A model generated the notes under the pieces. It ran no database searches and was not told the origin of the DNA. It was given only the letters and a program-made list of their open reading frames with translations. From assembly GCA_034521595.1 (NCBI GenBank), contig JAXHMG010000003.1:1120001-1184000 (forward strand): a stretch of DNA of 64,000 nucleotides, written 5' to 3'. This DNA comes from Gemmatimonadota bacterium (lineage in GTDB: Bacteria; Gemmatimonadota; Gemmatimonadetes; Longimicrobiales; Gaopeijiaceae). The translations under genes and the position numbers were made by a program. Shown in pieces: positions 1 to 64,000 of this stretch (its first letter is position 1; the number at the start of each line of letters is the position of its first letter).

Positions 1-1
1 A

Positions 2-190
2 GCGGCTCCGTTCAGCGTAGCGAAATTGGCCATCGAGGCCCGCGTTTCGAGCGCGAGTGTCTACGCGTGGGCCAACGGGATCCGCAAACCGAATCCGGAG
101 AAACTGCGAAGGCTCGCCGATGTGCTCGAGCGCCGCGGTGGAGAGCTCCAGAAGCTCGCTGAGGAACTGAGGGATGCAGCGGACGCATGA
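2..190 (+). CDS. XRE/Cro-family helix-turn-helix protein, 5'-truncated by window edge
   Basis: Manual translation: ...FSVAKLAIEARVSSASVYAWANGIRKPNPEKLRRLADVLERRGGELQKLAEELRDAADA*; typical Cro/C1 HTH pattern; absent from the ORF track. Confidence 0.75.
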   Translation, partial: AAPFSVAKLAIEARVSSASVYAWANGIRKPNPEKLRRLADVLERRGGELQKLAEELRDAADA

Positions 191-248
191 CGCGGCCACG
201 CTTTCGACCCGCCTAACTCCTTTCGTCCGCCCCCGCTAGGGCTCACGC

Positions 249-1511
249 GTGCTATCCTCTTCCCTCCACCTCGACCTGGACCTGGACTCCTTCCCATGGC
301 CCGCTGAGCGGCCAGTGGCGGTGCGTGTGCACCCCGTCGCGGAGCGAGCCCTCAAGGACGGGCATCCGTGGCTCTTCGAGGACAGCATCACCTCCATGAG
401 CGCTTCGGCGGGTGCAGGGGACGTGGTGGTGGTGTTCGACCGGAAGAACCGATTCCTCGCGGCCGGCCTCCACGATCCGGAGAACCCGATCCGGGCGCGT
501 ATGCTCGTGCACGGCGAGCCGGCCGAGATCGGTCCCGAGCTGTTTCGACACCGCATCGAGACGGCGCTCGGACGCCGGAGCGAGGTCGCGTCACGGGACA
601 CGACGGCGTTCCGCGTTCTGAACGGGGAGAACGACGGGATGCCCGGACTCGTGGTCGACCTCTATGAGCGGACGTTGGTCATCGAGGTCTTCACGGTCGC
701 CTGGCTCCCGAGGCTCCGCGAAATCGTCCCGGCCCTCCGTGACGTGCTCGCGCCCGAGCGCATCCTCCTGCTCGCCTCGAACCGCGTGGGGGAGAGCGAC
801 CTTTGTCCTCCGGAGGCGGCGCACGGGAGCGTCTTGCTCGGCACGTCTCCGCAGGGAGGCGTGCCGTTTCTCGAAGCGGGGCTGCGATTCGAGGCACACC
901 CGTTCGAAGGGCACAAGACGGGCTTCTACCTCGACCAGCGCGCGAACCGATGCCGCCTCGGGCGGCACGCTGCCGGAGCACGGATCCTCAACGTCTTCAG
1001 CTATACGGGGGGCTTCTCGCTGCATGCCGCCCGGGGCGGGGCGGCGGAGGTCGTGAGCGTCGACCGAGCGGAGGCCGTGCTAGCCCAGGCCCGACGGCAT
1101 TTCGACCTCAACCGGGGTGACCCGCAGGTCTCGGCCTGCCGGCACGAGACCGTGGAAGGGGATGCTTTCGAGGTGATGTCGAAGTTGGCGCGGTCCGGAG
1201 AGCGTTTCGATGTGGTCGTCGTGGACCCACCGTCGTTCGCGCGGGCCAAGCGACATCGGGACAAGGCCCTCGGAGCGTACCGCACGTTGACGGGCCTCGC
1301 CCTGCCGCTCACGCGTCCCGGTGGGCTCCTCGTGCAAGCCTCTTGCTCGTCCCGAATAGGGGCGGGCGAGTTCCACGACGCCGTCACCGGTGTGGCGGAA
1401 ACCGCCGGACGCCCGCTACAGGACCTCGAGCAGACCGGGCATCCGCCTGATCACCCCGTCTCGTTTCCCGAGGGCGCCTACCTCAAGTGCGTTTGGGGTC
1501 GGGTGCCGTGA
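249..1511 (+). CDS. rlmI: RlmI-like class I SAM-dependent rRNA m5C methyltransferase (start uncertain)
   Basis: GHPWLF PUA-like start, GENDGMPGLVVD, GHKTGFYLDQR, FSYTGGF, DPPSF, SCS, YLK motifs. Confidence 0.85.
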   Translation: MLSSSLHLDLDLDSFPWPAERPVAVRVHPVAERALKDGHPWLFEDSITSMSASAGAGDVVVVFDRKNRFLAAGLHDPENPIRARMLVHGEPAEIGPELFRHRIETALGRRSEVASRDTTAFRVLNGENDGMPGLVVDLYERTLVIEVFTVAWLPRLREIVPALRDVLAPERILLLASNRVGESDLCPPEAAHGSVLLGTSPQGGVPFLEAGLRFEAHPFEGHKTGFYLDQRANRCRLGRHAAGARILNVFSYTGGFSLHAARGGAAEVVSVDRAEAVLAQARRHFDLNRGDPQVSACRHETVEGDAFEVMSKLARSGERFDVVVVDPPSFARAKRHRDKALGAYRTLTGLALPLTRPGGLLVQASCSSRIGAGEFHDAVTGVAETAGRPLQDLEQTGHPPDHPVSFPEGAYLKCVWGRVP

Positions 1512-1517
1512 GCCCGT

Positions 1518-2648
1518 TCAGCCGAGGCGATCGAGAACGTGCTCGAGTGCGGTGACAGCGCCGTCGACGTCCGTGAGCTTGTCGAGCCCGAAGAGCCCGA
1601 GCCGGAAGGTGCTGAAATCGTCGGGCTCGTCGCACTTCAAGGGCACACCTGCCGCGATCTGCATCCCCTGTTCGGCGAACGCGCGGCCGCTCTGAATCGC
1701 GGGATCATCAGTGTAACTCACGACTACGCCCGGAGCTTGGAAGTCTTTGGCCGCCACGCTCTTGTACCCACGCGCTTCGAGTAGCGACCGAACCCTGCGG
1801 CCGAGCTCGAGCTGTCGGTTTCGGGCGACGTCCAACCCGAGCCCCACGGTTTCCCGCATCGCGTCCCGGAACGCACGCAGGGCATCCGTCGGCATGGTCG
1901 CGTGATACGCGTGCCCCCCCTCTTCGTATGCACGCATGATCTGATGCCACCGCTTCAGATCACAGGCGAAGCTGGTGCTCTCAGTGGCGGTCATGCGCTC
2001 GAGCGCACGATCTCCCAGCATGACCAGGGCCGAGCTCGGAGGCGCACTCCATCCCTTCTGAGGCGCGCTGACGAGCACGTCGACCCCGAGTGCCGTCATG
2101 TCGACCCAAACCGTCCCCGAGGCGATGCAGTCGAGCACGAAGAGGCCCCCCACTTCGTGGACCGCCTCCGCGACCGCACTCAGGTACGCATCCGGCAGCA
2201 TCATTCCGGACGAGGTCTCCACGTGAGGCGCGAACACCACGGCGGGACGCTCCTCTCGGATGCGGCTCACCACGTCGTCCAGCGGCGGCGGCGCGAAAGG
2301 AGCTTCGGAGCCGGGTCCCGTCGGTCTTGCCTTCAGCACGGTATGGGTTTCGGGGATCGACCCCACGTCGAGGATCTGCGACCACCGGTAGCTAAACCAG
2401 CCGTTTCGAATCACGAGACAGCGGCGGCCGGTCGCGAGCTGTCGGGCGACCGCCTCCATTCCGAACGTTCCGCTCCCGGGCACCACGGCGACGGCGCTCG
2501 CGGCGTATACGTCCCGTAGCGTCCCGGAAATGTCGCGCATGACGTCCTGGAATGTGACGGACATGTGGTTGAGCGCCCGGTCGGTATAGACGACCGAATA
2601 CTCGAGCAGCCCGTCGGGATCATGCGGTGTGGTGGCGGTCGACATCAT
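1518..2648 (-). CDS. Class V PLP aminotransferase (alanine/serine-glyoxylate type)
   Basis: GLLEYSVVYTDRALNHMS, GSGTFGME, HVETSSG, DCIASG, SAPQKG (PLP Lys); start moved to ATG 2648. Confidence 0.88.
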   Translation of the reverse strand: MMSTATTPHDPDGLLEYSVVYTDRALNHMSVTFQDVMRDISGTLRDVYAASAVAVVPGSGTFGMEAVARQLATGRRCLVIRNGWFSYRWSQILDVGSIPETHTVLKARPTGPGSEAPFAPPPLDDVVSRIREERPAVVFAPHVETSSGMMLPDAYLSAVAEAVHEVGGLFVLDCIASGTVWVDMTALGVDVLVSAPQKGWSAPPSSALVMLGDRALERMTATESTSFACDLKRWHQIMRAYEEGGHAYHATMPTDALRAFRDAMRETVGLGLDVARNRQLELGRRVRSLLEARGYKSVAAKDFQAPGVVVSYTDDPAIQSGRAFAEQGMQIAAGVPLKCDEPDDFSTFRLGLFGLDKLTDVDGAVTALEHVLDRLG

Positions 2649-2818
2649 CTCTCTCGGAAGCGAAGGCACGTCGTCGGGAGGCGTGACGATGACTCGGAAG
2701 CTCGCGTGACGCAATCACGCCGGGGCGGACGCGGGTGGCGCTTCGGGGCTGACGCCGGCGACGGCTCGCCCTAGGTTGGGTCTTAGCGGAGACATGCACT
2801 GAGCGAACGAGGATCGAG

Positions 2819-3964
2819 GTGAGCACGGATACGGTCGATGTCGTGGTCGTCGGTGCGGGGATCGTCGGCGCTTCCTGCGCCTGGCACCTGGCATCGCGCG
2901 GCCTTCGGGTCGTGGCGTTGGAGACGGAGGCCGCGCCCGCGATGGGCTCGACGGGGAAGAGCGCCGCCGGCGTGCGCGTCCAGTTCACCACGGCGCCGAA
3001 CATTCGGCTGTCCATGCACTCCCTGCCGTTCTATCGGAGCTTCGAGACCCGTTTCGGCATGGACATCGGATATCGCCCGATCGGCTACTTGCTTCTCGCC
3101 CCGGAGGAGCGGTGGGACCAGCACCTCGAATCCGTCGAGCTGCAGCGCTCGCTAGGGGCGCCCGTCGACGTGTTCTCACCGGAGGAGGCTCTGCGCTTCC
3201 TCCCCTTCGACACGGAGGGCTTGGCCGGCGCGACGCGTGGGCCGTGGGACGGGGTCATCGATCCACACATGGCGACGCAGGCTTTCGTCACGATGGCAAA
3301 GCGGGAAGGAGCGGAGTTCCGGTTCGGTGACCCGGTCACGGCGGTCACCAGGTCGCCGTCGGGTGGATGGGAGATCGTGTCCGCGAAGGGGCGCGTGCAC
3401 GCGGACTACGTCGTGAACGCGGCGGGAGCTTGGTCCGGAGAGGTCGCTTCGCTCGCGGGGCTGGATGTGCCGGTGGGTCCGAAGAAGATCCAGATCTTCC
3501 TGAGCGCGCCGATCGACGACGAGCGCACGTATCCTCTCACCGTCGATCTGGCCACGGGGGTCTATGTTCGCTCCGAAGGAGACAGGGTCCTCTTCGGAAA
3601 GGATCGCTTGGACCAGGAGATCGGCTTCGAGGAAGGGATGGATTGGTCCTGGATGGAGCACGTCCTCCTCACGGGCGTGACGCGGTTCCCCTGGTGGGAG
3701 GACCTCGGCGTGGATCGGAAGAGCAGTTGGTGGGGCTACTACGAGATGTCTCCCGACCACAGCCCGATCATCGAAGCGCATCCGCACGCGCCGACATGGA
3801 TCGACGCGTGTGGTTTTTCGGGCCACGGCATCATGCACGCCCCCGCCACCGGGTTGGCGGTCTCGGAGATCGTGGCCGACGGCGCCAGCCGCACCCTGGA
3901 TGTCTCCGCGTTCGGCCACGCCCGGTTCGGCGCGAATCTCCCGCACGAAGTCAACGTCTTCTGA
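2819..3964 (+). CDS. FAD-dependent oxidoreductase, DAO/sarcosine oxidase beta-like
   Basis: GAGIVG Rossmann motif, GSTGKSAAG, VNAAGAWS, SPDHSPII, GFSGHGIMHAP. Confidence 0.9.
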   Translation: MSTDTVDVVVVGAGIVGASCAWHLASRGLRVVALETEAAPAMGSTGKSAAGVRVQFTTAPNIRLSMHSLPFYRSFETRFGMDIGYRPIGYLLLAPEERWDQHLESVELQRSLGAPVDVFSPEEALRFLPFDTEGLAGATRGPWDGVIDPHMATQAFVTMAKREGAEFRFGDPVTAVTRSPSGGWEIVSAKGRVHADYVVNAAGAWSGEVASLAGLDVPVGPKKIQIFLSAPIDDERTYPLTVDLATGVYVRSEGDRVLFGKDRLDQEIGFEEGMDWSWMEHVLLTGVTRFPWWEDLGVDRKSSWWGYYEMSPDHSPIIEAHPHAPTWIDACGFSGHGIMHAPATGLAVSEIVADGASRTLDVSAFGHARFGANLPHEVNVF

Positions 3965-4023
3965 TGAGCCGCGCCGTTCCACCGGTCGCCTGCACGCCCG
4001 CCGGCCGCGCGAGGCGCCCATGA
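3964..4023 (+). CDS. Putative bridge mini-ORF, 19 aa (MSRAVPPVACTPAGRARRP)
   Basis: TGATG overlap with upstream stop; its TGA overlaps downstream ATG 4020 (ATGA). Confidence 0.5.
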   Translation: MSRAVPPVACTPAGRARRP

Positions 4024-4217
4024 GCATCCTCTGGATCGTGCTGCCGGGCTTCGTCGTGGGCGTTCTCGTAATGGACAGCGTGCGGCGGATCTTCTCCGAG
4101 GACGACACCCTCGTTCGCCGGCTCTTCGCCGATCAACCCGTCACGATGATCGCGGCGGCCACCACGGTGGGATCCGTGCTGGTCTGGGGTGTGTTGAGGG
4201 CGTTGCGGTTGATGTGA
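4020..4217 (+). CDS. Small 2-TM membrane protein, 65 aa
   Basis: GAGG upstream of ATG; two hydrophobic segments (ILWIVLPGFVVGVLVM; MIAAATTVGSVLVWGVL). Confidence 0.7.
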   Translation: MSILWIVLPGFVVGVLVMDSVRRIFSEDDTLVRRLFADQPVTMIAAATTVGSVLVWGVLRALRLM

Positions 4218-4262
4218 AGGAAAGGCTGAGTCCGATCGACGGCCTGCGTGTGGAACGGTGCG

Positions 4263-4448
4263 TCAGTCCGTCGCCTTCCGTCGCCGATCAGGGGTGGTCC
4301 GGCGCTCTCCGCGCCTACGGTCGGGCCGGAGGCGACGGTCTCCGCGTGCGCCGAGCGGGCCACGACGGCGCTCGCCCTGCGATCTCCGCTCTCCGTTCAC
4401 ACGGCGATCCTGATGGCTACGGCGTTCTCCGGACCTCTTCACGAACAT
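4263..4448 (-). CDS. Small Arg-rich protein with eight [D/E]RR repeats, 61 aa
   Basis: GGGAG upstream of ATG; MFVKRSGERRSHQDRRVNGERRSQGERRR...DRRLRPDRRRGERRTTPDRRRKATD. Confidence 0.6.
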   Translation of the reverse strand: MFVKRSGERRSHQDRRVNGERRSQGERRRGPLGARGDRRLRPDRRRGERRTTPDRRRKATD

Positions 4449-4596
4449 CGGTTCGACGTCTCCCGGCGTTGGGGGCTGAGGGCGCATGCATGGTCGACCC
4501 ACGCGGTGGTTTATGGAACATGTCGTGAGGCCCGACCGGCGTCAAAGCGGTTGGCCGATCGGGCCTCGAACGACACGTGCTCCGTGGCGTCGGGGG

Positions 4597-6183
4597 TCAG
4601 AGCGACCCCGGTCCGCCCGGCCGCCGGCTCGAGGGTCTCCTGGAGGGCGCGCTTCCCCTGGAAGAGCCACGGGACGGAGTCGAACGTGCCTCGGGACTCC
4701 GTGACGACGGCCTCGATCCCGCAGACGGAGTCGAACGCGCACCGGAACTCCGCGACGAGGGGCGGGACCCGGCGGATGGATCCCGCCGTGGCTCAGCCCG
4801 GGACGGGGCTGACCGTCGTGACACGCTCGGGCGTTCGCCCCGGTCCGAGCGAACGGCGCCGGAAGGCGCGGAACCTCGGGAGGGGCGTGACGGCACGGCC
4901 CGGCGGGACTCGGGCGCCGACCGTGTGGACGGTCTCGATCGGGTACTGGGGGTCGAACGGGGCTCCGAGCGAACGTTGGCCCGAGGACGCCCGTCACGGG
5001 GTGTGGCCCGTGCCGCGGGAGCGCGCCCGTTCCCCCGAGGAGCCACCGTGGGCCGTCGATCGCCACCGGACGAAGAAGATGGCGCGGCGCGATCGGACGG
5101 ACGCCGGCCCTGGCTCGGGGCGACTCGAGCCGATGGACGGCTCGGAGCACGGGGCGTGGCGCGTGTCGAGGGACGTTCCTCCGACCGTGGAGCGACGCGA
5201 GCTGACGGGCGTTCACGGGTCGACGGAGTCGCGCGTGCCGCGGGACGCGCCTCCGACGCCCGGCTCGCCGAGCCACGCTCGGTCGCTTCCGGACGTACGA
5301 CCCTGCCGGAGGGGCGTGCCCGAGCTCGATTCGACGGAGTCGACCGGGCCGCGGGCCCGGCGTCCGCTCGCGCGCCGGATCCCGATGCGGATCGAACGCG
5401 GGCGTTATCGAAACGCGACGGTGCGGCGATCCGGCCGGACGGCCGTCCGGTGGCCGTCGACCGGTCCTGGGCGATACGCGTGCCGCTCGGCGCGGCCGAG
5501 GCCGCGCCGGCCCGCCGGACGGCCGTTCGGGACCCGGCCCTGGATGCGGGCGACTCCTTATACCGGGTGAACGAGCCGGCGAGCGGGGAAGGTCGATAGG
5601 AAGCCACGCCGCGGCGTCCTCCGTAGGCGTACACGGTCCTTACGGGGCGGGGTGCGTACCGGCGGGACCACCGGCCGTCGACATAGCCGTCCTGGTAGCC
5701 GCTCCAGTAGGAGGTCCACGGGTCGTACGCCCAGTACGGTGCCCGTGCGACCACGTAGGGTCTGCTCACGTAGAGGTGACGTGGAGCACGGTAGACGGAA
5801 TACCCTGCCCAGCCGTGTCGCCACCGCTTCGCGCGAAACGAGAGACACTCGACGTACCAGCCCCCGAAGGGATCCCAGTAGCTTTCCCAGTAGGAGTCCC
5901 AGCAGCTCGCCCGCACGGTCACATAGTTTCGGGGCGCGGGTGTCCGGTGCCCGTAGTCGTAGGCGGAGGAACGGCTGCGATATCGGGTGCCGTAGTAGGT
6001 CCCGAGTGATGCGCTCAGGAACACCGAGCCGGCGTCGTGATACGAGGCCGTGCTGAACCCGACGCCGGTGAAGAGAGGGCCCGTCTCCAACGTGACCGAC
6101 AGGTGGGTCTGCGACGCCGAGGCGATCGGCGCGAAGGCTGTGACCGCCACCAAGAGTGCGAACGAGCGTGTCAGGATACCCAC
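4597..6183 (-). CDS. Secreted hypothetical protein: signal peptide, Tyr/Trp-rich region, long Arg/Ser/Pro/Ala low-complexity tail (528 aa)
   Basis: AAGGAGG before GTG 6183; ILTRSFALLVAVTAFAPIASA signal peptide; peptide-level repeats with synonymous variation in this frame. Confidence 0.8.
   Translation of the reverse strand: MGILTRSFALLVAVTAFAPIASASQTHLSVTLETGPLFTGVGFSTASYHDAGSVFLSASLGTYYGTRYRSRSSAYDYGHRTPAPRNYVTVRASCWDSYWESYWDPFGGWYVECLSFRAKRWRHGWAGYSVYRAPRHLYVSRPYVVARAPYWAYDPWTSYWSGYQDGYVDGRWSRRYAPRPVRTVYAYGGRRGVASYRPSPLAGSFTRYKESPASRAGSRTAVRRAGAASAAPSGTRIAQDRSTATGRPSGRIAAPSRFDNARVRSASGSGARADAGPAARSTPSNRARARPSGRVVRPEATERGSASRASEARPAARATPSTRERPSARVAPRSEERPSTRATPRAPSRPSARVAPSQGRRPSDRAAPSSSSGGDRRPTVAPRGNGRAPAARATPRDGRPRANVRSEPRSTPSTRSRPSTRSAPESRRAVPSRPSRGSAPSGAVRSDRGERPSVSRRSAPSRAEPRRDPSAGSRPSSRSSGARSTPSAGSRPSSRSPEARSTPSRGSSRGSAPSRRPSSRRPGGPGSL
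4673..4774 (-). repeat. Two 51-bp in-frame tandem units encoding PSAGSRPSSRSxxARST
   Basis: GACGGAGTCGAACG recurs at 4673 and 4724. Confidence 0.8.
5081..5247 (-). repeat. About five degenerate 12-aa coding repeats (RPxxRxxP core)
   Basis: RPAARATP / RPSARVAP / RPSTRATP / RPSARVAP / RPSDRAAP at 12-residue spacing. Confidence 0.7.
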
Positions 6184-6638
6184 GGTGTCCTCCTTGCGAT
6201 GAATCCATCCTTCATGCGTGCATGGGTCATGCCACGGCCCGAGAGCAGCGAAGCGCCCGTGGTTGACGATGTTCCGGTCCCGTCCCGACGGGAAGTGTCC
6301 ATCCTCGTGGACGGCGAGTGTCCCGGTGAAGGACACCCATCCTCGAGAAGGAAGCCTCGCGCCAGCCCGGCTTCCGACGCGCCCTACCGGCGAGGCTTGG
6401 ACAGCGGCTCGCTACCGCTCCGGCGTCCCGCCCGAAAGTCCGTACTTGATCCACGAGCAGATTCGTGAAAGATTACTACCCGTCCAGCCGACTTGAAGCA
6501 CGTCGGCACCGGTCTCGGCCCCCTGGCCAGCCGGATGGGCCCGTGCCGCGCCCTCTTGGCGCGCGGATTACCTCCTGACGGATGCATGAGCGCGAGCGAC
6601 GCCGCGCCGAGGTCGCATCCGGCAACCGGTTTGAAACA

Positions 6639-7943
6639 GTGTCCGACTCGCCGAACAAGCAGCAGGGTGGCGGTTCCAAGAAATCCCGGCGTGGCAATCG
6701 CCGTCGTCGGGGCCGCGGCAAGAACCGCCGCAACCAAGATCAAGACAACAACCGCAACGACGGCGACAACTCGATCGACCTACCGGACGATCCCGAGGAG
6801 CTGATGGCGCAGTCCCGTCCCCTGGGGCTGTTGGAGATCCTCGGGAGCGGATCGGGCTTCATTCGCCGCCGCGAGGCCGGATACACGCCCGGTGACGACG
6901 ACATCTACGTGGCGTCGCGCATCATCCAGAAGTTCGGGCTCCGCGCGGGCGACGAGCTGATGGGCATCATCGGCAAGCCGCCGAGGCCGGGCAAGAGCGC
7001 CCCACTCGCCTATTTGGCGATGGTCAACGACCATCCGCCCGATCAGGCGAAGAATCGGCCCGAGTTCGAGCGTCTCGGAGCCGTCCACCCCGACGAGCAA
7101 CTCGTACTCGAATGCGGTCGGACCATCCTCGGGGAGCCCGATTACACCAATCGGGTCATCGACCTGTTCTGCCCCTTCGGAAAGGGTCAGCGGGCTATGA
7201 TCGTGGCCCCGGCCAAGGCGGGTAAGACCATGGTCATGCAGGCGGTGGCCGAAGGGATCGTCACGAACAATCCGGAGTGCCACCTCATGTTCCTGCTCGT
7301 GGACGAGCGTCCCGAGGAGGTCACCGAGATGGAGCAGTGCGGCTTCGGCGAGGTGATCGCGTCCACGTTCGATCGACCCGCCGAGCGTCACGTACAGGTG
7401 ACCGAGATGACGCTGGAGCGGGCGCGTCGCAGGGTTGAGCAGGGCGAAGACGTCGTCGTCATCCTCGATTCGATCACCCGCATGGCTCGGGCCTACAACT
7501 CCGTCGAGAACGGGAGCGGGAAGACGCTGTCCGGAGGTCTCGACGCGAACTCGCTCGAGAAGCCGAAGCGCTTCCTCGGCAGCGCCCGGAAGATCTCCGA
7601 TACCCAGGGCGGGGGATCGCTGACGATCATCGCGACCGCGTTGGTCGACACGGGGTCCCGTATGGACCAGGTGATCTTCGAAGAGTTCAAGGGAACGGGG
7701 AACAGCGAGCTCGTGTTGTCCCGGGAGCTCGCCGACAAGCGGATCTACCCGGCGATCGACCTATCCCAGTCGGCTACGCGGAAGGAGGAGCTCTTGATGG
7801 ACGAGGGCGCCCTCCGCATTTCGCACGCGATGCGCCGCCAGCTTGCCGGCATGAATCACACGGACGCGATGCTCGAGCTCCTGGGCGCGATGCGTAAGAC
7901 ACAGTCGAACCGCGAGCTCATCGACTACGCCCGGAGCCGCTGA
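6639..7943 (+). CDS. rho: Transcription termination factor Rho with low-complexity N-terminus
   Basis: GFIR, DDIYV, GKGQR, APAKAGKT P-loop, DERPEEVT, DSITRMARAYN, FEEFKGTGNSEL; start GTG 6639 chosen (ATG 6582 possible). Confidence 0.95.
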   Translation: MSDSPNKQQGGGSKKSRRGNRRRRGRGKNRRNQDQDNNRNDGDNSIDLPDDPEELMAQSRPLGLLEILGSGSGFIRRREAGYTPGDDDIYVASRIIQKFGLRAGDELMGIIGKPPRPGKSAPLAYLAMVNDHPPDQAKNRPEFERLGAVHPDEQLVLECGRTILGEPDYTNRVIDLFCPFGKGQRAMIVAPAKAGKTMVMQAVAEGIVTNNPECHLMFLLVDERPEEVTEMEQCGFGEVIASTFDRPAERHVQVTEMTLERARRRVEQGEDVVVILDSITRMARAYNSVENGSGKTLSGGLDANSLEKPKRFLGSARKISDTQGGGSLTIIATALVDTGSRMDQVIFEEFKGTGNSELVLSRELADKRIYPAIDLSQSATRKEELLMDEGALRISHAMRRQLAGMNHTDAMLELLGAMRKTQSNRELIDYARSR

Positions 7944-8463
7944 CGACATCGTCCAAACGGTCGAGACTCCGTTCGAGCTCGGCCGTCTGGGCCCGATCCA
8001 TGAAGAGGGCCCAGTAGCCCATGAGCGGGTTGGGCCCGAGGGTGCCCGTCTCTCGCCACGAGATCCGAACGCCCTCACCATCCGGCGCGAGGCTGAGGGT
8101 GCCCGTGGTTCGCATGGTACGACCGACTTCCACTTCGTAGGTGACACGCTCGGGCGGCGTGACTTCGACGATTCGGAAGAGCCCCTCTCCGAGGTCCGGG
8201 TCGTCCCACGACATGCTCGCACCAGGTCCCCGCTCGGGCCCCGAGCGCTCGAGCCCCGAGTCCGGCCATGCCGTCCACGAACGCCATCCTTCGGGCGTGT
8301 CCAGCAACGAATAGACGTCGCGCGGAGAGGCGTCCGCGACGAGCTTCGACGCTCCGGCTTCCCAGTCCGAAGGAAGGAGGAAGCCCAGCACGAGAAGGCC
8401 GATGAGGAGGGTGGCCGCACCGCCGAGGATCTTGGTGCCGAGGCTGAACGGTGAGCCGGTCAT
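7918..8463 (-). CDS. SRPBCC/START-family protein with N-terminal membrane anchor
   Basis: N-terminal TM, WRSWTAW, GPGASMSW, ELERSLDRL terminal helix; ATGA overlap with tesA stop. Confidence 0.8.
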   Translation of the reverse strand: MTGSPFSLGTKILGGAATLLIGLLVLGFLLPSDWEAGASKLVADASPRDVYSLLDTPEGWRSWTAWPDSGLERSGPERGPGASMSWDDPDLGEGLFRIVEVTPPERVTYEVEVGRTMRTTGTLSLAPDGEGVRISWRETGTLGPNPLMGYWALFMDRAQTAELERSLDRLDDVVSGSGRSR

Positions 8464-9242
8464 CGATTGCCGTCCCCTCCTTCGGCGGCCACTGGCTCTC
8501 CGTCGGTGCCGTGGGAGGCGGCCTCGAGAGCGGCCGTCAGCTCCGGAAGAATGTTCTCGGCCATACGTCGGTGTCCTGTTTCGGTCGGGTGGATGCCATC
8601 GGCTGCGTTGAGCTCGCGGACGCCTGCGACTCCGTCCAGGAAAAAGGGCACGAAGTAGGTGTCTTCCCGTGTGGCGACGTCCCGGAACACCTCGCGGAAT
8701 GACGTCACGTATCGCCGGCCCAGGTTCGGGGGGGCCTCCATGCCCAGGACCACGATCTTCGCGGCCGGGTAGCGCTCTTTCGTGCGGCGGATGATGGTCA
8801 AGAGGTTGTCGCGGAGCTCGGCGACCGGGAGGCCGCGCAGGCCGTCATTGGCCCCGAGCTCGAGGACGAGGATGTCGAGCGGCTCTTGAAGAACCCAGTC
8901 GATCCGCCGGACACCGCCCGCGCTCGTCTCACCCGAGACGCCCGCGTTCACTGCGGTGAAGGGCACCCCCGCGTCGGCCGCGAGTTCCGTCAGATGCGCC
9001 ACGTAGGTATCGTCCTCGCTCTGAAGGCCCATCCCCGACGTCAGGCTCGTACCGAAGAACACGACCACGGGGAGCGTGTCTTCCGAGAGAGCGTCGATCG
9101 TCCGACTCGGCGCTCGGGAGCCGTCCCCGGCCTGCGAATCGGGAGCGGACGCGCCCTGGTCGGCTGCCGAGGGGGGAGCCTCCGAGCCAGGGTTGCACGC
9201 TGCGAGCGTGAGGAGTAACGACACGGAGCCGAGGAGTCGCAT
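8460..9242 (-). CDS. tesA: SGNH arylesterase/thioesterase I, predicted lipoprotein
   Basis: Lipobox LAAC; GTSLT, NAGVSGETS, ELGANDGLRG, DGIHP blocks. Confidence 0.88.
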   Translation of the reverse strand: MRLLGSVSLLLTLAACNPGSEAPPSAADQGASAPDSQAGDGSRAPSRTIDALSEDTLPVVVFFGTSLTSGMGLQSEDDTYVAHLTELAADAGVPFTAVNAGVSGETSAGGVRRIDWVLQEPLDILVLELGANDGLRGLPVAELRDNLLTIIRRTKERYPAAKIVVLGMEAPPNLGRRYVTSFREVFRDVATREDTYFVPFFLDGVAGVRELNAADGIHPTETGHRRMAENILPELTAALEAASHGTDGEPVAAEGGDGNR

Positions 9243-9990
9243 GTTGATCGTGGCGGAAGGACTGGAGAAGACGTACGAGAGCGGGGGTCGGCCGCTCCGT
9301 GTGCTGGATTCGCTGGACCTCGCCATCGAGCGCGAGTCCGTCGTGGCGGTCGTGGGACCGTCCGGGAGCGGCAAGACCACCCTGCTCGGGCTGATGGCCG
9401 GGCTCGATGCCCCGTCGGGCGGCCGTGTCCTCATCGACGGGCAAGACCTCTCCGCTCTTACCGAAGACGGTAGGGCGGAGTTTCGTGCACACCGGGTCGG
9501 ATTCGTCTTCCAGACGTTTCATCTGCTGCCCACCATGACGGCCGTCGAGAACGTCATGGTCCCGTTGGAGCTACAAGGTTCGTTCCGGGGGGCCCGAGCG
9601 CGCGCTGCGGAGCTCCTCGATCGCGTCGGCCTCTCGGACCGCGCCGACCACTACCCGGCGCAGCTGTCCGGTGGTGAGCAGCAGCGGGTGGCGCTCGCAC
9701 GGGCGTTCGCGAACCGACCGGACATCCTCTTCGCCGACGAACCCACGGGGAATCTCGATGAGCGCACCGGAGGAACGATCATCGAGATGCTCGAGGAACT
9801 CAACGAGGAGGAGCGCACGACGCTGGTGCTCGTGACCCACGACACCGCGCTCGCGGAGCGAGCCCATCGGGTCGTGACGCTTTCCGGGGGCCGGGTCGCG
9901 TCGGATCGCCCGGGTTGGCGCCGGGCGCACGGGGCCGGAGGGGAACGGGCGGCCTCGAGCCACGCCACCGAAAGCGACATCGAGACATGA
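9241..9990 (+). CDS. ybbA: ABC ATP-binding protein, YbbA/LolD type
   Basis: GAGGAG before ATG 9241; GPSGSGKTT, LSGGEQQR, FADEPTGNLD, VTHD. Confidence 0.9.
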   Translation: MLIVAEGLEKTYESGGRPLRVLDSLDLAIERESVVAVVGPSGSGKTTLLGLMAGLDAPSGGRVLIDGQDLSALTEDGRAEFRAHRVGFVFQTFHLLPTMTAVENVMVPLELQGSFRGARARAAELLDRVGLSDRADHYPAQLSGGEQQRVALARAFANRPDILFADEPTGNLDERTGGTIIEMLEELNEEERTTLVLVTHDTALAERAHRVVTLSGGRVASDRPGWRRAHGAGGERAASSHATESDIET

Positions 9991-12566
9991 ACGGCCGATG
10001 GGTGCGGAGCGCCGTGCGGCTGGCGGTGCGGGAGGGGCGGCATTCGTTCCGGCGGGTGGGCCCGTACATGGTTTCCATCACGCTGGGCGTCGCCTCGCTC
10101 GTGGCCATCCACTCCTTCCGGGCCGACGTCGAGCGATCGCTCGAGGAGCAGTCCGAGGTGCTCATGGGGGCCAACGCCCGGCTGCGCGGCGACCGACCGT
10201 GGTCCGATACGGTGCGGGCCATCGTCGATTCCCTCGAAGCGTCCGACCGCTCCGTAGCCCGGGTCACGACGACCAGCTCCATGGTGATGGCGCCGACCTC
10301 GGGCATTGTCCGACTGATGCAGGTACGGGCTCTCGACCCCGGATATCCGTTCTACGGCACCGTTCGAACGGTGCCGGACGGCAGGTGGGGCGCGCACCTC
10401 GAGGCGGGTCGGGTGTTGGTCGATCCGGCGGTGCTCGTCCAGCTCCAGGCCGCGGTCGGCGACACCATCGAGGTCGGCCGAGAGCGGCTCGAGATCGCGG
10501 GGACCGTCGACGACCTCCCCACGGACCTCGGATTTCAGACCGCCCTGGGTCCGCGCATCCACCTCTCCCACGGTACCCTGGAAGAGGCCGACCTGCTCGG
10601 ATTCGGGAGCCTCGCACGGTACGAGCTCTACTTCGAGCTACCGGAACGCTCCGAGCGAAGCGCTTTCGATGACCGGTACGACGAGGTCTTCTCACAGGGC
10701 CGGCTCCGCTTCACTCTCGCCGAGCAACAGGCACGGAGTCTCTCCAACGGTGTGCGCTTCTTGGCGCGCTTTCTCGGGCTCGTCGGGCTCGGCGCACTGC
10801 TGTTGGGCGGGATCGGCGTCGCCAGCGCCATTCACGTATACGTGCGAGAAAAGCGCGCTTCGATCGCGGTCATGCGATGCCTGGGCGCCACGCAGCGCAC
10901 GACCTTCCTCGTATACCTGTTGCAAGCCGGGGCGCTCGGCGCGTTCGGCGCCGGGGCGGGGGTCGCGGTAGGGGTCGGCATCCAGCTCCTCCTTCCCGGT
11001 CTGCTCGCGGGGGTCCTTCCGGTGCCGGTGTCTCCGAGGATCTCGTCGGTATCAGCGGTCGCCGGGCTCGGGATCGGGATGTGGGTCGCGTTGGTGTTCG
11101 CGCTGCTTCCGCTGCTCTCGGTACGAGATGTGACCCCCTTACAGGCCCTCCGGGCCGACGTGGAATCCCGGCGGGGCTCTCGCGTCTGGCGCGGCATCGT
11201 CTACCTGGCGTTGGCCGCGAGCATTACAGCCCTGTGCGTGCTCGAGGCTCCCGATAGGGAAGTGGGCATCGCCTTCGCCTTCGGGCTCGCCGCGGTGGTG
11301 ACGGCCCTCTGGGCTACGGCTCGCGTCCTCACCTTCCTAACGCGCCGCTTCGTGCCGAGTAGGGCACCGTATCCGGTCCGCCAGGGCATCTCCAATCTGT
11401 TCCGTCCCCGCAACCAGACCGTCTCGGTCATGCTGGCGCTCGGCGTCGGCACCTTCGTGATCGGCTTGCTCCTGGAAGTCGAGGGAACGGTGCGGCGAGA
11501 CCTGAGCGTTTCCCTCCAGGACGGACGTCCCAACCTTCTGCTCTTCGACATCCAACGCGATCAAACCGAGGACATCCGTGCGCTGCTGCCCGAGCCGGCG
11601 CGGGGCGAGGCCGATGTCTTTCCTCTGGTCTCGTCGCGCATCGCCGCGATCAACGGCCGGACGCCCGAGGAGCTTCGGGACGACACCGTGCCGTCGGAGC
11701 GGAGGCCCGAGGGCTGGGCCCTGCGGCGAGAATATCGCAATACGTACCGTGCCGAGCTGGGCCGCGCCGAAGAGCTGATCTCCGGGCGTTGGTGGGACGG
11801 AACCGCCGGATCCGACGACGGGACGAGGGTGGACCCCGGAGATCTGTCCCGGCTGTCCCTCGAGGAAGATATCGCGGAAAGCCTGCGGGTGCGGCTCGGG
11901 GATACGATCACGTGGAACGTGTCCGGCGTGGAGGTGCCTTCGGTCGTCAGCAGCGTGCGCCGCGTGGACTGGGATCGACTCGAGCCGAACTTCTTCGCCG
12001 TGCTCGAGCCCGGCAGTCTCGACGAAGCTCCTCAGACGGCGCTGATGCTCGTGCGCATCCCCGACGAGGGTCAGCGCCTCGAGGTTCAACAGGCGCTGGT
12101 GCGCACCTTTCCCAACGTCTCGGCGCTCGACATCTCGCGAGTGCAGGAGGCGGTGGAGTCGGTGCTCGGGTCCGTGAGACGGGGCCTCGGCTTTCTAGGC
12201 GCGTTCGCGGCCGCCGCCGGTGCCGTGGTTCTCGTCGGAGCCATGGCCACGTCCCGCTTCCAGCGTATTCGTGAGGGCGCCCTTCTGCGGACGCTCGGGG
12301 CGAGGAGGGCGCAAGTCATCCTTGTGCTCTTCACCGAATACGCGGCCCTGGGTACGCTCGCGACCTTCAGCGGGTTACTCCTCGCCGTCGGTGCGGCGGC
12401 CCTTCTGTTACCCGGCGTCTTCGACATGCCGTATCGACCCGACCTCGGGACGCTCGCCTTGGTCTGGGGCTCCGTTTCGTTGTTGACCGTCCTCGTGGGG
12501 CTCAGCGGCTCCCGCTCGCTTCTCTCCCGGCCTCCGCTACCGGTCCTGCGGGAGGCCGAGGACTAG
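9987..12566 (+). CDS. ybbP: FtsX/MacB-family double-domain ABC permease, YbbP type
   Basis: ATGA overlap with ybbA; YPFYG, LGGIGVA, RCLGA, PNLLLFDIQ, RTLGA motifs; tesA-ybbA context. Confidence 0.88.
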   Translation: MNGRWVRSAVRLAVREGRHSFRRVGPYMVSITLGVASLVAIHSFRADVERSLEEQSEVLMGANARLRGDRPWSDTVRAIVDSLEASDRSVARVTTTSSMVMAPTSGIVRLMQVRALDPGYPFYGTVRTVPDGRWGAHLEAGRVLVDPAVLVQLQAAVGDTIEVGRERLEIAGTVDDLPTDLGFQTALGPRIHLSHGTLEEADLLGFGSLARYELYFELPERSERSAFDDRYDEVFSQGRLRFTLAEQQARSLSNGVRFLARFLGLVGLGALLLGGIGVASAIHVYVREKRASIAVMRCLGATQRTTFLVYLLQAGALGAFGAGAGVAVGVGIQLLLPGLLAGVLPVPVSPRISSVSAVAGLGIGMWVALVFALLPLLSVRDVTPLQALRADVESRRGSRVWRGIVYLALAASITALCVLEAPDREVGIAFAFGLAAVVTALWATARVLTFLTRRFVPSRAPYPVRQGISNLFRPRNQTVSVMLALGVGTFVIGLLLEVEGTVRRDLSVSLQDGRPNLLLFDIQRDQTEDIRALLPEPARGEADVFPLVSSRIAAINGRTPEELRDDTVPSERRPEGWALRREYRNTYRAELGRAEELISGRWWDGTAGSDDGTRVDPGDLSRLSLEEDIAESLRVRLGDTITWNVSGVEVPSVVSSVRRVDWDRLEPNFFAVLEPGSLDEAPQTALMLVRIPDEGQRLEVQQALVRTFPNVSALDISRVQEAVESVLGSVRRGLGFLGAFAAAAGAVVLVGAMATSRFQRIREGALLRTLGARRAQVILVLFTEYAALGTLATFSGLLLAVGAAALLLPGVFDMPYRPDLGTLALVWGSVSLLTVLVGLSGSRSLLSRPPLPVLREAED

Positions 12567-12937
12567 AGCGCCTCCGCCGGTAGCTCGAGCGCGCTGGTGT
12601 GGTGGCACGCTTCGCATTCGAGGGGGTGGGGCCTGCGGAGACGCTGGGGCTTCACGGTCAGCGGGCCTCCGCACTTCGGGCACGCACCCTCGACGGCCAT
12701 CAGCGTGTGGGTCTCGATCCACCGCCTACGGCCCAGTACGGCACCCACCGCGAGCGCTCCGATCGCCCAAGGCGCATGCGGGGGCACGACGGCCACGATC
12801 GGGGCGAGGAGCACCCCGATGCCGAGCGAGCGGGCCGCTCCCGAGAGGCGCCACGACCGAGGGCGTGGCTCGATCTCGGCTACGACCGCGACAGGCTCGT
12901 ACCCGAAAAGAACTGCCCTGCCGTGAATGGCCTGCAC
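12563..12937 (-). CDS. Hypothetical 2-TM protein with C-terminal zinc ribbon
   Basis: Hydrophobic hairpin around VPPHAPW; CPKC...CEAC; starts 6 nt after aminotransferase stop. Confidence 0.75.
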   Translation of the reverse strand: MQAIHGRAVLFGYEPVAVVAEIEPRPRSWRLSGAARSLGIGVLLAPIVAVVPPHAPWAIGALAVGAVLGRRRWIETHTLMAVEGACPKCGGPLTVKPQRLRRPHPLECEACHHTSALELPAEAL

Positions 12938-12943
12938 GATCCG

Positions 12944-14119
12944 TTACCCCTTCTTCGCGAAGTCTCGTAGACGCTCACCCACTTCGTGGAGCGTCTCCTC
13001 GCGCTTGCAAAAGACGAATCGGACCAGCGAGCGTCCCGCCCCCTCGGTGTGGTAGAAGCTCGAGCCCGGGACCGTGGCGACCCCGGCCTCACGGACCAGC
13101 CGCTCGGCGAAGGTGAAGTCGTCCTCGTCGCTCAGCGCGCTGAAGTCGGCCATCACGTAATAGGCCCCCTGGGGCAGCGCGCACTGGAAGCCGGCGTCCC
13201 GCAGCCCCGAGAGCATGATGTCCCGCCTGGGCCGGTATTCCTCGATGAGCTCCCTGTAATAGCTCGGGCCCAGTTGTCGGATGCCCACTGCGCCCGCTTC
13301 CTGGAGCGGCGCGGCCGTGCCCACGGTCACGAAGTCGTGAATCTTCTGGATCCCGTCCGAGAGAACCTCCGGGGCCACGATCGTTCCGATCCGCCAGCCC
13401 GTCACGCTGTACGTCTTGGACATCCCGCTGATCGTGACGGTCCGGTCGGCCATGCCCGGCAGGGTCGCGAGCGGAACGTGCTCGCCTTCGTAGACGATGT
13501 GCTCGTAGATCTCGTCGGTGATGGCGAGGATGTCGTGCTCCACGCACAGGTCCGCGATGACCTGAAGCTCCTCCCGCCCGAACACACGGCCCGTCGGATT
13601 GTTGGGTGAGTTCACCACGATGGCTCGGGTGCGGGGCGTCACGAGCGCGGCCAGCGCCTCCGGGTCGATCGTGTAGTCGGGAGGGTCGAGACACAGGTAC
13701 ACGGGCTTCGCCTGGGCCAGCATGGCGTCCGGACCGTAGTTCTCGTAAAAGGGCTCGAACACGATGACCTCGTCGTCCGGGTCGAGGAGCCCCAGCATCA
13801 CGCACGCCATGGCCTCGGTGGCCCCGCACGTGACGGTGATCTCCCGCTCGGGGTGGAAGTCGAGCCCATACCACTCCCGGTATTTCTCCGCGAGCACGGC
13901 GCGGAGGCTCGGGGCCCCGCTCGTGACCGCGTACTGGTTGAGGTCGCCCCGGATCGCGGCGCAGGCCGCCTCCTTGAGTGGCTCGGGGGCGGGAAAGTCG
14001 GGCATGCCCTGGGCCAGATTGATGGCGCCGTGCCGGTCCGCGACCTCCGTCATGTCGCGGATCACGGATCCTCCCAGCGCTTCGGTGCGCCGTGCGGTTC
14101 TCTGAATCGGGTCGGTCAT
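12944..14119 (-). CDS. Class I/II PLP aminotransferase (methionine/glutamine-aromatic type)
   Basis: INLAQGMPD, NSPNNPTG, DEIYEH, SGMSKTYSVTGWRIG; start moved to ATG 14119. Confidence 0.9.
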   Translation of the reverse strand: MTDPIQRTARRTEALGGSVIRDMTEVADRHGAINLAQGMPDFPAPEPLKEAACAAIRGDLNQYAVTSGAPSLRAVLAEKYREWYGLDFHPEREITVTCGATEAMACVMLGLLDPDDEVIVFEPFYENYGPDAMLAQAKPVYLCLDPPDYTIDPEALAALVTPRTRAIVVNSPNNPTGRVFGREELQVIADLCVEHDILAITDEIYEHIVYEGEHVPLATLPGMADRTVTISGMSKTYSVTGWRIGTIVAPEVLSDGIQKIHDFVTVGTAAPLQEAGAVGIRQLGPSYYRELIEEYRPRRDIMLSGLRDAGFQCALPQGAYYVMADFSALSDEDDFTFAERLVREAGVATVPGSSFYHTEGAGRSLVRFVFCKREETLHEVGERLRDFAKKG

Positions 14120-14346
14120 GAAGGAACCATGCGTCGAAGTGGAGCGCCGCGGATGGGCGCGACGCAGCGGGGAGCCAACGATGTTGCACCGCGTGGCTCT
14201 AGGCAACCGCTTCCCCCCTTGGCAGGGAAGCGTCCGGTGCCGTAGTGTCGGCGCATGCACTCGGTATCCACCCACGCGCTCGGGCCACACACTCCGGGTG
14301 GGCCGGGCGCGCCGTCGCCCTTCCACGATGCCGCGGAGACCCGTCC

Positions 14347-14604
14347 ATGCTCAACTCCGAACGCTGGCCCGTCGCGCTTGCCGTCCTCTTCCTGTCCACT
14401 TGGGCGTCGCTCGCGGCACCCGTTCAGGGACAGGCGCCTCCGGTACGCATGCGGATGCGGTTCGCCTCAACCACGCATGTCGGAATCCTTCAGTCCATCC
14501 CGGGCATGAGGAAGGTCGACGGCTTCACGGTGGGGTACGGCGCTCGGAACGCGGATGCAGCGTACCGGCTCATCCGCCTCCTGTATCGCTTCGTGCGACA
14601 ATGA
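14347..14604 (+). CDS. Small secreted hypothetical protein, 85 aa (possibly a gene remnant)
   Basis: GGAGA before ATG; signal-like WPVALAVLFLSTWASLAA; stop participates in an ATGA overlap. Confidence 0.5.
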   Translation: MLNSERWPVALAVLFLSTWASLAAPVQGQAPPVRMRMRFASTTHVGILQSIPGMRKVDGFTVGYGARNADAAYRLIRLLYRFVRQ

Positions 14605-14633
14605 GCCTCCTCATGACCCACGGAACGAGATGA
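14601..14633 (+). CDS. Putative bridge mini-ORF, 10 aa (MSLLMTHGTR)
   Basis: ATGA overlap at both ends (14601-14604 and 14630-14633). Confidence 0.5.
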   Translation: MSLLMTHGTR

Positions 14634-15838
14634 GTACCGAGTCGTCGGACCGAGTCCGGGAGCGTTGGTTTCAGCTCGGCTTGGTCGCGGGGGCGGTGCT
14701 GCTCTCACTCTCCGCGTGGCTGACCGCGACGGCCGTAGCTCCGGAGCTCCGAGCACGGTGGGCGCTCACGACGCCGCAGGTCGGGTGGCTCACCACCGTC
14801 GTGCAGGTGGGCTTCGTCGCCGGAACCGCGTCGGCCGCGTTCATGAACCTCGCGGACGTTCTGTCATCGCGCGCGTACTTCGCCCTGTCCGCGCTGCTCG
14901 CCGCGACCGCGAATGCCGTCCTTCTGGTCGCGTCGGACTATCCGGTCGCGCTGGCGGCCCGGTTCTTCACCGGCTTTTTCCTGGCGGGCGTCTACCCGCC
15001 GGGCATGAAGATGATGGCCACCTGGTTCCGTGCCGAAAGAGGCCTGGCGATCGGCACGATCGTGGGCGCTCTGACCGTCGGGAAGGCGATGCCGTATCTG
15101 ATGAAGGCCTTCGGAGGTCCGGATGCCGGGTTCGTCATCGCGGGTGCCTCCTGGGCCGGGCTCCTCTCGGCCGCGATGGTCGGCCTGGCCTACCGGGACG
15201 GCCCTCACGACTTTCCGCGACGCGCGTTCGAGTGGCGGCGCGTGGGACGGATCCTGCGCCACCGTCCGACGATGTTGGCGACGGGAGGGTATCTCGGTCA
15301 CATGTGGGAGCTCTACGCCATGTGGTCGCTGATCGGGCTCTTCTTCACCGACTATTTCGGACTCCGGGGCTCGGCCCGGGCGGACCTCCATGCACCTCTG
15401 GCGACGTTCAGCGTCATCGCCATCGGGGGGGTAGGGGCCGTCTTGGCCGGACGCTGGGCCGACCGTGTGGGGCGGGCGCGTGTCACGATCGGGTCGATGG
15501 CGGTGAGCGGTGGCTGTGCGCTCACCGCCGGCTGGTTGCTCGCGGCCCCGCCATGGCTCGTGCTCGGGGTCACGCTCGTATGGGGATTCACGATCGTGGC
15601 GGATTCCGCGCAGTTCAGCGCGGTCGTGACGGAGCGTGCGCCACCCGATTCGGTGGGCACCGCGCTCATGCTCCAGACGATGGCGGGCTTTGCGCTCACC
15701 GGCGTTTCCATCCAGCTTACCAGCACGTTGGCCACTGCTTGGGGATGGGGGCCGGCGTTCGCGATCTTGGCGCTGGGGCCGGTGTGCGGGATCAAGGCGA
15801 TGCGCGCCCTGCAACCCGACGACGTCCCCGTGGTATGA
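14630..15838 (+). CDS. MFS transporter
   Basis: About 12 TM segments; GVYPPGMK, GYLGHMWELYAMW, GRWADRVGR, ADSAQFSA. Confidence 0.9.
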   Translation: MSTESSDRVRERWFQLGLVAGAVLLSLSAWLTATAVAPELRARWALTTPQVGWLTTVVQVGFVAGTASAAFMNLADVLSSRAYFALSALLAATANAVLLVASDYPVALAARFFTGFFLAGVYPPGMKMMATWFRAERGLAIGTIVGALTVGKAMPYLMKAFGGPDAGFVIAGASWAGLLSAAMVGLAYRDGPHDFPRRAFEWRRVGRILRHRPTMLATGGYLGHMWELYAMWSLIGLFFTDYFGLRGSARADLHAPLATFSVIAIGGVGAVLAGRWADRVGRARVTIGSMAVSGGCALTAGWLLAAPPWLVLGVTLVWGFTIVADSAQFSAVVTERAPPDSVGTALMLQTMAGFALTGVSIQLTSTLATAWGWGPAFAILALGPVCGIKAMRALQPDDVPVV

Positions 15839-15891
15839 ATCCGTCGATCCCTCCTGAATGTACCGTCGAATCTCGAGGACCTGAGCGATGA
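15835..15891 (+). CDS. Putative bridge mini-ORF, 18 aa (MNPSIPPECTVESRGPER)
   Basis: ATGA overlap at both ends (15835-15838 and 15888-15891). Confidence 0.55.
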   Translation: MNPSIPPECTVESRGPER

Positions 15892-16265
15892 GCAAGAAGG
15901 TGAAGACCGCACTGTCCTGCGCGCTCCTCGCGGCGTTGGTGGCAGCCGTGCCGTCCGCCACCCTGCATTTCGACCTCAGTCGGTCGGTCCCCGAAGCCGG
16001 CGCCACGGTGCCCGCGCCTTCGGAGATCACGCTGTGGTTCACCGAGGTTCCCCAGGACAACTCGATCTCCATACGGCTCATCGACCCGCGCGGTGATCTC
16101 GTGGACTCCACCGAGCCGAACCAGGACGCGGAAGACGGCACGATGTTCAGTATCGCCCCGTCCGCGTCGGTCGCGCCCGGTGAGTATACGGTGGCGTGGC
16201 GAGGCATCGGCCAGGACGGGCACACCGTCCGGGGGGACTTCGGCTTCACGGTGGGGGCCCGATAG
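15888..16265 (+). CDS. copC: Periplasmic copper-binding protein CopC
   Basis: Signal peptide then His (HFDLSRSVP); ITLWFTE; YTVAWR...DGH Cu(II) motif. Confidence 0.88.
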   Translation: MSKKVKTALSCALLAALVAAVPSATLHFDLSRSVPEAGATVPAPSEITLWFTEVPQDNSISIRLIDPRGDLVDSTEPNQDAEDGTMFSIAPSASVAPGEYTVAWRGIGQDGHTVRGDFGFTVGAR

Positions 16266-17188
16266 AGGAGATCGGACCCGGTCCCGTCCTGGACGCGATC
16301 ACGGGCTGGGTCCTCTTCGCGGCGATTCTGGGCTCGATTGGGGCGGTCGCGCTCCGTTGGGCGGTCCTGCCGTGGATCCACCTGAAAGGGTATCCGTCCG
16401 ATACCGGAAAGGCGTTGGTCGAGGGAGCAGCGCGATTCGGCAGCTACGTCGCGCTATTCGTGCCTCTCGCGTTTCTCCTGGTCTTCACGCGCCAACTTCT
16501 CGAGTTCCGGGATCCGTTCGTACCGTGGACCGAGGACGCCCACCTCTTGCTAACCGGGACGAGTTGGGGCCGTACGTTCATCTTCTTCGGCGCTTTGGGC
16601 GTCGCGGTCGGTCCGGCGTTTCGGCTCGCTCGCCGGCACCCCGCGTGGGGCTGGGCCCTCGTGACCGCCATGGTTCTCGCGCTCGGAGCTTTCCCAGCTC
16701 TGACGGGCCACGCGAGCGCCGGAGAAGGCGTCGGGCGCGCCCTCACTCTCGGGTTGGACGTGCTCCATGTTTGGGCAGCGGGTGCGTGGATTGGCGGGCT
16801 GGCCGGAGTGTTGTTCCTCGACACGACCATGCGGCGCCGTGACGACACCGGACCGCGCGTGCTGCCCGCGCTGATCCCGGCGTTCTCCACGCTGGCCATC
16901 GCGGGGGTCGGCACGCTCGTGGTCACGGGGACCGCCGCATCCTGGATTCACTTACCGCGCCTCTCCGCCTTGCTTTCGGAGCCCTACGGACGAACACTCC
17001 TGATCAAGCTGACGGCGGTCGGACTGGTTCTCGGGCTGGGTTGGCTCAATTGGAAGCGCCTCACGCCACGGCTGGCCCGTCCATCCGGAGCTGATACCCT
17101 GTATCGGGGAGCGACGCTCGAGCTCGTCGTCGCCCAGTTGGTTCTGTTGGTTACGGCCGTATTGGTGCGCACGCCACCCAACGGATGA
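16262..17188 (+). CDS. copD: Copper resistance membrane protein CopD (start uncertain)
   Basis: TGHA, HVWAAGAWIGGL, FS, VVTG, YGRTLLIK; only canonical start is GTG 16196 inside copC; in-frame ATA 16262 overlaps copC TAG. Confidence 0.85.
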   Translation: MEEIGPGPVLDAITGWVLFAAILGSIGAVALRWAVLPWIHLKGYPSDTGKALVEGAARFGSYVALFVPLAFLLVFTRQLLEFRDPFVPWTEDAHLLLTGTSWGRTFIFFGALGVAVGPAFRLARRHPAWGWALVTAMVLALGAFPALTGHASAGEGVGRALTLGLDVLHVWAAGAWIGGLAGVLFLDTTMRRRDDTGPRVLPALIPAFSTLAIAGVGTLVVTGTAASWIHLPRLSALLSEPYGRTLLIKLTAVGLVLGLGWLNWKRLTPRLARPSGADTLYRGATLELVVAQLVLLVTAVLVRTPPNG

Positions 17189-17250
17189 GCCGCGAACCCC
17201 GACTTTCCGGGGCTCCACCAATCGCGAGGAGGCGGCCGGAAGCCCGGTGA
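17185..17250 (+). CDS. Putative bridge mini-ORF, 21 aa (MSREPRLSGAPPIARRRPEAR)
   Basis: ATGA overlap with copD stop; TGA 17248-17250 overlaps GTG 17247 and ATG 17250 of mrpE. Confidence 0.55.
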   Translation: MSREPRLSGAPPIARRRPEAR

Positions 17251-17723
17251 TGATGGCCCGCCACATTCTTGTATGGATCGGCTTGCTCACGCTGGCCTGG
17301 CTCATCTTGGAGCCGAGTTGGAGTGCGTGGGCCGCCGGCGTTCTAGCGGTCACCACGGGAATGGCGCTTCGGTTGTATGCCGGCCGGCTTCGCCGCATAG
17401 GCCTTCATCCGCTCCGACTTCCACGCTTCGGGCTCTACTTCCTCGCCCAGTCGGTGAGCGGTGGCTGGGATGTGAGCCGGCGGGCCCTGACACCGGCGCT
17501 GCCACTCTCGCCGGACCTGATCACGCATCACCTTTCATTGTCCTCCCAGTCGGCGCGTGTGTTCGTGAGCAACGCCTTGAGCCTCCTCCCCGGTACGATC
17601 GCCGCGGACCTCCGAGGGCACGTCCTCATCGTGCACGTCCTCGTGACAGGGAGCGACGCCGAGGCTAGGGTGAGGACCCTGGAAGCCCGAGTAGCTCACC
17701 TGTTCGGAGCGGAAGGCCCGTGA
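17247..17723 (+). CDS. mrpE: Mrp/Mnh antiporter subunit E
   Basis: SGGWDVSRRAL, NALSLLPGT, LIVHVL. Confidence 0.85.
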   Translation: MMMARHILVWIGLLTLAWLILEPSWSAWAAGVLAVTTGMALRLYAGRLRRIGLHPLRLPRFGLYFLAQSVSGGWDVSRRALTPALPLSPDLITHHLSLSSQSARVFVSNALSLLPGTIAADLRGHVLIVHVLVTGSDAEARVRTLEARVAHLFGAEGP

Positions 17724-17998
17724 TCGCGTTTCTGTACGGGATCGCCTTGCTCTTGCTCCTCAGCCTGGCCCTCGGCCTCGTCAGGGTCGCCCGCGGACCG
17801 ACCCGCGGTGACCGAATGGTGGCGGCTCAGCTTTTCGGGACTCATGGAGTCGCCACGCTCCTGGTTCTGGCGACGGCGACAGATGCTCCGGTGCTGCGGG
17901 ACGTGGCGCTCGTCTTCGCGCTTCTTGCCGCCGTCATCTCGGTGACATTCGTGAAGCGAGGTTGGATGAACGAGCGTTCGGACTCCGAAGACACGTGA
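17720..17998 (+). CDS. mrpF: Mrp/Mnh antiporter subunit F
   Basis: RGPTRGDRMVA, DVALVFALL; GTGA overlap. Confidence 0.9.
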   Translation: MIAFLYGIALLLLLSLALGLVRVARGPTRGDRMVAAQLFGTHGVATLLVLATATDAPVLRDVALVFALLAAVISVTFVKRGWMNERSDSEDT

Positions 17999-18303
17999 CC
18001 ACCGTTCTCTCGGGCATCCTCCTCCTGGGGGCCGCTTTCTTTTTTCTGGCCGGAACGGTGGGACTGCTGCGCTTCCCGGACTTCTACTGTCGGTTACACG
18101 CCCTCACAAAGGCCGATAATCTGGGAATGGGGATGCTCGTCGTCGGGTTGATGCTCCAGACGCCGGGGTGGGCAGCTCGTTCCCAGCTTCTTCTCGTCTG
18201 GTTCCTGGTTCTCGTCACGGCCGCCACGGTGTGCCATCTACTGGCGAGATCGGCCCTCCACGGAGGGGTCGAGCCCTTGAAGGGAAGGCGGAGAAGTCGT
18301 TGA
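17995..18303 (+). CDS. mrpG: Mrp/Mnh antiporter subunit G
   Basis: GLLRFPDFYCRLHALTKADNLG; GTGA overlap. Confidence 0.9.
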   Translation: MTTVLSGILLLGAAFFFLAGTVGLLRFPDFYCRLHALTKADNLGMGMLVVGLMLQTPGWAARSQLLLVWFLVLVTAATVCHLLARSALHGGVEPLKGRRRSR

Positions 18304-19364
18304 CCGGGCTCACGTGGGCTCTGGACGGCGGGTTTGCGCTTCTCCTCGTAGTGTTGGTCACCAGGGCCATGCTGACCAGAGATCTTTTCGAGGCCGTGGT
18401 GCTGTTCATCGCGTTCGGCTTGACCCTCTCCCTCGCCTGGGTGCGACTCGGAGCACCGGACGTGGCTCTTGCCGAAGCGGCGCTGGGGGCTGGTGTCACG
18501 GGCGCCTTGTTCTTGAACGCCTTTCAGCGGCTGGCCCGAGCCTCGGCCGACTCCGACTTGCCACACGCCTACCTGATCGACGACGAACCCGGTGTGCGAT
18601 CCCTACGCCTCCGTGCGATCTCCGTGGGCACGGCTGCGTTCCTGGCCGCTGCCTTCGTCGGAGTCCTGGTCGGGATCCCCGCCAGGGAAGCGGTCCTCGC
18701 CGAAGCGGTGAACACGTCCCTCCCACGCACCGGCCTCTCGAACCCCGTCACCGCGGTGCTTTTGAGCTTCCGAGCGTATGACACCCTGTTCGAGGTCGCC
18801 GTGCTGGTCCTCGCGACCGTGACGGTATGGTCACTCGATCGGGAGCATACGCCGTTCCACCAGACGCCGGGGCCACGCGGAGACCCCGTGCTGGAAGGAC
18901 TCACGAGCCTGGTCGTACCGGTCGCGGGCGTCACCGCCGTGTACCTCGTGTGGGCCGGGACGCATGCTGCCGGGGGCGCGTTCCAGGGCGGGGCGCTTCT
19001 CGCCGGGATCGGGGTCCTCCTGGCCGCGAGTGGCGTGATAAGGCCCGGCGCGTTCGGAGCCCCGGTCATACGGGTGCTCGGCCTCATGGGGCTCGCCCTC
19101 TTCATCGGCGTCGGCGTGGTGTTCATGCCCTGGACCGGCTCGTTGCTGACCTACCCCGAAGGGTGGGACTACGCGATCACTCTCGCGGTCGAGGGAACGC
19201 TTGCACTGTCCGTCGCCGTGATCCTCGTAGAGCTCTTCCTGGACGTCCCGGCAGCTCCCGAGGCGGATCCACGTTTCGACCGCGTGGATCCGACGGGGGA
19301 TCCTCTCGGACGAAAGCTCCGCTGGGACTCTTCGCGGACCCGACGCCCCGGAGAGGACGGATGA
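18300..19364 (+). CDS. mrpB: DUF4040-MrpB fusion subunit
   Basis: APDVALAEAALG, NPVTAVLLSFRAYDTLFE, GGAFQGG; TTGA overlap. Confidence 0.88.
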   Translation: MTGLTWALDGGFALLLVVLVTRAMLTRDLFEAVVLFIAFGLTLSLAWVRLGAPDVALAEAALGAGVTGALFLNAFQRLARASADSDLPHAYLIDDEPGVRSLRLRAISVGTAAFLAAAFVGVLVGIPAREAVLAEAVNTSLPRTGLSNPVTAVLLSFRAYDTLFEVAVLVLATVTVWSLDREHTPFHQTPGPRGDPVLEGLTSLVVPVAGVTAVYLVWAGTHAAGGAFQGGALLAGIGVLLAASGVIRPGAFGAPVIRVLGLMGLALFIGVGVVFMPWTGSLLTYPEGWDYAITLAVEGTLALSVAVILVELFLDVPAAPEADPRFDRVDPTGDPLGRKLRWDSSRTRRPGEDG

Positions 19365-19732
19365 CGCACGAGCTCCCCTATCTCGCAGCAGGCGCGGCCG
19401 TCTTCATGGCCGGCCTGGTCGGCACGCTGGGACGAAGTCATCTGTTCTGGAAGGTGCTCGGCATCAACTTCATGGGAAGTGGGATCTTCCTGGTCCTGTC
19501 GGCAGCTTCGCCCCGGCTGCCCGGGGAAGGAGCCGATCCGGTCCCCCAAGCCATGATTCTCACCGGGATCGTCGTCACCGCCGCCGTCACGGCGGTAGCG
19601 CTGGGAATGGCTTTGCGAGTCGTCATCCGCACCGGCTATCCCTTTCTGTCGGAAGACATCCCGGCGAGCGACGAGGGGCCCTTGCCGCGCCGGGCTCGTG
19701 CCCAAGATCCTCCGGCGGACGGATCGACGTGA
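19361..19732 (+). CDS. mrpC: Mrp/Mnh antiporter subunit C
   Basis: DPVPQAMILTGIVV; ATGA overlap. Confidence 0.9.
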   Translation: MTHELPYLAAGAAVFMAGLVGTLGRSHLFWKVLGINFMGSGIFLVLSAASPRLPGEGADPVPQAMILTGIVVTAAVTAVALGMALRVVIRTGYPFLSEDIPASDEGPLPRRARAQDPPADGST

Positions 19733-21255
19733 CGGGAGCGGAGCTCTGGACCACCGTCGCGCTCGTGAGCCCGCTCGTCGGCGCGATGTTGAGTCTCGCT
19801 CCGGGCCGCCTGTTCATTCTGGCCGGCCTCGGTCTCGGAGCGGCCGGCTCGCTCGTGGGAACCGTGGGACTCTGGGCAGAGGTCCGGGCGGAAGGCGTCG
19901 TCCGGCACCTGATCGGAGGGTGGGGGCGTCCGCTCGGCATCGAGCTTCAGGCGGATGGACTGTCTATGGTCTTCCTGGCGCTCACGGCCGTGCTCGGCAC
20001 GGCGGTGAGCGTCTACGCGAGCGCCTACTTCCAGGATGTGGCTCCTGGCTGGGTGCGGAACCCGTCAGGAGCGAGAGGAGCCCGCTACTTCGCTCCCTTG
20101 ACGCTCTTCGCCTGGACGGGGCTGAACGGAGTCTTCCTCTCCGGAGACCTTTTCAACCTGTATGTGATGCTCGAGATCGTCGGGCTCTCGGCCGCGGCTC
20201 TCGTGACCCTCGCCGTTACGGCGAAGGCTACCGAGGCCGGGATGCGGTACCTCCTCGTATCGCTCTCGGGCTCGATGCTGTTCCTGCTCGGCGTCACGGT
20301 CCTCTATCTGGAGCACGGCACCCTTTCGCTCGAACAAATCGCGGCGCAAGCTCCCACCGGGGCGCCCGGAGCCACGGCGCTGGCGATCATGACCGTGGGA
20401 CTCGCCGCGAAGACGGCGCTTTTCCCTCTCCACGCATGGCTCCCGCCCGCTCATTCCGCGGCGCCCGCGCCGGCGAGCGCTCTCCTTTCGGCACTCGTCG
20501 TGAAAGGGTCGTTCTACATCATCGTGCGACTCTGGGTGGACGTATACGGTCTGACGGTCCCTGCCTCGACTGCTGAACAGGCTTCCGTGCTCATGGGTCT
20601 TCTCGGGGCCGCTGCCATAATCTGGGGCTCGGTGCTCGCGATCCGTCAACGGAGCTTGAAGCGCCTCATCGCCTATTCCACCGTCGCCCAGCTGGGATAC
20701 CTCTTCGTCATGTTTCCGCTCCTCGTCCCTTACGCCCAGGAGGCGACCGGTGCCGTCCGGGCGGCAAGCGTCGATGCATGGAATGGCGGGATCTATCACG
20801 CGCTCTCCCACGGCCTCGCGAAGGCCGCGATGTTTCTCGCGGCCGGAAACATGACCCATGCCGTCTCCGACGACGCGATCGAATCCATCGCCGGCGTGGC
20901 GCGCCGCCTGCCCATGTCGTTCCTCGCGTTCGGGCTCGCCGGTCTCAGTCTCGCGGGCGTTCCCCCGTCCGGGGGATTCCTGGCCAAGTGGCTCCTCTTG
21001 GACGCTGCGTTCACGAGTGGCCGTTGGGGTTGGGGAATCGTCATCGCTCTGGGCGGGCTCCTGACCCTCGCCTATGTCCTCCTGGTGGCCCGCCGTGCCT
21101 TCGATGCCACGGAAGGCCCGTCGGGCTTTCGTCCCGTGCCGCGACGCATGGAGTGGATGCCGGCCGTGCTGGCCCTCATGGCCGTCCTCCTGGGCGTCCG
21201 CGCCGTGGAAATCCTCGACATGCTGCTGGTCGGAGCGACCGGTCCATGGGGGTGA
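19729..21255 (+). CDS. mrpD: Mrp antiporter-like subunit D (copy 1)
   Basis: GDLFNLYVMLE, KTALFPLHAWLP, AYSTVAQLGY, GFLAKW. Confidence 0.9.
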   Translation: MTGAELWTTVALVSPLVGAMLSLAPGRLFILAGLGLGAAGSLVGTVGLWAEVRAEGVVRHLIGGWGRPLGIELQADGLSMVFLALTAVLGTAVSVYASAYFQDVAPGWVRNPSGARGARYFAPLTLFAWTGLNGVFLSGDLFNLYVMLEIVGLSAAALVTLAVTAKATEAGMRYLLVSLSGSMLFLLGVTVLYLEHGTLSLEQIAAQAPTGAPGATALAIMTVGLAAKTALFPLHAWLPPAHSAAPAPASALLSALVVKGSFYIIVRLWVDVYGLTVPASTAEQASVLMGLLGAAAIIWGSVLAIRQRSLKRLIAYSTVAQLGYLFVMFPLLVPYAQEATGAVRAASVDAWNGGIYHALSHGLAKAAMFLAAGNMTHAVSDDAIESIAGVARRLPMSFLAFGLAGLSLAGVPPSGGFLAKWLLLDAAFTSGRWGWGIVIALGGLLTLAYVLLVARRAFDATEGPSGFRPVPRRMEWMPAVLALMAVLLGVRAVEILDMLLVGATGPWG

Positions 21256-22772
21256 TCGAGGACCTCGCTGGAACGGCCGCCGGATGGTCGGCGCTCCCCT
21301 TGCTGGTGGTGCTGAGCTCGTTCGTTCCCGGCGTGGGCATCATGTTCCTTCGGGAAGATCAGCACCGGGCTCGTACGACGTTGAACCTCGCCGGGGCGCT
21401 CCTGAAGGTCGTGTTCGTGGGCCTGATGCTCTGGGGTGTGGCCCTCGGGGCACGGTACGAATGGAGCTTCCGGGTGCTGCCCGATTTCGAGCTGACCTTG
21501 GTGGGGGATCCCCTCGCGCTTCTCTTCGTCACCCTTTCAGCCGGTCTCTGGCTCGCCACCACCATCTACGCGATCGGTTACCTCGAGGGATCACCGAACC
21601 GAACCCGCTTCTTCTCGTTCTTCAGTCTCTGTGTCACGGCCACGACCGGTCTGGCCATGGCCGGGGACCTGTTCACGTTCGTCCTCTTTTACGAAGCGCT
21701 GACCTGGACGACCTATCCGCTCGTCGTCCACCGCGGCACGCCGGAAGCCATCCGCGCGGGACGGACCTATCTCATCTACACGGCGACGGCCGGTGTCCTG
21801 CTGTTGGTCGGGGCCGTGGGCGTCTACGCGCTCGCCGGATCGGTCGACTTCCAGGCAGGCGGGCTCCTCGACCCCGATGTCGTCGCCGACGCCCCGGGGA
21901 CGCACAGACTCGTGTTCCTGTCGATGCTCGCCGGGGTAGGGGTGAAGATCGCGTTTTTCCCGGTCCACGGATGGCTTCCGGCAGCCATGGTTGCCCCGGC
22001 GCCGGTGACCGCGCTCTTACACGCGGTGGCGGTCGTCAAAGCCGGCGCGTTCGGCCTGCTCCGGCTGCTGCATTCGGTATTCGGCATCGACGTGGCCACA
22101 TCGCTCGGTCTTGCCCAGCTCGTCGCCGGGCTGGCCGCGGTGACGATCATCTATGGCTCCTTGCGCGCATTGTACCAGGACGACCTGAAGCGACGGCTCG
22201 CCTTCAGCACGGTCAGCCAGCTGTCGTACATCGCACTCGGAGCGTCCCTTCTGGCTCCCACGGCCCAGATTGGAGGGATCGTCCACCTCGTGCATCAGGG
22301 GGTCATGAAGATCACGCTCTTCTTTTGCGCAGGACTCCTTGCAGAGGTGCTTCACGTCAAGAAGGTCAGCGAGATGGCCGGAGTGGGCCGGCGTATGCCC
22401 TGGACGATGCTCGCCTTCAGCGTGGCCGCGCTCGGGATGATCGGACTTCCACCGATGGCCGGATTCTCGAGCAAGTGGTACCTGGGTGTGGGGGCGCTCG
22501 AGAGTGGAGCGGGTTGGGCGGTCCCCGTGCTTCTGGCGAGCAGCGTCCTGAACGCGGCGTACTTCCTCCCGATCCTCCATGCCGCATGGTTCCGTGATCG
22601 AGACGTTCGGTGGGACGACGTGGGGCGGGGACGCTGGTTGGAGGCGGACTGGAAGCTGTTGGTGCCGGCCATCTCGACCGCGGCGGTGACTCTGGGCGCG
22701 GGATTGTTCGCGAGCGCGCCCTGGAGTCCGCTCGGCTGGACGACACTCATCGTGGAAGGGGTAGGGCTCTGA
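21252..22772 (+). CDS. Mrp antiporter-like subunit, MrpD/MrpA-core type (copy 2)
   Basis: FVLFYE, PVHGWLP, LHAVAVVKAG, AFSTVSQLSY, GFSSKW; start GTG 21252 or ATG 21246. Confidence 0.88.
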   Translation: MIEDLAGTAAGWSALPLLVVLSSFVPGVGIMFLREDQHRARTTLNLAGALLKVVFVGLMLWGVALGARYEWSFRVLPDFELTLVGDPLALLFVTLSAGLWLATTIYAIGYLEGSPNRTRFFSFFSLCVTATTGLAMAGDLFTFVLFYEALTWTTYPLVVHRGTPEAIRAGRTYLIYTATAGVLLLVGAVGVYALAGSVDFQAGGLLDPDVVADAPGTHRLVFLSMLAGVGVKIAFFPVHGWLPAAMVAPAPVTALLHAVAVVKAGAFGLLRLLHSVFGIDVATSLGLAQLVAGLAAVTIIYGSLRALYQDDLKRRLAFSTVSQLSYIALGASLLAPTAQIGGIVHLVHQGVMKITLFFCAGLLAEVLHVKKVSEMAGVGRRMPWTMLAFSVAALGMIGLPPMAGFSSKWYLGVGALESGAGWAVPVLLASSVLNAAYFLPILHAAWFRDRDVRWDDVGRGRWLEADWKLLVPAISTAAVTLGAGLFASAPWSPLGWTTLIVEGVGL

Positions 22773-22775
22773 AGC

Positions 22776-24608
22776 ATGGGCATTCCCGATCTCCTGCTGT
22801 TCCTGATCCCCGCGTGCCCCGCCGCTCTGGCGGCCCTCTGGATGTTCGAGAGCATCCGGCGCTCCCTCGTGTCGCTCGCCCCGTGGGCGGCGGCGCCGGC
22901 CGTCCTTCTTTCGTTGTTCCCACACCTGGAGGGGACGTCCTGGTCGACGTCCGGCGTCATGGCAGGCCTCCGGTTGGAAGTGGACGAGATGGGCCGAGCC
23001 TTTCTGTTCCTCACCGCTCTCCTCTGGCTGCTCGCCGGAGCGTACGCTCGTAGCTATCACCGGCGGGACCCCCGAAGGGAGCGTTTCTTCGGCTTCTTCG
23101 TGTTGACCATGGCCGGGAACCTGGGTCTGGTCGTCGCGGCCGATGTCCTATCGTTCTACCTGTTTTTCGCGTGGATGACGTTCGCCGCCTACGGTCTGGT
23201 GGTCCATCGCCGTGACGAGGCCGCGTTTCGCGCCGGACGGGTGTACATCGTCCTGGCGGTCGCGGGGGAGGTGGCCGTGTTGGCCTCGCTCTTCCTGCTG
23301 GGATGGGCTTCGGCGGGCGTCCCGCAGTTCGGTGGCGACCTCGAGCATGCCTGGGCACAGCTCGCCGGGTCGGGTCACGCGGGTTGGGTGGCCGGCCTGG
23401 TGCTCGGGGGATTCGGGATCAAGGCCGGCCTCGTGCCGCTGCACCTCTGGCTGCCCCTGGCACATCCGGTCGCTCCCACGGCAGCGAGCGCTCTGCTGAG
23501 CGGGGCGATGATCAAGGCCGGATTACTTGCCTGGATCCGGATTCTCCCGGTCGAAACCTCGCTTTCCGCCGTGGCAACCGGAGTCGTCGTTCTCGGTGCG
23601 TTGAGCACCCTCTACGGGGTGCTCGCTGGACTCGGCCAGGACGACGCCAAGACTGTACTCGCCTACTCGAGCGTGAGTCAGATGGGCTTCATGGCGGTCG
23701 GGGTGGGCCTCGCGCTCGGGACCACTGAGGGCCATGAGCTCGCGCTCCTGGCGGTGGTGATCTACGCGCTACACCACGGGGTGGCGAAGGGGGCGCTGTT
23801 TCTCTCCGTCGGTGTCGCGGAGCGTGTGCCACTGGAACAGCGTGGCGGGATCGTCCGGAGGAAGGGGTGGATCCTGGCGGCTACCGCGCTGCCCGCGCTC
23901 GCGCTCAGTGGCGCTCCGTTCACGACCGGTGCGCTATCCAAGGGAACCTTGAAGGATGCCCTCTACGCGCTCGCTCCGACCCTGAACCCCGTTCTCGGCC
24001 CGGTGCTCATTCTCGCCGGCGTGGGGACGACCGTGTTGATGGCCCGGTTCCTGGTCCTATTGGCCGGCCGCATCCGCGTTCGGGAGAAGCCTGCCCACGG
24101 CGTCGACTCCCCGGCCTCCGCGACCCCCTCGCCATGGAGCTCGGCGGGCCTGATCATCCCCTGGGGAGTTCTCTTGTTCATCGGCCTGAGCGGACCCTGG
24201 TGGCTTGCCCGGATCGTGCCGGGCGCCTCGGAGCTCAGCCTTCCCGCTGCCCTGAGCGACTGGCCGGCCGCTGCGGGGCCGCTACTGACGGGTATCGCGC
24301 TGGCCGGGGTCGTGGGGCGGTGGCCGAGGGTTCTCGGTGGGTTGCGGCGCGTTCGGATTCCGCCCGGTGACCTCCTGGTGCCGGTGGAGGGGATGCTCCG
24401 CGGCATCGGGGCGCTCCCGGTCGCGCGATGGGGCGGTCGTACCGGGACCTGGGTGCGGAAGATCCGCCCATCCCAGGCTCGCCTTCGCTCCTGGATGGCT
24501 CGGATGCTGGATCGGATGCTGGATCGTGACCTTCGCCTCGCTCGGGGCAGGATCGTGACGCACACCCTCCTCGTTCTGGTCCTGGGGCTTCTCAGCCTTC
24601 TCCTGTGA
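22776..24608 (+). CDS. Mrp antiporter-like subunit (copy 3, divergent, C-terminal extension)
   Basis: KAGLVPLHLWLP, SGAMIKAG, AYSSVSQMG, HHGVAKGALF. Confidence 0.85.
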   Translation: MGIPDLLLFLIPACPAALAALWMFESIRRSLVSLAPWAAAPAVLLSLFPHLEGTSWSTSGVMAGLRLEVDEMGRAFLFLTALLWLLAGAYARSYHRRDPRRERFFGFFVLTMAGNLGLVVAADVLSFYLFFAWMTFAAYGLVVHRRDEAAFRAGRVYIVLAVAGEVAVLASLFLLGWASAGVPQFGGDLEHAWAQLAGSGHAGWVAGLVLGGFGIKAGLVPLHLWLPLAHPVAPTAASALLSGAMIKAGLLAWIRILPVETSLSAVATGVVVLGALSTLYGVLAGLGQDDAKTVLAYSSVSQMGFMAVGVGLALGTTEGHELALLAVVIYALHHGVAKGALFLSVGVAERVPLEQRGGIVRRKGWILAATALPALALSGAPFTTGALSKGTLKDALYALAPTLNPVLGPVLILAGVGTTVLMARFLVLLAGRIRVREKPAHGVDSPASATPSPWSSAGLIIPWGVLLFIGLSGPWWLARIVPGASELSLPAALSDWPAAAGPLLTGIALAGVVGRWPRVLGGLRRVRIPPGDLLVPVEGMLRGIGALPVARWGGRTGTWVRKIRPSQARLRSWMARMLDRMLDRDLRLARGRIVTHTLLVLVLGLLSLLL

Positions 24609-24662
24609 CAGCCCGCGGCCGACTCCGTTCCGGCGGATGGCGCGGCCCCGAGCCGCTCGGGA

Positions 24663-26264
24663 TCACGTGGAGCCCTTGAGGCCGGCTGGTGCGACGCTGC
24701 GCTCGACGAAGCCGAGTCCCCCGTCGACGATGAGTGCCATCAACGCGGCGGGCACGGCACCGGCGAGGATCATCCAGGTGTCCGACAGGGCCAGGCCCGC
24801 CACGATCGGATCGCCGAGCCCCCCGGCGCCGATGAACGCCGCCAGAGTTGCTGTACCCACGTTGATCACGGCGGCGGTTCGGACGCCTGCCATGATGACC
24901 GGTGCAGCGAGGGGAAGCCGGACGTAACGCAGGAGCTGCCGCTCGGTCATGCCGAGGGCCCGTGCGGAGGCCACCGCGGCGGCGTCGGCATCCCGCACGC
25001 CGGTAAAGGTGTTGCGTACCATGGGGAACAGAGAATACAAGAACAACGCGGTGACCGCCGGCACCACGCCGATGCCGAGCAACGGAATCATGAAGGCCAG
25101 GAGCGCGATGCTCGGGATGGTCTGCAGCATGCCGACACCCCGGATCGTGGTTTCCGCCCAACCTCGCCATCGCTCGAGCAGGAGGCCCAGCGGGACCGCG
25201 ATCGCGAAGCCCGCCAACATCGAGACTGCGACGAGAAGGAGGTGTCGGCGTGTCTCGGCGACCATCTGTGCCCGTCGTGCCCACATGTACGCGATGAAGG
25301 ACGCGCGTGCGTCCGATGTGCTCTCCTGTCCCACCGCCGGGGCTCCGTCATCGGCCAGTCCGACGGACTCCAGCGCGTCGGAGGCGACACGAGCGACGGG
25401 CTCGCCCTCCACCTCGATGCGGCGGTTGAAGCTCCGCATCATCCCGGCATCCAACTGGCCGGAGAGCTCGACGAGCGCGGCTACCGCGCCGGCATGCTCC
25501 GACGCGAGCTCGGCTCCGACGAGGGCGGCGGCGTCGTAGGGTGGGAAGAATTCCCGGTCGTCCTCGAGAATGACGAATCCGTAGCGGGCGATTCGTCCGT
25601 CGGTCGAATAACCGTCGATGACGTCGACCTCGGCGTTCGCGAGGGCCTCGTACTTCACGGCCTGAAGCAACGGACGCACTTCGCGGAGCTCGATTCCATA
25701 CGCCTCGCGCAGACCCTCGAGCCCGTCCGCCCGACCGATGAAGTCCGGGCTCAGGCCGCCGGTGAGCTCGGGAGCGGCGCGCGCCAGATCGGACAGGGTC
25801 TCCAGATCCAACGAATCGGCTGTCGCGGGACGCACCGACACGGCGTACGTGTTCTCGAATCCAAGGGGCGGGAGCCAACGGATGCCCCACCGGTCCCGAA
25901 ACGCCCGCGCGACCCTTCGGTACGCCTCCGCGCCGGATGAAGGCGGTGTCTCGTCGAGGATGGCGAGAAGCCCGGTGCCCGTATACTCGGGGTAGACGTC
26001 GATCTCCCCTCGCCGCAGAGCCGCGAACGCGATCTCGGTCGCCCCGAGGCCGGGGCGTCGGTCGACCGGGTATCCGCGCGCCTCGAGGAGCTGGGCGAAC
26101 ATCTCGCCGAGCAGGTAGGATTCGGCGAACGGCTTGGTGGCCACGACGATCGGCCGCCGGGCTTCGCTGTCGGTCGGAGACTGCTGGGCCGAGGCCGGAA
26201 GGACGGTCGCGGCCGCGGCGACTCCCCACCAGAGCACGTGCCGGATCGGGGCGGGACGCTTCAT
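24663..26264 (-). CDS. Betaine-type (Opu/EgtU-like) ABC importer: fused substrate-binding protein and permease
   Basis: Signal peptide; ATKPFAES, YPEYTGT, GFENTY, YSTDG, FFPPY; permease QTIPSIALL, IGAGGLG. Confidence 0.9.
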   Translation of the reverse strand: MKRPAPIRHVLWWGVAAAATVLPASAQQSPTDSEARRPIVVATKPFAESYLLGEMFAQLLEARGYPVDRRPGLGATEIAFAALRRGEIDVYPEYTGTGLLAILDETPPSSGAEAYRRVARAFRDRWGIRWLPPLGFENTYAVSVRPATADSLDLETLSDLARAAPELTGGLSPDFIGRADGLEGLREAYGIELREVRPLLQAVKYEALANAEVDVIDGYSTDGRIARYGFVILEDDREFFPPYDAAALVGAELASEHAGAVAALVELSGQLDAGMMRSFNRRIEVEGEPVARVASDALESVGLADDGAPAVGQESTSDARASFIAYMWARRAQMVAETRRHLLLVAVSMLAGFAIAVPLGLLLERWRGWAETTIRGVGMLQTIPSIALLAFMIPLLGIGVVPAVTALFLYSLFPMVRNTFTGVRDADAAAVASARALGMTERQLLRYVRLPLAAPVIMAGVRTAAVINVGTATLAAFIGAGGLGDPIVAGLALSDTWMILAGAVPAALMALIVDGGLGFVERSVAPAGLKGST

Positions 26265-27019
26265 GTCAGCCGCGCCCGCTCGAGAAGCTTCGCCACATAC
26301 GGAGTTCGAGCATCCGCCAACAGGACCTCCGGCGTGTCGAACTGCTCGATGCGTCCCGCACGCATGACGGCGATACGGTCCGCGAGGTGGAAGGCTTCGT
26401 GAAGGTCGTGCGTCACCAAGAGCACGGTGACGCCGAGACGTCGCCGGAGCTCCGCGAACATCTCCTGGACGTCCGCCCGAGTGAGCGCGTCCAGGGCGCC
26501 GAACGGTTCGTCCAGGAGGAGCACCTCGGGGGTGGCGGCCAGAGCGCGAGCGAGCGCCGCGCGCTGGCGCTGTCCTCCCGAGAGCTCCCGGGGGTAACGC
26601 GCACCGAACTCCGAGGCGGGAAGCCCGACGAGCTCGAGCTGGCCTCGAGCCAGGTCGTCCGCGTTCGAGCGCCCCTGCAACCAGGGCACGAGGGCGACAT
26701 TGCGGAGGACGCTCCAGTGGGGCAGGAGGCCCCCGTCCTGTTGCACGTAGCCGAGCGCGCGCCGGAGGTGAACCGCATCGCGCTCCCCGACCGGATCTCC
26801 CGCCACCTCGATCGCGCCGGCTTCGGGCTCGACCATCCGGTTGAAACAGCGGAGCAGGGTAGTCTTGCCGGACCCGCTCTCGCCCACCAGGGCAACGGCC
26901 TCACCTTCCGTCACGCTGAGCGAAGCGCCATCGAGGGCCGTCACGGAGCCGAACCGCTTCGTGACCGCGCGTGCTTCGAGCACCACCGTGGCCGGAGGCG
27001 CTTCGTCGGTATCGCTCAT
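26261..27019 (-). CDS. ABC ATP-binding subunit, OpuBA/ProV-like, without CBS domains
   Basis: GESGSGKTT, NRMVEP, LSGGQRQR, LLDEPFGALD, VTHD; ATGA overlap. Confidence 0.92.
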   Translation of the reverse strand: MSDTDEAPPATVVLEARAVTKRFGSVTALDGASLSVTEGEAVALVGESGSGKTTLLRCFNRMVEPEAGAIEVAGDPVGERDAVHLRRALGYVQQDGGLLPHWSVLRNVALVPWLQGRSNADDLARGQLELVGLPASEFGARYPRELSGGQRQRAALARALAATPEVLLLDEPFGALDALTRADVQEMFAELRRRLGVTVLLVTHDLHEAFHLADRIAVMRAGRIEQFDTPEVLLADARTPYVAKLLERARLT

Positions 27020-27086
27020 GCTCGGTCCTTCCGGGAAGCGGAGAGTCGTCGCGGAACCGCGGACGGATCGGCGTCGTGGATGGAGG

Positions 27087-27116
27087 TTGGTCCTTCGGCG
27101 GCGCCCTTTCTAGCTT
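27087..27116 (+). promoter_or_regulatory. Candidate sigma70 promoter for egtD
   Basis: TTGGTC-N18-TAGCTT. Confidence 0.35.
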
Positions 27117-27251
27117 ACTTGCTCGGTCGCCGTCCATCCATCCCGCATACTGCCCCGCATACCGGCTCCATCCACTGACCGAGCTCCCCGTTCAGCCGTG
27201 AGAGCCGCGGCGACGCGCTTTACCCCATTCCGTCTCGATTCAGGTACGCTC

Positions 27252-28247
27252 ATGACTTCCGACGCATCGATGGGTGCTGCGGCTCCCGACGCCCAGGATC
27301 CTACCCGACATCAGCTCATGTTGCGCGACGTCCTCGAAGGGCTGCGTCGTGATCAGAAGCAGCTCTCGCCGAAATACCTTTACGACGAGGTCGGGTCGGA
27401 GCTCTTCGAGCGGATCACGCAACTCGACGAATACTATCCGACCCGGACCGAACGGGCACTGTTGAAGCAGTGGGCCACGGCCTGGGTCGATGAGCTTCGC
27501 CCTCGAGCCTTCGTGGAGCTGGGCGCGGGGAATGCCGACAAGTCCCGCGTCGTCCTGACCGCGATGCAGGAAGCTGCCTCGGGGAACCTGTACGTACCCG
27601 TCGACGTGAGCGGCGAGTTCCTGCGCGAAGCCTCGAATCAGCTCCGCGAGGAGTACGAAGGTTTTCGGATCGAGCCCGCGGTCGCCGACATCTCGACGCC
27701 TTTCGAGCTTCCCCACGATCTTCCGGAGCCCGCTTGGATCGCGCTTCTCGGCAGCACGATCGGAAACTTCGCCCCCTCCGAGGCAAGCCTGCTGCTCCGG
27801 CGTGTGCGTCGGCACCTGCGTCCCGGTGACCGCTTCCTGATGGGCGTGGACCTGCGTCCCGGGCCCGGCAAGTCCGTCGAGCGCCTCGAGCGCGCATACG
27901 ACGACGCCCTCGGCGTCACGGCGGCATTCAGCCTGAACGTCCTACGCGTCTTGAACCGCGAGCTCGGCGCCGATTTCGACCTCGAAGCGTTCGAATACCG
28001 GGCGTTCTACGAGCCCGATGAACACCGCATGGAGCTCCACCTGGTGGCGCGGAGTCCGCAGGAAGTGACCATCGGGGGCGAAACGGTGTCCTTCGCGGAA
28101 GGCGAGTCGATTCGCACGGAGATCAGCTGCAAGCACGATCGGAACTCCGTGGACGCGCTCTTCGAGGCTGTGGGGCTGCGCGTCGATCGCTGGCGGGAGG
28201 ATCCGGACGGCGCCTTCGCGCTCCTTCTCGCCGAGCCCGTTCAATAG
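27252..28247 (+). CDS. egtD: L-histidine N-alpha-methyltransferase, EgtD family
   Basis: KQLSPKYLYDEVGSELFERIT, EYYPTRTE, ELGAG, LGSTIGNF, AYDD, RTEISCK; start uncertain (27198/27252/27270). Confidence 0.9.
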   Translation: MTSDASMGAAAPDAQDPTRHQLMLRDVLEGLRRDQKQLSPKYLYDEVGSELFERITQLDEYYPTRTERALLKQWATAWVDELRPRAFVELGAGNADKSRVVLTAMQEAASGNLYVPVDVSGEFLREASNQLREEYEGFRIEPAVADISTPFELPHDLPEPAWIALLGSTIGNFAPSEASLLLRRVRRHLRPGDRFLMGVDLRPGPGKSVERLERAYDDALGVTAAFSLNVLRVLNRELGADFDLEAFEYRAFYEPDEHRMELHLVARSPQEVTIGGETVSFAEGESIRTEISCKHDRNSVDALFEAVGLRVDRWREDPDGAFALLLAEPVQ

Positions 28248-28251
28248 CGCG

Positions 28252-28806
28252 TCACATCTTGGGAAGCGTCACACCCGACTGCTTCATGTACTTTCCCTTC
28301 CGGTCCATATAGGCGATCTCCGGCTCCTCGTCCCCCTCGAAGAAGAGCAGCTGCGCGATGCCCTCGCCACCGTAGACCTTGGCGGGCAGCGGAGTCGTGT
28401 TGGAGATCTCGAGCGTCAGGTGGCCCTCCCACGTGGGCTCGAGTGGGGTGACGTTCACGATGAGGCCACACCGGGCGTAGGTCGACTTCCCGACACACAC
28501 GACGAGGACGTCCCTCGGGATCCGGAAATACTCCTCCGTCCGGGCCAGCGCGAACGAGTTCGGCGGAATGATGCACGCCGACTCGTGAATGTCCACGAAG
28601 GACCGATCGTCGAAATGCTTGGGATCCACGATGGCGTTGTGGACGTTGGTGAAGACTTTGAACTCGGGCGCGACTCGGATGTCGTAGCCGTAGGACGAAA
28701 GTCCATAGGAGATCACGCCCTCGCGCACCTGTCCCGACTCGAAGGGCTCGATCATCCCATGCTCCTCGCACATGCGACGGATCCACTTGTCACTCTTGAT
28801 CGGCAT
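28252..28806 (-). CDS. dcd: dCTP deaminase
   Basis: [40 protein letters not shown]. Confidence 0.95.
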
Positions 28807-28963
28807 CGGGTGAGGTCACTCCGCGGGGGTACGACGAATGTAGGGTCGGTCGGAGCACGCCTGAATGCGGGCTCCGGTGCCGGCACGAACCGCCCAAGAT
28901 ACCCCGGATGTCGAAGGTGGGGCAAACCCCGGACAAGGGCATGAAAACCCGCCCCGACCGCGG

Positions 28964-28993
28964 TTGACACTGCGACGCGAAGGCCGGTACCTT
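28964..28993 (+). promoter_or_regulatory. Candidate sigma70 promoter of nuo operon
   Basis: TTGACA-N18-TACCTT. Confidence 0.65.
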
Positions 28994-29011
28994 CCAACCC
29001 GTCACACGGCT

Positions 29012-29029
29012 TCGTGAACAATTTCACAA
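29012..29029. promoter_or_regulatory. Rex-type operator (ROP)
   Basis: TCGTGAA-CAAT-TTCACAA, one mismatch to TTGTGAA-N4-TTCACAA, between promoter and nuoA start. Confidence 0.75.
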
Positions 29030-29043
29030 ACCCACGCGACCCC

Positions 29044-29400
29044 ATGTCGGGAGATTACCTCCCCCTCCTTCTTCTGTTCAGCGTATCGGTGCTGAACGCC
29101 ATCGGGATGGTCGTCACTTCGCACATCCTGAATCCGCGCCGCGACACGCCGCAGAAGCTGATGCCGTACGAGTCCGGCATGACCCCGCTCGGGACCACGC
29201 GGGCCCGCTTCTCTGTAAAATTCTACATGGTGGCGATCAGCTTCATCGTCTTCGATCTGGAGACGATTTTCCTGATCCCCTGGGCCGTCCAGATGCGGGA
29301 GCTGGGTTGGAGCGCCTTCATGGCGGTGACCCTCTTCGTCATCGTGCTTGCGGTCGGCCTGCTCTATGAATGGAAGAAGGGAGGTCTCGAATGGGACTGA
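29044..29400 (+). CDS. nuoA: NADH-quinone oxidoreductase subunit A
   Basis: [22 protein letters not shown]. Confidence 0.95.
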
Positions 29401-30092
29401 AAGAAAAGCTCCCCGGGGTCGGCCCCACGCCGACGTCCGGTGGCATGTTCGGTGAGGGAAGCCCCACGTTCCTGACCAGCAAGATCGACGCGATCGTGAA
29501 CTGGGGGCGCCTCAACTCCTTGTGGCCCATGCCGTTCGGAACGGCGTGCTGCGCCATCGAGATGATGGCGTCTGCGGCTTCGAAGTTCGATGTTGCGCGG
29601 TTCGGGATGGAGCGCATGGCGTTCAGCCCCCGGCAGGCGGACGTGCTGATCTGTGCCGGGCGCGTGCCGTACAAGCTCGCCCCGGTGCTCCGGCGGATCT
29701 GGGACCAGATGCCGCAGCCCAAGTGGTGCGTGTCCATGGGCGCGTGTGCCAGCTCCGGGGGCGTTTTCGACGTATACTCGATGGTGCAGGGAATCGACAC
29801 CGTCGTCCCGGTCGACGTCTACATCCCGGGTTGTCCGCCGCGCCCCGAAGGCTTGATCTACGGCCTGATGATGATCCAGGAGAAGATTCGGGAAGAGTCG
29901 CTCGCCACGCACTTCGAGCATCGGGCAGAGGATCCCCTGCGGGTCGCGCAGCCCAGGGCGGACGACGGAGAGATCGCGGCCCTGACCGGTCCGTTCGGTA
30001 ACTCCACGCGCCAGGAGCGGCTCTCGACCGGGGCGGTCCCACGCGGAGAAACGCCCTCCGGCACCACCCGCCCCAACCCGATCTATGACTGA
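29391..30092 (+). CDS. nuoB: NADH-quinone oxidoreductase subunit B
   Basis: [34 protein letters not shown]. Confidence 0.97.
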
Positions 30093-30795
30093 CGATATCC
30101 CGAGCGCATTCGACGCGCTCGAAGACGGTCCTCGCCCGTCGGACGAAGTTCGGCAGGCGCCTCCACGGTTCCCGGCAGCCGAGAGCGACCATCCCACGAT
30201 CGTCGCCCTGGGTGAAGCTTTCGGTGACGCGATCATCGGGCAGCGCACCTCGGCGGGAGATCAACACGTGGTCTGGATCGATCCGACCCGAAATTTCGAG
30301 ATCCTTCGGTGGCTCAAGGAGGATCCGGCCCAGGCGTACACGATGATGTCGGACGTCACGGCCATCGACTACGGCAACGGGCGTCCGGTAGAGGTGGTGT
30401 ACCAAATGTTCTCCATCCGGCACAAGCAGGCTCTGCGCGTGCGCGCGCCGCTGGCGGTCGACCACCTCGAGATCGACTCGGTCGCGCCGCTCTGGCAGAC
30501 CGCCGATTGGTTGGAGCGCGAGGTCTACGACATGTTCGGCGTGACCTTCAAGGGGCACCCGGACCACCGACGCATCCTCATGCCCTACGACTATGACGAG
30601 GGGTATCCGTTGCGGAAGGACTTCCCGCTCCGGGGCCGGTACTCTCGAGCCGAGCAGACGCGCAGGGCCCTGAACCAGGACCTCGAGCGTTACTACCTCG
30701 AGGACACGCTGGCCGAGGGCCGGGAGCCGCAGGAGGCCCGAGCGGCGGATCGGACCGAGCTCCAGGATCCCGAGAACACGGGAGGCGAGCAATGA
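30085..30795 (+). CDS. nuoC: NADH-quinone oxidoreductase subunit C
   Basis: [27 protein letters not shown]. Confidence 0.95.
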
Positions 30796-32072
30796 GCCAG
30801 AAGACGGTGGAGGTCCCCGTCGGCAGGAACCCGGAGATGGGCGTGGACGGGCGTCCGGTCCAGAGCCCGCTGACGCCGTTCGATGTCGCCGAGCCGGATT
30901 TCAACACCGAGGAGATGCTCATCAACATCGGGCCCCAGCACCCGGCCACGCACGGGGTGCTCCGGCTCGTCTGTGAGCTCGATGGGGAGACGGTCACGCG
31001 GGTGATGCCCGACATCGGCTACCTCCACTCCTCGTTCGAGAAGCTGGGTGAGTACCGGACGTGGAACCAGATCGTGACGCTCACCGACCGCATGGACTAC
31101 CTGGCGCCGTTGATCTACAACTGCGCCTACATGATGTCGGTCGAGAAGCTCATGGGCATCGAGGTGACCGAGCGGTGCAAGGTCGTCCGCGTGATCCTGA
31201 TGGAGTTGGACCGGATCTTCGGCCACCTCCTCTGGCTCGGAACGACGGCGATCGACGTGGGTGCCTTCACGCCGTTCCTGTACGCCTTCCAGGAGCGGGA
31301 GAAGATCTACCAGCTTCACGAGAGCCTCACCGGAGCGCGGATCACCACGTCGGCCACGCGCGTGGGCGGCATGATGGCCGACCTGCCCGAGGGATGGACC
31401 GAGCAGCTCCGGTCCTTCCTGAGCACCTTCCCGGACACGCTCGCCGAGATCGACAGCCTCCTCACGCGCAACCAGATCCACATCGGTCGCACCCAGGGTG
31501 TCGGAGCCATCAGTGCGGAGGACGCGCTCAACTACGGGTTCACCGGGCCGAACTTGAGAGCCGCGGGAGTCGACTACGACGTCCGCAAGGACCGCCCGTA
31601 CTACGACTACGAGACGTACGACTTCGAGGTCCCGGTCGGCGAGCACGGAGACTGCTACGATCGGTACCTTTGTCGAATGGAGGAGATGCGCCAGAGCGTG
31701 CGCATTCTCCATCAAGCGCTCGAGCGACTGCCGGGCGGTCCCATCAACGTGCAGGACCCCAACGTTTCCTTGCCCTCCAAAACCGACTGCATGTCGGACA
31801 TGGAGAGCATGATCCATCACTTCAAGCTGATCACCGAGGGCATCCCCGCACCCGAAGGAGACTGCTACTACGCCGTCGAAGGGTCGAAGGGCGAGCTCGG
31901 GATGTACGTGGTCGCGGAAGAAGGCGACACCAAGCCGGTCCGGTGGCGCATCCGCCCCCCGTCTTTCGTGAACCTCTCCGTGATCTCCAAGCTGGCCGAA
32001 GGGCATATGGTGGCCGACCTGATCATGATCAATGCGAGCCTCGACATCGTCCTCGGAGAGATCGACCGATGA
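30792..32072 (+). CDS. nuoD: NADH-quinone oxidoreductase subunit D
   Basis: NIGPQHPATHGVLR, DRMDY, GDCYDRY, LDIVLGEIDR. Confidence 0.97.
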   Translation: MSQKTVEVPVGRNPEMGVDGRPVQSPLTPFDVAEPDFNTEEMLINIGPQHPATHGVLRLVCELDGETVTRVMPDIGYLHSSFEKLGEYRTWNQIVTLTDRMDYLAPLIYNCAYMMSVEKLMGIEVTERCKVVRVILMELDRIFGHLLWLGTTAIDVGAFTPFLYAFQEREKIYQLHESLTGARITTSATRVGGMMADLPEGWTEQLRSFLSTFPDTLAEIDSLLTRNQIHIGRTQGVGAISAEDALNYGFTGPNLRAAGVDYDVRKDRPYYDYETYDFEVPVGEHGDCYDRYLCRMEEMRQSVRILHQALERLPGGPINVQDPNVSLPSKTDCMSDMESMIHHFKLITEGIPAPEGDCYYAVEGSKGELGMYVVAEEGDTKPVRWRIRPPSFVNLSVISKLAEGHMVADLIMINASLDIVLGEIDR

Positions 32073-32725
32073 GCGACGTGCCATTCAAGAACCCGGGGTG
32101 GGCCGGCAACACGGGGGAGTTCGAGCTCAGTGAAGACGAGGTGAGAGGTAGGGACTTCGTCGGAGAACGCCCGAAGCACGCGGGGCACGCATCCGGAGCG
32201 CCGACGATGCCCTACATGCTGCCGGAGAAGAATCCGGAGGCGACGCTCTTCGAGGGCGAGTATCAGGAGCGGTTCGAGAAGATCCTCTCGCGGTATCCGA
32301 CCAAGCGCGCCGCGCTCTTGCCCACCCTCAACCTCGCCCAAGAGCTGAGGGGATACGTGAGCCCGGAGTCCATGGACCGCGTCGCCGAGCTGCTCGACCT
32401 CGCGCCGGCGTACGTGCGCGGGGTCGCGACGTTCTACACGATGTACAACAAGCGCCCGGTGGGACGCTACCTGGTCCAGGTGTGCACCAACATCTCGTGC
32501 AACCTGTGCGGTGCCGACGACGTCCTCAGCGCCTTCCTCTCCGACACGGACACGGAGCTCGGCGAGACGTCGGAAGACGGGAACTTCACGGTGATCGAGG
32601 CCGAGTGCCTCGCCGGCTGCGGGTTCCCGACCTGCGTGCAGATCAACTCCGAGTACTTCGAGAACGTCACCCCCGACGAGGTGCCGAAGATTCTCGAGCA
32701 CCTCAAGAGTCGGGGCACGAGCTGA
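32069..32725 (+). CDS. nuoE: NADH-quinone oxidoreductase subunit E
   Basis: VATFYTMY, CTNISC, ECLAGC; ATGA overlap with nuoD. Confidence 0.93.
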   Translation: MSDVPFKNPGWAGNTGEFELSEDEVRGRDFVGERPKHAGHASGAPTMPYMLPEKNPEATLFEGEYQERFEKILSRYPTKRAALLPTLNLAQELRGYVSPESMDRVAELLDLAPAYVRGVATFYTMYNKRPVGRYLVQVCTNISCNLCGADDVLSAFLSDTDTELGETSEDGNFTVIEAECLAGCGFPTCVQINSEYFENVTPDEVPKILEHLKSRGTS

Positions 32726-32726
32726 C

Positions 32727-34019
32727 ATGGCCTATCCCTACGTTTCGGACCGTGAGGTCCGTATCATCAGCACCGGTTTCGGTGATCCCGAGCAACGTCG
32801 CATCGACACGTACGTGGACCGCGGCGGCTACGGAGCGTTGAAGAAGGCGCTCGGCCTGGAACCGGGCGAGGTCGTGGACATCGTCAAGGAGTCGGGGCTC
32901 CGTGGACGCGGGGGCGCGGGCTTCCCCACCGGCGTGAAGTGGTCCTTCATGCCGAAGGAAAAAAACAAGCCGCACTACCTGATCTGCAACGCCGACGAGT
33001 CCGAGCCCGGCACGTTCAAAGACCGGGAGCTCATCCGCTGGGATCCGCATCAGCTCATCGAAGGATGTCTGATCGGTGCGCACGCGATGGGCGCGGAGCA
33101 CGTCTACATCTATTGCCGCGGGGAGTTTTTCGAGGCGACGCAGGTTCTCGCCAAGGCGGTCGAGGACGCTTACGCGAAGGGTTACGCCGGAGAGGACATC
33201 CTCGGGTCGGGCAAGACGATCGACGTTACCGTGCACGCCGGCGCCGGAGCCTACATCTGCGGTGAAGAGACCGGGCTGATGAACTCGCTCGAGGGCCGCC
33301 GCGGACAACCACGCGTCAAGCCTCCGTTCCCGGCCCAGGTCGGCGTCTTCGGGATGCCCTCGACCATCAACAACGTCGAGACGCTTTGCGCGGTGCCGCA
33401 CATCGTGACGAACGGCCCCGACTGGTACAAGGAACACGGCACGGAGAAGGCCCCGGGCACGAAGCTCTTCTGCGTCAGCGGGCACGTGAACAAGCCGGGG
33501 AACTACGAGCTACCCCTCGGCTTCCCACTCGCCGAGCTCATCGACGATGTCTGTGGCGGCGTCCGTGACGGGAATGCCCTCAAGGCGGTCATCCCCGGAG
33601 GTTCCTCGGTGCCCATCCTCAATGCCGAGGAGGCTCGGGCATGCGCCCTGGACTACGACGGGTGCGTCGAAGTCGGCACCATGCTGGGCTGTGCGTCGGT
33701 CATCGTGATGGATGAGACGACGGACATGGTCAAGCAGGCCCGACGCATGGTGGATTTCTACGCCCACGAATCCTGTGGGCAGTGCACGCCGTGCCGGGAG
33801 GGGTCCGCCTGGACGGCGAAGATGATGCGTCGAATCGAAGAAGGTCGAGGCACCGAAGAGGACCTCGACACCCTCATGAGCGCGACACAGGAGATGGTCG
33901 GAACCACGATCTGCGTGCTGTCCGACTCGGTCGCGGCTCCGGTGCAATCTTCGATCCGGAAATTCAGAGACGAATACCTGGCCCTGATCCGTCGGGGCGA
34001 GCGGGTAGGAGCAGCTTGA
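32727..34019 (+). CDS. nuoF: NADH-quinone oxidoreductase subunit F
   Basis: GRGGAGFPTG, NADESEPG, GAGAYICGEET, ESCGQCTPCREG. Confidence 0.97.
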   Translation: MAYPYVSDREVRIISTGFGDPEQRRIDTYVDRGGYGALKKALGLEPGEVVDIVKESGLRGRGGAGFPTGVKWSFMPKEKNKPHYLICNADESEPGTFKDRELIRWDPHQLIEGCLIGAHAMGAEHVYIYCRGEFFEATQVLAKAVEDAYAKGYAGEDILGSGKTIDVTVHAGAGAYICGEETGLMNSLEGRRGQPRVKPPFPAQVGVFGMPSTINNVETLCAVPHIVTNGPDWYKEHGTEKAPGTKLFCVSGHVNKPGNYELPLGFPLAELIDDVCGGVRDGNALKAVIPGGSSVPILNAEEARACALDYDGCVEVGTMLGCASVIVMDETTDMVKQARRMVDFYAHESCGQCTPCREGSAWTAKMMRRIEEGRGTEEDLDTLMSATQEMVGTTICVLSDSVAAPVQSSIRKFRDEYLALIRRGERVGAA

Positions 34020-35623
34020 TGGCTGAGATGGTGACACTGACGATCGACGGGCGCGAGCTTTCGGTTCCGAAGGGAACGACGATCCTCGAGGCCGCCAAGC
34101 AGATCGGAACGGAAGTCCCGCATTATTGCTACCATCCGGGCATGTCCTCTCCGGCCATGTGCCGCCTCTGCCTCGTGGAGGTCGAAGGTGCGCCGAAGCC
34201 GATGCCGTCGTGCATAACCACGGCGACGGACGGGCAGGTCGTGCGTACGCAGTCCGAAGAAGCGCTCGGACATCGTCGAGCGGTGCTCGAGTTCTACCTC
34301 GTGAACCATCCGCTCGACTGCCCGATCTGCGACATGTCCGGGGAGTGCCACCTCCAGGACTACACGCACGAGGAGGGACCGAAGCACGGGCGGAGTCGGG
34401 AGCCGAAGCGGGTGTTCGGACGCGACGATTTCGGCGGCGACGTGCTTTTCTACGGGGACCGCTGCGTCATGTGCACGCGGTGCGTCCGCTTCATGAACGA
34501 AGTCGAGCAGGATTCCCGCCTGACGGTGGTGGAGCGGGGCAGCCGGTCGGTCATCGACACGTTCTTCGACGAGGGGCTCGAAGGCACGTACTGGCACGGC
34601 AACATCGTGGACGTGTGCCCGGTGGGCGCGCTCGTTTCGAAGGACTTCCTCCACAAGGCCCGCGCCTGGGATCTCGACCACACGCCCTCGATCTGTCCGG
34701 GATGCTCGCAGGGGTGCAACATCGAGCTCCACACCCGTGACAACCTCGTGCAGCGCCTCAAGCCGCGGGAAAACCTGGACGTCAACGGCTGGTGGATGTG
34801 TGACTACGGACGCATGGACTACGAATGGATGAACGCCGGCGGGCGTATCGAAGCGCCGCTCGTTCGCCGTGGGGACACAGCCCAGGCCGCCGGCTGGAAG
34901 GACGCGCTCGGAACACTGTTGGACCGTGTGCGCGGCCTCGGCTCACCGACGGTGAAGGCGGTGGCTTCCCCACATGCATCCAACGAGGATCTGGGCGCCC
35001 TGAAGGCATTCCTCGACGCCCTGGGAGGCGCCGAGGTCGTCTATCGCGGCAGGAGGGCCGAAGACGAGGTCGTCCTGAAGGGCTTCCCATCTCTCGCGAG
35101 GCGGCGTGACCTCACGCCGAACGCGACCGGCGCGGAGCTACACGGAGCCCGCCGGGTCGGGTCGGACGAGGCCACGGGTGGCCTCGACGACGTCGCGACG
35201 CACGACGGTGTGGTGGTCGTCCTCGGGGATCCACTCGACGACCAGCCGGAGGACTTCGCGAAGGACGCCTCGCTCTTCGTCTACCTCGGGCAGCACGCGC
35301 CGCCTGCTGCAAATGGAGCCGACTTCGTGCTTCCCGTGACGACCTTCGCGGAGCAGGAGGGCACGTTCACGAACCATGAGGGTCGTGTGCAGCGCTTCTG
35401 GGCCGGCATGGTCGCGCCCGGCATGGCTCGTCCGCCTTGGCTCGTCTTGGGGGCGTTGGCCGCCGAGCTCGGAGACACCGCGGCGGCCGTGCGAACCGCC
35501 GCCGAAGCGTTCCAGTCGTTCGGGAGCCGCATTCCTGCGTTCGAAGGCCTCGGCTACGACGACCTGGGTACCCGCGGGGCGATCGTGAACGAGACCGTGG
35601 CTATCACCGGTGAGGGCGCCTGA
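34019..35623 (+). CDS. nuoG: NADH-quinone oxidoreductase subunit G (short, 534 aa)
   Basis: CYHP..CRLC, HPLDCPICD..EC, CVMCTRC..CPVGAL, CPGCSQGC..C; TGATG overlap. Confidence 0.95.
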   Translation: MAEMVTLTIDGRELSVPKGTTILEAAKQIGTEVPHYCYHPGMSSPAMCRLCLVEVEGAPKPMPSCITTATDGQVVRTQSEEALGHRRAVLEFYLVNHPLDCPICDMSGECHLQDYTHEEGPKHGRSREPKRVFGRDDFGGDVLFYGDRCVMCTRCVRFMNEVEQDSRLTVVERGSRSVIDTFFDEGLEGTYWHGNIVDVCPVGALVSKDFLHKARAWDLDHTPSICPGCSQGCNIELHTRDNLVQRLKPRENLDVNGWWMCDYGRMDYEWMNAGGRIEAPLVRRGDTAQAAGWKDALGTLLDRVRGLGSPTVKAVASPHASNEDLGALKAFLDALGGAEVVYRGRRAEDEVVLKGFPSLARRRDLTPNATGAELHGARRVGSDEATGGLDDVATHDGVVVVLGDPLDDQPEDFAKDASLFVYLGQHAPPAANGADFVLPVTTFAEQEGTFTNHEGRVQRFWAGMVAPGMARPPWLVLGALAAELGDTAAAVRTAAEAFQSFGSRIPAFEGLGYDDLGTRGAIVNETVAITGEGA

Positions 35624-36918
35624 TGGAGTCCCTGCAACCGATTTCCGGGACCTGGGCCGGCATCGCGACGTGGCTCAAAGTCATGGGCATCTTCACCCTC
35701 GTCATGATTCTGGTCGCGTACATGACACTGGCGGAGCGCCGTGTCTCGGCGTTCATCCAGGACCGCCGCGGACCCAACCGAGTCGGTCCCTTCGGACTCC
35801 TGCAGCCCATCGCGGACGGGATCAAGAACATCCTGAAGGAAGAAACGCTTCCGGCCACCGCGTCGCGGATGTTCTTCGTCCTCGCACCGATGATGGTGCT
35901 CGTCCCGTCGCTCGTGACCTTCGCCGTGATCCCGATCGCGGCGCCGCTCCCGACGTCCGCAGGGGTGGTGGACATGATCATCGCGGACCTCCCGATCGGC
36001 ATCCTCTACGTCCTCGCCTTCAGCTCGCTCGCCGTATACGGAGTGGTGCTCGGAGGCTGGTCGTCGAACAACAAGTACGCTTTCCTCGGAGGGCTCCGGG
36101 CGTCGGCCCAGATGGTGAGCTACGAGGTAGCCCTGGGCCTCTCGATCATCACGGTCTTGATGGTCGCCGGAAACGTCACCCTCACCGAGGTGGTCGCGCA
36201 GCAACAGCAACTGGGCGTTTGGTTCGCGTTGCCGCTTTCGCTGGCGTTCATCCTGTTCGTGGTCTCCGCGTTCGCCGAGACGAACCGGCTCCCATTCGAC
36301 ATGCCGGAGGCCGAGTCCGAGCTGGTGACCGGGTATCACACCGAGTACTCCTCCATGAAGTTCTCGGCGTTCATGATCTCCGAATACGGTCACATGGTCA
36401 CGGCATCGGCGCTGATGGCCACGCTGTTCCTCGGGGGGTGGGACATCCCCTTCTGGAACGGAGACGACGCCTTTTGGCATCAGGGTCAGCTCATCTCGGG
36501 CTTCGCAGCGGACGGCAGCGTCATCCTGGCCGAACCCACCTGGTGGAAGACGCTGCTCACTTTCGGGGCTTTCGCGGTCAAGACCGGATTCTTCCTGCTG
36601 GTCTACATCTGGGTCCGCTGGTCACTTCCACGCTTCCGGTACGACCAGGTGATGTCGCTGGGATGGAAGGTCATGCTCCCCACAGCCTTGGCCTACATCA
36701 TGGTCATCGCCGGAACCATCCTGTTCCTGGACGAGATCGGCATGGCCTGGGGCTTCGGGTACGGGATGGCGCTCACCGCGGTGAGTGCCGTGGGAACCGC
36801 CGGGTTCATCTACTTCCTCGACCGCGGCCGCACCATCACGGGTGCGGCGGCCCACCCCGGCCAGCGCAGGGAGATCAAGGTCAAGCACGTTTCTCAGCCC
36901 ACTGCGGCGGGAGAATAG
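35623..36918 (+). CDS. nuoH: NADH-quinone oxidoreductase subunit H
   Basis: GPNRVGPFGLLQPIADG, AETNRLPFD, PRFRYDQ. Confidence 0.97.
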   Translation: MESLQPISGTWAGIATWLKVMGIFTLVMILVAYMTLAERRVSAFIQDRRGPNRVGPFGLLQPIADGIKNILKEETLPATASRMFFVLAPMMVLVPSLVTFAVIPIAAPLPTSAGVVDMIIADLPIGILYVLAFSSLAVYGVVLGGWSSNNKYAFLGGLRASAQMVSYEVALGLSIITVLMVAGNVTLTEVVAQQQQLGVWFALPLSLAFILFVVSAFAETNRLPFDMPEAESELVTGYHTEYSSMKFSAFMISEYGHMVTASALMATLFLGGWDIPFWNGDDAFWHQGQLISGFAADGSVILAEPTWWKTLLTFGAFAVKTGFFLLVYIWVRWSLPRFRYDQVMSLGWKVMLPTALAYIMVIAGTILFLDEIGMAWGFGYGMALTAVSAVGTAGFIYFLDRGRTITGAAAHPGQRREIKVKHVSQPTAAGE

Positions 36919-36921
36919 AGA

Positions 36922-37422
36922 ATGGCGATATCAGTACGGGTCATGGAGCGCCCGGAGCCGGAGACGACGTCATATCTCCGGGCGGCGCTCAGCGGGATGG
37001 CACTCACTTTCAAGCACCTGGTGAACCCGAACAAGGTCACCCAACAGTACCCCGAGGAGCAGACCGACCTCAGCCCCCGGTGGCGCGGTACGCACCGCAT
37101 GGAGGTGCACGCGGACGGGCGACCCAAGTGCGTCGCTTGCGGCCTGTGCCCGACCGTGTGCCCCGCAAACTGCATCCGATTGGTCGGGGGTGAGGACGAC
37201 CAGGGGAACCGTTATCCCATCGTCTACGAGATCGACGAGTTCCGCTGCATCTTCTGCGGGATGTGCCAGGAAGTCTGTCCCGTCGAGGCGATCCACGTCG
37301 GCCAGCACTTCGAGAACGCGGAGTACACGCGCGACCGCTTCGTCTACGACCTCGACCGCCTCATGGAGCAGGAGCATCCCGTCACCTTGCTTTGGGATCC
37401 GGCCGACCCGAGGTCGGAGTGA
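36922..37422 (+). CDS. nuoI: NADH-quinone oxidoreductase subunit I
   Basis: Two ferredoxin motifs CVACGLCPTVCP and CIFCGMCQEVCP. Confidence 0.97.
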   Translation: MAISVRVMERPEPETTSYLRAALSGMALTFKHLVNPNKVTQQYPEEQTDLSPRWRGTHRMEVHADGRPKCVACGLCPTVCPANCIRLVGGEDDQGNRYPIVYEIDEFRCIFCGMCQEVCPVEAIHVGQHFENAEYTRDRFVYDLDRLMEQEHPVTLLWDPADPRSE

Positions 37423-37505
37423 CTGAGCTCCAGATGAAGACCGCGCGCCGCTCCGAGCTCGGGGCCGTGCGGACACCTTCCGTCCACCCGCAAGCCGCTC
37501 GATGA
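37419..37505 (+). CDS. Putative bridge mini-ORF, 28 aa ([28 protein letters not shown])
   Basis: GTGA overlap with nuoI stop; ATGA overlap with nuoJ start. Confidence 0.5.
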   Translation: MTELQMKTARRSELGAVRTPSVHPQAAR

Positions 37506-38020
37506 TGGACATTCTGTTTTACGTCTTCTCCGCAGTGGCCATCGGCGGGGCGCTCGGGGTCGTGCTCGCCAAGAGCCCGGTCGGGAGCCTCCTGTTCATG
37601 GTCACGACACTGGCGAGCCTGGCCGGCACGTTCGTGCTGCTCGAAGCGCACTTTCTCGCGGCGATCCAGGTCATCGTGTACGCCGGCGCGATCATGGTGC
37701 TCTTCCTCTTCGTCATCATGCTTCTGAACCTCGGACACGACTACGTGCAAGACCTTAGAGGCGGTGCCTTCGGTGTGGCATCGTTCGCCGTCATCGGGCT
37801 CATGGCGGGTCTGCTGTCGCGTCAGCTCAGTGGCCCCGGAACACCCACGTCCGGAGAGGGGGGAGCAGCCATCGATGCCGCCATCGCGGAGCACGGGGTC
37901 GTCGGTGCCATCGCCGAGCCGCTGTACACGACCTACGTCGTCCCCTTCGAGATCACGGGGATTCTCCTTCTCGTTGCGATCGTGGGCGCGATCGTTCTGG
38001 CCAAGAGGAAGGTTGACTGA
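37502..38020 (+). CDS. nuoJ: NADH-quinone oxidoreductase subunit J
   Basis: [24 protein letters not shown]. Confidence 0.96.
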
Positions 38021-38313
38021 TGATCAATGAGGCCCTGGTCCTGAGCGCGATCCTCTTCGTGATCGGCACCTTCGGCGTCCTCGTGCGGCGGAACGCCATC
38101 ATCATGTTCCTCGCCATCGAGCTGCAGCTCAACGCGGTGAACCTCGCGTTCGTGGCCTTTTCCCGCGTCGTCGGGATCGAGGGACAGGTATTCGTTTTCT
38201 TCGTGATGACCGTCGCCGCCGCGGAAGCCGCGGTCGGACTCGCGATCATCATCTCGATCTTCAGGCACTACGAGACCGTGAACGTGAATAACTTCAACCT
38301 GCTCAAGTGGTAG
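38020..38313 (+). CDS. nuoK: NADH-quinone oxidoreductase subunit K
   Basis: [22 protein letters not shown]. Confidence 0.96.
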
Positions 38314-38317
38314 CGGC

Positions 38318-40480
38318 ATGCACGCTTCCCTAGCAGCACTTCTGGCCCCGAGCGAGAGCATTCAGGCGGGTTCGGCACAGTTCGAGCCGTTCTTCCCCGG
38401 CTTGGTCGTGCTCCTTCCGCTTCTCGGATTCGCCCTGAACGGTTTTCTCGCGCTCAAGCACGCGCGGGCCTCGGCCGATGCGGTACGAGGGGGCGGAGAG
38501 CTCGAGCTCGGTGGAGAGGAAGGACGCCCGAGCACGCATACCCTCCCGACGCTCATCGGCCCGGGGGTGATGCTCCTCGCGTTCCTGATCACGCTGATCA
38601 ACTTCTTCGGCATGCTCGGAACCGAGCTGAGCGCCCCGGTCGTGGTGGAATACTGGACGTGGGTGGCCACCGGAACGTTCACGGTGAACGCGGCGCTCCA
38701 GCTCGATCAGCTTTCGATGATCATGATGCTGGTCGTCACGGGCGTCGGCTTCCTCATCCACGTGTTCAGCGTGGGCTACATGAAGGACGATCCGGGCTAT
38801 CCCCGGTACTTCGCGTACCTCAATATGTTCGTCTTCTTCATGCTGGTCCTCGTCATGGGGTCGAGCTACCCGGTGATGTTCGTCGGGTGGGAAGGGGTGG
38901 GGCTCTCCTCCTACCTCCTGATCGGGTTCTGGTTCGGAGACCGGGAAAAGTCCGACGCGGGGAAGAAGGCCTTCATCGTGAACCGGATCGGGGACGTCGG
39001 CTTCATCGTCGCGATGTTCTTCCTGTTCACGACGTTCGGCACACTGGACTTCACGTCGATCTTCGCGAACGCGGAGTCGAGCCTCGTGTACGGCGGTGGC
39101 TTGGTGACCGCCGTGACCTTGCTCTTCCTCCTGGGTGCGACCGGGAAGAGCGCACAGATTCCCCTCTACGTTTGGCTCCCCGACGCGATGGCCGGCCCGA
39201 CTCCGGTCTCGGCGCTCATCCACGCCGCCACGATGGTCACGGCCGGCGTCTACCTCGTGGCTCGCTCCTCCGTGCTCTTCGCGCTCTCACCGGTCGGCAG
39301 CGCGACGGTGGCCGGGATCGGCGTCCTCACGGCACTCTTCGCCGCGACGATCGCCCTGAAGCAGAACGACATCAAGAAGGTCCTCGCCTACTCCACGGTC
39401 TCCCAGCTCGGCTACATGTTCGTGGGCGTCGGGGTAGGGGCGTACGCGGCCGGCGTATTCCACCTCATGACGCACGCCTTCTTCAAGGCGCTTCTCTTCC
39501 TCGGGTCCGGAGCCGTGATCCACGCGATGCACCACGCGTATCACGCCACGCACAACCACGAAGACGCCCAGGACATGCGTAACATGGGTGGCATGAAGCG
39601 TTACATGCCCATCACGTGGATCACCATGTGGATCGCGACCCTCGCGATCGCCGGCATCTGGCCATTCGCGGGCTTCTTCTCGAAGGACGAGATCATCTGG
39701 TATACGGGCGCTTTCGGTGGCGCGGAAAACGCTCCGTTCCCCGGCCTCTACACCGTGTACTGGATCATCGCGCTCGTGGCGGCCGTGCTGACCGCCTTCT
39801 ACATGACCCGCATGATGGTGCTGACCTTCCACGGGTCGAATCGAACCGGTTCCGAGGAAGAGAAGCATCTCCACGAATCGCCCCCGGTCATGTGGGTACC
39901 CTTGGTCATCCTCGCCGCCCTCTCCATCTTCGGCGGCTGGATCAACGTCCCCGAAGCGATCCGTACGTCGTTCCTGGGAGGTTTCGGAGCACTCCCCATG
40001 GGTGAGTGGTTGCATCACTGGCTGGAGCCCGTGACCGCCCAGGCTCACCACATCCAGGAAACCCACCTCGGCGAGGTGGCGCATTCCGCTCCGTTCGGCG
40101 GCGGCGAGCTCGCCTGGGCGCTGATCGCGACCACGCTCGCGCTCGTCGTGGTCCTGATCTCGGCACGGGTGATAGGCGGACGTCCGGTCGCCACTGCGCG
40201 TGACGACGTCGAGCCGACCGGATTCGGGAAGCTTCTCTACAACAAGTGGTACGTGGACGAGTTCTACGACCGCTTCATCGTCCAGCCCGTGGTCAGGGCC
40301 TCCCGATTCTGCTGGAAGGTGATCGATGCCGTCATCATCGACGGGATCGTGAACGCGGTCGGATGGTTCGCCCGCGGGGTGGGCTGGGGCGTGAGCATGT
40401 TCCAGACCGGATCGGTGAACACCTACGCATTCATCTTAACCGTCGGCGTCCTGGTCATCCTCGGCGTCTCGATGTTCTAA
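38318..40480 (+). CDS. nuoL: NADH-quinone oxidoreductase subunit L
   Basis: GWEGVG, GKSAQIPLYVWLPDAMAGPTPVSALIHAATMV, HAFFKA. Confidence 0.97.
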   Translation: MHASLAALLAPSESIQAGSAQFEPFFPGLVVLLPLLGFALNGFLALKHARASADAVRGGGELELGGEEGRPSTHTLPTLIGPGVMLLAFLITLINFFGMLGTELSAPVVVEYWTWVATGTFTVNAALQLDQLSMIMMLVVTGVGFLIHVFSVGYMKDDPGYPRYFAYLNMFVFFMLVLVMGSSYPVMFVGWEGVGLSSYLLIGFWFGDREKSDAGKKAFIVNRIGDVGFIVAMFFLFTTFGTLDFTSIFANAESSLVYGGGLVTAVTLLFLLGATGKSAQIPLYVWLPDAMAGPTPVSALIHAATMVTAGVYLVARSSVLFALSPVGSATVAGIGVLTALFAATIALKQNDIKKVLAYSTVSQLGYMFVGVGVGAYAAGVFHLMTHAFFKALLFLGSGAVIHAMHHAYHATHNHEDAQDMRNMGGMKRYMPITWITMWIATLAIAGIWPFAGFFSKDEIIWYTGAFGGAENAPFPGLYTVYWIIALVAAVLTAFYMTRMMVLTFHGSNRTGSEEEKHLHESPPVMWVPLVILAALSIFGGWINVPEAIRTSFLGGFGALPMGEWLHHWLEPVTAQAHHIQETHLGEVAHSAPFGGGELAWALIATTLALVVVLISARVIGGRPVATARDDVEPTGFGKLLYNKWYVDEFYDRFIVQPVVRASRFCWKVIDAVIIDGIVNAVGWFARGVGWGVSMFQTGSVNTYAFILTVGVLVILGVSMF

Positions 40481-42039
40481 TGACAGGCATGCTCGAAACG
40501 ATCGGTTACGCGAACTGGGCGCTCCACGCGCTCATCTGGCTCCCCGTGCTCGGCATGGGCTTGGTGCTCTGGACGGAAGAGGAGCGCGCCAAGACCGTGG
40601 CGTTCTGGTGGTCCCTGGGTGTCTTCTTGCTCAGCCTCGGGCTCTGGTGGACGTTCGAGCCCGGCTACGGCGGCATGCAGATGGAGACCGTCACTCCGTG
40701 GATCGACAGCTGGGGCGTGAGCTACGCGCTCGGCGTGGACGGGATCAGCCTGTTCATGGTCATGCTGACGACGTTCAGCACCTCGATCGCCATCCTCGGG
40801 TCCTTCAATTACATCAAGGACCGGCAACGAGCTTTCTACGCCCTCATGCTGTTGCTCGAAGCGGGCGTGATCGGGGTGTTCGTGGCGACCGACCTGCTCC
40901 TCTTCTACGTGTTCTTCGAGCTCACGCTCGTCCCGATGTACTTCATCGTCGGGATCTGGGGTGGGGAGCGGCGAATCTACGCTGCCATCAAGTTCTTCCT
41001 GTACACGGCGTTCGGGTCCCTCCTGATGCTCGTCGGCATCCTTTATCTCGTCTTCAAGGCGAAGATGTTCCTCGGTGTGCCGACCTTCGCGTACGCGGAT
41101 CTCCTGCAAGTGCCACTCACGGGCACCGAACAGCTTTGGCTGTTCACCGCGTTTGCGCTCGCATTCAGCGTGAAGGTGCCGGTCTTCCCGTTGCACACCT
41201 GGCTACCCGACGCGCACGTCGAAGCGCCCACGCCCGGCTCGGTGATCCTGGCCGCAGTCCTCCTGAAGATGGGAACGTACGGGTTCCTGCGTTTCCTGCT
41301 CCCCCTGTTTCCGGCCGCCGCAAAGCATCCGACGGTGGTCATGGTCATGTTGGTCCTCGGGGTGATCGGCATCCTGTACACGGCCTGGGTTGCGGCCGTC
41401 CAACCGGATGCCAAGAAGCTCGTGGCGTACACCTCCGTCGCGCACATGGGCTTCGTCGTGCTCGGGGTCTTCGCGCTGACCGTGAACGGAATCCAGGGCG
41501 GCCTGGTCGTCATGATTTCCCACGGCATCAGCACCGGGGCGCTGTTCCTGCTCCTCGGCATGTTGTACGAACGGCGACACACCCGCGCTATCGCGGACTT
41601 CGGAGGTCTGGGACGTGTCGCCCCCTGGCTCGCGACCGCCTTCGTGATCACCGCCCTGGCTTCGATCGGGCTGCCGGGCACGAGTGGCTTCGTGGGTGAA
41701 TTTCTGGCGCTTCTGGGGACGTTCGAGACGCATCCGACGATCGCCATCGTGGCGACCCTCGGGGTGATCTTCGCGGCCTACTACATGCTGCCGATGGTCC
41801 AGAAAATCTTCTTCAACAAGCTCGACAAGCCAGAAAATCGGGAGGTTCAGGACCTTTCGGGGCGGGAAATCGCCATCCTCTCCCCCCTCGTGGCGCTGAT
41901 GATCGTCATCGGCTGCTATCCGACGCCACTGCTCGAGCGAATGGAGCCCAGTGTTCGTGCCGTCGTCGAACGAGTGGAGCAGGCTACGCCCGCGCTCTCC
42001 CAAGAATCCGATGACGAGACCGTCATCTCCGGCCAATAG
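40480..42039 (+). CDS. nuoM: NADH-quinone oxidoreductase subunit M
   Basis: GVDGIS, FYVFFE, PLHTWLPDAHVEAP, GFVGEF; TAATG overlap. Confidence 0.97.
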   Translation: MTGMLETIGYANWALHALIWLPVLGMGLVLWTEEERAKTVAFWWSLGVFLLSLGLWWTFEPGYGGMQMETVTPWIDSWGVSYALGVDGISLFMVMLTTFSTSIAILGSFNYIKDRQRAFYALMLLLEAGVIGVFVATDLLLFYVFFELTLVPMYFIVGIWGGERRIYAAIKFFLYTAFGSLLMLVGILYLVFKAKMFLGVPTFAYADLLQVPLTGTEQLWLFTAFALAFSVKVPVFPLHTWLPDAHVEAPTPGSVILAAVLLKMGTYGFLRFLLPLFPAAAKHPTVVMVMLVLGVIGILYTAWVAAVQPDAKKLVAYTSVAHMGFVVLGVFALTVNGIQGGLVVMISHGISTGALFLLLGMLYERRHTRAIADFGGLGRVAPWLATAFVITALASIGLPGTSGFVGEFLALLGTFETHPTIAIVATLGVIFAAYYMLPMVQKIFFNKLDKPENREVQDLSGREIAILSPLVALMIVIGCYPTPLLERMEPSVRAVVERVEQATPALSQESDDETVISGQ

Positions 42040-42050
42040 AGAACGCAACG

Positions 42051-43586
42051 ATGACTCTCGACTTCAGCACATCGCTCCACTATTGGTGGGCACTTCTCCC
42101 CGAGATCGTGCTCTGCATCGCGGGAATGGCCGTGCTCATCGCCGGTGTCTCCGGGAAGCACAGCCGCGCTGCTCGGTCCGAAGGGGGGGACGTCGCGTTC
42201 GCGCCGGGCAACGACCTGGGGTGGATCGCCCTGGTCGGACTCCTCGTCGCGGCGGGCGTGAACGGCTGGCTGTACGGGGTCACCGAGGTCGGCGACACGT
42301 CCATGATCGCGGTCGATGGCTTTCGGCTGTTCGCCAACTGGGTGTTCCTCCTGGGCGCCGCTCTGTCCATCCTCATCTCGCTAGGTTACGTCTACCGCCA
42401 GAAGCTCCAGGCCGGCGAGTTCTACGCCTTGATCCTGTTCGCCACGGCCGGAATGATGTTCATGGCCGCCGCGCGCGACCTGATCGTCGTCTTTCTCGGC
42501 CTCGAGGTCATGTCCATCGCCGTCTACGCCCTGACCGCCTTCAACCGGCGCGACCCGAAGTCGGCCGAAGCGGGCCTGAAGTACTTCCTCCTCGGAGCCT
42601 TCGCCACCGGGTTCCTGCTGTACGGCATCGCCCTGGTGTACGGGGCCGCCGGGAGCACGAACATCGCTGCGGTGGCGACGGCGATCGTCGATGAAACCTT
42701 TTCGCCGACGCTCCTCACCGTCGGCATCGTCATGCTGCTCGTCGGCTTCGGCTTCAAAGTCTCCGCCGTGCCCTTCCACATGTGGACGCCCGACGTGTAC
42801 GAAGGGGCTCCGGCTCCGGTGACGGCGTTCATGGCCGCCGCGGTGAAGGCCGCCGCGTTCGTGGCCTTCATGCGCATCTTCCTGGTCGCCTTCGAAGGGG
42901 TGTACGACTCCTGGGGCAACATCGTCTGGTGGCTCGCCGCCGTCACGATGATCGTGGCGAACCTCATCGCGCTCGTGCAATCGAACATAAAACGCATGCT
43001 CGCCTACTCGAGCATCGCGCACGCCGGGTATCTCCTGGTGGCCGTCACCGCGGCGAACGAGACGGCTGCAGCGGCTCTCCTGTTCTACCTCCTCGTCTAC
43101 ACCCTCATGAACATCGGGGCCTTCGCCGTCGTTATCGGGGTATCCCACCATTCCGAGGACCGGCAGCAGTTCGAAGACTACGCCGGATTCGGCTGGGCCC
43201 AACCGGTGCTCGGTGTCTTTCTCACGATCTTCCTGCTCTCGCTGGCCGGTTTTCCGGGCACCGGTGGCTTCATCGGCAAGATCTACCTCCTGCAGGGCGC
43301 TGCGGACGCTCAGCTTTGGACGCTCGCGGTCATCTTGGTTCTCACGACCTTGGCGTCGTATTGGTATTACCTGCGGGTCGCGTGGTTCATGTGGATGAAG
43401 CCGTCCACCGACGACGATCAGCACGCCTTGGTGACCATCCCCCTGCCGATGCACTTGGCCCTCGTGGCGAGTGTCGCGCTGATCCTCTACACTGGACTCT
43501 TCCCGGGAGCCATGCTCGAGTTCGCCCGGGCGAGCGTCGTGGGGCTCGGAAGCTTCGGGACCACCATGTTGGGCTTCGGGCTCTGA
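42051..43586 (+). CDS. nuoN: NADH-quinone oxidoreductase subunit N
   Basis: EAGLKYF, FKVSAVPFHMWTPDVYEGAP, AYSSIAHAGY, GFIGK. Confidence 0.97.
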   Translation: MTLDFSTSLHYWWALLPEIVLCIAGMAVLIAGVSGKHSRAARSEGGDVAFAPGNDLGWIALVGLLVAAGVNGWLYGVTEVGDTSMIAVDGFRLFANWVFLLGAALSILISLGYVYRQKLQAGEFYALILFATAGMMFMAAARDLIVVFLGLEVMSIAVYALTAFNRRDPKSAEAGLKYFLLGAFATGFLLYGIALVYGAAGSTNIAAVATAIVDETFSPTLLTVGIVMLLVGFGFKVSAVPFHMWTPDVYEGAPAPVTAFMAAAVKAAAFVAFMRIFLVAFEGVYDSWGNIVWWLAAVTMIVANLIALVQSNIKRMLAYSSIAHAGYLLVAVTAANETAAAALLFYLLVYTLMNIGAFAVVIGVSHHSEDRQQFEDYAGFGWAQPVLGVFLTIFLLSLAGFPGTGGFIGKIYLLQGAADAQLWTLAVILVLTTLASYWYYLRVAWFMWMKPSTDDDQHALVTIPLPMHLALVASVALILYTGLFPGAMLEFARASVVGLGSFGTTMLGFGL

Positions 43587-43653
43587 GGGACGACCGCATC
43601 GGGATCGCTCCTTCGGCCGGGCGAGACCCGTTTCTCGAGGCGATTGGAGTACC

Positions 43654-45024
43654 ATGCTAGCGCACATCTTCAGACAGTACGACATCCGAGGGATCGTCGG
43701 AGAGGACCTCGACGCCGACATCGCCGAAGCCGTCGGGCGGGCTTTCGGCTCCCACGTCCGTGACGCGACCGGAATCGAAACGCCGTCGGTAGCGCTCGGA
43801 TACGACAACCGACACTCTTCACCGGACCTCGCCGCGGGGACGATCCGCGGTCTCCGAGCCGCCGGCGCCGACGTGCTCGACGTAGGCACTGTTCCGACTC
43901 CCGTGCTCTATTGGGCCGAGCAGGTCTTCGAGGCGCACGCGGGCATCCAGATCACGGGATCGCACAACCCGCCCGAGTGGAACGGCATCAAGATGACCGT
44001 GCAGGCCCAGGCCCTCTACGGAGATGCCATCACGGGCCTCCGGGACCGGATCGAGCGGAACGTTCTGGCATCCGGGGAAGGCGGTTACCGGCGCGTCGAC
44101 GTGCTCGACCGATACGTCGAAGACGTCGTCGGACGCTTCGAGCTGGCGCGTCCCGTGCGGATCGGCGTCGACTGCGGGAACGGCACCGCATCCCTCGTGG
44201 CCGAGCGGTTGCTCACGGAGTTGGGCGCCGAGGTCACGCCGCTCTTCTGTGACTCGGACCCTTCGTTTCCCAACCACCACCCCGATCCGACGGTCGACGC
44301 CAACCTGGCCGACCTGATTCGGGTCGTCCGCGAGAACGATCTCGAGGTCGGAGTGGCGTTCGATGGAGACGGGGACCGGATCGGCGTGGTCGACGGGGAA
44401 GGGCGGATCGTCCGGGGCGACGTGCTCTTGCTCCTGTACGGTCTGGATCTGCTCGAGAAGCGCGGGCCGGGTCAGAAGCTCGTCTTCGACGTGAAGTGCT
44501 CTCAGGTTCTCCCGGAGGTCTTCGAGGCCGCCGGTGGCGAACCGATCATGTGGAAGACGGGGCACTCGCTCATCAAGCGTAAGATGAAAGAAACCGGTGC
44601 GCGTCTCGCGGGCGAGCTGTCCGGGCACATCATGATCGCGGACGACTATCTCGGCTTCGATGACGCACTCTACGACGCCTGTCGGCTCGTGGATCTGATC
44701 GCCCGCTCGGAGCGTACCATCGCCGAGCAGGTCGCCGAGTTCCCCGAGTACGTCTCGACGGCCGAGATCCGGATCGACGTCACCGAAGAGGACAAGTGGC
44801 GCATCGTCGAAGAAGCGGTCACGCACTTCAAGGCTTCCCACGACGTTATCGACGTGGACGGCGCTCGCGTTCTGTTCGGAGACGGGTGGGCCTTGCTCCG
44901 CACCTCGAACACCCAGGCGGTCATCGTCGCACGCTTCGAAGCCAAGACTCGGGAACGCCTCGACGAGATCCGGAAGGAAGTCGGAACGTGGTTGGAAACC
45001 CAGGGAGTCTCGCTACCATCGTGA
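43654..45024 (+). CDS. Phosphomannomutase/phosphoglucomutase (AlgC type)
   Basis: FRQYDIRG, TGSHNP, FDGDGDR, GELSGH, RTSNT. Confidence 0.95.
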   Translation: MLAHIFRQYDIRGIVGEDLDADIAEAVGRAFGSHVRDATGIETPSVALGYDNRHSSPDLAAGTIRGLRAAGADVLDVGTVPTPVLYWAEQVFEAHAGIQITGSHNPPEWNGIKMTVQAQALYGDAITGLRDRIERNVLASGEGGYRRVDVLDRYVEDVVGRFELARPVRIGVDCGNGTASLVAERLLTELGAEVTPLFCDSDPSFPNHHPDPTVDANLADLIRVVRENDLEVGVAFDGDGDRIGVVDGEGRIVRGDVLLLLYGLDLLEKRGPGQKLVFDVKCSQVLPEVFEAAGGEPIMWKTGHSLIKRKMKETGARLAGELSGHIMIADDYLGFDDALYDACRLVDLIARSERTIAEQVAEFPEYVSTAEIRIDVTEEDKWRIVEEAVTHFKASHDVIDVDGARVLFGDGWALLRTSNTQAVIVARFEAKTRERLDEIRKEVGTWLETQGVSLPS

Positions 45025-45188
45025 GAGCCCGTTGCAGCAATCCAATGTCCGCCGTGAGCAGGGTACGCCGGGGCGAGCCCGCAAGCGAGACGCATGATCG
45101 TGAGCGGTCCTTCCACACGACGCCGTGCAGCACCACTGGACCACTCGGGTCACCCCCACGCAGTCGTGATCGAGGAGCGCTGACGTGA
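45021..45188 (+). CDS. Putative bridge mini-ORF, 55 aa
   Basis: GTGA overlap with PMM stop and GTGA overlap with UPF0182 start; frame open throughout. Confidence 0.45.
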   Translation: MRARCSNPMSAVSRVRRGEPASETHDRERSFHTTPCSTTGPLGSPPRSRDRGALT

Positions 45189-47959
45189 CAACCCTGCGGA
45201 ACCTCCTGGGCACCCTCAAGGGCGGCCGGTTGGCAATCGCGCTCCTGATTCTCGCTGGGCTCGTGCTGATCTTCGGCAGGGTCCTCGCGGCGGCCTACGT
45301 GGAGGTCCTCTGGCAGCAGAGTGCCGGGTTCAGCTCCGTGTTTTGGCGTCGCGTTCTCTGGAGCTGGGGGACGCGCCTGGTCGCGGGGCTCGCCGTGGCC
45401 GGCGTCGTCTTCCTGAACCTGAAGATCGCCGCGGTGAGCCTGGGTGGAATCCAGATCCGCCGCAAGTTCGGGAACATCGAAATCTCGGAACAGCTTCCGA
45501 GCGTGTACGTATCCGCGGCCAGCCTCGGCGCAGCCGGCCTTCTGGGCCTTTGGTTCGGCGCCGCGGTGCCGTCGAACCTCGGACTGCAAATCGCGGCCAT
45601 GCTGGGGGCTGGCTCCTGGGGAATGGCGGATCCCGTGCTGGGACGGGATCTGAGCTTCTACGTGTTCCAACTCCCCGTGTGGGCGAGCGCGGTCACCTTC
45701 GCCTTGGTGGTGACGTTCCTGGTCTTCACCCTCGCCAGCGCCGCGTACGCCACCACGGGCGCGCTCCGATGGGTGCGGGGTCGGGTCGACATCCAGGATC
45801 TGGCCCGACGCCACCTCGGGGTGCTGGTCGCCGTCTTCCTCTTGCTCGTGGCGCTTCGCGTCTGGCTCGGTCGCTCGCTCCTCCTCTGGGACGGCAACTC
45901 GGCCGTGCAGGGCATCGTCGGGTACGCCGACGTCCAGGCTCTGCTCCCCGCGCAGCAAACCCTGGTCGTCATATGCCTGGCCGCCGCCGTGGGCGTGCTC
46001 TGGGGTACATGGAAGAACCGGATCTTGCCGGCGGCGGTTTCTCTTCTTTCGGTGGTCCTGGGTGGGTTGCTCATCACCCAGGTATACCCTGGAATCGTCC
46101 AGCGCTTTCAGGTCGAGCCGAACGAGCTGGCCCGGGAAACCCCGTACATCGAGCACAACCTTCGCTTCACGCGCATGGGCTTCGGCCTTCACGAGATGGG
46201 ACGCCGGTCGTTCGGATATGCCCCGGAAAGCCCGGTCCGGGTGGATCGCGCCATGGAGGGATTCACGGGGCTCCCCGTCTGGAACAGCAACGCGCTCCTC
46301 CAGACGTATCGGTCGCTCGAGGCGCGATTTCCCTACTACGACTTCCCGGAGCTCACGATCGACCGCTACCAAGGGGAAGAGGGAAGGGAGGTCATGGCGG
46401 TGTCGGTGCGCGAGATCGATCCGTCCGGCATCCAGGACCCGAACTGGCAGAATCTGCACCTCCGGGACCTCTTTATCCGCGGCATGGGCGCCGTCGTGAG
46501 TAGAGCCGCCTCCCGATCCCAGCAAGGACGGCCGGAAATGCTGATCTCCGGCCTGCCGCCGGAGCGCACCGCGGGCGCGGAGCGCTTCCCGGATCTGCAG
46601 ATGAACCGGCCCGAGGTGTATTTCGGCTCCACACCACAACTCTACGCCCTCCTCGATCCCACCGGGGGTGAGGAGGCCCCCGGCCCCCTCGGGGCACGGG
46701 TTCCCGGAGTCGATTTTCCCGAGGGCATCCAACTGGGTTCGCGGATCCGGACCGCCGTGCTCGCATGGCGCTTTCAGGATGCGAACCTGTTCTTCGCCTC
46801 CGACCTCCCACCTGAAACGCGTCTGGTGTACCGTCGGCAGGTACGAGAGCGCGCCCAAGCGATCGCGCCCTTCTTGAGATTCCCGGAAGCGCCCTATCCG
46901 GTCCTGGCCGACGGACGAATCGTCTGGGTCTTGGAAGGATTCACAGGAACCCGGGCGTTTCCGCTCTCGAGCGTGCACGACTTCGGCGTCTTCGGATCGC
47001 CGGTCAACTACGTCCGGAATTCCGTGAAGGTGACCGTCGACGCAGTCACCGGGGCCATACGGTTCCACCGCGTGCCCGTCGAGGACCCGTTGATCGAAGC
47101 ATACGCGGAAGTGTTCCCCGAGCTCTTCGAGCCCGTGGACGAGATGCCCGACGCGCTCCGGCGCCATATCCGGTATCCACGTTCCCTCCTGAACCTGCAG
47201 GCGAACGTGCTCCTGCAGTACCACCAGGAGACGGCGGCGGACTTCCACGGCCAGCAGGACGTATGGGTGGCGGCTCAAGAGCAGTCCGAGAGCACTACCC
47301 CCGTGCGTTACGGGCCCGAATACGGGCTGTACACGTTCCCCGGTGACAGCGTCCCACGCTTCAACCTGACCACCGTGTTCGTCCCGACCGGGCGGCCGAA
47401 CCTCACCGGGATGCTTGCCGGTCGCACGAACGAGAACGGCGTACCCGAGCTGGACCTGCTCGACGTGCCCGTGGCCGACCAGGTTCCGGGGCCGCGCCAG
47501 ATCGAGGCGCTCGTGGAGCAGGATCCGGGAATCTCGCAGCAGTTCTCACTCTGGCGGAGTGGTGGGAGCCAGGTGTGGACGGGACACCTTCACCTCCTTC
47601 CGGTGAACGGACGCATGCTCTACATGGAGCCCGTCTTCCTCGCGGCGGAATCCGAAGCGATCCCGGAGCTCAGACGGTTCCTGGTGAGTGACGGCGTAGA
47701 CATCGTGATGACCGAGCAGCTCGACGAGGCTCTCGCGCTCTTGACCGGCGAGGAGACACAGGCACTCGAGCTCGAGGGTGCCATGCCGGTGGAAACCATG
47801 TTACCCGAAACGGGCGAGACGGAAACGTGGCCCGACGAAGCATTGAGCCTTCTCGAGCGTGCCGAAGACCGGCTGCGCGCGGGGGACTGGGAGGGCTTCG
47901 GCACCACATGGGAGGAGCTCCGCACGTTTCTCCGGGACCTCCGCGACGACGCACCGTAG
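45185..47959 (+). CDS. UPF0182 family membrane protein
   Basis: DPVLGRDLSFYVFQLP, VEPNEL, TIDRY, NYVRNSVK, HIRYP, VPGPRQ; GAGGAG before GTG. Confidence 0.92.
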   Translation: MTTLRNLLGTLKGGRLAIALLILAGLVLIFGRVLAAAYVEVLWQQSAGFSSVFWRRVLWSWGTRLVAGLAVAGVVFLNLKIAAVSLGGIQIRRKFGNIEISEQLPSVYVSAASLGAAGLLGLWFGAAVPSNLGLQIAAMLGAGSWGMADPVLGRDLSFYVFQLPVWASAVTFALVVTFLVFTLASAAYATTGALRWVRGRVDIQDLARRHLGVLVAVFLLLVALRVWLGRSLLLWDGNSAVQGIVGYADVQALLPAQQTLVVICLAAAVGVLWGTWKNRILPAAVSLLSVVLGGLLITQVYPGIVQRFQVEPNELARETPYIEHNLRFTRMGFGLHEMGRRSFGYAPESPVRVDRAMEGFTGLPVWNSNALLQTYRSLEARFPYYDFPELTIDRYQGEEGREVMAVSVREIDPSGIQDPNWQNLHLRDLFIRGMGAVVSRAASRSQQGRPEMLISGLPPERTAGAERFPDLQMNRPEVYFGSTPQLYALLDPTGGEEAPGPLGARVPGVDFPEGIQLGSRIRTAVLAWRFQDANLFFASDLPPETRLVYRRQVRERAQAIAPFLRFPEAPYPVLADGRIVWVLEGFTGTRAFPLSSVHDFGVFGSPVNYVRNSVKVTVDAVTGAIRFHRVPVEDPLIEAYAEVFPELFEPVDEMPDALRRHIRYPRSLLNLQANVLLQYHQETAADFHGQQDVWVAAQEQSESTTPVRYGPEYGLYTFPGDSVPRFNLTTVFVPTGRPNLTGMLAGRTNENGVPELDLLDVPVADQVPGPRQIEALVEQDPGISQQFSLWRSGGSQVWTGHLHLLPVNGRMLYMEPVFLAAESEAIPELRRFLVSDGVDIVMTEQLDEALALLTGEETQALELEGAMPVETMLPETGETETWPDEALSLLERAEDRLRAGDWEGFGTTWEELRTFLRDLRDDAP

Positions 47960-47969
47960 CCTTCCGCCG

Positions 47970-47998
47970 TTGATCGACGCGGAAGCCCCTGGTAGCTT
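47970..47998 (+). promoter_or_regulatory. Candidate sigma70 promoter for sucCD
   Basis: TTGATC-N17-TAGCTT with TGn extension. Confidence 0.6.
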
Positions 47999-48076
47999 CT
48001 ACCGACTTTTTCCCGGTTCGGCCGGCCCGCCACGGGTCCTCCGGGCCACCTCTTCGATCCAGGTATCCGAGAGCGT

Positions 48077-49213
48077 ATGAACATCCACGAGTATCAGGCG
48101 AAGGAGCTCTTCAGGGCGGCCGGCATTCCGGTACCTCCGGGCGAGATCGCCACGTCTCCCGCGGACGCCGAAACCATCGCGAAGAAGTATGGTGGGATGG
48201 TCGTCGTCAAAGGCCAGGTCCACTCCGGTGGGCGCGGCAAGGCCGGCGGAGTGAAGTTGGCCAAGACCGCGGCGGAGGCTCGCGAGCACGCCGAGAATAT
48301 TCTCGGGATGGAGATCAACGGCCTCACCGTCGAGAAGGTCCTCGTCACGCCCGCAGAAGACATCGACACCGAAGCGTACCTCGGCGTCCTTGTCGATCGT
48401 AAGGCGCAGGCCGCGACGTTCATGGTATCCGCGGAAGGCGGCGTCGACATCGAAGAGGTGGCGCATACGAATCCCGACGCGATCCGGACGTTCCCCATCG
48501 ACCCGCGCTACGGGATCCTGCCGCACCAGGCGCTCTGGCTGGCCAATACCCTGTACGACGACCCGAGCCTGATGAAACAGGCCAGCAAGATCGTCTCCCA
48601 GCTCTACGACGCGTTCGTCGACTCCGGTGCTTCCCTGGCGGAGATCAATCCGCTCATCACGACGCCCGCCGGAGAGGTCAAGGCAATCGATGCGAAGGTC
48701 AGCATCGACGAGAACGAGCTCTTCCGCCGCCCCGAGGTCGCGGAGATGCGGGATACCTCGGCGGAGCCGCCCTCGGAAACCAAGGCGCGAGATTCCGGAC
48801 TTTCCTACGTGAAGCTGGACGGCAACGTCGGTTGCTGCGTGAACGGCGCCGGCCTCGCCATGGCGACGATGGATCTGGTGAAGTATTACGGCGGGGAACC
48901 GGCCAACTTCCTCGATATCGGAGGATCGTCGAATCCGGACAAGGTCGTGGCGGCGCTCGAGATCATCACTTCCGATCCGAGCGTGAAAGCCATCCTCTTC
49001 AACATCTTCGGTGGCATCACCCGGTGCGACGACGTCGCGAACGGAATCGTCGAAGCCACGAAGCGGATCGACATCGACATCCCGATCGTGATCCGGCTGA
49101 CGGGCACGAACGAAGAACTCGCACTCAAGATCCTCGCCGACGCCGGCTTCTCCGCGTTCACGTCCATGGACGCGGTCGTCGAGAAGGCGGTCGAGCTGGC
49201 AGGGGAGGCGTAA
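48077..49213 (+). CDS. sucC: Succinyl-CoA ligase beta subunit
   Basis: MNIHEYQAK, GGRGKAGG, EINPL, VNGAGLAMATMD, NIFGGITRCD. Confidence 0.97.
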   Translation: MNIHEYQAKELFRAAGIPVPPGEIATSPADAETIAKKYGGMVVVKGQVHSGGRGKAGGVKLAKTAAEAREHAENILGMEINGLTVEKVLVTPAEDIDTEAYLGVLVDRKAQAATFMVSAEGGVDIEEVAHTNPDAIRTFPIDPRYGILPHQALWLANTLYDDPSLMKQASKIVSQLYDAFVDSGASLAEINPLITTPAGEVKAIDAKVSIDENELFRRPEVAEMRDTSAEPPSETKARDSGLSYVKLDGNVGCCVNGAGLAMATMDLVKYYGGEPANFLDIGGSSNPDKVVAALEIITSDPSVKAILFNIFGGITRCDDVANGIVEATKRIDIDIPIVIRLTGTNEELALKILADAGFSAFTSMDAVVEKAVELAGEA

Positions 49214-49216
49214 CCC

Positions 49217-50101
49217 ATGTCCATTTTCATCGACTCCGATACCAAGCTCATCGTCCAGGGCATCACGGGGCGGGACGGATCGTTCCATACGACTCAGATG
49301 CTCGAGTACGGGACGCAGGTCGTGGCCGGCGTCACGCCCGGTAAAGGCGGCCAGAGCTTCGACGGGCCGAACGGCCGGCACGTTCCGATCTTCGACTGCA
49401 TGGACGAAGCAGTGGAAGCGACCGGCGCGAACACCTCGGTCATCTACGTGCCCCCGGCGTTCGCGGCCAGCGCCGTCATGGAGGCCGTGGACAGCGGCGT
49501 GGACCTCGTCGTGGCGATCACGGAAGGCGTCCCGGTGCTCGACATGGCCCGGGCGCACGCGTTCGCGCGTGACCGTGGCGTGCGCATCCTCGGGCCCAAC
49601 TGCCCCGGCGTGATCTCGCCGGGCCGCTCCAAGGTCGGAATCCTGCCGGGGCAGATCGTGACGGAAGGCCCGGTCGGTGTGGTGTCGCGCTCCGGAACGC
49701 TGACCTACGAGGCCGTGTTTCAACTCACGGAGGTGGGCCTCGGCCAAACGTCCTGCGTAGGAATCGGTGGGGACCCGCTGATCGGGACGACATTCATCGA
49801 CTGCCTCGAAGCCTTCGAAGCCGATCCGGAAACGCAGGCGATCGTCATGATCGGCGAGATCGGGGGCACGGACGAGCAGGATGCCGCCGAGTACGTGAGC
49901 GAGCATCTTTCCAAGCCCGTCGTGGGCTTCATCGCGGGACAGACGGCACCTCCCGGACGCACGATGGGGCATGCCGGAGCGATCGTCAGCGGTGCGGCCG
50001 GCACGGCCGAGGAAAAGATGAAGGCCTTCGAAGACAACGGGATCGAGGTTGCCAAACGTCCGAAGGACATCGTCGGGCTGATACAGAAGGGGTTGGCCTG
50101 A
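49217..50101 (+). CDS. sucD: Succinyl-CoA ligase alpha subunit
   Basis: [28 protein letters not shown]. Confidence 0.97.
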
Positions 50102-50121
50102 CACAGCATTCCCATCAGGGA

Positions 50122-50156
50122 CCGGTGCTGTCGGACCGCGGGTCCGGCAGCACCGG
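50122..50156. other. 16-bp stem hairpin directly before the CBS gene ATG
   Basis: CCGGTGCTGTCGGACC-GCG-GGTCCGGCAGCACCGG (one G-U pair), no U-tract. Confidence 0.8.
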
Positions 50157-50627
50157 ATGACAGCTATGGATGAAGAACTTCGCGTCGAGCACGCACTCTC
50201 GGCGATACGGTACCGGATCTATCCGGACACGCCGTTCGACGAAGTGCTCGACCTCATGATTCGTCGCCAGCTGCACGCAATTCCGGTTGTCGGTGAGGAC
50301 TACGAAGTCCTTGGCATCATCACCACCGGGGACGTGTTGCACACGCTTCTGAAGAGAAGGGGTAAGCGCGGGACCGAGAACGCGACCGCCGAGCCCGGAA
50401 CGCTGGCCGCGCGCGACGTAATGACGAGGACCGTCCTCTGCGTCGCCGAGGAGCAACTCCTGACGGAAGCGGCCCAGATGATGGCGAATCGCGACGTGGA
50501 GCAGCTTCCGGTCGTGCGAGACGGGACCCTCGTCGGCTTCCTCACGAGAGACTCACTCCTCGAGTCGCTCTGGGGAAAGCCCAAGGAAGCCGACGCCGAC
50601 AAGCCACGAGTTGAAGGAGAACAATGA
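50157..50627 (+). CDS. Stand-alone tandem CBS domain protein
   Basis: AIPVV...GIITTGD and QLPVV...GFLTRD; start may be ATG 50166. Confidence 0.88.
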   Translation: MTAMDEELRVEHALSAIRYRIYPDTPFDEVLDLMIRRQLHAIPVVGEDYEVLGIITTGDVLHTLLKRRGKRGTENATAEPGTLAARDVMTRTVLCVAEEQLLTEAAQMMANRDVEQLPVVRDGTLVGFLTRDSLLESLWGKPKEADADKPRVEGEQ

Positions 50628-51073
50628 GTCAGACGCTTGCGATCATCAAACCGGACGCCGTTTCTTCGGGTAAGGCCGGGAAGATCCTGGCACATCTCGA
50701 GGGCGCCGGATTCTCCGTACGAGCCATGAGGTTGGGCCGGCTCGATCGGGACCAAGCACGCGCGTTCTACGCGGTTCACGAAGGTCGTCCGTTCTACGAC
50801 GAGTTGGTCGAGTTCATGACGTCGGGCCCCGTCATTCCGGTGGTGCTCGAAGCTGAAGATGCCGTGCCGAAGCTCCGGGAAACCATCGGTGCCACCGATC
50901 CGGCCGAGGCGGCTCCGGGAACTGTTCGCGAGCTCTACGCGGAGTCGAAAGGGCGTAATGCGATTCACGCCTCGGACTCGACGGAGAACGCACGAAAGGA
51001 GATCGGATTCTTTTTCTCGGATGCCGAGCGGATCGCATTGGCCAACGCCAGTGAGAGCCACGCGGGGAGGTAG
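50624..51073 (+). CDS. ndk: Nucleoside diphosphate kinase
   Basis: IIKPDAV, FMTSGP, GATDP, NAIHASDS. Confidence 0.97.
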   Translation: MSQTLAIIKPDAVSSGKAGKILAHLEGAGFSVRAMRLGRLDRDQARAFYAVHEGRPFYDELVEFMTSGPVIPVVLEAEDAVPKLRETIGATDPAEAAPGTVRELYAESKGRNAIHASDSTENARKEIGFFFSDAERIALANASESHAGR

Positions 51074-51106
51074 ACATTTGCACTGCACGAGCTAGTTTTC
51101 AGGACT

Positions 51107-51625
51107 ATGCTTGAGGTTTCACTGGGTCGGCTGAAGCGGGAAGGCACGGTCGCGATCGATGCCCACATCCCACCGGACGACCCCATGTGGGTGGGCATGT
51201 CGCCACCGTGGGCCTCGTCCGTGCATGCCAACTTCCAGGTAACCGTGGCAGGCAGCGGAGAGATTTTCGCTCGTGGACACGTCCATGGGGAGTTGGCGCA
51301 GGAGTGCCGTCGCTGTCTCGAACCTTTGGAGCATACGTTCGATGAAGATCTCACCCTGGTCTTCGTCGACGAGCACGAATTCGAGGAGGAGGAAGAAGAG
51401 CGGGGCGAAGCCCACGTGATTCAGCCGACCGACTCGGAGTTGGATCTGAGTGGCGCGGTCCGCGAGGAAGTTTTTCTCGCGGTCGAGCCTTACGTCGTTT
51501 GTGATCCGGGGTGTCAAGGCTTATGCCCGGGGTGCGGCGCCGACCTCAACGAAGGTGCCTGCACCTGCTCGGGCCGGGAGCTGGACCCACGATGGGAGCC
51601 ACTTCGGAAGCTCAAGGAGAAGTGA
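51107..51625 (+). CDS. yceD: DUF177/YceD family protein
   Basis: CRRCL, CQGLCPGCG, DPRW; directly upstream of rpmF. Confidence 0.92.
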   Translation: MLEVSLGRLKREGTVAIDAHIPPDDPMWVGMSPPWASSVHANFQVTVAGSGEIFARGHVHGELAQECRRCLEPLEHTFDEDLTLVFVDEHEFEEEEEERGEAHVIQPTDSELDLSGAVREEVFLAVEPYVVCDPGCQGLCPGCGADLNEGACTCSGRELDPRWEPLRKLKEK

Positions 51626-51634
51626 ACACAAGTT

Positions 51635-51817
51635 ATGGCCGTTCCCAAGAAGCGCACGTCCAAGCAGCGGAAGCGGAAGCGTCGTACGCACTACAAGGCG
51701 AAGGCAGTCGCAATCCATACATGCCCGCAGTGCTCCGACCCGAAGCTCCCGCATCGAGTCTGTCCGAGTTGCGGACACTACCGCGATACGGCCGTCCTCG
51801 ACGTCGAGATCGACTGA
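51635..51817 (+). CDS. rpmF: 50S ribosomal protein L32 (zinc-binding type)
   Basis: MAVPKKRTSK, CPQC, HRVCPSCG. Confidence 0.97.
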   Translation: MAVPKKRTSKQRKRKRRTHYKAKAVAIHTCPQCSDPKLPHRVCPSCGHYRDTAVLDVEID

Positions 51818-51963
51818 GCAACGACGCATCCAGCCGTGACGAGGGGTGACCCGGCGCGCCCGGACCCGAGGGCGGCTACCACTCGGCCGCGAGCCATTCG
51901 ACCCTCGGCGCCGGACGTTGGAACGGCGCCACCCGTCCGTACTCGCTAAACCGGAACCGACCC

Positions 51964-52968
51964 GTGCGAATCGCACTCGACGCAATGGGGACCGACGACG
52001 CTCCTCGAGCGGAGGTTGCCGGAGCCCTCGAAGCACTGCGGACCTCCGAGGGTGACGTAGAGATCGTCCTCGTCGGGGATCAAGCCGTGATCGAGGAGGA
52101 GCTCAGCCGCCACGGTCGGCGGCCGTCGCGTCTACACATCCGTCACGCACCGGACCGCGTGACCACGACGGATCCGGCGGCATCAGTGCTTCGTAAGAAG
52201 CCCGACTCCTCGATCGCCGTGGGTCTTAGGCTCCAGGACGAAGGAGAAGCCGACGCCTTCGTCAGCGCCGGGTCGACCGGCGCGGTCATGGCGGCCTCGC
52301 TCTTCATCTTGCGACCGCTACCCGGGGTAGCACGCCCGGCCATCGGGACCATCCTGCCGACATCGGACGCTCCCTGCCTCTTGTTGGACGCCGGTGCGAA
52401 CGTGGACTGCAAGCCCCAGCACCTCGTTCAATTCGCCCACCTGGGCCATACGTACGTTCAGGACCTGATGGGCCGGGAGAAGCCTCGCATCGGTTTGCTG
52501 AACATCGGCGAGGAACCGGGAAAAGGGGACGAGCTGACGGTGGAGACGCACCGCCTCCTCAGCGAGGGGTCAGGCCTGAACTTCGTCGGAAACGTCGAAG
52601 GTCGTGACATCATTCGGGGAGTCTCCGACGTCGTTGTCTGTGACGGATTCGTCGGGAACGTGCTCCTCAAGTTCTACGAGTCGGTTGCCGCGTTCATCGT
52701 CGGGCTGCTCAAGGACGAGATCGCAGTGCTGGGCGAGGCGGGGCGAGACCTCGAGCACGTGTTCCGTGTGCTCGACTACGCGGAATACGGCGGTGCACCG
52801 TTGCTGGGCGTGGGCGGAGTGTCGATCATCTGTCACGGTGGTTCGCCACCGAAGGCGATACGGAACGCTTTGGCGGTGGCGGCACGGGCCGTCCGTTCCG
52901 AGATGGTGCGACACACTGCCCACAACCTCTCCGTGGCCGACGAGGGCGGGGAAGGAGTAGCCCCATGA
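51964..52968 (+). CDS. plsX: Phosphate acyltransferase PlsX
   Basis: IALDAMG, SAGSTGA, DAGANVD, NIGEEPGKG, DGFVGN. Confidence 0.96.
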   Translation: MRIALDAMGTDDAPRAEVAGALEALRTSEGDVEIVLVGDQAVIEEELSRHGRRPSRLHIRHAPDRVTTTDPAASVLRKKPDSSIAVGLRLQDEGEADAFVSAGSTGAVMAASLFILRPLPGVARPAIGTILPTSDAPCLLLDAGANVDCKPQHLVQFAHLGHTYVQDLMGREKPRIGLLNIGEEPGKGDELTVETHRLLSEGSGLNFVGNVEGRDIIRGVSDVVVCDGFVGNVLLKFYESVAAFIVGLLKDEIAVLGEAGRDLEHVFRVLDYAEYGGAPLLGVGGVSIICHGGSPPKAIRNALAVAARAVRSEMVRHTAHNLSVADEGGEGVAP

Positions 52969-53957
52969 AGAAGCCCAGCCCGCTGGTCGAGATCTCCGGC
53001 ACGGGTCGGTTCCTCCCGGACCACGTCGTCACCAACGACGAGCTCGCGCGGACGCTGGACACTTCGGACGAATGGATTCGAACCAGGACGGGCATCCGCG
53101 AGCGGCGTGTCGCACCTCGTGAGATGACCGCCGCGGAGATGGGCTCGATATCGGCGCGCAAAGCCATGGAAGAGGCCGGTGTCGAGCCGGGTGAGGTCGA
53201 CATCTTGATCGTCTCCACCGCCACACCCGACCGTCTGCTCCCCTCCACGGCCTGCGACGTGCAGGCCATCCTGGGGTGCTCGAATGCCGTCGCTTTCGAC
53301 CTGAGCGCCGCGTGCACGGGCTTTCTATACGGCCTCAGCATGTCGGAAGGCTACCTCACCGCGGGACGGGGTGACGTCGCCCTGGTCGTATCGACCGAGA
53401 AGATGAGCGCCATCCTTGACTGGGAGGATCGATCCACGGCCGTGCTCTTCGGAGATGGCTCGGCGTCCGCCGTGCTACGACGCAGCGATGGGAGGCGAGG
53501 CATCCTTTCGAGTCACCTCCGCTCCGACGGTAACCTCGCGGAACTTCTCTATCGGCCGGCCGGCGGAGCCATGGAGCCGATGTCCGAGGAGGTGGTCGCA
53601 GGCCGCCGTCACCTGATGCGCATGGAAGGCCGGGAGATCTTCAAGAACGCCGTTCGCTCGATGGCCGAAGGGTGTGACGCCGCGCTCCAACAGGCGGGCC
53701 TGACCTCCGATGACATCGCGCTGCTCGTGCCACACCAGGCCAATATCCGGATCATCCAATCGACGGCAAAGTATGCCGGAATCCCGATGGAGCGCGTCTA
53801 CCTCAACGTCGACCGGTACGGCAACATGAGCTCGGCATCGCTCCCCGTGGCGCTCGACGAGGCTCGGGAAGAGGGTCGCATCCAGGAAGGCGACTATGTG
53901 CTCGCGGTCGCGTTCGGAGCCGGTCTGACCTGGGGTGCGTTGACCATGCGCTGGTGA
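52965..53957 (+). CDS. fabH: Beta-ketoacyl-ACP synthase III
   Basis: AACTGF, FGDG, PHQANIRII, GNMSSAS. Confidence 0.96.
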   Translation: MKKPSPLVEISGTGRFLPDHVVTNDELARTLDTSDEWIRTRTGIRERRVAPREMTAAEMGSISARKAMEEAGVEPGEVDILIVSTATPDRLLPSTACDVQAILGCSNAVAFDLSAACTGFLYGLSMSEGYLTAGRGDVALVVSTEKMSAILDWEDRSTAVLFGDGSASAVLRRSDGRRGILSSHLRSDGNLAELLYRPAGGAMEPMSEEVVAGRRHLMRMEGREIFKNAVRSMAEGCDAALQQAGLTSDDIALLVPHQANIRIIQSTAKYAGIPMERVYLNVDRYGNMSSASLPVALDEAREEGRIQEGDYVLAVAFGAGLTWGALTMRW

Positions 53958-54016
53958 CCCGGCTCCTCTTCTGAATCCCTTCGCACTCGTCTCCCGCCTC
54001 TCATGCCACATTCGTT

Positions 54017-54940
54017 ATGTCCCTAGCGCTCATCTTCCCCGGACAGGGATCCCAGACCGTCGGCATGGCCCGCGCGCTCGTTGAAGCCGAGCCGCTCGCA
54101 GCCGACGTCCTGAGAGAAGCCGACGAGATCCTGGGGGTCGAGCTCTCCGCCCTGATGGCGCATGGACCGGAGGACGAGCTCACCGCGACGAAGAACGCGC
54201 AGCCCGCGCTCCTCGCACACTCGGTGGCCGTGCTACGGGTCGTTCGCGACCGACTGGGGACCGTCTCGGCCGCGGCAGGACACTCGCTCGGAGAGTTCAG
54301 CGCTCACGTGGCCGCGGGAACGCTCGAGTTCGAAGATGCGCTCCGGGCCGTTCGGCTCCGGGGCGAGTTGATGCACGACGCGGGGCTCGAGCGTCCGGGG
54401 ACGATGGCCGCCGTGCTGGGGCTCGACGACGCCACCATCACGGAAGTCTGTGATCGGGTGGACGCCGGCGTGTGCGTCCCGGCCAATTTCAACGCACCCG
54501 GTCAGGTCGTCGTCAGCGGGGACGTCGCGGGAGTGCACCAGCTCGCAGAGATCGCCCCGGAGGCGGGAGCGAAGAAGGTGGTGGTGCTCAACGTCTCGGG
54601 CGCATTCCACTCACCTCTCATGGAGCCCGCCGCCGCCGGATTACGGGCCCACCTCGAAGGGGTCGAGTTTCGGGACCCGGAGGTGCCCGTCGTGTCGAAC
54701 GTGACGGCGGAGCCCGTTGCATCGGGCGCGGCGGCGCGCGACATGTTGATCCGCCAGCTGACGGCACCGGTACGGTGGAGCGGATCGATCCGCACGATGA
54801 TCGAAGACGGGATCGACCGTTTCATGGAGCTGGGCCCGGGCAAAGTCCTGTCGGGCCTCAATCGTCGGAACGCCAAGGGGCTGCCGTCGGTGAGCATCGG
54901 CGAGCCCGAAGACATCGCCCGGCTGGAGGAGATGCAGTGA
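54017..54940 (+). CDS. fabD: Malonyl-CoA:ACP transacylase
   Basis: FPGQGSQ, GHSLGE, AFHS. Confidence 0.96.
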   Translation: MSLALIFPGQGSQTVGMARALVEAEPLAADVLREADEILGVELSALMAHGPEDELTATKNAQPALLAHSVAVLRVVRDRLGTVSAAAGHSLGEFSAHVAAGTLEFEDALRAVRLRGELMHDAGLERPGTMAAVLGLDDATITEVCDRVDAGVCVPANFNAPGQVVVSGDVAGVHQLAEIAPEAGAKKVVVLNVSGAFHSPLMEPAAAGLRAHLEGVEFRDPEVPVVSNVTAEPVASGAAARDMLIRQLTAPVRWSGSIRTMIEDGIDRFMELGPGKVLSGLNRRNAKGLPSVSIGEPEDIARLEEMQ

Positions 54941-55680
54941 GCGATAGGGAGCTCGAAGGGAAGGTTGCGCTCGTGACCGGAGGGTCGCGCGGCATCGGTC
55001 TCGCGATCGCGAAGGCCATGGCCGACGGGGGCGCCACGGTCGCGGTCCTCGGACGGAACGGGGAGCGGGCCCAATCAGCCGCGACCGACCTGCCGGGGGA
55101 CGGCCACGCGGGATACGCCTGTGATGTCAGCGTGTCCGACCAGGTCAAGAACACGCTGGCGCGCATCGAGGAAGATCTCGGACCCGTGGACATCTTGATC
55201 AACAACGCGGGCGTCACCCGAGACAACATCCTCCTCCGGATGAAGGACGAGGAGTTCGACGACGTCATCGCGGCCAATCTCAAGGGTCCGTTCCTCTTCA
55301 TGCGTGCGGTCGCGCGAGGAATGATGAAGCGCCGGAGCGGTGTGATCTTGAACATCACGTCCATCGTGGGGCTCACGGGCAATGCCGGTCAGGCGAACTA
55401 TGCCGCATCCAAGGCCGGCCTGGGCGCGTTGACCAAGAGCGTTGCGAAGGAGCTCGCGTCCCGGGGCATCCGCTGCAACGCACTCGCACCGGGGTTCATC
55501 CGCACGGACATGACGGACGAGCTCAGCGACACACAGGTGGAGAACCTGCGCTCGTCCATCCCGATGGGAAGCCTCGGGGAGCCCGAGGACGTCGCCGAGG
55601 TAGCGCGGTTTCTCGTAGGTCCTGGAGCGCGCTACATTACCGGCCAGATTCTGACCGTCGACGGCGGCATGGTCATGTAG
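54937..55680 (+). CDS. fabG: 3-oxoacyl-ACP reductase
   Basis: TGGSRGIG, NNAGVTRD, YAASKAG; GTGA overlap with fabD. Confidence 0.96.
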   Translation: MSDRELEGKVALVTGGSRGIGLAIAKAMADGGATVAVLGRNGERAQSAATDLPGDGHAGYACDVSVSDQVKNTLARIEEDLGPVDILINNAGVTRDNILLRMKDEEFDDVIAANLKGPFLFMRAVARGMMKRRSGVILNITSIVGLTGNAGQANYAASKAGLGALTKSVAKELASRGIRCNALAPGFIRTDMTDELSDTQVENLRSSIPMGSLGEPEDVAEVARFLVGPGARYITGQILTVDGGMVM

Positions 55681-55737
55681 GAGAGTGGTACCTTACACGA
55701 ACTGCAGCATCTTCATACTTACTTACCAGGAGGAGAC

Positions 55738-55980
55738 ATGAGTGAGCCCACCGAGGCCCGGGTCCGCGAGATCATCGTCAACGAGCTGGGTGTCGAGCCC
55801 GAGAAGGTCACCAACGACGCATCCTTTGTCGAAGACCTCGGGGCGGACTCGCTCGACACGGTCGAGCTCGTGATGGCGTTCGAGGAGGAGTTCGGGGTGG
55901 ACATTCCGGACGAAGACGCGGAGCAGATGAGGACGGTCGGACACGCGATCGACTACCTCAAGAAGAACACCGACGGCTAA
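55738..55980 (+). CDS. acpP: Acyl carrier protein
   Basis: [29 protein letters not shown] extended -10 at 55686-55694. Confidence 0.97.
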
Positions 55981-56004
55981 CGCCAAGCGCCATACCTGAA
56001 CGGG

Positions 56005-57276
56005 ATGACGATGGGCAAGAGACAGGACGCGGGTCCTCGACGGGTCGTGGTCACCGGCATGGGCGTGGTCTCGCCGGTGGGCAACGATGTGCCATCGATG
56101 TGGCACAGCCTCGTGAACGGCGTGAGTGGGGGTGGCCCCGTCACACACTGGGACGCGACGGAGGACTTCGCGTGTCGGATCGCCTGCGAGGTGCACGACT
56201 TCGACCCGCTGGATTACATGGACAAGCGCGAGGCCCGGCGCCACGACCGCGTTTCACAGTTCGCGATCGCGGCGTCGGGCGAAGCTCTAGAGGCCGCAGG
56301 GCTGAGCGCCCTCCCTGAGTCGATCGACGCCACCCGGGTCGGCGTCGTTTTCGGCAGCGGCATCGGGGGCATCGCTACGTTCGAGGAGCAACACAAGAAG
56401 CTCCTCGAGCAGGGACCCAACCGGGTCAGCCCGTTCTTCATCCCGATGTTCATCCCGGACATCTCCGCCGGGCTCATCTCGATCCGGTGGGGCCTACGAG
56501 GACCGAATTACGCGACCGTGTCGGCATGCGCTTCTTCCGCCCACGCGATCGGCGACGCGGCGCGCCACATCCGCTACGGGGATGCCGACATCATGGTCGC
56601 AGGCGGTGCCGAAGCAACGATCACGCCCATGACCTTCGCCGGGTTTTCGGCGATGAAGGCGATGTCGACCCGTAACGACGAGCCCGAAACCGCCAGTCGC
56701 CCGTTTTCGGCGGACCGCGACGGCTTCGTCATGGGGGAAGGGGCGGGGGCCCTGATCCTCGAGTCGCTCGAGCACGCTCAGAAGCGTGGCGCAGAGATCC
56801 TGGGCGAAGTCGCGGGCTACGGCTTGTCCGGAGACGCGCACCACATCACCTCACCGCCTCCCGAAGGTGAGGGGGCACAGGCCGCCATGAGCATGGCGCT
56901 GACGGACTCCGGAGCGTCGGCCGACGAAGTCGATTACGTCAACGCGCACGGAACGTCGACCATGGCCGACGCGATCGAGACGCACGCCATCAAGGAGGTC
57001 CTCGGCGCCCGCGCCCGTGACATCGTGGTCGGATCGACGAAAGGCGCGACCGGGCATCTTCTCGGAGCTGCCGGGGCGCTCGAAGCGATCGCCTCGATCA
57101 TGACCTGCCGCACCGCGAAGATCCCGCCCACGATCAACTACCAGGGACCCGACCCCGCCTGTGACCTCGAGTACGCACACGGCGGAGTGATCGAACGATC
57201 GGTCGGACTCGTCCTGTCGAACTCGTTCGGTTTCGGAGGGCACAACGCATGCTTGGCGCTCCGCCGGTGGGCCTGA
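56005..57276 (+). CDS. fabF: Beta-ketoacyl-ACP synthase II
   Basis: RRVVVTGMG, SACASS, NAHGTST, TGHLLGAAG, NSFGFGG. Confidence 0.96.
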   Translation: MTMGKRQDAGPRRVVVTGMGVVSPVGNDVPSMWHSLVNGVSGGGPVTHWDATEDFACRIACEVHDFDPLDYMDKREARRHDRVSQFAIAASGEALEAAGLSALPESIDATRVGVVFGSGIGGIATFEEQHKKLLEQGPNRVSPFFIPMFIPDISAGLISIRWGLRGPNYATVSACASSAHAIGDAARHIRYGDADIMVAGGAEATITPMTFAGFSAMKAMSTRNDEPETASRPFSADRDGFVMGEGAGALILESLEHAQKRGAEILGEVAGYGLSGDAHHITSPPPEGEGAQAAMSMALTDSGASADEVDYVNAHGTSTMADAIETHAIKEVLGARARDIVVGSTKGATGHLLGAAGALEAIASIMTCRTAKIPPTINYQGPDPACDLEYAHGGVIERSVGLVLSNSFGFGGHNACLALRRWA

Positions 57277-57370
57277 TCCCGATCGGATCCGGAGATTCCG
57301 ACGCTCCGGCAGGTGGCAACCGCGGCGGAACGGGCTTCGGGGAGCATATTCTACCGGCCACCACCGCCGC

Positions 57371-57871
57371 ATGACGGTCACGAGGGTAGGTGTCGGATAC
57401 GATTCCCACCGCTTCGATCCGGACCGTCCGCTCGTCATCGGAGGCGTCACGATACCGGACGAGCCGGGACTCACGGGCCATTCGGACGGGGACGCGGTCG
57501 CGCACGCCGTGACCGACGCGATCCTTGGCGCCGGCGGAGCCGGTGACATCGGCTCGTATTTTCCGCCGGACGACGAACGGTGGAAGGACGCGGACTCCAT
57601 CGAGCTGCTGGCCCGGGCCGCGGAGGTCGTACGGGCGGGCGGATTTCAGGTTGTCAACGTGGACGTCACGGTGATCTGTGAACAGCCACGGATCGGCCCT
57701 CACTCCGCGGCGATGTGCCGACGCTTGGCTGAAGCCATGGGTGTCGTCCCGGGTGTGGTATCGGTGAAGGGCAAGACGAATGAGGGGATGGGGTGGATCG
57801 GGCGTGGCGAAGGGGTCGCCGTCCACGCGGTCGCCCTGATCGGCCGGGAGGGACCCGACCGAGGTCGGTGA
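57371..57871 (+). CDS. ispF: 2-C-methyl-D-erythritol 2,4-cyclodiphosphate synthase
   Basis: GYDSHRF, HSDGD, GDIG, KGKTNE. Confidence 0.95.
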   Translation: MTVTRVGVGYDSHRFDPDRPLVIGGVTIPDEPGLTGHSDGDAVAHAVTDAILGAGGAGDIGSYFPPDDERWKDADSIELLARAAEVVRAGGFQVVNVDVTVICEQPRIGPHSAAMCRRLAEAMGVVPGVVSVKGKTNEGMGWIGRGEGVAVHAVALIGREGPDRGR

Positions 57872-57910
57872 TTTCCACGGACGCCGTCGCATCCGGACCC
57901 GGAGCGGTCG

Positions 57911-58522
57911 ATGAACGAGTTCCTCCAGTGGATGCTGGGAATTCCGCGAGGCGTGACCTACGCACTGCTCGCGACGGGGGCGGCGTTGGAGAATGTCGTG
58001 CCCGCCATACCGGCCGATACGTTCGTCGCCCTCGGTGGCCTTCTTACCGTCGTCGGAACGCTGGACGCCCGCGTCATCTTCGTCTCTACCTGGATCGCGA
58101 ACGTCGGCTCGGCCCTCTTCATGTACCGGATGGGACACAAACACGGCCGCGGATTCTTCGAGACGGGGTGGGGCAGCCGGTTGCTCGCGCCCCACCAGAT
58201 GGAGCGAATGGAGGTCTTCTACGCGCGCTGGGGCGTGCTGGCCATCTTCTTCACCCGCTTTCTTCCGGGCCTCAGAGCCATCGTCCCCGTCTTCGCCGGC
58301 GTGACGCACCACGGTTTCCTCCCGGTCGCGATTCCCCTGTCGGTGGCGTCCGCGCTCTGGTACGGGGGATTGGTTTGGCTGGGTGCGTTCGCGGGAAGGA
58401 ATCTCTCCTTGCTCGCTGCGCTCCTCGATCGGCTGAACAGCGTTCTCGGTCTTGCCGCGCTCGTGATCGGAGCCGGTGTGGCGCTGTGGTGGTGGAAGTC
58501 CCGCCATCCCCCGCATGAGTGA
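57911..58522 (+). CDS. DedA family membrane protein
   Basis: LENVVPAIPAD, RFLPGLR, PVFAG. Confidence 0.9.
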   Translation: MNEFLQWMLGIPRGVTYALLATGAALENVVPAIPADTFVALGGLLTVVGTLDARVIFVSTWIANVGSALFMYRMGHKHGRGFFETGWGSRLLAPHQMERMEVFYARWGVLAIFFTRFLPGLRAIVPVFAGVTHHGFLPVAIPLSVASALWYGGLVWLGAFAGRNLSLLAALLDRLNSVLGLAALVIGAGVALWWWKSRHPPHE

Positions 58523-59417
58523 GCGAGACCGGGCGTTTCGCGCCGAGCAGTTTCGGGACTACCTCGCGTTCGAGCGGGGACTGTCCGCCCGCACGGTGGA
58601 AGGATACCAGCGCGACCTGCGAAAGCTCTTCGCGCACCTCGTGTCCGAAGGCGTCACGCGACCGGAAGACGTCTCGCCGAAGCATGTCCGGACATGGATC
58701 TATGCCCTCCGTGAAGACGGTCTCGCCGCCACGTCGGTTCGTCGGGCCCGTTCGGCCGCCCGCACGTATTTCAGCTTTCTGTTGGCGGAAGGCTACATTG
58801 CCGCCGACCCGACCGAGCACCTGGCGGCACCGAGAGTCGAGCGGAAGTTGCCCGATCATCTCACCGTGGAAGAGGTCGGGCGGCTTCTCGAAGCGCCCGA
58901 CCCCGGCCACCCGCTCCACTGGCGCGATCGAGCTATCCTGGAGTTCCTCTATGCGACGGGCGTCCGAGTCTCGGAGCTTACGGAACTGCCGCTCACCCTG
59001 GTCGATCTCGACGAGGGTTTCGCCACGGTGTACGGGAAAGGCTCCAAGGAACGGCTCGTCCCCGTCGGCACACCCGCGCTTACCGCGCTCCGTCGTTACC
59101 TCACCGACGTCCGCCCGACGCTCGACCGGGGCATGGGGTTGGGCAAGGTCTTTCTGAGCGCACGGGGGCGTCCCCTCCGCCGAGAGTCGGTCTGGAGAGT
59201 GGTTCGGCACGCCGCTCGACGTGCCGGCCTCCGGCGCGACATCTCACCGCATACCCTGAGACACACCTTCGCGACCCACCTGGTGGAGGGTGGTGCCGAC
59301 CTGGCCGCAGTGCAGGAGCTCCTCGGGCACGTCGACATCTCGACCACGGAAATCTACACTCACGTGGACCGGCAATATCTACGGGACATGCACCGGAGAT
59401 TCCACCCGCGGCGGTGA
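58515..59417 (+). CDS. xerD: Tyrosine recombinase XerD
   Basis: ERGLS, RDRAILEFLYATGVRVSEL, GKGSKER, HTLRHTFATH, LGH, TEIYTHV. Confidence 0.92.
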   Translation: MSERDRAFRAEQFRDYLAFERGLSARTVEGYQRDLRKLFAHLVSEGVTRPEDVSPKHVRTWIYALREDGLAATSVRRARSAARTYFSFLLAEGYIAADPTEHLAAPRVERKLPDHLTVEEVGRLLEAPDPGHPLHWRDRAILEFLYATGVRVSELTELPLTLVDLDEGFATVYGKGSKERLVPVGTPALTALRRYLTDVRPTLDRGMGLGKVFLSARGRPLRRESVWRVVRHAARRAGLRRDISPHTLRHTFATHLVEGGADLAAVQELLGHVDISTTEIYTHVDRQYLRDMHRRFHPRR

Positions 59418-59508
59418 GCTGCATGCTCCTGCCCCGACGCGTATCCGGCGTCCCAGGGCGCGCGGGGGTTGGCCGTGCCGATATCGCGCGAGCTTCTTCA
59501 GCGACCGT

Positions 59509-61110
59509 TCAGTGCGACCGGGACTGCGCTCCGTGTGCGGTTTCGGCCTCCCGCTCCTCGTCCACGACCGAGAACAGCTCCGCCTGGGTGCTCGCCGCGG
59601 TCAGAAGCCTCACCGCCTCCTGGAGCACGGGATCGCGTTCTCGACGCAGATCCGCCTCGGCCCCGAGATCGTCCATCCGCTGAGCAACGGCCACCCGCAC
59701 GCGCCAATCGAGGTAGCTTTGAACGTCGGGATCCTCGAGTAACTCCGGATCCAGTCCTTCCTCGACCAGCGACTCCCGGAACGCCTCCGTCTCGGAATCC
59801 GTGACCCGTGGTGGATCACCCGAGTCGAGCCGCTGGGTCGCGACGTCCAAGGCATATTCGACGATCCGCTGGTTGAGCGGAAACTCGTCGTCGACCGCCT
59901 TCTGGAGGAAGGCCTGCTCCGCGGTTTTCAGCGTGTCGTCGGCCAGGGGGAGATCGGGAAATATGCCGCCGCCGTCCACCAGCGTTCGTCCCTCCGGCGT
60001 GGTCACACGGCGGAGGGTGTCGACATCCTCTTCGAGCGGCCTCATCTCGTTGTCGCGCTCCCGCTGGAGCGAGCGCCCGAGCGGGGTCAGCCACGATCCG
60101 GTCGTGAACCGCAGGCGCCTCCCGTGGGGAAGCGGCATCACCGTCTGCACGACTCCCTTTCCGAACGTTCGCTGCCCCAGAACCAGCGCACGGTCGTAGT
60201 CCTGGAGCGCGCCGGCCAGAATCTCGGCCCCCGAGGCCGTGTACTCGTCCACCAAGATGATGATCGGCAGGTCGGGCACGAGCTGAGGCCAACGGTCGGT
60301 GAAGGAGTCGGTTTCCGGATCGTCCGCCGGGCTGCCGGGGTTCCTCTGCACCGTGCTGGCCAATGTCGACCCGGGCTCGAGGAAGAGGTCCGCGAGCATG
60401 AGTGATTCATCGAGGAAGCCGCCCGGGTTGCGGCGGAGATCGATGATCAAGCCCCGCTGGTCACCGAGCTCGTGCAGGGCTTCGTTCATCTCCTGCGCGG
60501 CATTTCGCGCGACCCTATCCATTCCGACGTACCCGATCCCGCCTTCGAGCACGCCGTAGCTGACGGCGGGCATGTGCACCTCTTCCCGCGTGATGTCGAA
60601 CGAGAAGGGTTCGTCGTATCCTTTTCGGAGCACATCGACGTGCACCTCGGTTCCCTCCGGCCCGCGGATCGAATCGGCCGTCATGCCGGTGCTCCAGTCC
60701 GAGGCGTCGTGCCCGTTTACGCCAACGATCACGTCGCCGACCTGGATACCCATCTCGCTGGCGGGAAAGCCCCGGAACACTCCAGTGACGGTCACCGCCT
60801 CGTTCAGCAGCGTGATCTGGAGGCCGATGCCGGAGTAGTTACCGGTGGTGGCCTCTTCCCACTCGTCCGCCTCCTCGGGCGTGAAGATCTCCGCGTAGGG
60901 GTCGTCGAGCGCGGCGATCAAGCCGTCGATCGCGCCTTCCCAGAGCAGCGAATCGTCGAACTCCTCCATGTGCATGGACGAGATCGCGTCGATCGCGTCG
61001 GTGAGGACGGCCGGTCCGGACGCCTGAGACGAGTCGGACTGCTGGGCGGATAGCCCGGCCGTGCCCACGGCGAGGAGAAGCGCGAGTGTCGAGGAAGTTC
61101 GGATCTTCAT
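59509..61110 (-). CDS. S41 family carboxy-terminal processing protease (CtpA-like)
   Basis: Signal peptide, LDDPY, PDZ GIG, DLRRNPGG, TASGAE (Ser), TFGKG (Lys). Confidence 0.93.
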   Translation of the reverse strand: MKIRTSSTLALLLAVGTAGLSAQQSDSSQASGPAVLTDAIDAISSMHMEEFDDSLLWEGAIDGLIAALDDPYAEIFTPEEADEWEEATTGNYSGIGLQITLLNEAVTVTGVFRGFPASEMGIQVGDVIVGVNGHDASDWSTGMTADSIRGPEGTEVHVDVLRKGYDEPFSFDITREEVHMPAVSYGVLEGGIGYVGMDRVARNAAQEMNEALHELGDQRGLIIDLRRNPGGFLDESLMLADLFLEPGSTLASTVQRNPGSPADDPETDSFTDRWPQLVPDLPIIILVDEYTASGAEILAGALQDYDRALVLGQRTFGKGVVQTVMPLPHGRRLRFTTGSWLTPLGRSLQRERDNEMRPLEEDVDTLRRVTTPEGRTLVDGGGIFPDLPLADDTLKTAEQAFLQKAVDDEFPLNQRIVEYALDVATQRLDSGDPPRVTDSETEAFRESLVEEGLDPELLEDPDVQSYLDWRVRVAVAQRMDDLGAEADLRRERDPVLQEAVRLLTAASTQAELFSVVDEEREAETAHGAQSRSH

Positions 61111-61250
61111 GAGGTACCCTTACGTCTTACGGTTCACTCCGGAGTCATCTAACCCCTCGAGGGACCTGCTCGTTCCGCCCTGTCGAGCGGTTTGGCGGAT
61201 GCACTGCAACCCTTGCGCCAAACAGATACCTTTCCGTCGTTGCTCGCAAC

Positions 61251-63116
61251 ATGCCCGTGCCGGAGGCCCGGCGCCACGTGACCGTTTCCACCGAGACGCA
61301 CCACCCCATGCACCAAGGTCATTCCTCCGCCCCCCTGAGCGTCGGCCTCGCCCAGGTGAAGCCCGTGAAGGGGGACGTTCCCGCCAACCTGGAACACATT
61401 CGGACGCTCGTCTCGGGGCACGCCGAGGCGAGAGACGTGGATGTCCTCCTGTGTCCCGAGGCATGTCTCAGTGGGTATTTCCTCGAAGGTGGGGTCGCCG
61501 AAGCGGCCCTCACGGTCGACGAGCTTCGGGAAGGTCTGGGCCAGCCCCCGGCTGACGCACCCGACCTCGCGGTTGGCTTCTACGAGCGCTGGAACCGACG
61601 GACCTACAATAGCGCCGCATACCTGGAGCCGACTCCGGAAGGCTGGGACGTGCGACACGTGCACCGGAAGATGTTCTTGCCCACCTACGGCGTGTTCGAC
61701 GAGGGACGGTTCGTGGAAGCGGGAGCGGGCGTCGAAGCATTCGACACCCGCTTCGGACGGTTCGGCTTGTTGATCTGCGAAGACGCGTGGCACTCGCTGC
61801 CGGGGACCATTCTCGCCGTCGGGGGCGCGGAGCTGATTCTCGTCCCCAGCGCCTCACCGTCCAGGGGATTCGCTCCGGAGCGGGAAGGCCGCCCGGGGAA
61901 TCTCGCCCGGTGGGATCAACTCGCCCCCGCGATGGCGATGGAGCACGGCCTGTTCGTGGCGGTCGCCCAGCTCGCGGGGTCGGAAGGAGGCAAAGTGTTT
62001 CCGGGCGGATCCGTCGCGGTCGATCCCGGAGGTGAGGTCCTCGGCCGCGGACCGCTCTACGACGAAGGGGTCACGATCACCCACATGGATGCGGGTGCGA
62101 TCCAACGGGCACGTGCCGCGACTCCTCTGTTGTCCGACCTCGAGAAGATGCTCCCCAGGCTCGAGCGTTCCCTGCAGCGTGCGCACGCACGGGCGGAGCA
62201 GCGACACGGTGCAACCGAGCCCCTCCAGCCATCCGATCCTCCGCTCAACGGACGTATGGGCGCACGAGTGGGCCCCGGGCGAGCGCCGGTGGAGTACGTT
62301 TCTTCGCTGGACCTCGACCTCCCGTTGGTGCGCGAGACCCTCGTCGAGTTCATCCGAGAGGAGGTCAGGCGGCGGCGTGGCTTCGAACGCGTCGTCGTCG
62401 GCGTCTCGGGCGGTGTCGACTCCGCGGTCTCCCTGTTTCTGGCCTGCGAGGCGCTGGGTCCCGAAAATGTGTACGGGCTCCGGTTGCCATACCGGACCTC
62501 GAGTCAGGACAGCCTGGACCACGCTTCCCTGGCGCTGGATGCCACCGGGGCGCAGACGCGCACGATCGACATTTCCGATCCGATCGATCGGTACGTGGCC
62601 CAGCACGAGCCCGACATCACACCGACCCGCAAGGGGAATCTCATGGCGCGGATGCGCGCCGTCGTCCTCTTCGATCAATCCGCCAAGCTCGATGCGCTCC
62701 CGCTCGGCACCGGGAACAAAAGCGAACGATTGCTCGGATACTTCACATGGCACGCGGACGACTCGCCCCCCATCAATCCGATCGGCGACCTCTTCAAGAC
62801 CCAGGTATGGGCGTTGGCGCGTCACCTGGAGATCCCGGACGTGATCGTCGACAAGCCGGCCACCGCGGACCTGGTCCAGGGCGTCGACGATGAAGACGAG
62901 CTCGGGATCTCGTATCATGCGGCCGACCCGATTCTGCATGCGCTCTTGCAGGGCCATCGACGGCAGGATCTCGCGGAGATCGGGTTCGATCCGGAGGCGG
63001 TCGACCTCGTCTGGAAGCGGCTGAACGCCACGCACTGGAAGCGAGAGCTTCCCACGGTGGCGGTCCTCTCGTCGACCGCCATCGGGGCGTTCTACCTCAG
63101 ACCCGTGGACTACTGA
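61251..63116 (+). CDS. nadE: Glutamine-dependent NAD+ synthetase (nitrilase domain fused to NAD synthetase)
   Basis: Glu-Lys-Cys triad (PE, RKMFLP, ICED); SGGVDS, GTGNKSE, KTQV; start uncertain. Confidence 0.92.
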   Translation: MPVPEARRHVTVSTETHHPMHQGHSSAPLSVGLAQVKPVKGDVPANLEHIRTLVSGHAEARDVDVLLCPEACLSGYFLEGGVAEAALTVDELREGLGQPPADAPDLAVGFYERWNRRTYNSAAYLEPTPEGWDVRHVHRKMFLPTYGVFDEGRFVEAGAGVEAFDTRFGRFGLLICEDAWHSLPGTILAVGGAELILVPSASPSRGFAPEREGRPGNLARWDQLAPAMAMEHGLFVAVAQLAGSEGGKVFPGGSVAVDPGGEVLGRGPLYDEGVTITHMDAGAIQRARAATPLLSDLEKMLPRLERSLQRAHARAEQRHGATEPLQPSDPPLNGRMGARVGPGRAPVEYVSSLDLDLPLVRETLVEFIREEVRRRRGFERVVVGVSGGVDSAVSLFLACEALGPENVYGLRLPYRTSSQDSLDHASLALDATGAQTRTIDISDPIDRYVAQHEPDITPTRKGNLMARMRAVVLFDQSAKLDALPLGTGNKSERLLGYFTWHADDSPPINPIGDLFKTQVWALARHLEIPDVIVDKPATADLVQGVDDEDELGISYHAADPILHALLQGHRRQDLAEIGFDPEAVDLVWKRLNATHWKRELPTVAVLSSTAIGAFYLRPVDY

Positions 63117-63117
63117 G

Positions 63118-63696
63118 ATGTTGCTCGTCATCGACAACTATGATTCGTTCACCTTCAACCTCGTGCAGCTCCTGGGACAGCTCGGCGAGGATCCGATGGT
63201 GCTGCGCAACGACGACCGGAGCGTCGCCGAGATCGCCGCGCTCGCGCCGCGAGCCATCGTCGTCTCGCCGGGCCCCGGGACTCCTGCGACGGCCGGAGTG
63301 AGTGTGGACGTGATTCGGCGGCTGGGCGGGGAAGGGACGCCGGTGCTCGGAGTATGTCTGGGGCATCAGTGCCTCGGCGAGGCTTTCGGGGGTCGCACGA
63401 TACGGGCCCATCGCACGATGCACGGAAAGACGGGGCCGATCCGGCATACGGGAGAAGGGTTGTTCCGGGGCTTGCCCGAATCCGTGAACGTGGCCCGCTA
63501 CCACTCGCTCGTCACCGACGCGTCACACCTTCCGGATGTCCTGCTACCGATGGCCTGGAGCACCGACGAGGCCGACGAAGGCGAAATTCAAGCCATGCGG
63601 CACCAGGAGCTTCCACTCTGGGGGGTCCAGTTCCATCCCGAGTCCCTCTTCAGCGCGCACGGTGGGCAGCTCCTCTCGAACTTCCTGGAGCTCTGA
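63118..63696 (+). CDS. Aminodeoxychorismate/anthranilate synthase component II (PabA/TrpG)
   Basis: IDNYDSFT, SPGPG, GVCLGHQ, RYHSL, QFHPES. Confidence 0.95.
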   Translation: MLLVIDNYDSFTFNLVQLLGQLGEDPMVLRNDDRSVAEIAALAPRAIVVSPGPGTPATAGVSVDVIRRLGGEGTPVLGVCLGHQCLGEAFGGRTIRAHRTMHGKTGPIRHTGEGLFRGLPESVNVARYHSLVTDASHLPDVLLPMAWSTDEADEGEIQAMRHQELPLWGVQFHPESLFSAHGGQLLSNFLEL

Positions 63697-63730
63697 CGTG
63701 ATGCGGCCCGAGTCGGGCCGATTCATCGGG

Positions 63731-63760
63731 TTGACCCTCCCCCCTGGAACCCGGTAGCTT
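63731..63760 (+). promoter_or_regulatory. Candidate sigma70 promoter for kdsB
   Basis: TTGACC-N18-TAGCTT. Confidence 0.6.
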
Positions 63761-63814
63761 TCTTGGCGTGAATTTTGCATACCCCGCGCGCGCCTCCGTT
63801 AACCGGGATGTCTC

Positions 63815-64000
63815 GTGAGTGGTCGAGTTCTGGGGGTGGTTCCGGCTCGCCTCGCGTCCACCCGGCTTCCGGAGAAGCCACTGTATCCGATCCTCGGCCG
63901 CCCGCTCATCGATTGGGTGTGGCGACGCGTCGCCACGATGAGGGTATTCGACGACCTCGTCGTCGCCACGGACTCGGAGCGGATCGTGGACGCTTGTCGG
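63815..64000 (+). CDS. kdsB: 3-deoxy-manno-octulosonate cytidylyltransferase, 3'-truncated by window edge
   Basis: Manual translation: MSGRVLGVVPARLASTRLPEKPLYPILGRPLIDWVW...VVATDSERI. Confidence 0.9.
   Translation, partial: MSGRVLGVVPARLASTRLPEKPLYPILGRPLIDWVWRRVATMRVFDDLVVATDSERIVDACR

Follow-up and report, generated by a model that had tools for sequence, protein, structure and literature searches.

Six short open reading frames that bridge gaps between co-directional genes in the window, the stretch of 64,000 nucleotides analysed here, are probably in the main chance by-products of stop/start codon composition and of shifted gene ends rather than parts of a dedicated ribosome-relay system. 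This conclusion draws on the anatomy of the ORFs, on base rates, on how gaps 2, 3 and 5 arose and on poor conservation, all of which were observed.

Anatomy of the bridge ORFs and their flanking genes

Reading of the sequence confirmed that all six double-overlap mini-ORFs are present exactly as described in the initial annotation. Both ends of every bridge are formed by a 4-nt or 1-nt stop/start overlap with the neighbouring gene. The bridges (numbered as the gaps that they span) and the flanking genes are as follows.

2819–3964, plus strand: FAD-dependent oxidoreductase of the DAO family, upstream of gap 1 (Pfam PF01266, E=8.5e-70)
3964–4023, plus strand: bridge ORF 1, 19 codons, MSRAVPPVACTPAGRARRP; its ATG begins with the last base of the upstream TGA (TGATG), and its own stop, TGA, overlaps ATG 4020 (ATGA)
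4020–4217, plus strand: 65-aa hydrophobic protein without Pfam family, downstream of gap 1 (gene caller and tblastn)
14245–14604, plus strand: remnant ORF of a D-aminopeptidase (Peptidase_M55), upstream of gap 2 (Pfam PF04951, below the curated cut-off)
14601–14633, plus strand: bridge ORF 2, 10 codons, MSLLMTHGTR; ATGA start, ATGA end on ATG 14630
14630–15838, plus strand: MFS transporter gene, between gaps 2 and 3 (Pfam PF07690, E=1.3e-23; also found by the gene caller)
15835–15891, plus strand: bridge ORF 3, 18 codons, MNPSIPPECTVESRGPER; ATGA start, ATGA end on ATG 15888
15888–16265, plus strand: CopC-domain protein with lipoprotein-like N-terminus, downstream of gap 3 (Pfam PF04234, E=1.3e-19)
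16196–17188, plus strand: CopD-family membrane protein, upstream of gap 4 (Pfam PF05425)
17185–17250, plus strand: bridge ORF 4, 21 codons, MSREPRLSGAPPIARRRPEAR; ATGA start, TGA overlapping GTG 17247 or ATG 17250
17247–17723, plus strand: MnhE subunit of an Mrp-type Na+/H+ antiporter, downstream of gap 4 (Pfam PF01899, E=2.6e-21)
36943–37422, plus strand: NuoI-like 2x[4Fe-4S] subunit of complex I, upstream of gap 5 (Pfam Fer4 families)
37419–37505, plus strand: bridge ORF 5, 28 codons; GTGA start, ATGA end on ATG 37502
37502–38020, plus strand: NuoJ (chain 6) of complex I, downstream of gap 5 (Pfam PF00499, E=7.1e-36)
43654–45024, plus strand: phosphoglucomutase/phosphomannomutase-family mutase, upstream of gap 6 (four PGM_PMM domains)
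45021–45188, plus strand: bridge ORF 6, 55 codons in a 160-nt spacer; GTGA start, GTGA end on GTG 45185
45185–47959, plus strand: UPF0182 family membrane protein, downstream of gap 6 (Pfam PF03699, E=1.7e-185)

The downstream start was placed identically by a purpose-written gene caller at five of the six bridges, the copC gene at 15888 being left uncalled. Since the 65-aa protein downstream of gap 1 is conserved in five congeners (66–73% identity at 5/5 loci by tblastn), it represents a real gene. The start of copD is uncertain because its longest ORF overlaps copC by 70 nt, and MnhE has three candidate starts (GTG 17247, ATG 17250 and ATG 17253), two of which fit the stop/start overlap of bridge ORF 4. 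Translation of the UPF0182 frame reveals three stops within the spacer and GTG 45185 is therefore the first possible start. Four of the six bridges are the tails of long open frames (218, 171, 408 and 130 codons); the 130-codon frame, of which bridge ORF 6 forms the end, spans positions 44796–45188. The bridge peptides are dissimilar to one another, as the initial annotation had stated.

Genomic context of the six junctions

The description of the gaps as intra-operon does not hold in general: judged by gene content, a clear operon is found at gap 5 only, where NuoI is followed by NuoJ. Unrelated gene pairs flank gap 3 (MFS/CopC), gap 4 (CopD/MnhE) and gap 6 (PGM/PMM mutase/UPF0182), and the adjacency of CopD and MnhE is present in one of three congeners with matches. 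The ORF upstream of gap 2 covers positions 215–263 of the 264 positions of the PF04951 profile, which corresponds to the C-terminal ~50 residues only. In congeners, about 600 nt of additional sequence lie between the flanking matches, identifying the ORF as a remnant of an M55 peptidase gene after a deletion of ~600 nt.

A simple consensus scan, which gives no proof of co-transcription, detected no terminator-like or promoter-like matches inside the six gaps, and Rfam yielded 0 matches in the whole window. None of the six spacers folds more stably than shuffled sequence (z-scores –0.25 to +2.25). Nor do they belong to a repeat family: the spacers are unique in the genome, with a next-best match of at most 20 nt (E at least 0.002), and mutually unrelated, with matches between spacers of at most 9 nt.

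Origin of the gaps

Comparison with congeners identified bridge ORF 2 as an out-of-frame relic of the ancestral N-terminus of the MFS transporter. In all five congeners, the MFS ORF begins without a gap at a GTG or TTG overlapping the upstream TGA. Bridge ORF 3 is a frameshifted relic of the C-terminal tail of the same protein; its ATG corresponds to the Met codon that is conserved in the ...GGM... tail of the congeners, and a nucleotide alignment places a 1-nt deletion in this genome immediately before the conserved GGTGGTATGA. In G004 the MFS tail still extends to an ATGA overlap with copC. The idea that the bridges are in-frame scars of deleted genes is thus partly borne out, as gaps 2 and 3 do contain relics, but these derive from frameshifted MFS termini and not from deleted genes. 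At gap 1, no such frameshift relic was recognized in the congener comparison.

The presence of two frameshift relics in a metagenome-assembled genome (3 contigs, 93% estimated completeness) raises the question of whether indel errors of the assembly produced false premature stops and shifted starts. This is very improbable, since Logan contigs of run X1 cover positions 3500–7698, 14312–16731 and 16934–17500 with 0 gaps and have no listed indel at gaps 1–4, a comparison that serves as a check on the assembler only because X1 may be the source data.

At gap 1, a start on the upstream stop is found in none of five congeners, which carry CTGA or CTAG at this position. The sole congener that is syntenic at gap 4, G004, has TAA and no bridge, and in G002 and G003 the CopD and MnhE genes are located at separate places. 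The gap 6 junction is reduced to 1 nt in G001 and G004; G002 and G003 display a 51-nt gap with an ORF that stops 1 nt short of the start, and G005 a 49-nt gap with a true bridge. Among 73 mutase-UPF0182 loci, 23 have a gap of at least 20 nt and six of these 23 carry a bridge, approximately as predicted from the frequency of a start on the upstream stop (10/23), a conserved stop on the downstream start (19/23) and a nearly fixed relative frame. Altogether, bridges of the window are kept at just two gaps in the five congeners, gap 5 (1/4) and gap 6 (1/5).

The nuoI-nuoJ junction

Bridge ORF 5 is situated in a 79-nt spacer that is missing from three congeners, where the junction reads TGAcATG. 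A GAGG motif is located 5 nt before the GTG of the bridge, and none of the motifs GGAG, GAGG and AGGA occurs in the 19 nt before the nuoJ ATG. A homologous 82-nt spacer with retained bridge is present in G004, and the metagenome loci L180 (49 nt) and L191 (43 nt) likewise contain nuoI-nuoJ spacers with bridges. The open frame is common to these three loci, and their lengths differ by multiples of 3. NuoI ends with ...GAG TGA in all listed relatives that use TGA, and GTGA is therefore ancestral at this position. The junction thus constitutes a plausible passive relay. However, among the metagenomic nuoI-nuoJ spacers of at least 15 nt the bridge is absent in 18 of 20.

It was also considered whether the bridges encode small functional proteins missed by annotation. 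The nuoI-nuoJ peptides of G000 and G004 exhibit some conservative replacements (VTELQMKTARR versus VSDIRVKSPRR), and bridge frames score slightly above other open spacer frames (Mann-Whitney P=0.03). Nevertheless, such a coding role is highly unlikely: the codon-usage log-odds amount to –0.167 per codon over 52 bridges, with other spacer frames at about –0.22, the peptides are mutually unrelated and not conserved in congeners, and the differences between the G000 and G004 bridges are distributed 10:7:15 over codon positions 1:2:3 (hand count), which is a non-coding pattern.

Base rates and genome-wide excess

All co-directional gaps of 20–300 nt in the genome (n=1086) were evaluated, using gene calls from our own simple codon-usage caller and no curated annotation. 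A start on the upstream stop is found at a frequency of 0.414 and a stop on the downstream start at 0.361, and the bridge frame is open in 58% of the gaps. The initial annotation had regarded an A before TGA as uncommon; stops at such gaps are in fact ATGA in 9.4%, GTGA in 19.9% and TTGA in 10.6%, with 41.4% showing any start on the stop. Among 2214 co-directional gene pairs, 417 junctions display a –4 overlap and 62 a –1 overlap. Upstream of stops, the –1 frame remains free of stop codons over a median length of 76 codons.

Against this background, 52 bridges were observed (4.8% of the 1086 gaps), with 34.9±5.2 expected (P about 0.001). The excess over the null is hence real but modest, at 1.5-fold. 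It is reproduced in the congener G003 (2.39 Mb; 30 bridges versus 18.8±3.8 expected, P=0.003) and holds if only starts confirmed by ortholog N-termini (15 versus 8.6±2.5, P=0.013) or only ATG and GTG bridge starts (38 versus 26.2±4.6, P=0.008) are admitted. Both overlaps together with an open frame occur in 14/329, 52/391 and 18/366 gaps of phase 0, 1 and 2, respectively, of which phase 1 alone permits a bridge.

The proposition that six cases in one window look non-random was not confirmed. Five of the 15 called gaps of the window are bridges compared to 4.8% genome-wide, giving an uncorrected hypergeometric P of 4e-4 for a window chosen after reading. The contig maximum is 6 bridges per 64 kb, and a window with at least 6 arises in 12% of label permutations (P=0.12), which makes the cluster unexceptional.

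A neutral origin of the excess from 4-nt overlaps that were recently scarred by frameshifts received no general support: scar-class junctions are overlaps in G003 at 7/47 compared to 39/261 others, and a second comparison gave 7/60 versus 7/70.

Tests for a selected relay

The initial annotation had proposed that ribosomes reinitiate on the NTG at the upstream stop, translate the bridge and, after termination, reinitiate at the downstream start, an arrangement that selection might maintain for coupling and perhaps for protection from Rho. Its premise, that stop/start overlaps are a signature of termination-reinitiation, is sound, and each step corresponds to an established type of event, with coupling at –4 and –1 overlaps and its loss at ~20 nt (PMC10666635; PMC6728339). 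Because overlaps signal reinitiation and gaps of ~20 nt abolish coupling, a translated bridge could in principle restore the hand-over. Also in favour of such a relay are the phase-specific excess in two congeneric genomes, the absence of a Shine-Dalgarno motif before nuoJ in combination with the GAGG near the GTG of the bridge and an open frame that G004, L180 and L191 have retained, and the comparison with G003, in which 6 of 21 bridges at orthologous junctions are bridges as well, the corresponding figures being 0/14 for same-composite controls of the other phases and 7/273 for the remaining gaps.

However, most signatures expected of a selected relay are missing, which renders it unlikely despite the sound premise. 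The start on the upstream stop, which a relay needs, is not enriched where the arrangement is otherwise complete (52/113 versus 398/973, that is 46% versus 41%, P=0.31); the odds ratio between the two overlaps in phase-1 open gaps is 1.42 (P=0.23). Instead, the excess resides in the stop on the downstream start and is present even without a start on the upstream stop (61/136). Strong Shine-Dalgarno motifs are found at 28/52 bridge junctions and 439/1034 others and are thus no weaker at bridges, where they occur at least as often. Differences in spacer length relative to a congener do not significantly favour multiples of 3 (7/13 versus 51/132, P=0.38), and phase is kept at 17/35 bridge and 71/186 other junctions (P=0.26). 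In addition, five of the six junctions of the window are not clearly operonic, most bridges are not retained in congeners, and most of the metagenomic nuoI-nuoJ spacers described above have no bridge. No tandem duplication of the stop/start junction was detected in the 48 of 52 bridges tested (NTGA...NTGA type), the identity over 12 flanking bases being 3.65 and 3.21 compared to 3.57±0.20 and 3.34±0.22 for shuffled partners.

The location of the excess could point to a different kind of selection, in which a TGA on the next start is favoured wherever the open –1 frame of the upstream gene crosses the spacer, so that stray or reinitiated ribosomes stop there; bridges would then be the subset that happens to have a start on the upstream stop. 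Stops on the start are found in 113/233 phase-1 open gaps compared to 47/158 phase-1 closed gaps, and in 71/190 and 73/220 open gaps of the other phases. The effect does not depend on whether the upstream stop carries a start and has the same direction in G003 (0.549 versus 0.422) and with validated starts (33/55 versus 9/28). Longer open –1 frames upstream do not strengthen it (Spearman rho 0.02, P=0.77), and the comparison is based on two related genomes with a possible residual bias of the gene caller; selection of this kind is accordingly regarded as a rather slim prospect.

Discussion

The preferred explanation of the bridges, as by-products of composition and of shifted gene ends, could account for most of these observations. 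A genome of 67% GC with TGA-dominated stops would yield bridges in a small percentage of its co-directional gaps. Some 40% of stops have neighbouring letters that form ATG, GTG or TTG, about 36% of starts have an A next, making NTGA, and both overlaps share a frame whenever the gap length equals 1 mod 3. Short GC-rich spacers seldom hold a stop in the bridge frame, which coincides with the –1 frame of the upstream gene that is open by nature. Further cases stem from changes at gene ends, namely the 1-nt deletion in the MFS tail at gap 3 and a frame change in the MFS leader at gap 2, and from lineage-specific expansion of formerly tight junctions at gap 5 and probably at gap 6. Each such event leaves the old frame open between the old and the new stop/start overlap.

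Since termination and reinitiation can take place at any NTGA overlap, the bridges are probably traversed by some ribosomes. Such passive transfer may be of importance for nuoJ, which the insertion at nuoI-nuoJ has separated from its Shine-Dalgarno region. It would be a side effect that insertions must tolerate and not a recurrent device. More speculatively, and with little probability, selection in high-GC bacteria might set a TGA on the next start wherever the long-open –1 frame extends through the spacer and brings sufficient out-of-frame or reinitiated ribosomes past the upstream stop, with the bridges as the core of a capture and hand-over layer sustaining nuoJ-like subunits after loss of the Shine-Dalgarno sequence.

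If a selected relay did exist, spacers that look untranslated would need to be annotated in high-GC operons as functional elements of translation, and only certain lengths and frames would be open to insertions separating coupled genes. The evidence indicates that the majority of such ORFs are by-products. The result is a useful caution, because about 1 in 20 co-directional gaps in GC-rich genomes mimics a relay by base rates alone, and clusters of relay-like gaps are to be expected when many windows are scanned. Two observations remain of interest: the reproducible 1.5-fold, phase-specific excess of stops on start codons, and the loss of ribosome-binding context of an essential complex I subunit to an 80-nt insertion at nuoI-nuoJ that is still open-framed in the few lineages sharing it.

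Comparison with known systems

In high-GC genomes, the –1 frame of genes often contains long spurious ORFs. Four of the six bridges resemble these in being tails of long open frames, but spurious –1 ORFs alone do not account for the finding that frames terminating precisely at the next start are 1.5-fold in excess.

Termination-reinitiation coupling at 4-nt (NTGA) and 1-nt (TGATG) overlaps has been described by Huber et al. (2019, PMC6728339; 2023, PMC10666635), and gaps of ~20 nt abolish it (PMC10666635). Both ends of the bridges consist of exactly these overlap motifs. In the known cases, however, two real genes are coupled directly, whereas here the overlaps are chained via a non-coding-looking ORF.

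In the high-GC genome of Mycobacterium tuberculosis, overlaps of 4 or 1 nt between uORFs and genes and between uORFs have been reported, and tight coupling was proposed to suppress Rho-dependent termination (bioRxiv 10.1101/2022.06.01.494293). The latter is the same idea as the Rho shielding suggested in the initial annotation. The mycobacterial uORFs are backed by ribosome footprints, whereas the bridges were recognized in the DNA sequence.

Short ORFs, including those of mycobacterial interspersed repetitive units (MIRUs), have already been published as 'delivering' the ribosome to the next gene (PMC12548453, citing Supply et al. 1997 and Shell et al. 2015). MIRUs form a dispersed, tandemly repeated family, whereas the six spacers are unique, unrelated and without junction duplication. 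The likeness lies in an intercistronic insert that carries a short ORF with –4 coupling to the start of the next gene and that is tolerated at little cost. It is the nuoI-nuoJ insert that resembles a MIRU in outline, and its –4 overlap at the end is also found in G004, L180 and L191.

Bridge ORFs in the window

The genome to which the window belongs has a size of 3.49 Mb with 67% GC on three contigs. All six mini-ORFs described in the initial annotation, each starting on the stop codon of an upstream gene and here termed bridges, could be read from the sequence with the overlaps claimed, and in all six the terminal TGA overlaps the downstream start. The gaps, the motifs on the upstream stop and the flanking genes, as assigned by Pfam, are:

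Gap 1, 3964–4023: TGATG, 19 codons; DAO-type oxidoreductase to a conserved hydrophobic protein of 65 aa
Gap 2, 14601–14633: ATGA, 10 codons; C-terminal remnant of an M55 peptidase to an MFS transporter
Gap 3, 15835–15891: ATGA, 18 codons; MFS transporter to CopC
Gap 4, 17185–17250: ATGA, 21 codons; CopD to MnhE
Gap 5, 37419–37505: GTGA, 28 codons; NuoI to NuoJ
Gap 6, 45021–45188: GTGA, 55 codons; PGM/PMM-family mutase to UPF0182

Genes were called with a purpose-built codon-log-odds caller using Shine-Dalgarno (SD) and start-codon weights, which yielded 3072 genes in the genome. Its downstream starts agree with those paired with the bridges at five of the six gaps; the small copC gene at gap 3 was missed. 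The gaps had been regarded as intra-operonic, which by Pfam gene content is clear for gap 5 only. Adjacency of CopD and MnhE is found in one congener (G004) and is not found in two others.

Three further features of the window were observed. Compared with five congeners, the M55 D-aminopeptidase gene (14066–14604) has lost about 600 nt and survives as a C-terminal remnant. The longest ORF for copD shares 70 nt with copC (16196–16265), and the real copD start is probably located further downstream. Within 4218–6581 (2.3 kb) the caller accepted no genes; two long overlapping ORFs, 4248–5570 on the plus strand and 4597–6336 on the minus strand, have no Pfam match.

Frequency of bridges in the genome

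Both overlaps are individually common. Among 2214 co-directional neighbour pairs, 1086 gaps of 20–300 nt were evaluated, of which 41.4% carry a start codon on the upstream stop (ATGA 9.4%, GTGA 19.9%, TTGA 10.6%, stop followed by TG 3.8%) and 36.1% a stop codon on the downstream start. The two share one frame if, and only if, the gap length is 1 mod 3 (phase 1). The bridge frame, which corresponds to the −1 frame of the upstream gene, is free of stops in 58% of the gaps and in 87% of those of 20–34 nt. Before the upstream stop this frame contains no stop for a median of 76 codons, and because it stays open for so long, four of the six bridges are the tails of ORFs of 130–408 codons.

With both overlap labels shuffled among gaps, 34.9±5.2 bridges are expected and 52 were observed (P about 0.001); stratification by gap length leaves the expectation at 35.0±5.1, and restriction to ATG and GTG bridge starts gives 38 observed versus 26.2±4.6 expected (P=0.008). 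Bridges thus occupy about one gap in 20, 1.5 times the null. In the window, 5 of 15 called gaps are bridges (6 of 16 with copC), giving a P of 4e-4 that is uncorrected for the choice of a window selected after reading. In 12% of permutations some 64-kb window on the contig reaches at least six bridges. The impression that six cases look non-random is not confirmed for the window; across the genome there is a real but modest excess.

The excess recurs in the congener G003, where the identical pipeline, applied to 2.39 Mb (roughly 56% of its sequence), found 30 bridges in 680 gaps versus 18.8±3.8 expected (P=0.003); six of these bridges are common to both genomes, so that the two tests are not independent. 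An artefact of start calling was rejected as the cause, since the excess persists among 205 gaps whose starts match ortholog N-termini (15 bridges versus 8.6±2.5, P=0.013). The caller nevertheless remains a limitation, and the whole excess analysis is based on two related genomes and this home-made caller.

Location of the excess

The combination of both overlaps with an open frame is found in 14 of 329, 52 of 391 and 18 of 366 gaps of phases 0, 1 and 2, respectively, revealing a phase-specific excess. This excess is carried by the downstream overlap, which is present in 113 of 233 open versus 47 of 158 closed phase-1 gaps, and in 71 of 190 and 73 of 220 open gaps of the other two phases. Within open phase-1 gaps it is raised both in the presence of a start on the upstream stop (52 of 97) and in its absence (61 of 136). 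The upstream overlap, in contrast, is not enriched (52/113 versus 398/973, P=0.31). If bridges were by-products, the odds ratio between the two overlaps should be near 1; the value found in the 233 open phase-1 gaps is 1.42 and not significant (P=0.23).

A ribosome relay requires a start codon on the upstream stop, yet this is the element that shows no enrichment; of the arguments against selection for a double-overlap unit, this one weighs most. Two further checks point the same way. Strong SD motifs are kept at 28 of 52 bridge junctions, compared to 439 of 1034 junctions elsewhere, and the codon usage of the bridge frame is non-coding (−0.167 per codon versus about −0.22 for spacer frames generally). 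As an observation the bridges are real; the ribosome-relay system proposed for them is not supported.

As regards the genome-wide surplus, it may stem from weak selection to terminate any upstream-frame ribosomes on the start codon, from spacers that evolve slowly, or from a bias that was not found. An influx of ribosomes along the −1 frame upstream was rejected as a source, since the surplus is independent of the open length upstream.

Conservation in congeners

Comparison with G003 comprised 724 orthologous co-directional junctions. Of 21 mapped bridges, six are also bridges in G003, compared to 7 of 273 other gaps; same-composite controls in the other phases gave none in 14. The shared bridges include spacers of equal length (40/40 and 43/43 nt). 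In one shared bridge a conserved hairpin precedes a T-run, an arrangement that reads as terminator-like. Variation of spacer length in multiples of three between relatives had been proposed as a test of the relay. Such differences were found at 7 of 13 bridges versus 51 of 132 non-bridges in the first 1.6 Mb of G003 (P=0.38), and phase is retained at 17 of 35 versus 71 of 186 junctions (P=0.26), neither of which is significant.

On the minus strand of contig C3 of the genome studied, at strand coordinate 375843, a 364-nt "gap" contains a double-overlap ORF of 122 codons. This DNA shows high conservation in G003 (361 nt), and instead of a bridge it probably contains a gene missed by the caller, either on the opposite strand or in a different frame. 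Genome-wide, gene overlaps of more than 4 nt favour one frame (−8, 48 cases; −11, 12; −14, 7), as against −7 (4), −10 (10) and −13 (8). A frame bias of longer overlaps is also described in a preprint on M. tuberculosis (10.1101/2022.06.01.494293), which leaves its cause unexplained too.

Origins of gaps 1 to 4

The gaps were compared with five congeners of about 70–80% nucleotide identity. At gap 1, none of the five has a start on the stop. At gap 2, the MFS gene of all five begins on a GTG or TTG overlapping the upstream TGA; in the genome studied here the variable MFS leader is no longer in frame, and ATG 14630 serves as the new start of the gene. At gap 3, a 1-nt deletion in this genome turns the conserved GGT GGT ATG A of the MFS tail into ..GTA TGA. 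The old frame of the tail reaches the ATGA at copC, as the tail of G004 still does, and three congeners (G002, G003 and G005) show TAG and a gap of 15 nt. At gap 4, the sole syntenic congener (G004) lacks a bridge.

Recent frameshift scars of 4-nt overlaps would, as a general neutral source, give more G003 overlaps in the enriched class. In G003, overlaps are no commoner among junctions of this class than among others (7/47 versus 39/261; in a second test 7/60 versus 7/70). Frameshift scars hence account for gaps 2 and 3 but do not account for the surplus seen across the genome.

Several other origins were discarded. A MIRU-like repeat element is at odds with six spacers that are unique and mutually unrelated, and junction duplication with bridges whose two ends do not repeat each other's sequence. 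No terminator-like or promoter-like match lies inside any of the six gaps, no Rfam family matches in the window, and the folds of all six spacers are no better than those of their shuffled versions. Assembly error was rejected on the basis of Logan contigs from two sequencing runs (X1 and X2) that, aligned to 3500–17500, show no indel at gaps 1–4, a check limited by X1 perhaps being the source data of the assembly itself. In conclusion, the pattern mostly represents the base rate together with shifted gene ends.

The nuoI-nuoJ and mutase-UPF0182 junctions

At nuoI-nuoJ (gap 5), three congeners (G002, G003 and G005) read gaGTGAcATGA, and both overlap motifs are thus ancestral at this junction. 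A spacer of about 80 nt that stays open is common to the genome studied (79 nt) and G004 (82 nt). Upstream of the bridge GTG, GAGG is located at a distance of 5 nt, and no SD core is present within 19 nt before the nuoJ ATG. A passive hand-over may plausibly take place at this junction. Both genes occur in 69 of 80 metagenome loci; spacers of at least 15 nt are found in 20 loci, two of which have bridges (L180, 49 nt; L191, 43 nt).

By eye, a similar element of 150–250 nt is recognizable in the nuoI-nuoJ spacers of L181, L192, L206, L220, L223, L227, L237 and L010. Its inverted ends, gcgtgaaatggg ... cccatttgacgc, suggest a small mobile repeat that would target this junction. Of the 80 metagenome loci, six contain a match to a 15-nt motif of the element (L206, L220, L223, L227, L228 and L237); in the genome studied its 12 near-matches are not clearly above a rough chance estimate of about 6.

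Gap 6 comprises only 1 nt in G001 and G004, 51 nt in G002 and G003 with an ORF ending 1 nt before the start, and a 49-nt bridge in G005. Among 80 loci retrieved (L260–L339), a downstream match was obtained for 79 labelled as Gemmatimonadota, and in 73 of these the mutase and UPF0182 genes are adjacent. The two genes hardly vary in their relative frame: phase 1 accounts for 43 of 53 positive gaps, although many of these gaps are possibly artefacts of start choice, overlaps of −8 and −14 are likewise 1 mod 3, and the downstream overlap is conserved. Bridges make up 6 of the 23 loci whose gap is at least 20 nt, with the upstream overlap at an ordinary 10 of 23. This arrangement suggests that mutase and UPF0182 (43654–45188) form a tight pair which is probably co-translated.

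Comparison with known coupling systems

In the main texts searched, mostly from outside subscription journals, no genome-wide census of double-overlap bridges was found. Termination-reinitiation coupling is established for −4 and −1 overlaps (PMC6728339) and almost abolished by gaps of about 20 nt (PMC10666635). As stated in a 2025 review, the sole role of a short ORF can be the delivery of ribosomes to the next gene (PMC12548453). The M. tuberculosis preprint reports NUGA overlaps between uORF and gene as well as between uORFs, and proposes that tight coupling counteracts Rho (10.1101/2022.06.01.494293). Delivery ORFs and the proposal on NUGA overlaps and Rho together mean that the relay mechanism has already been published in outline.
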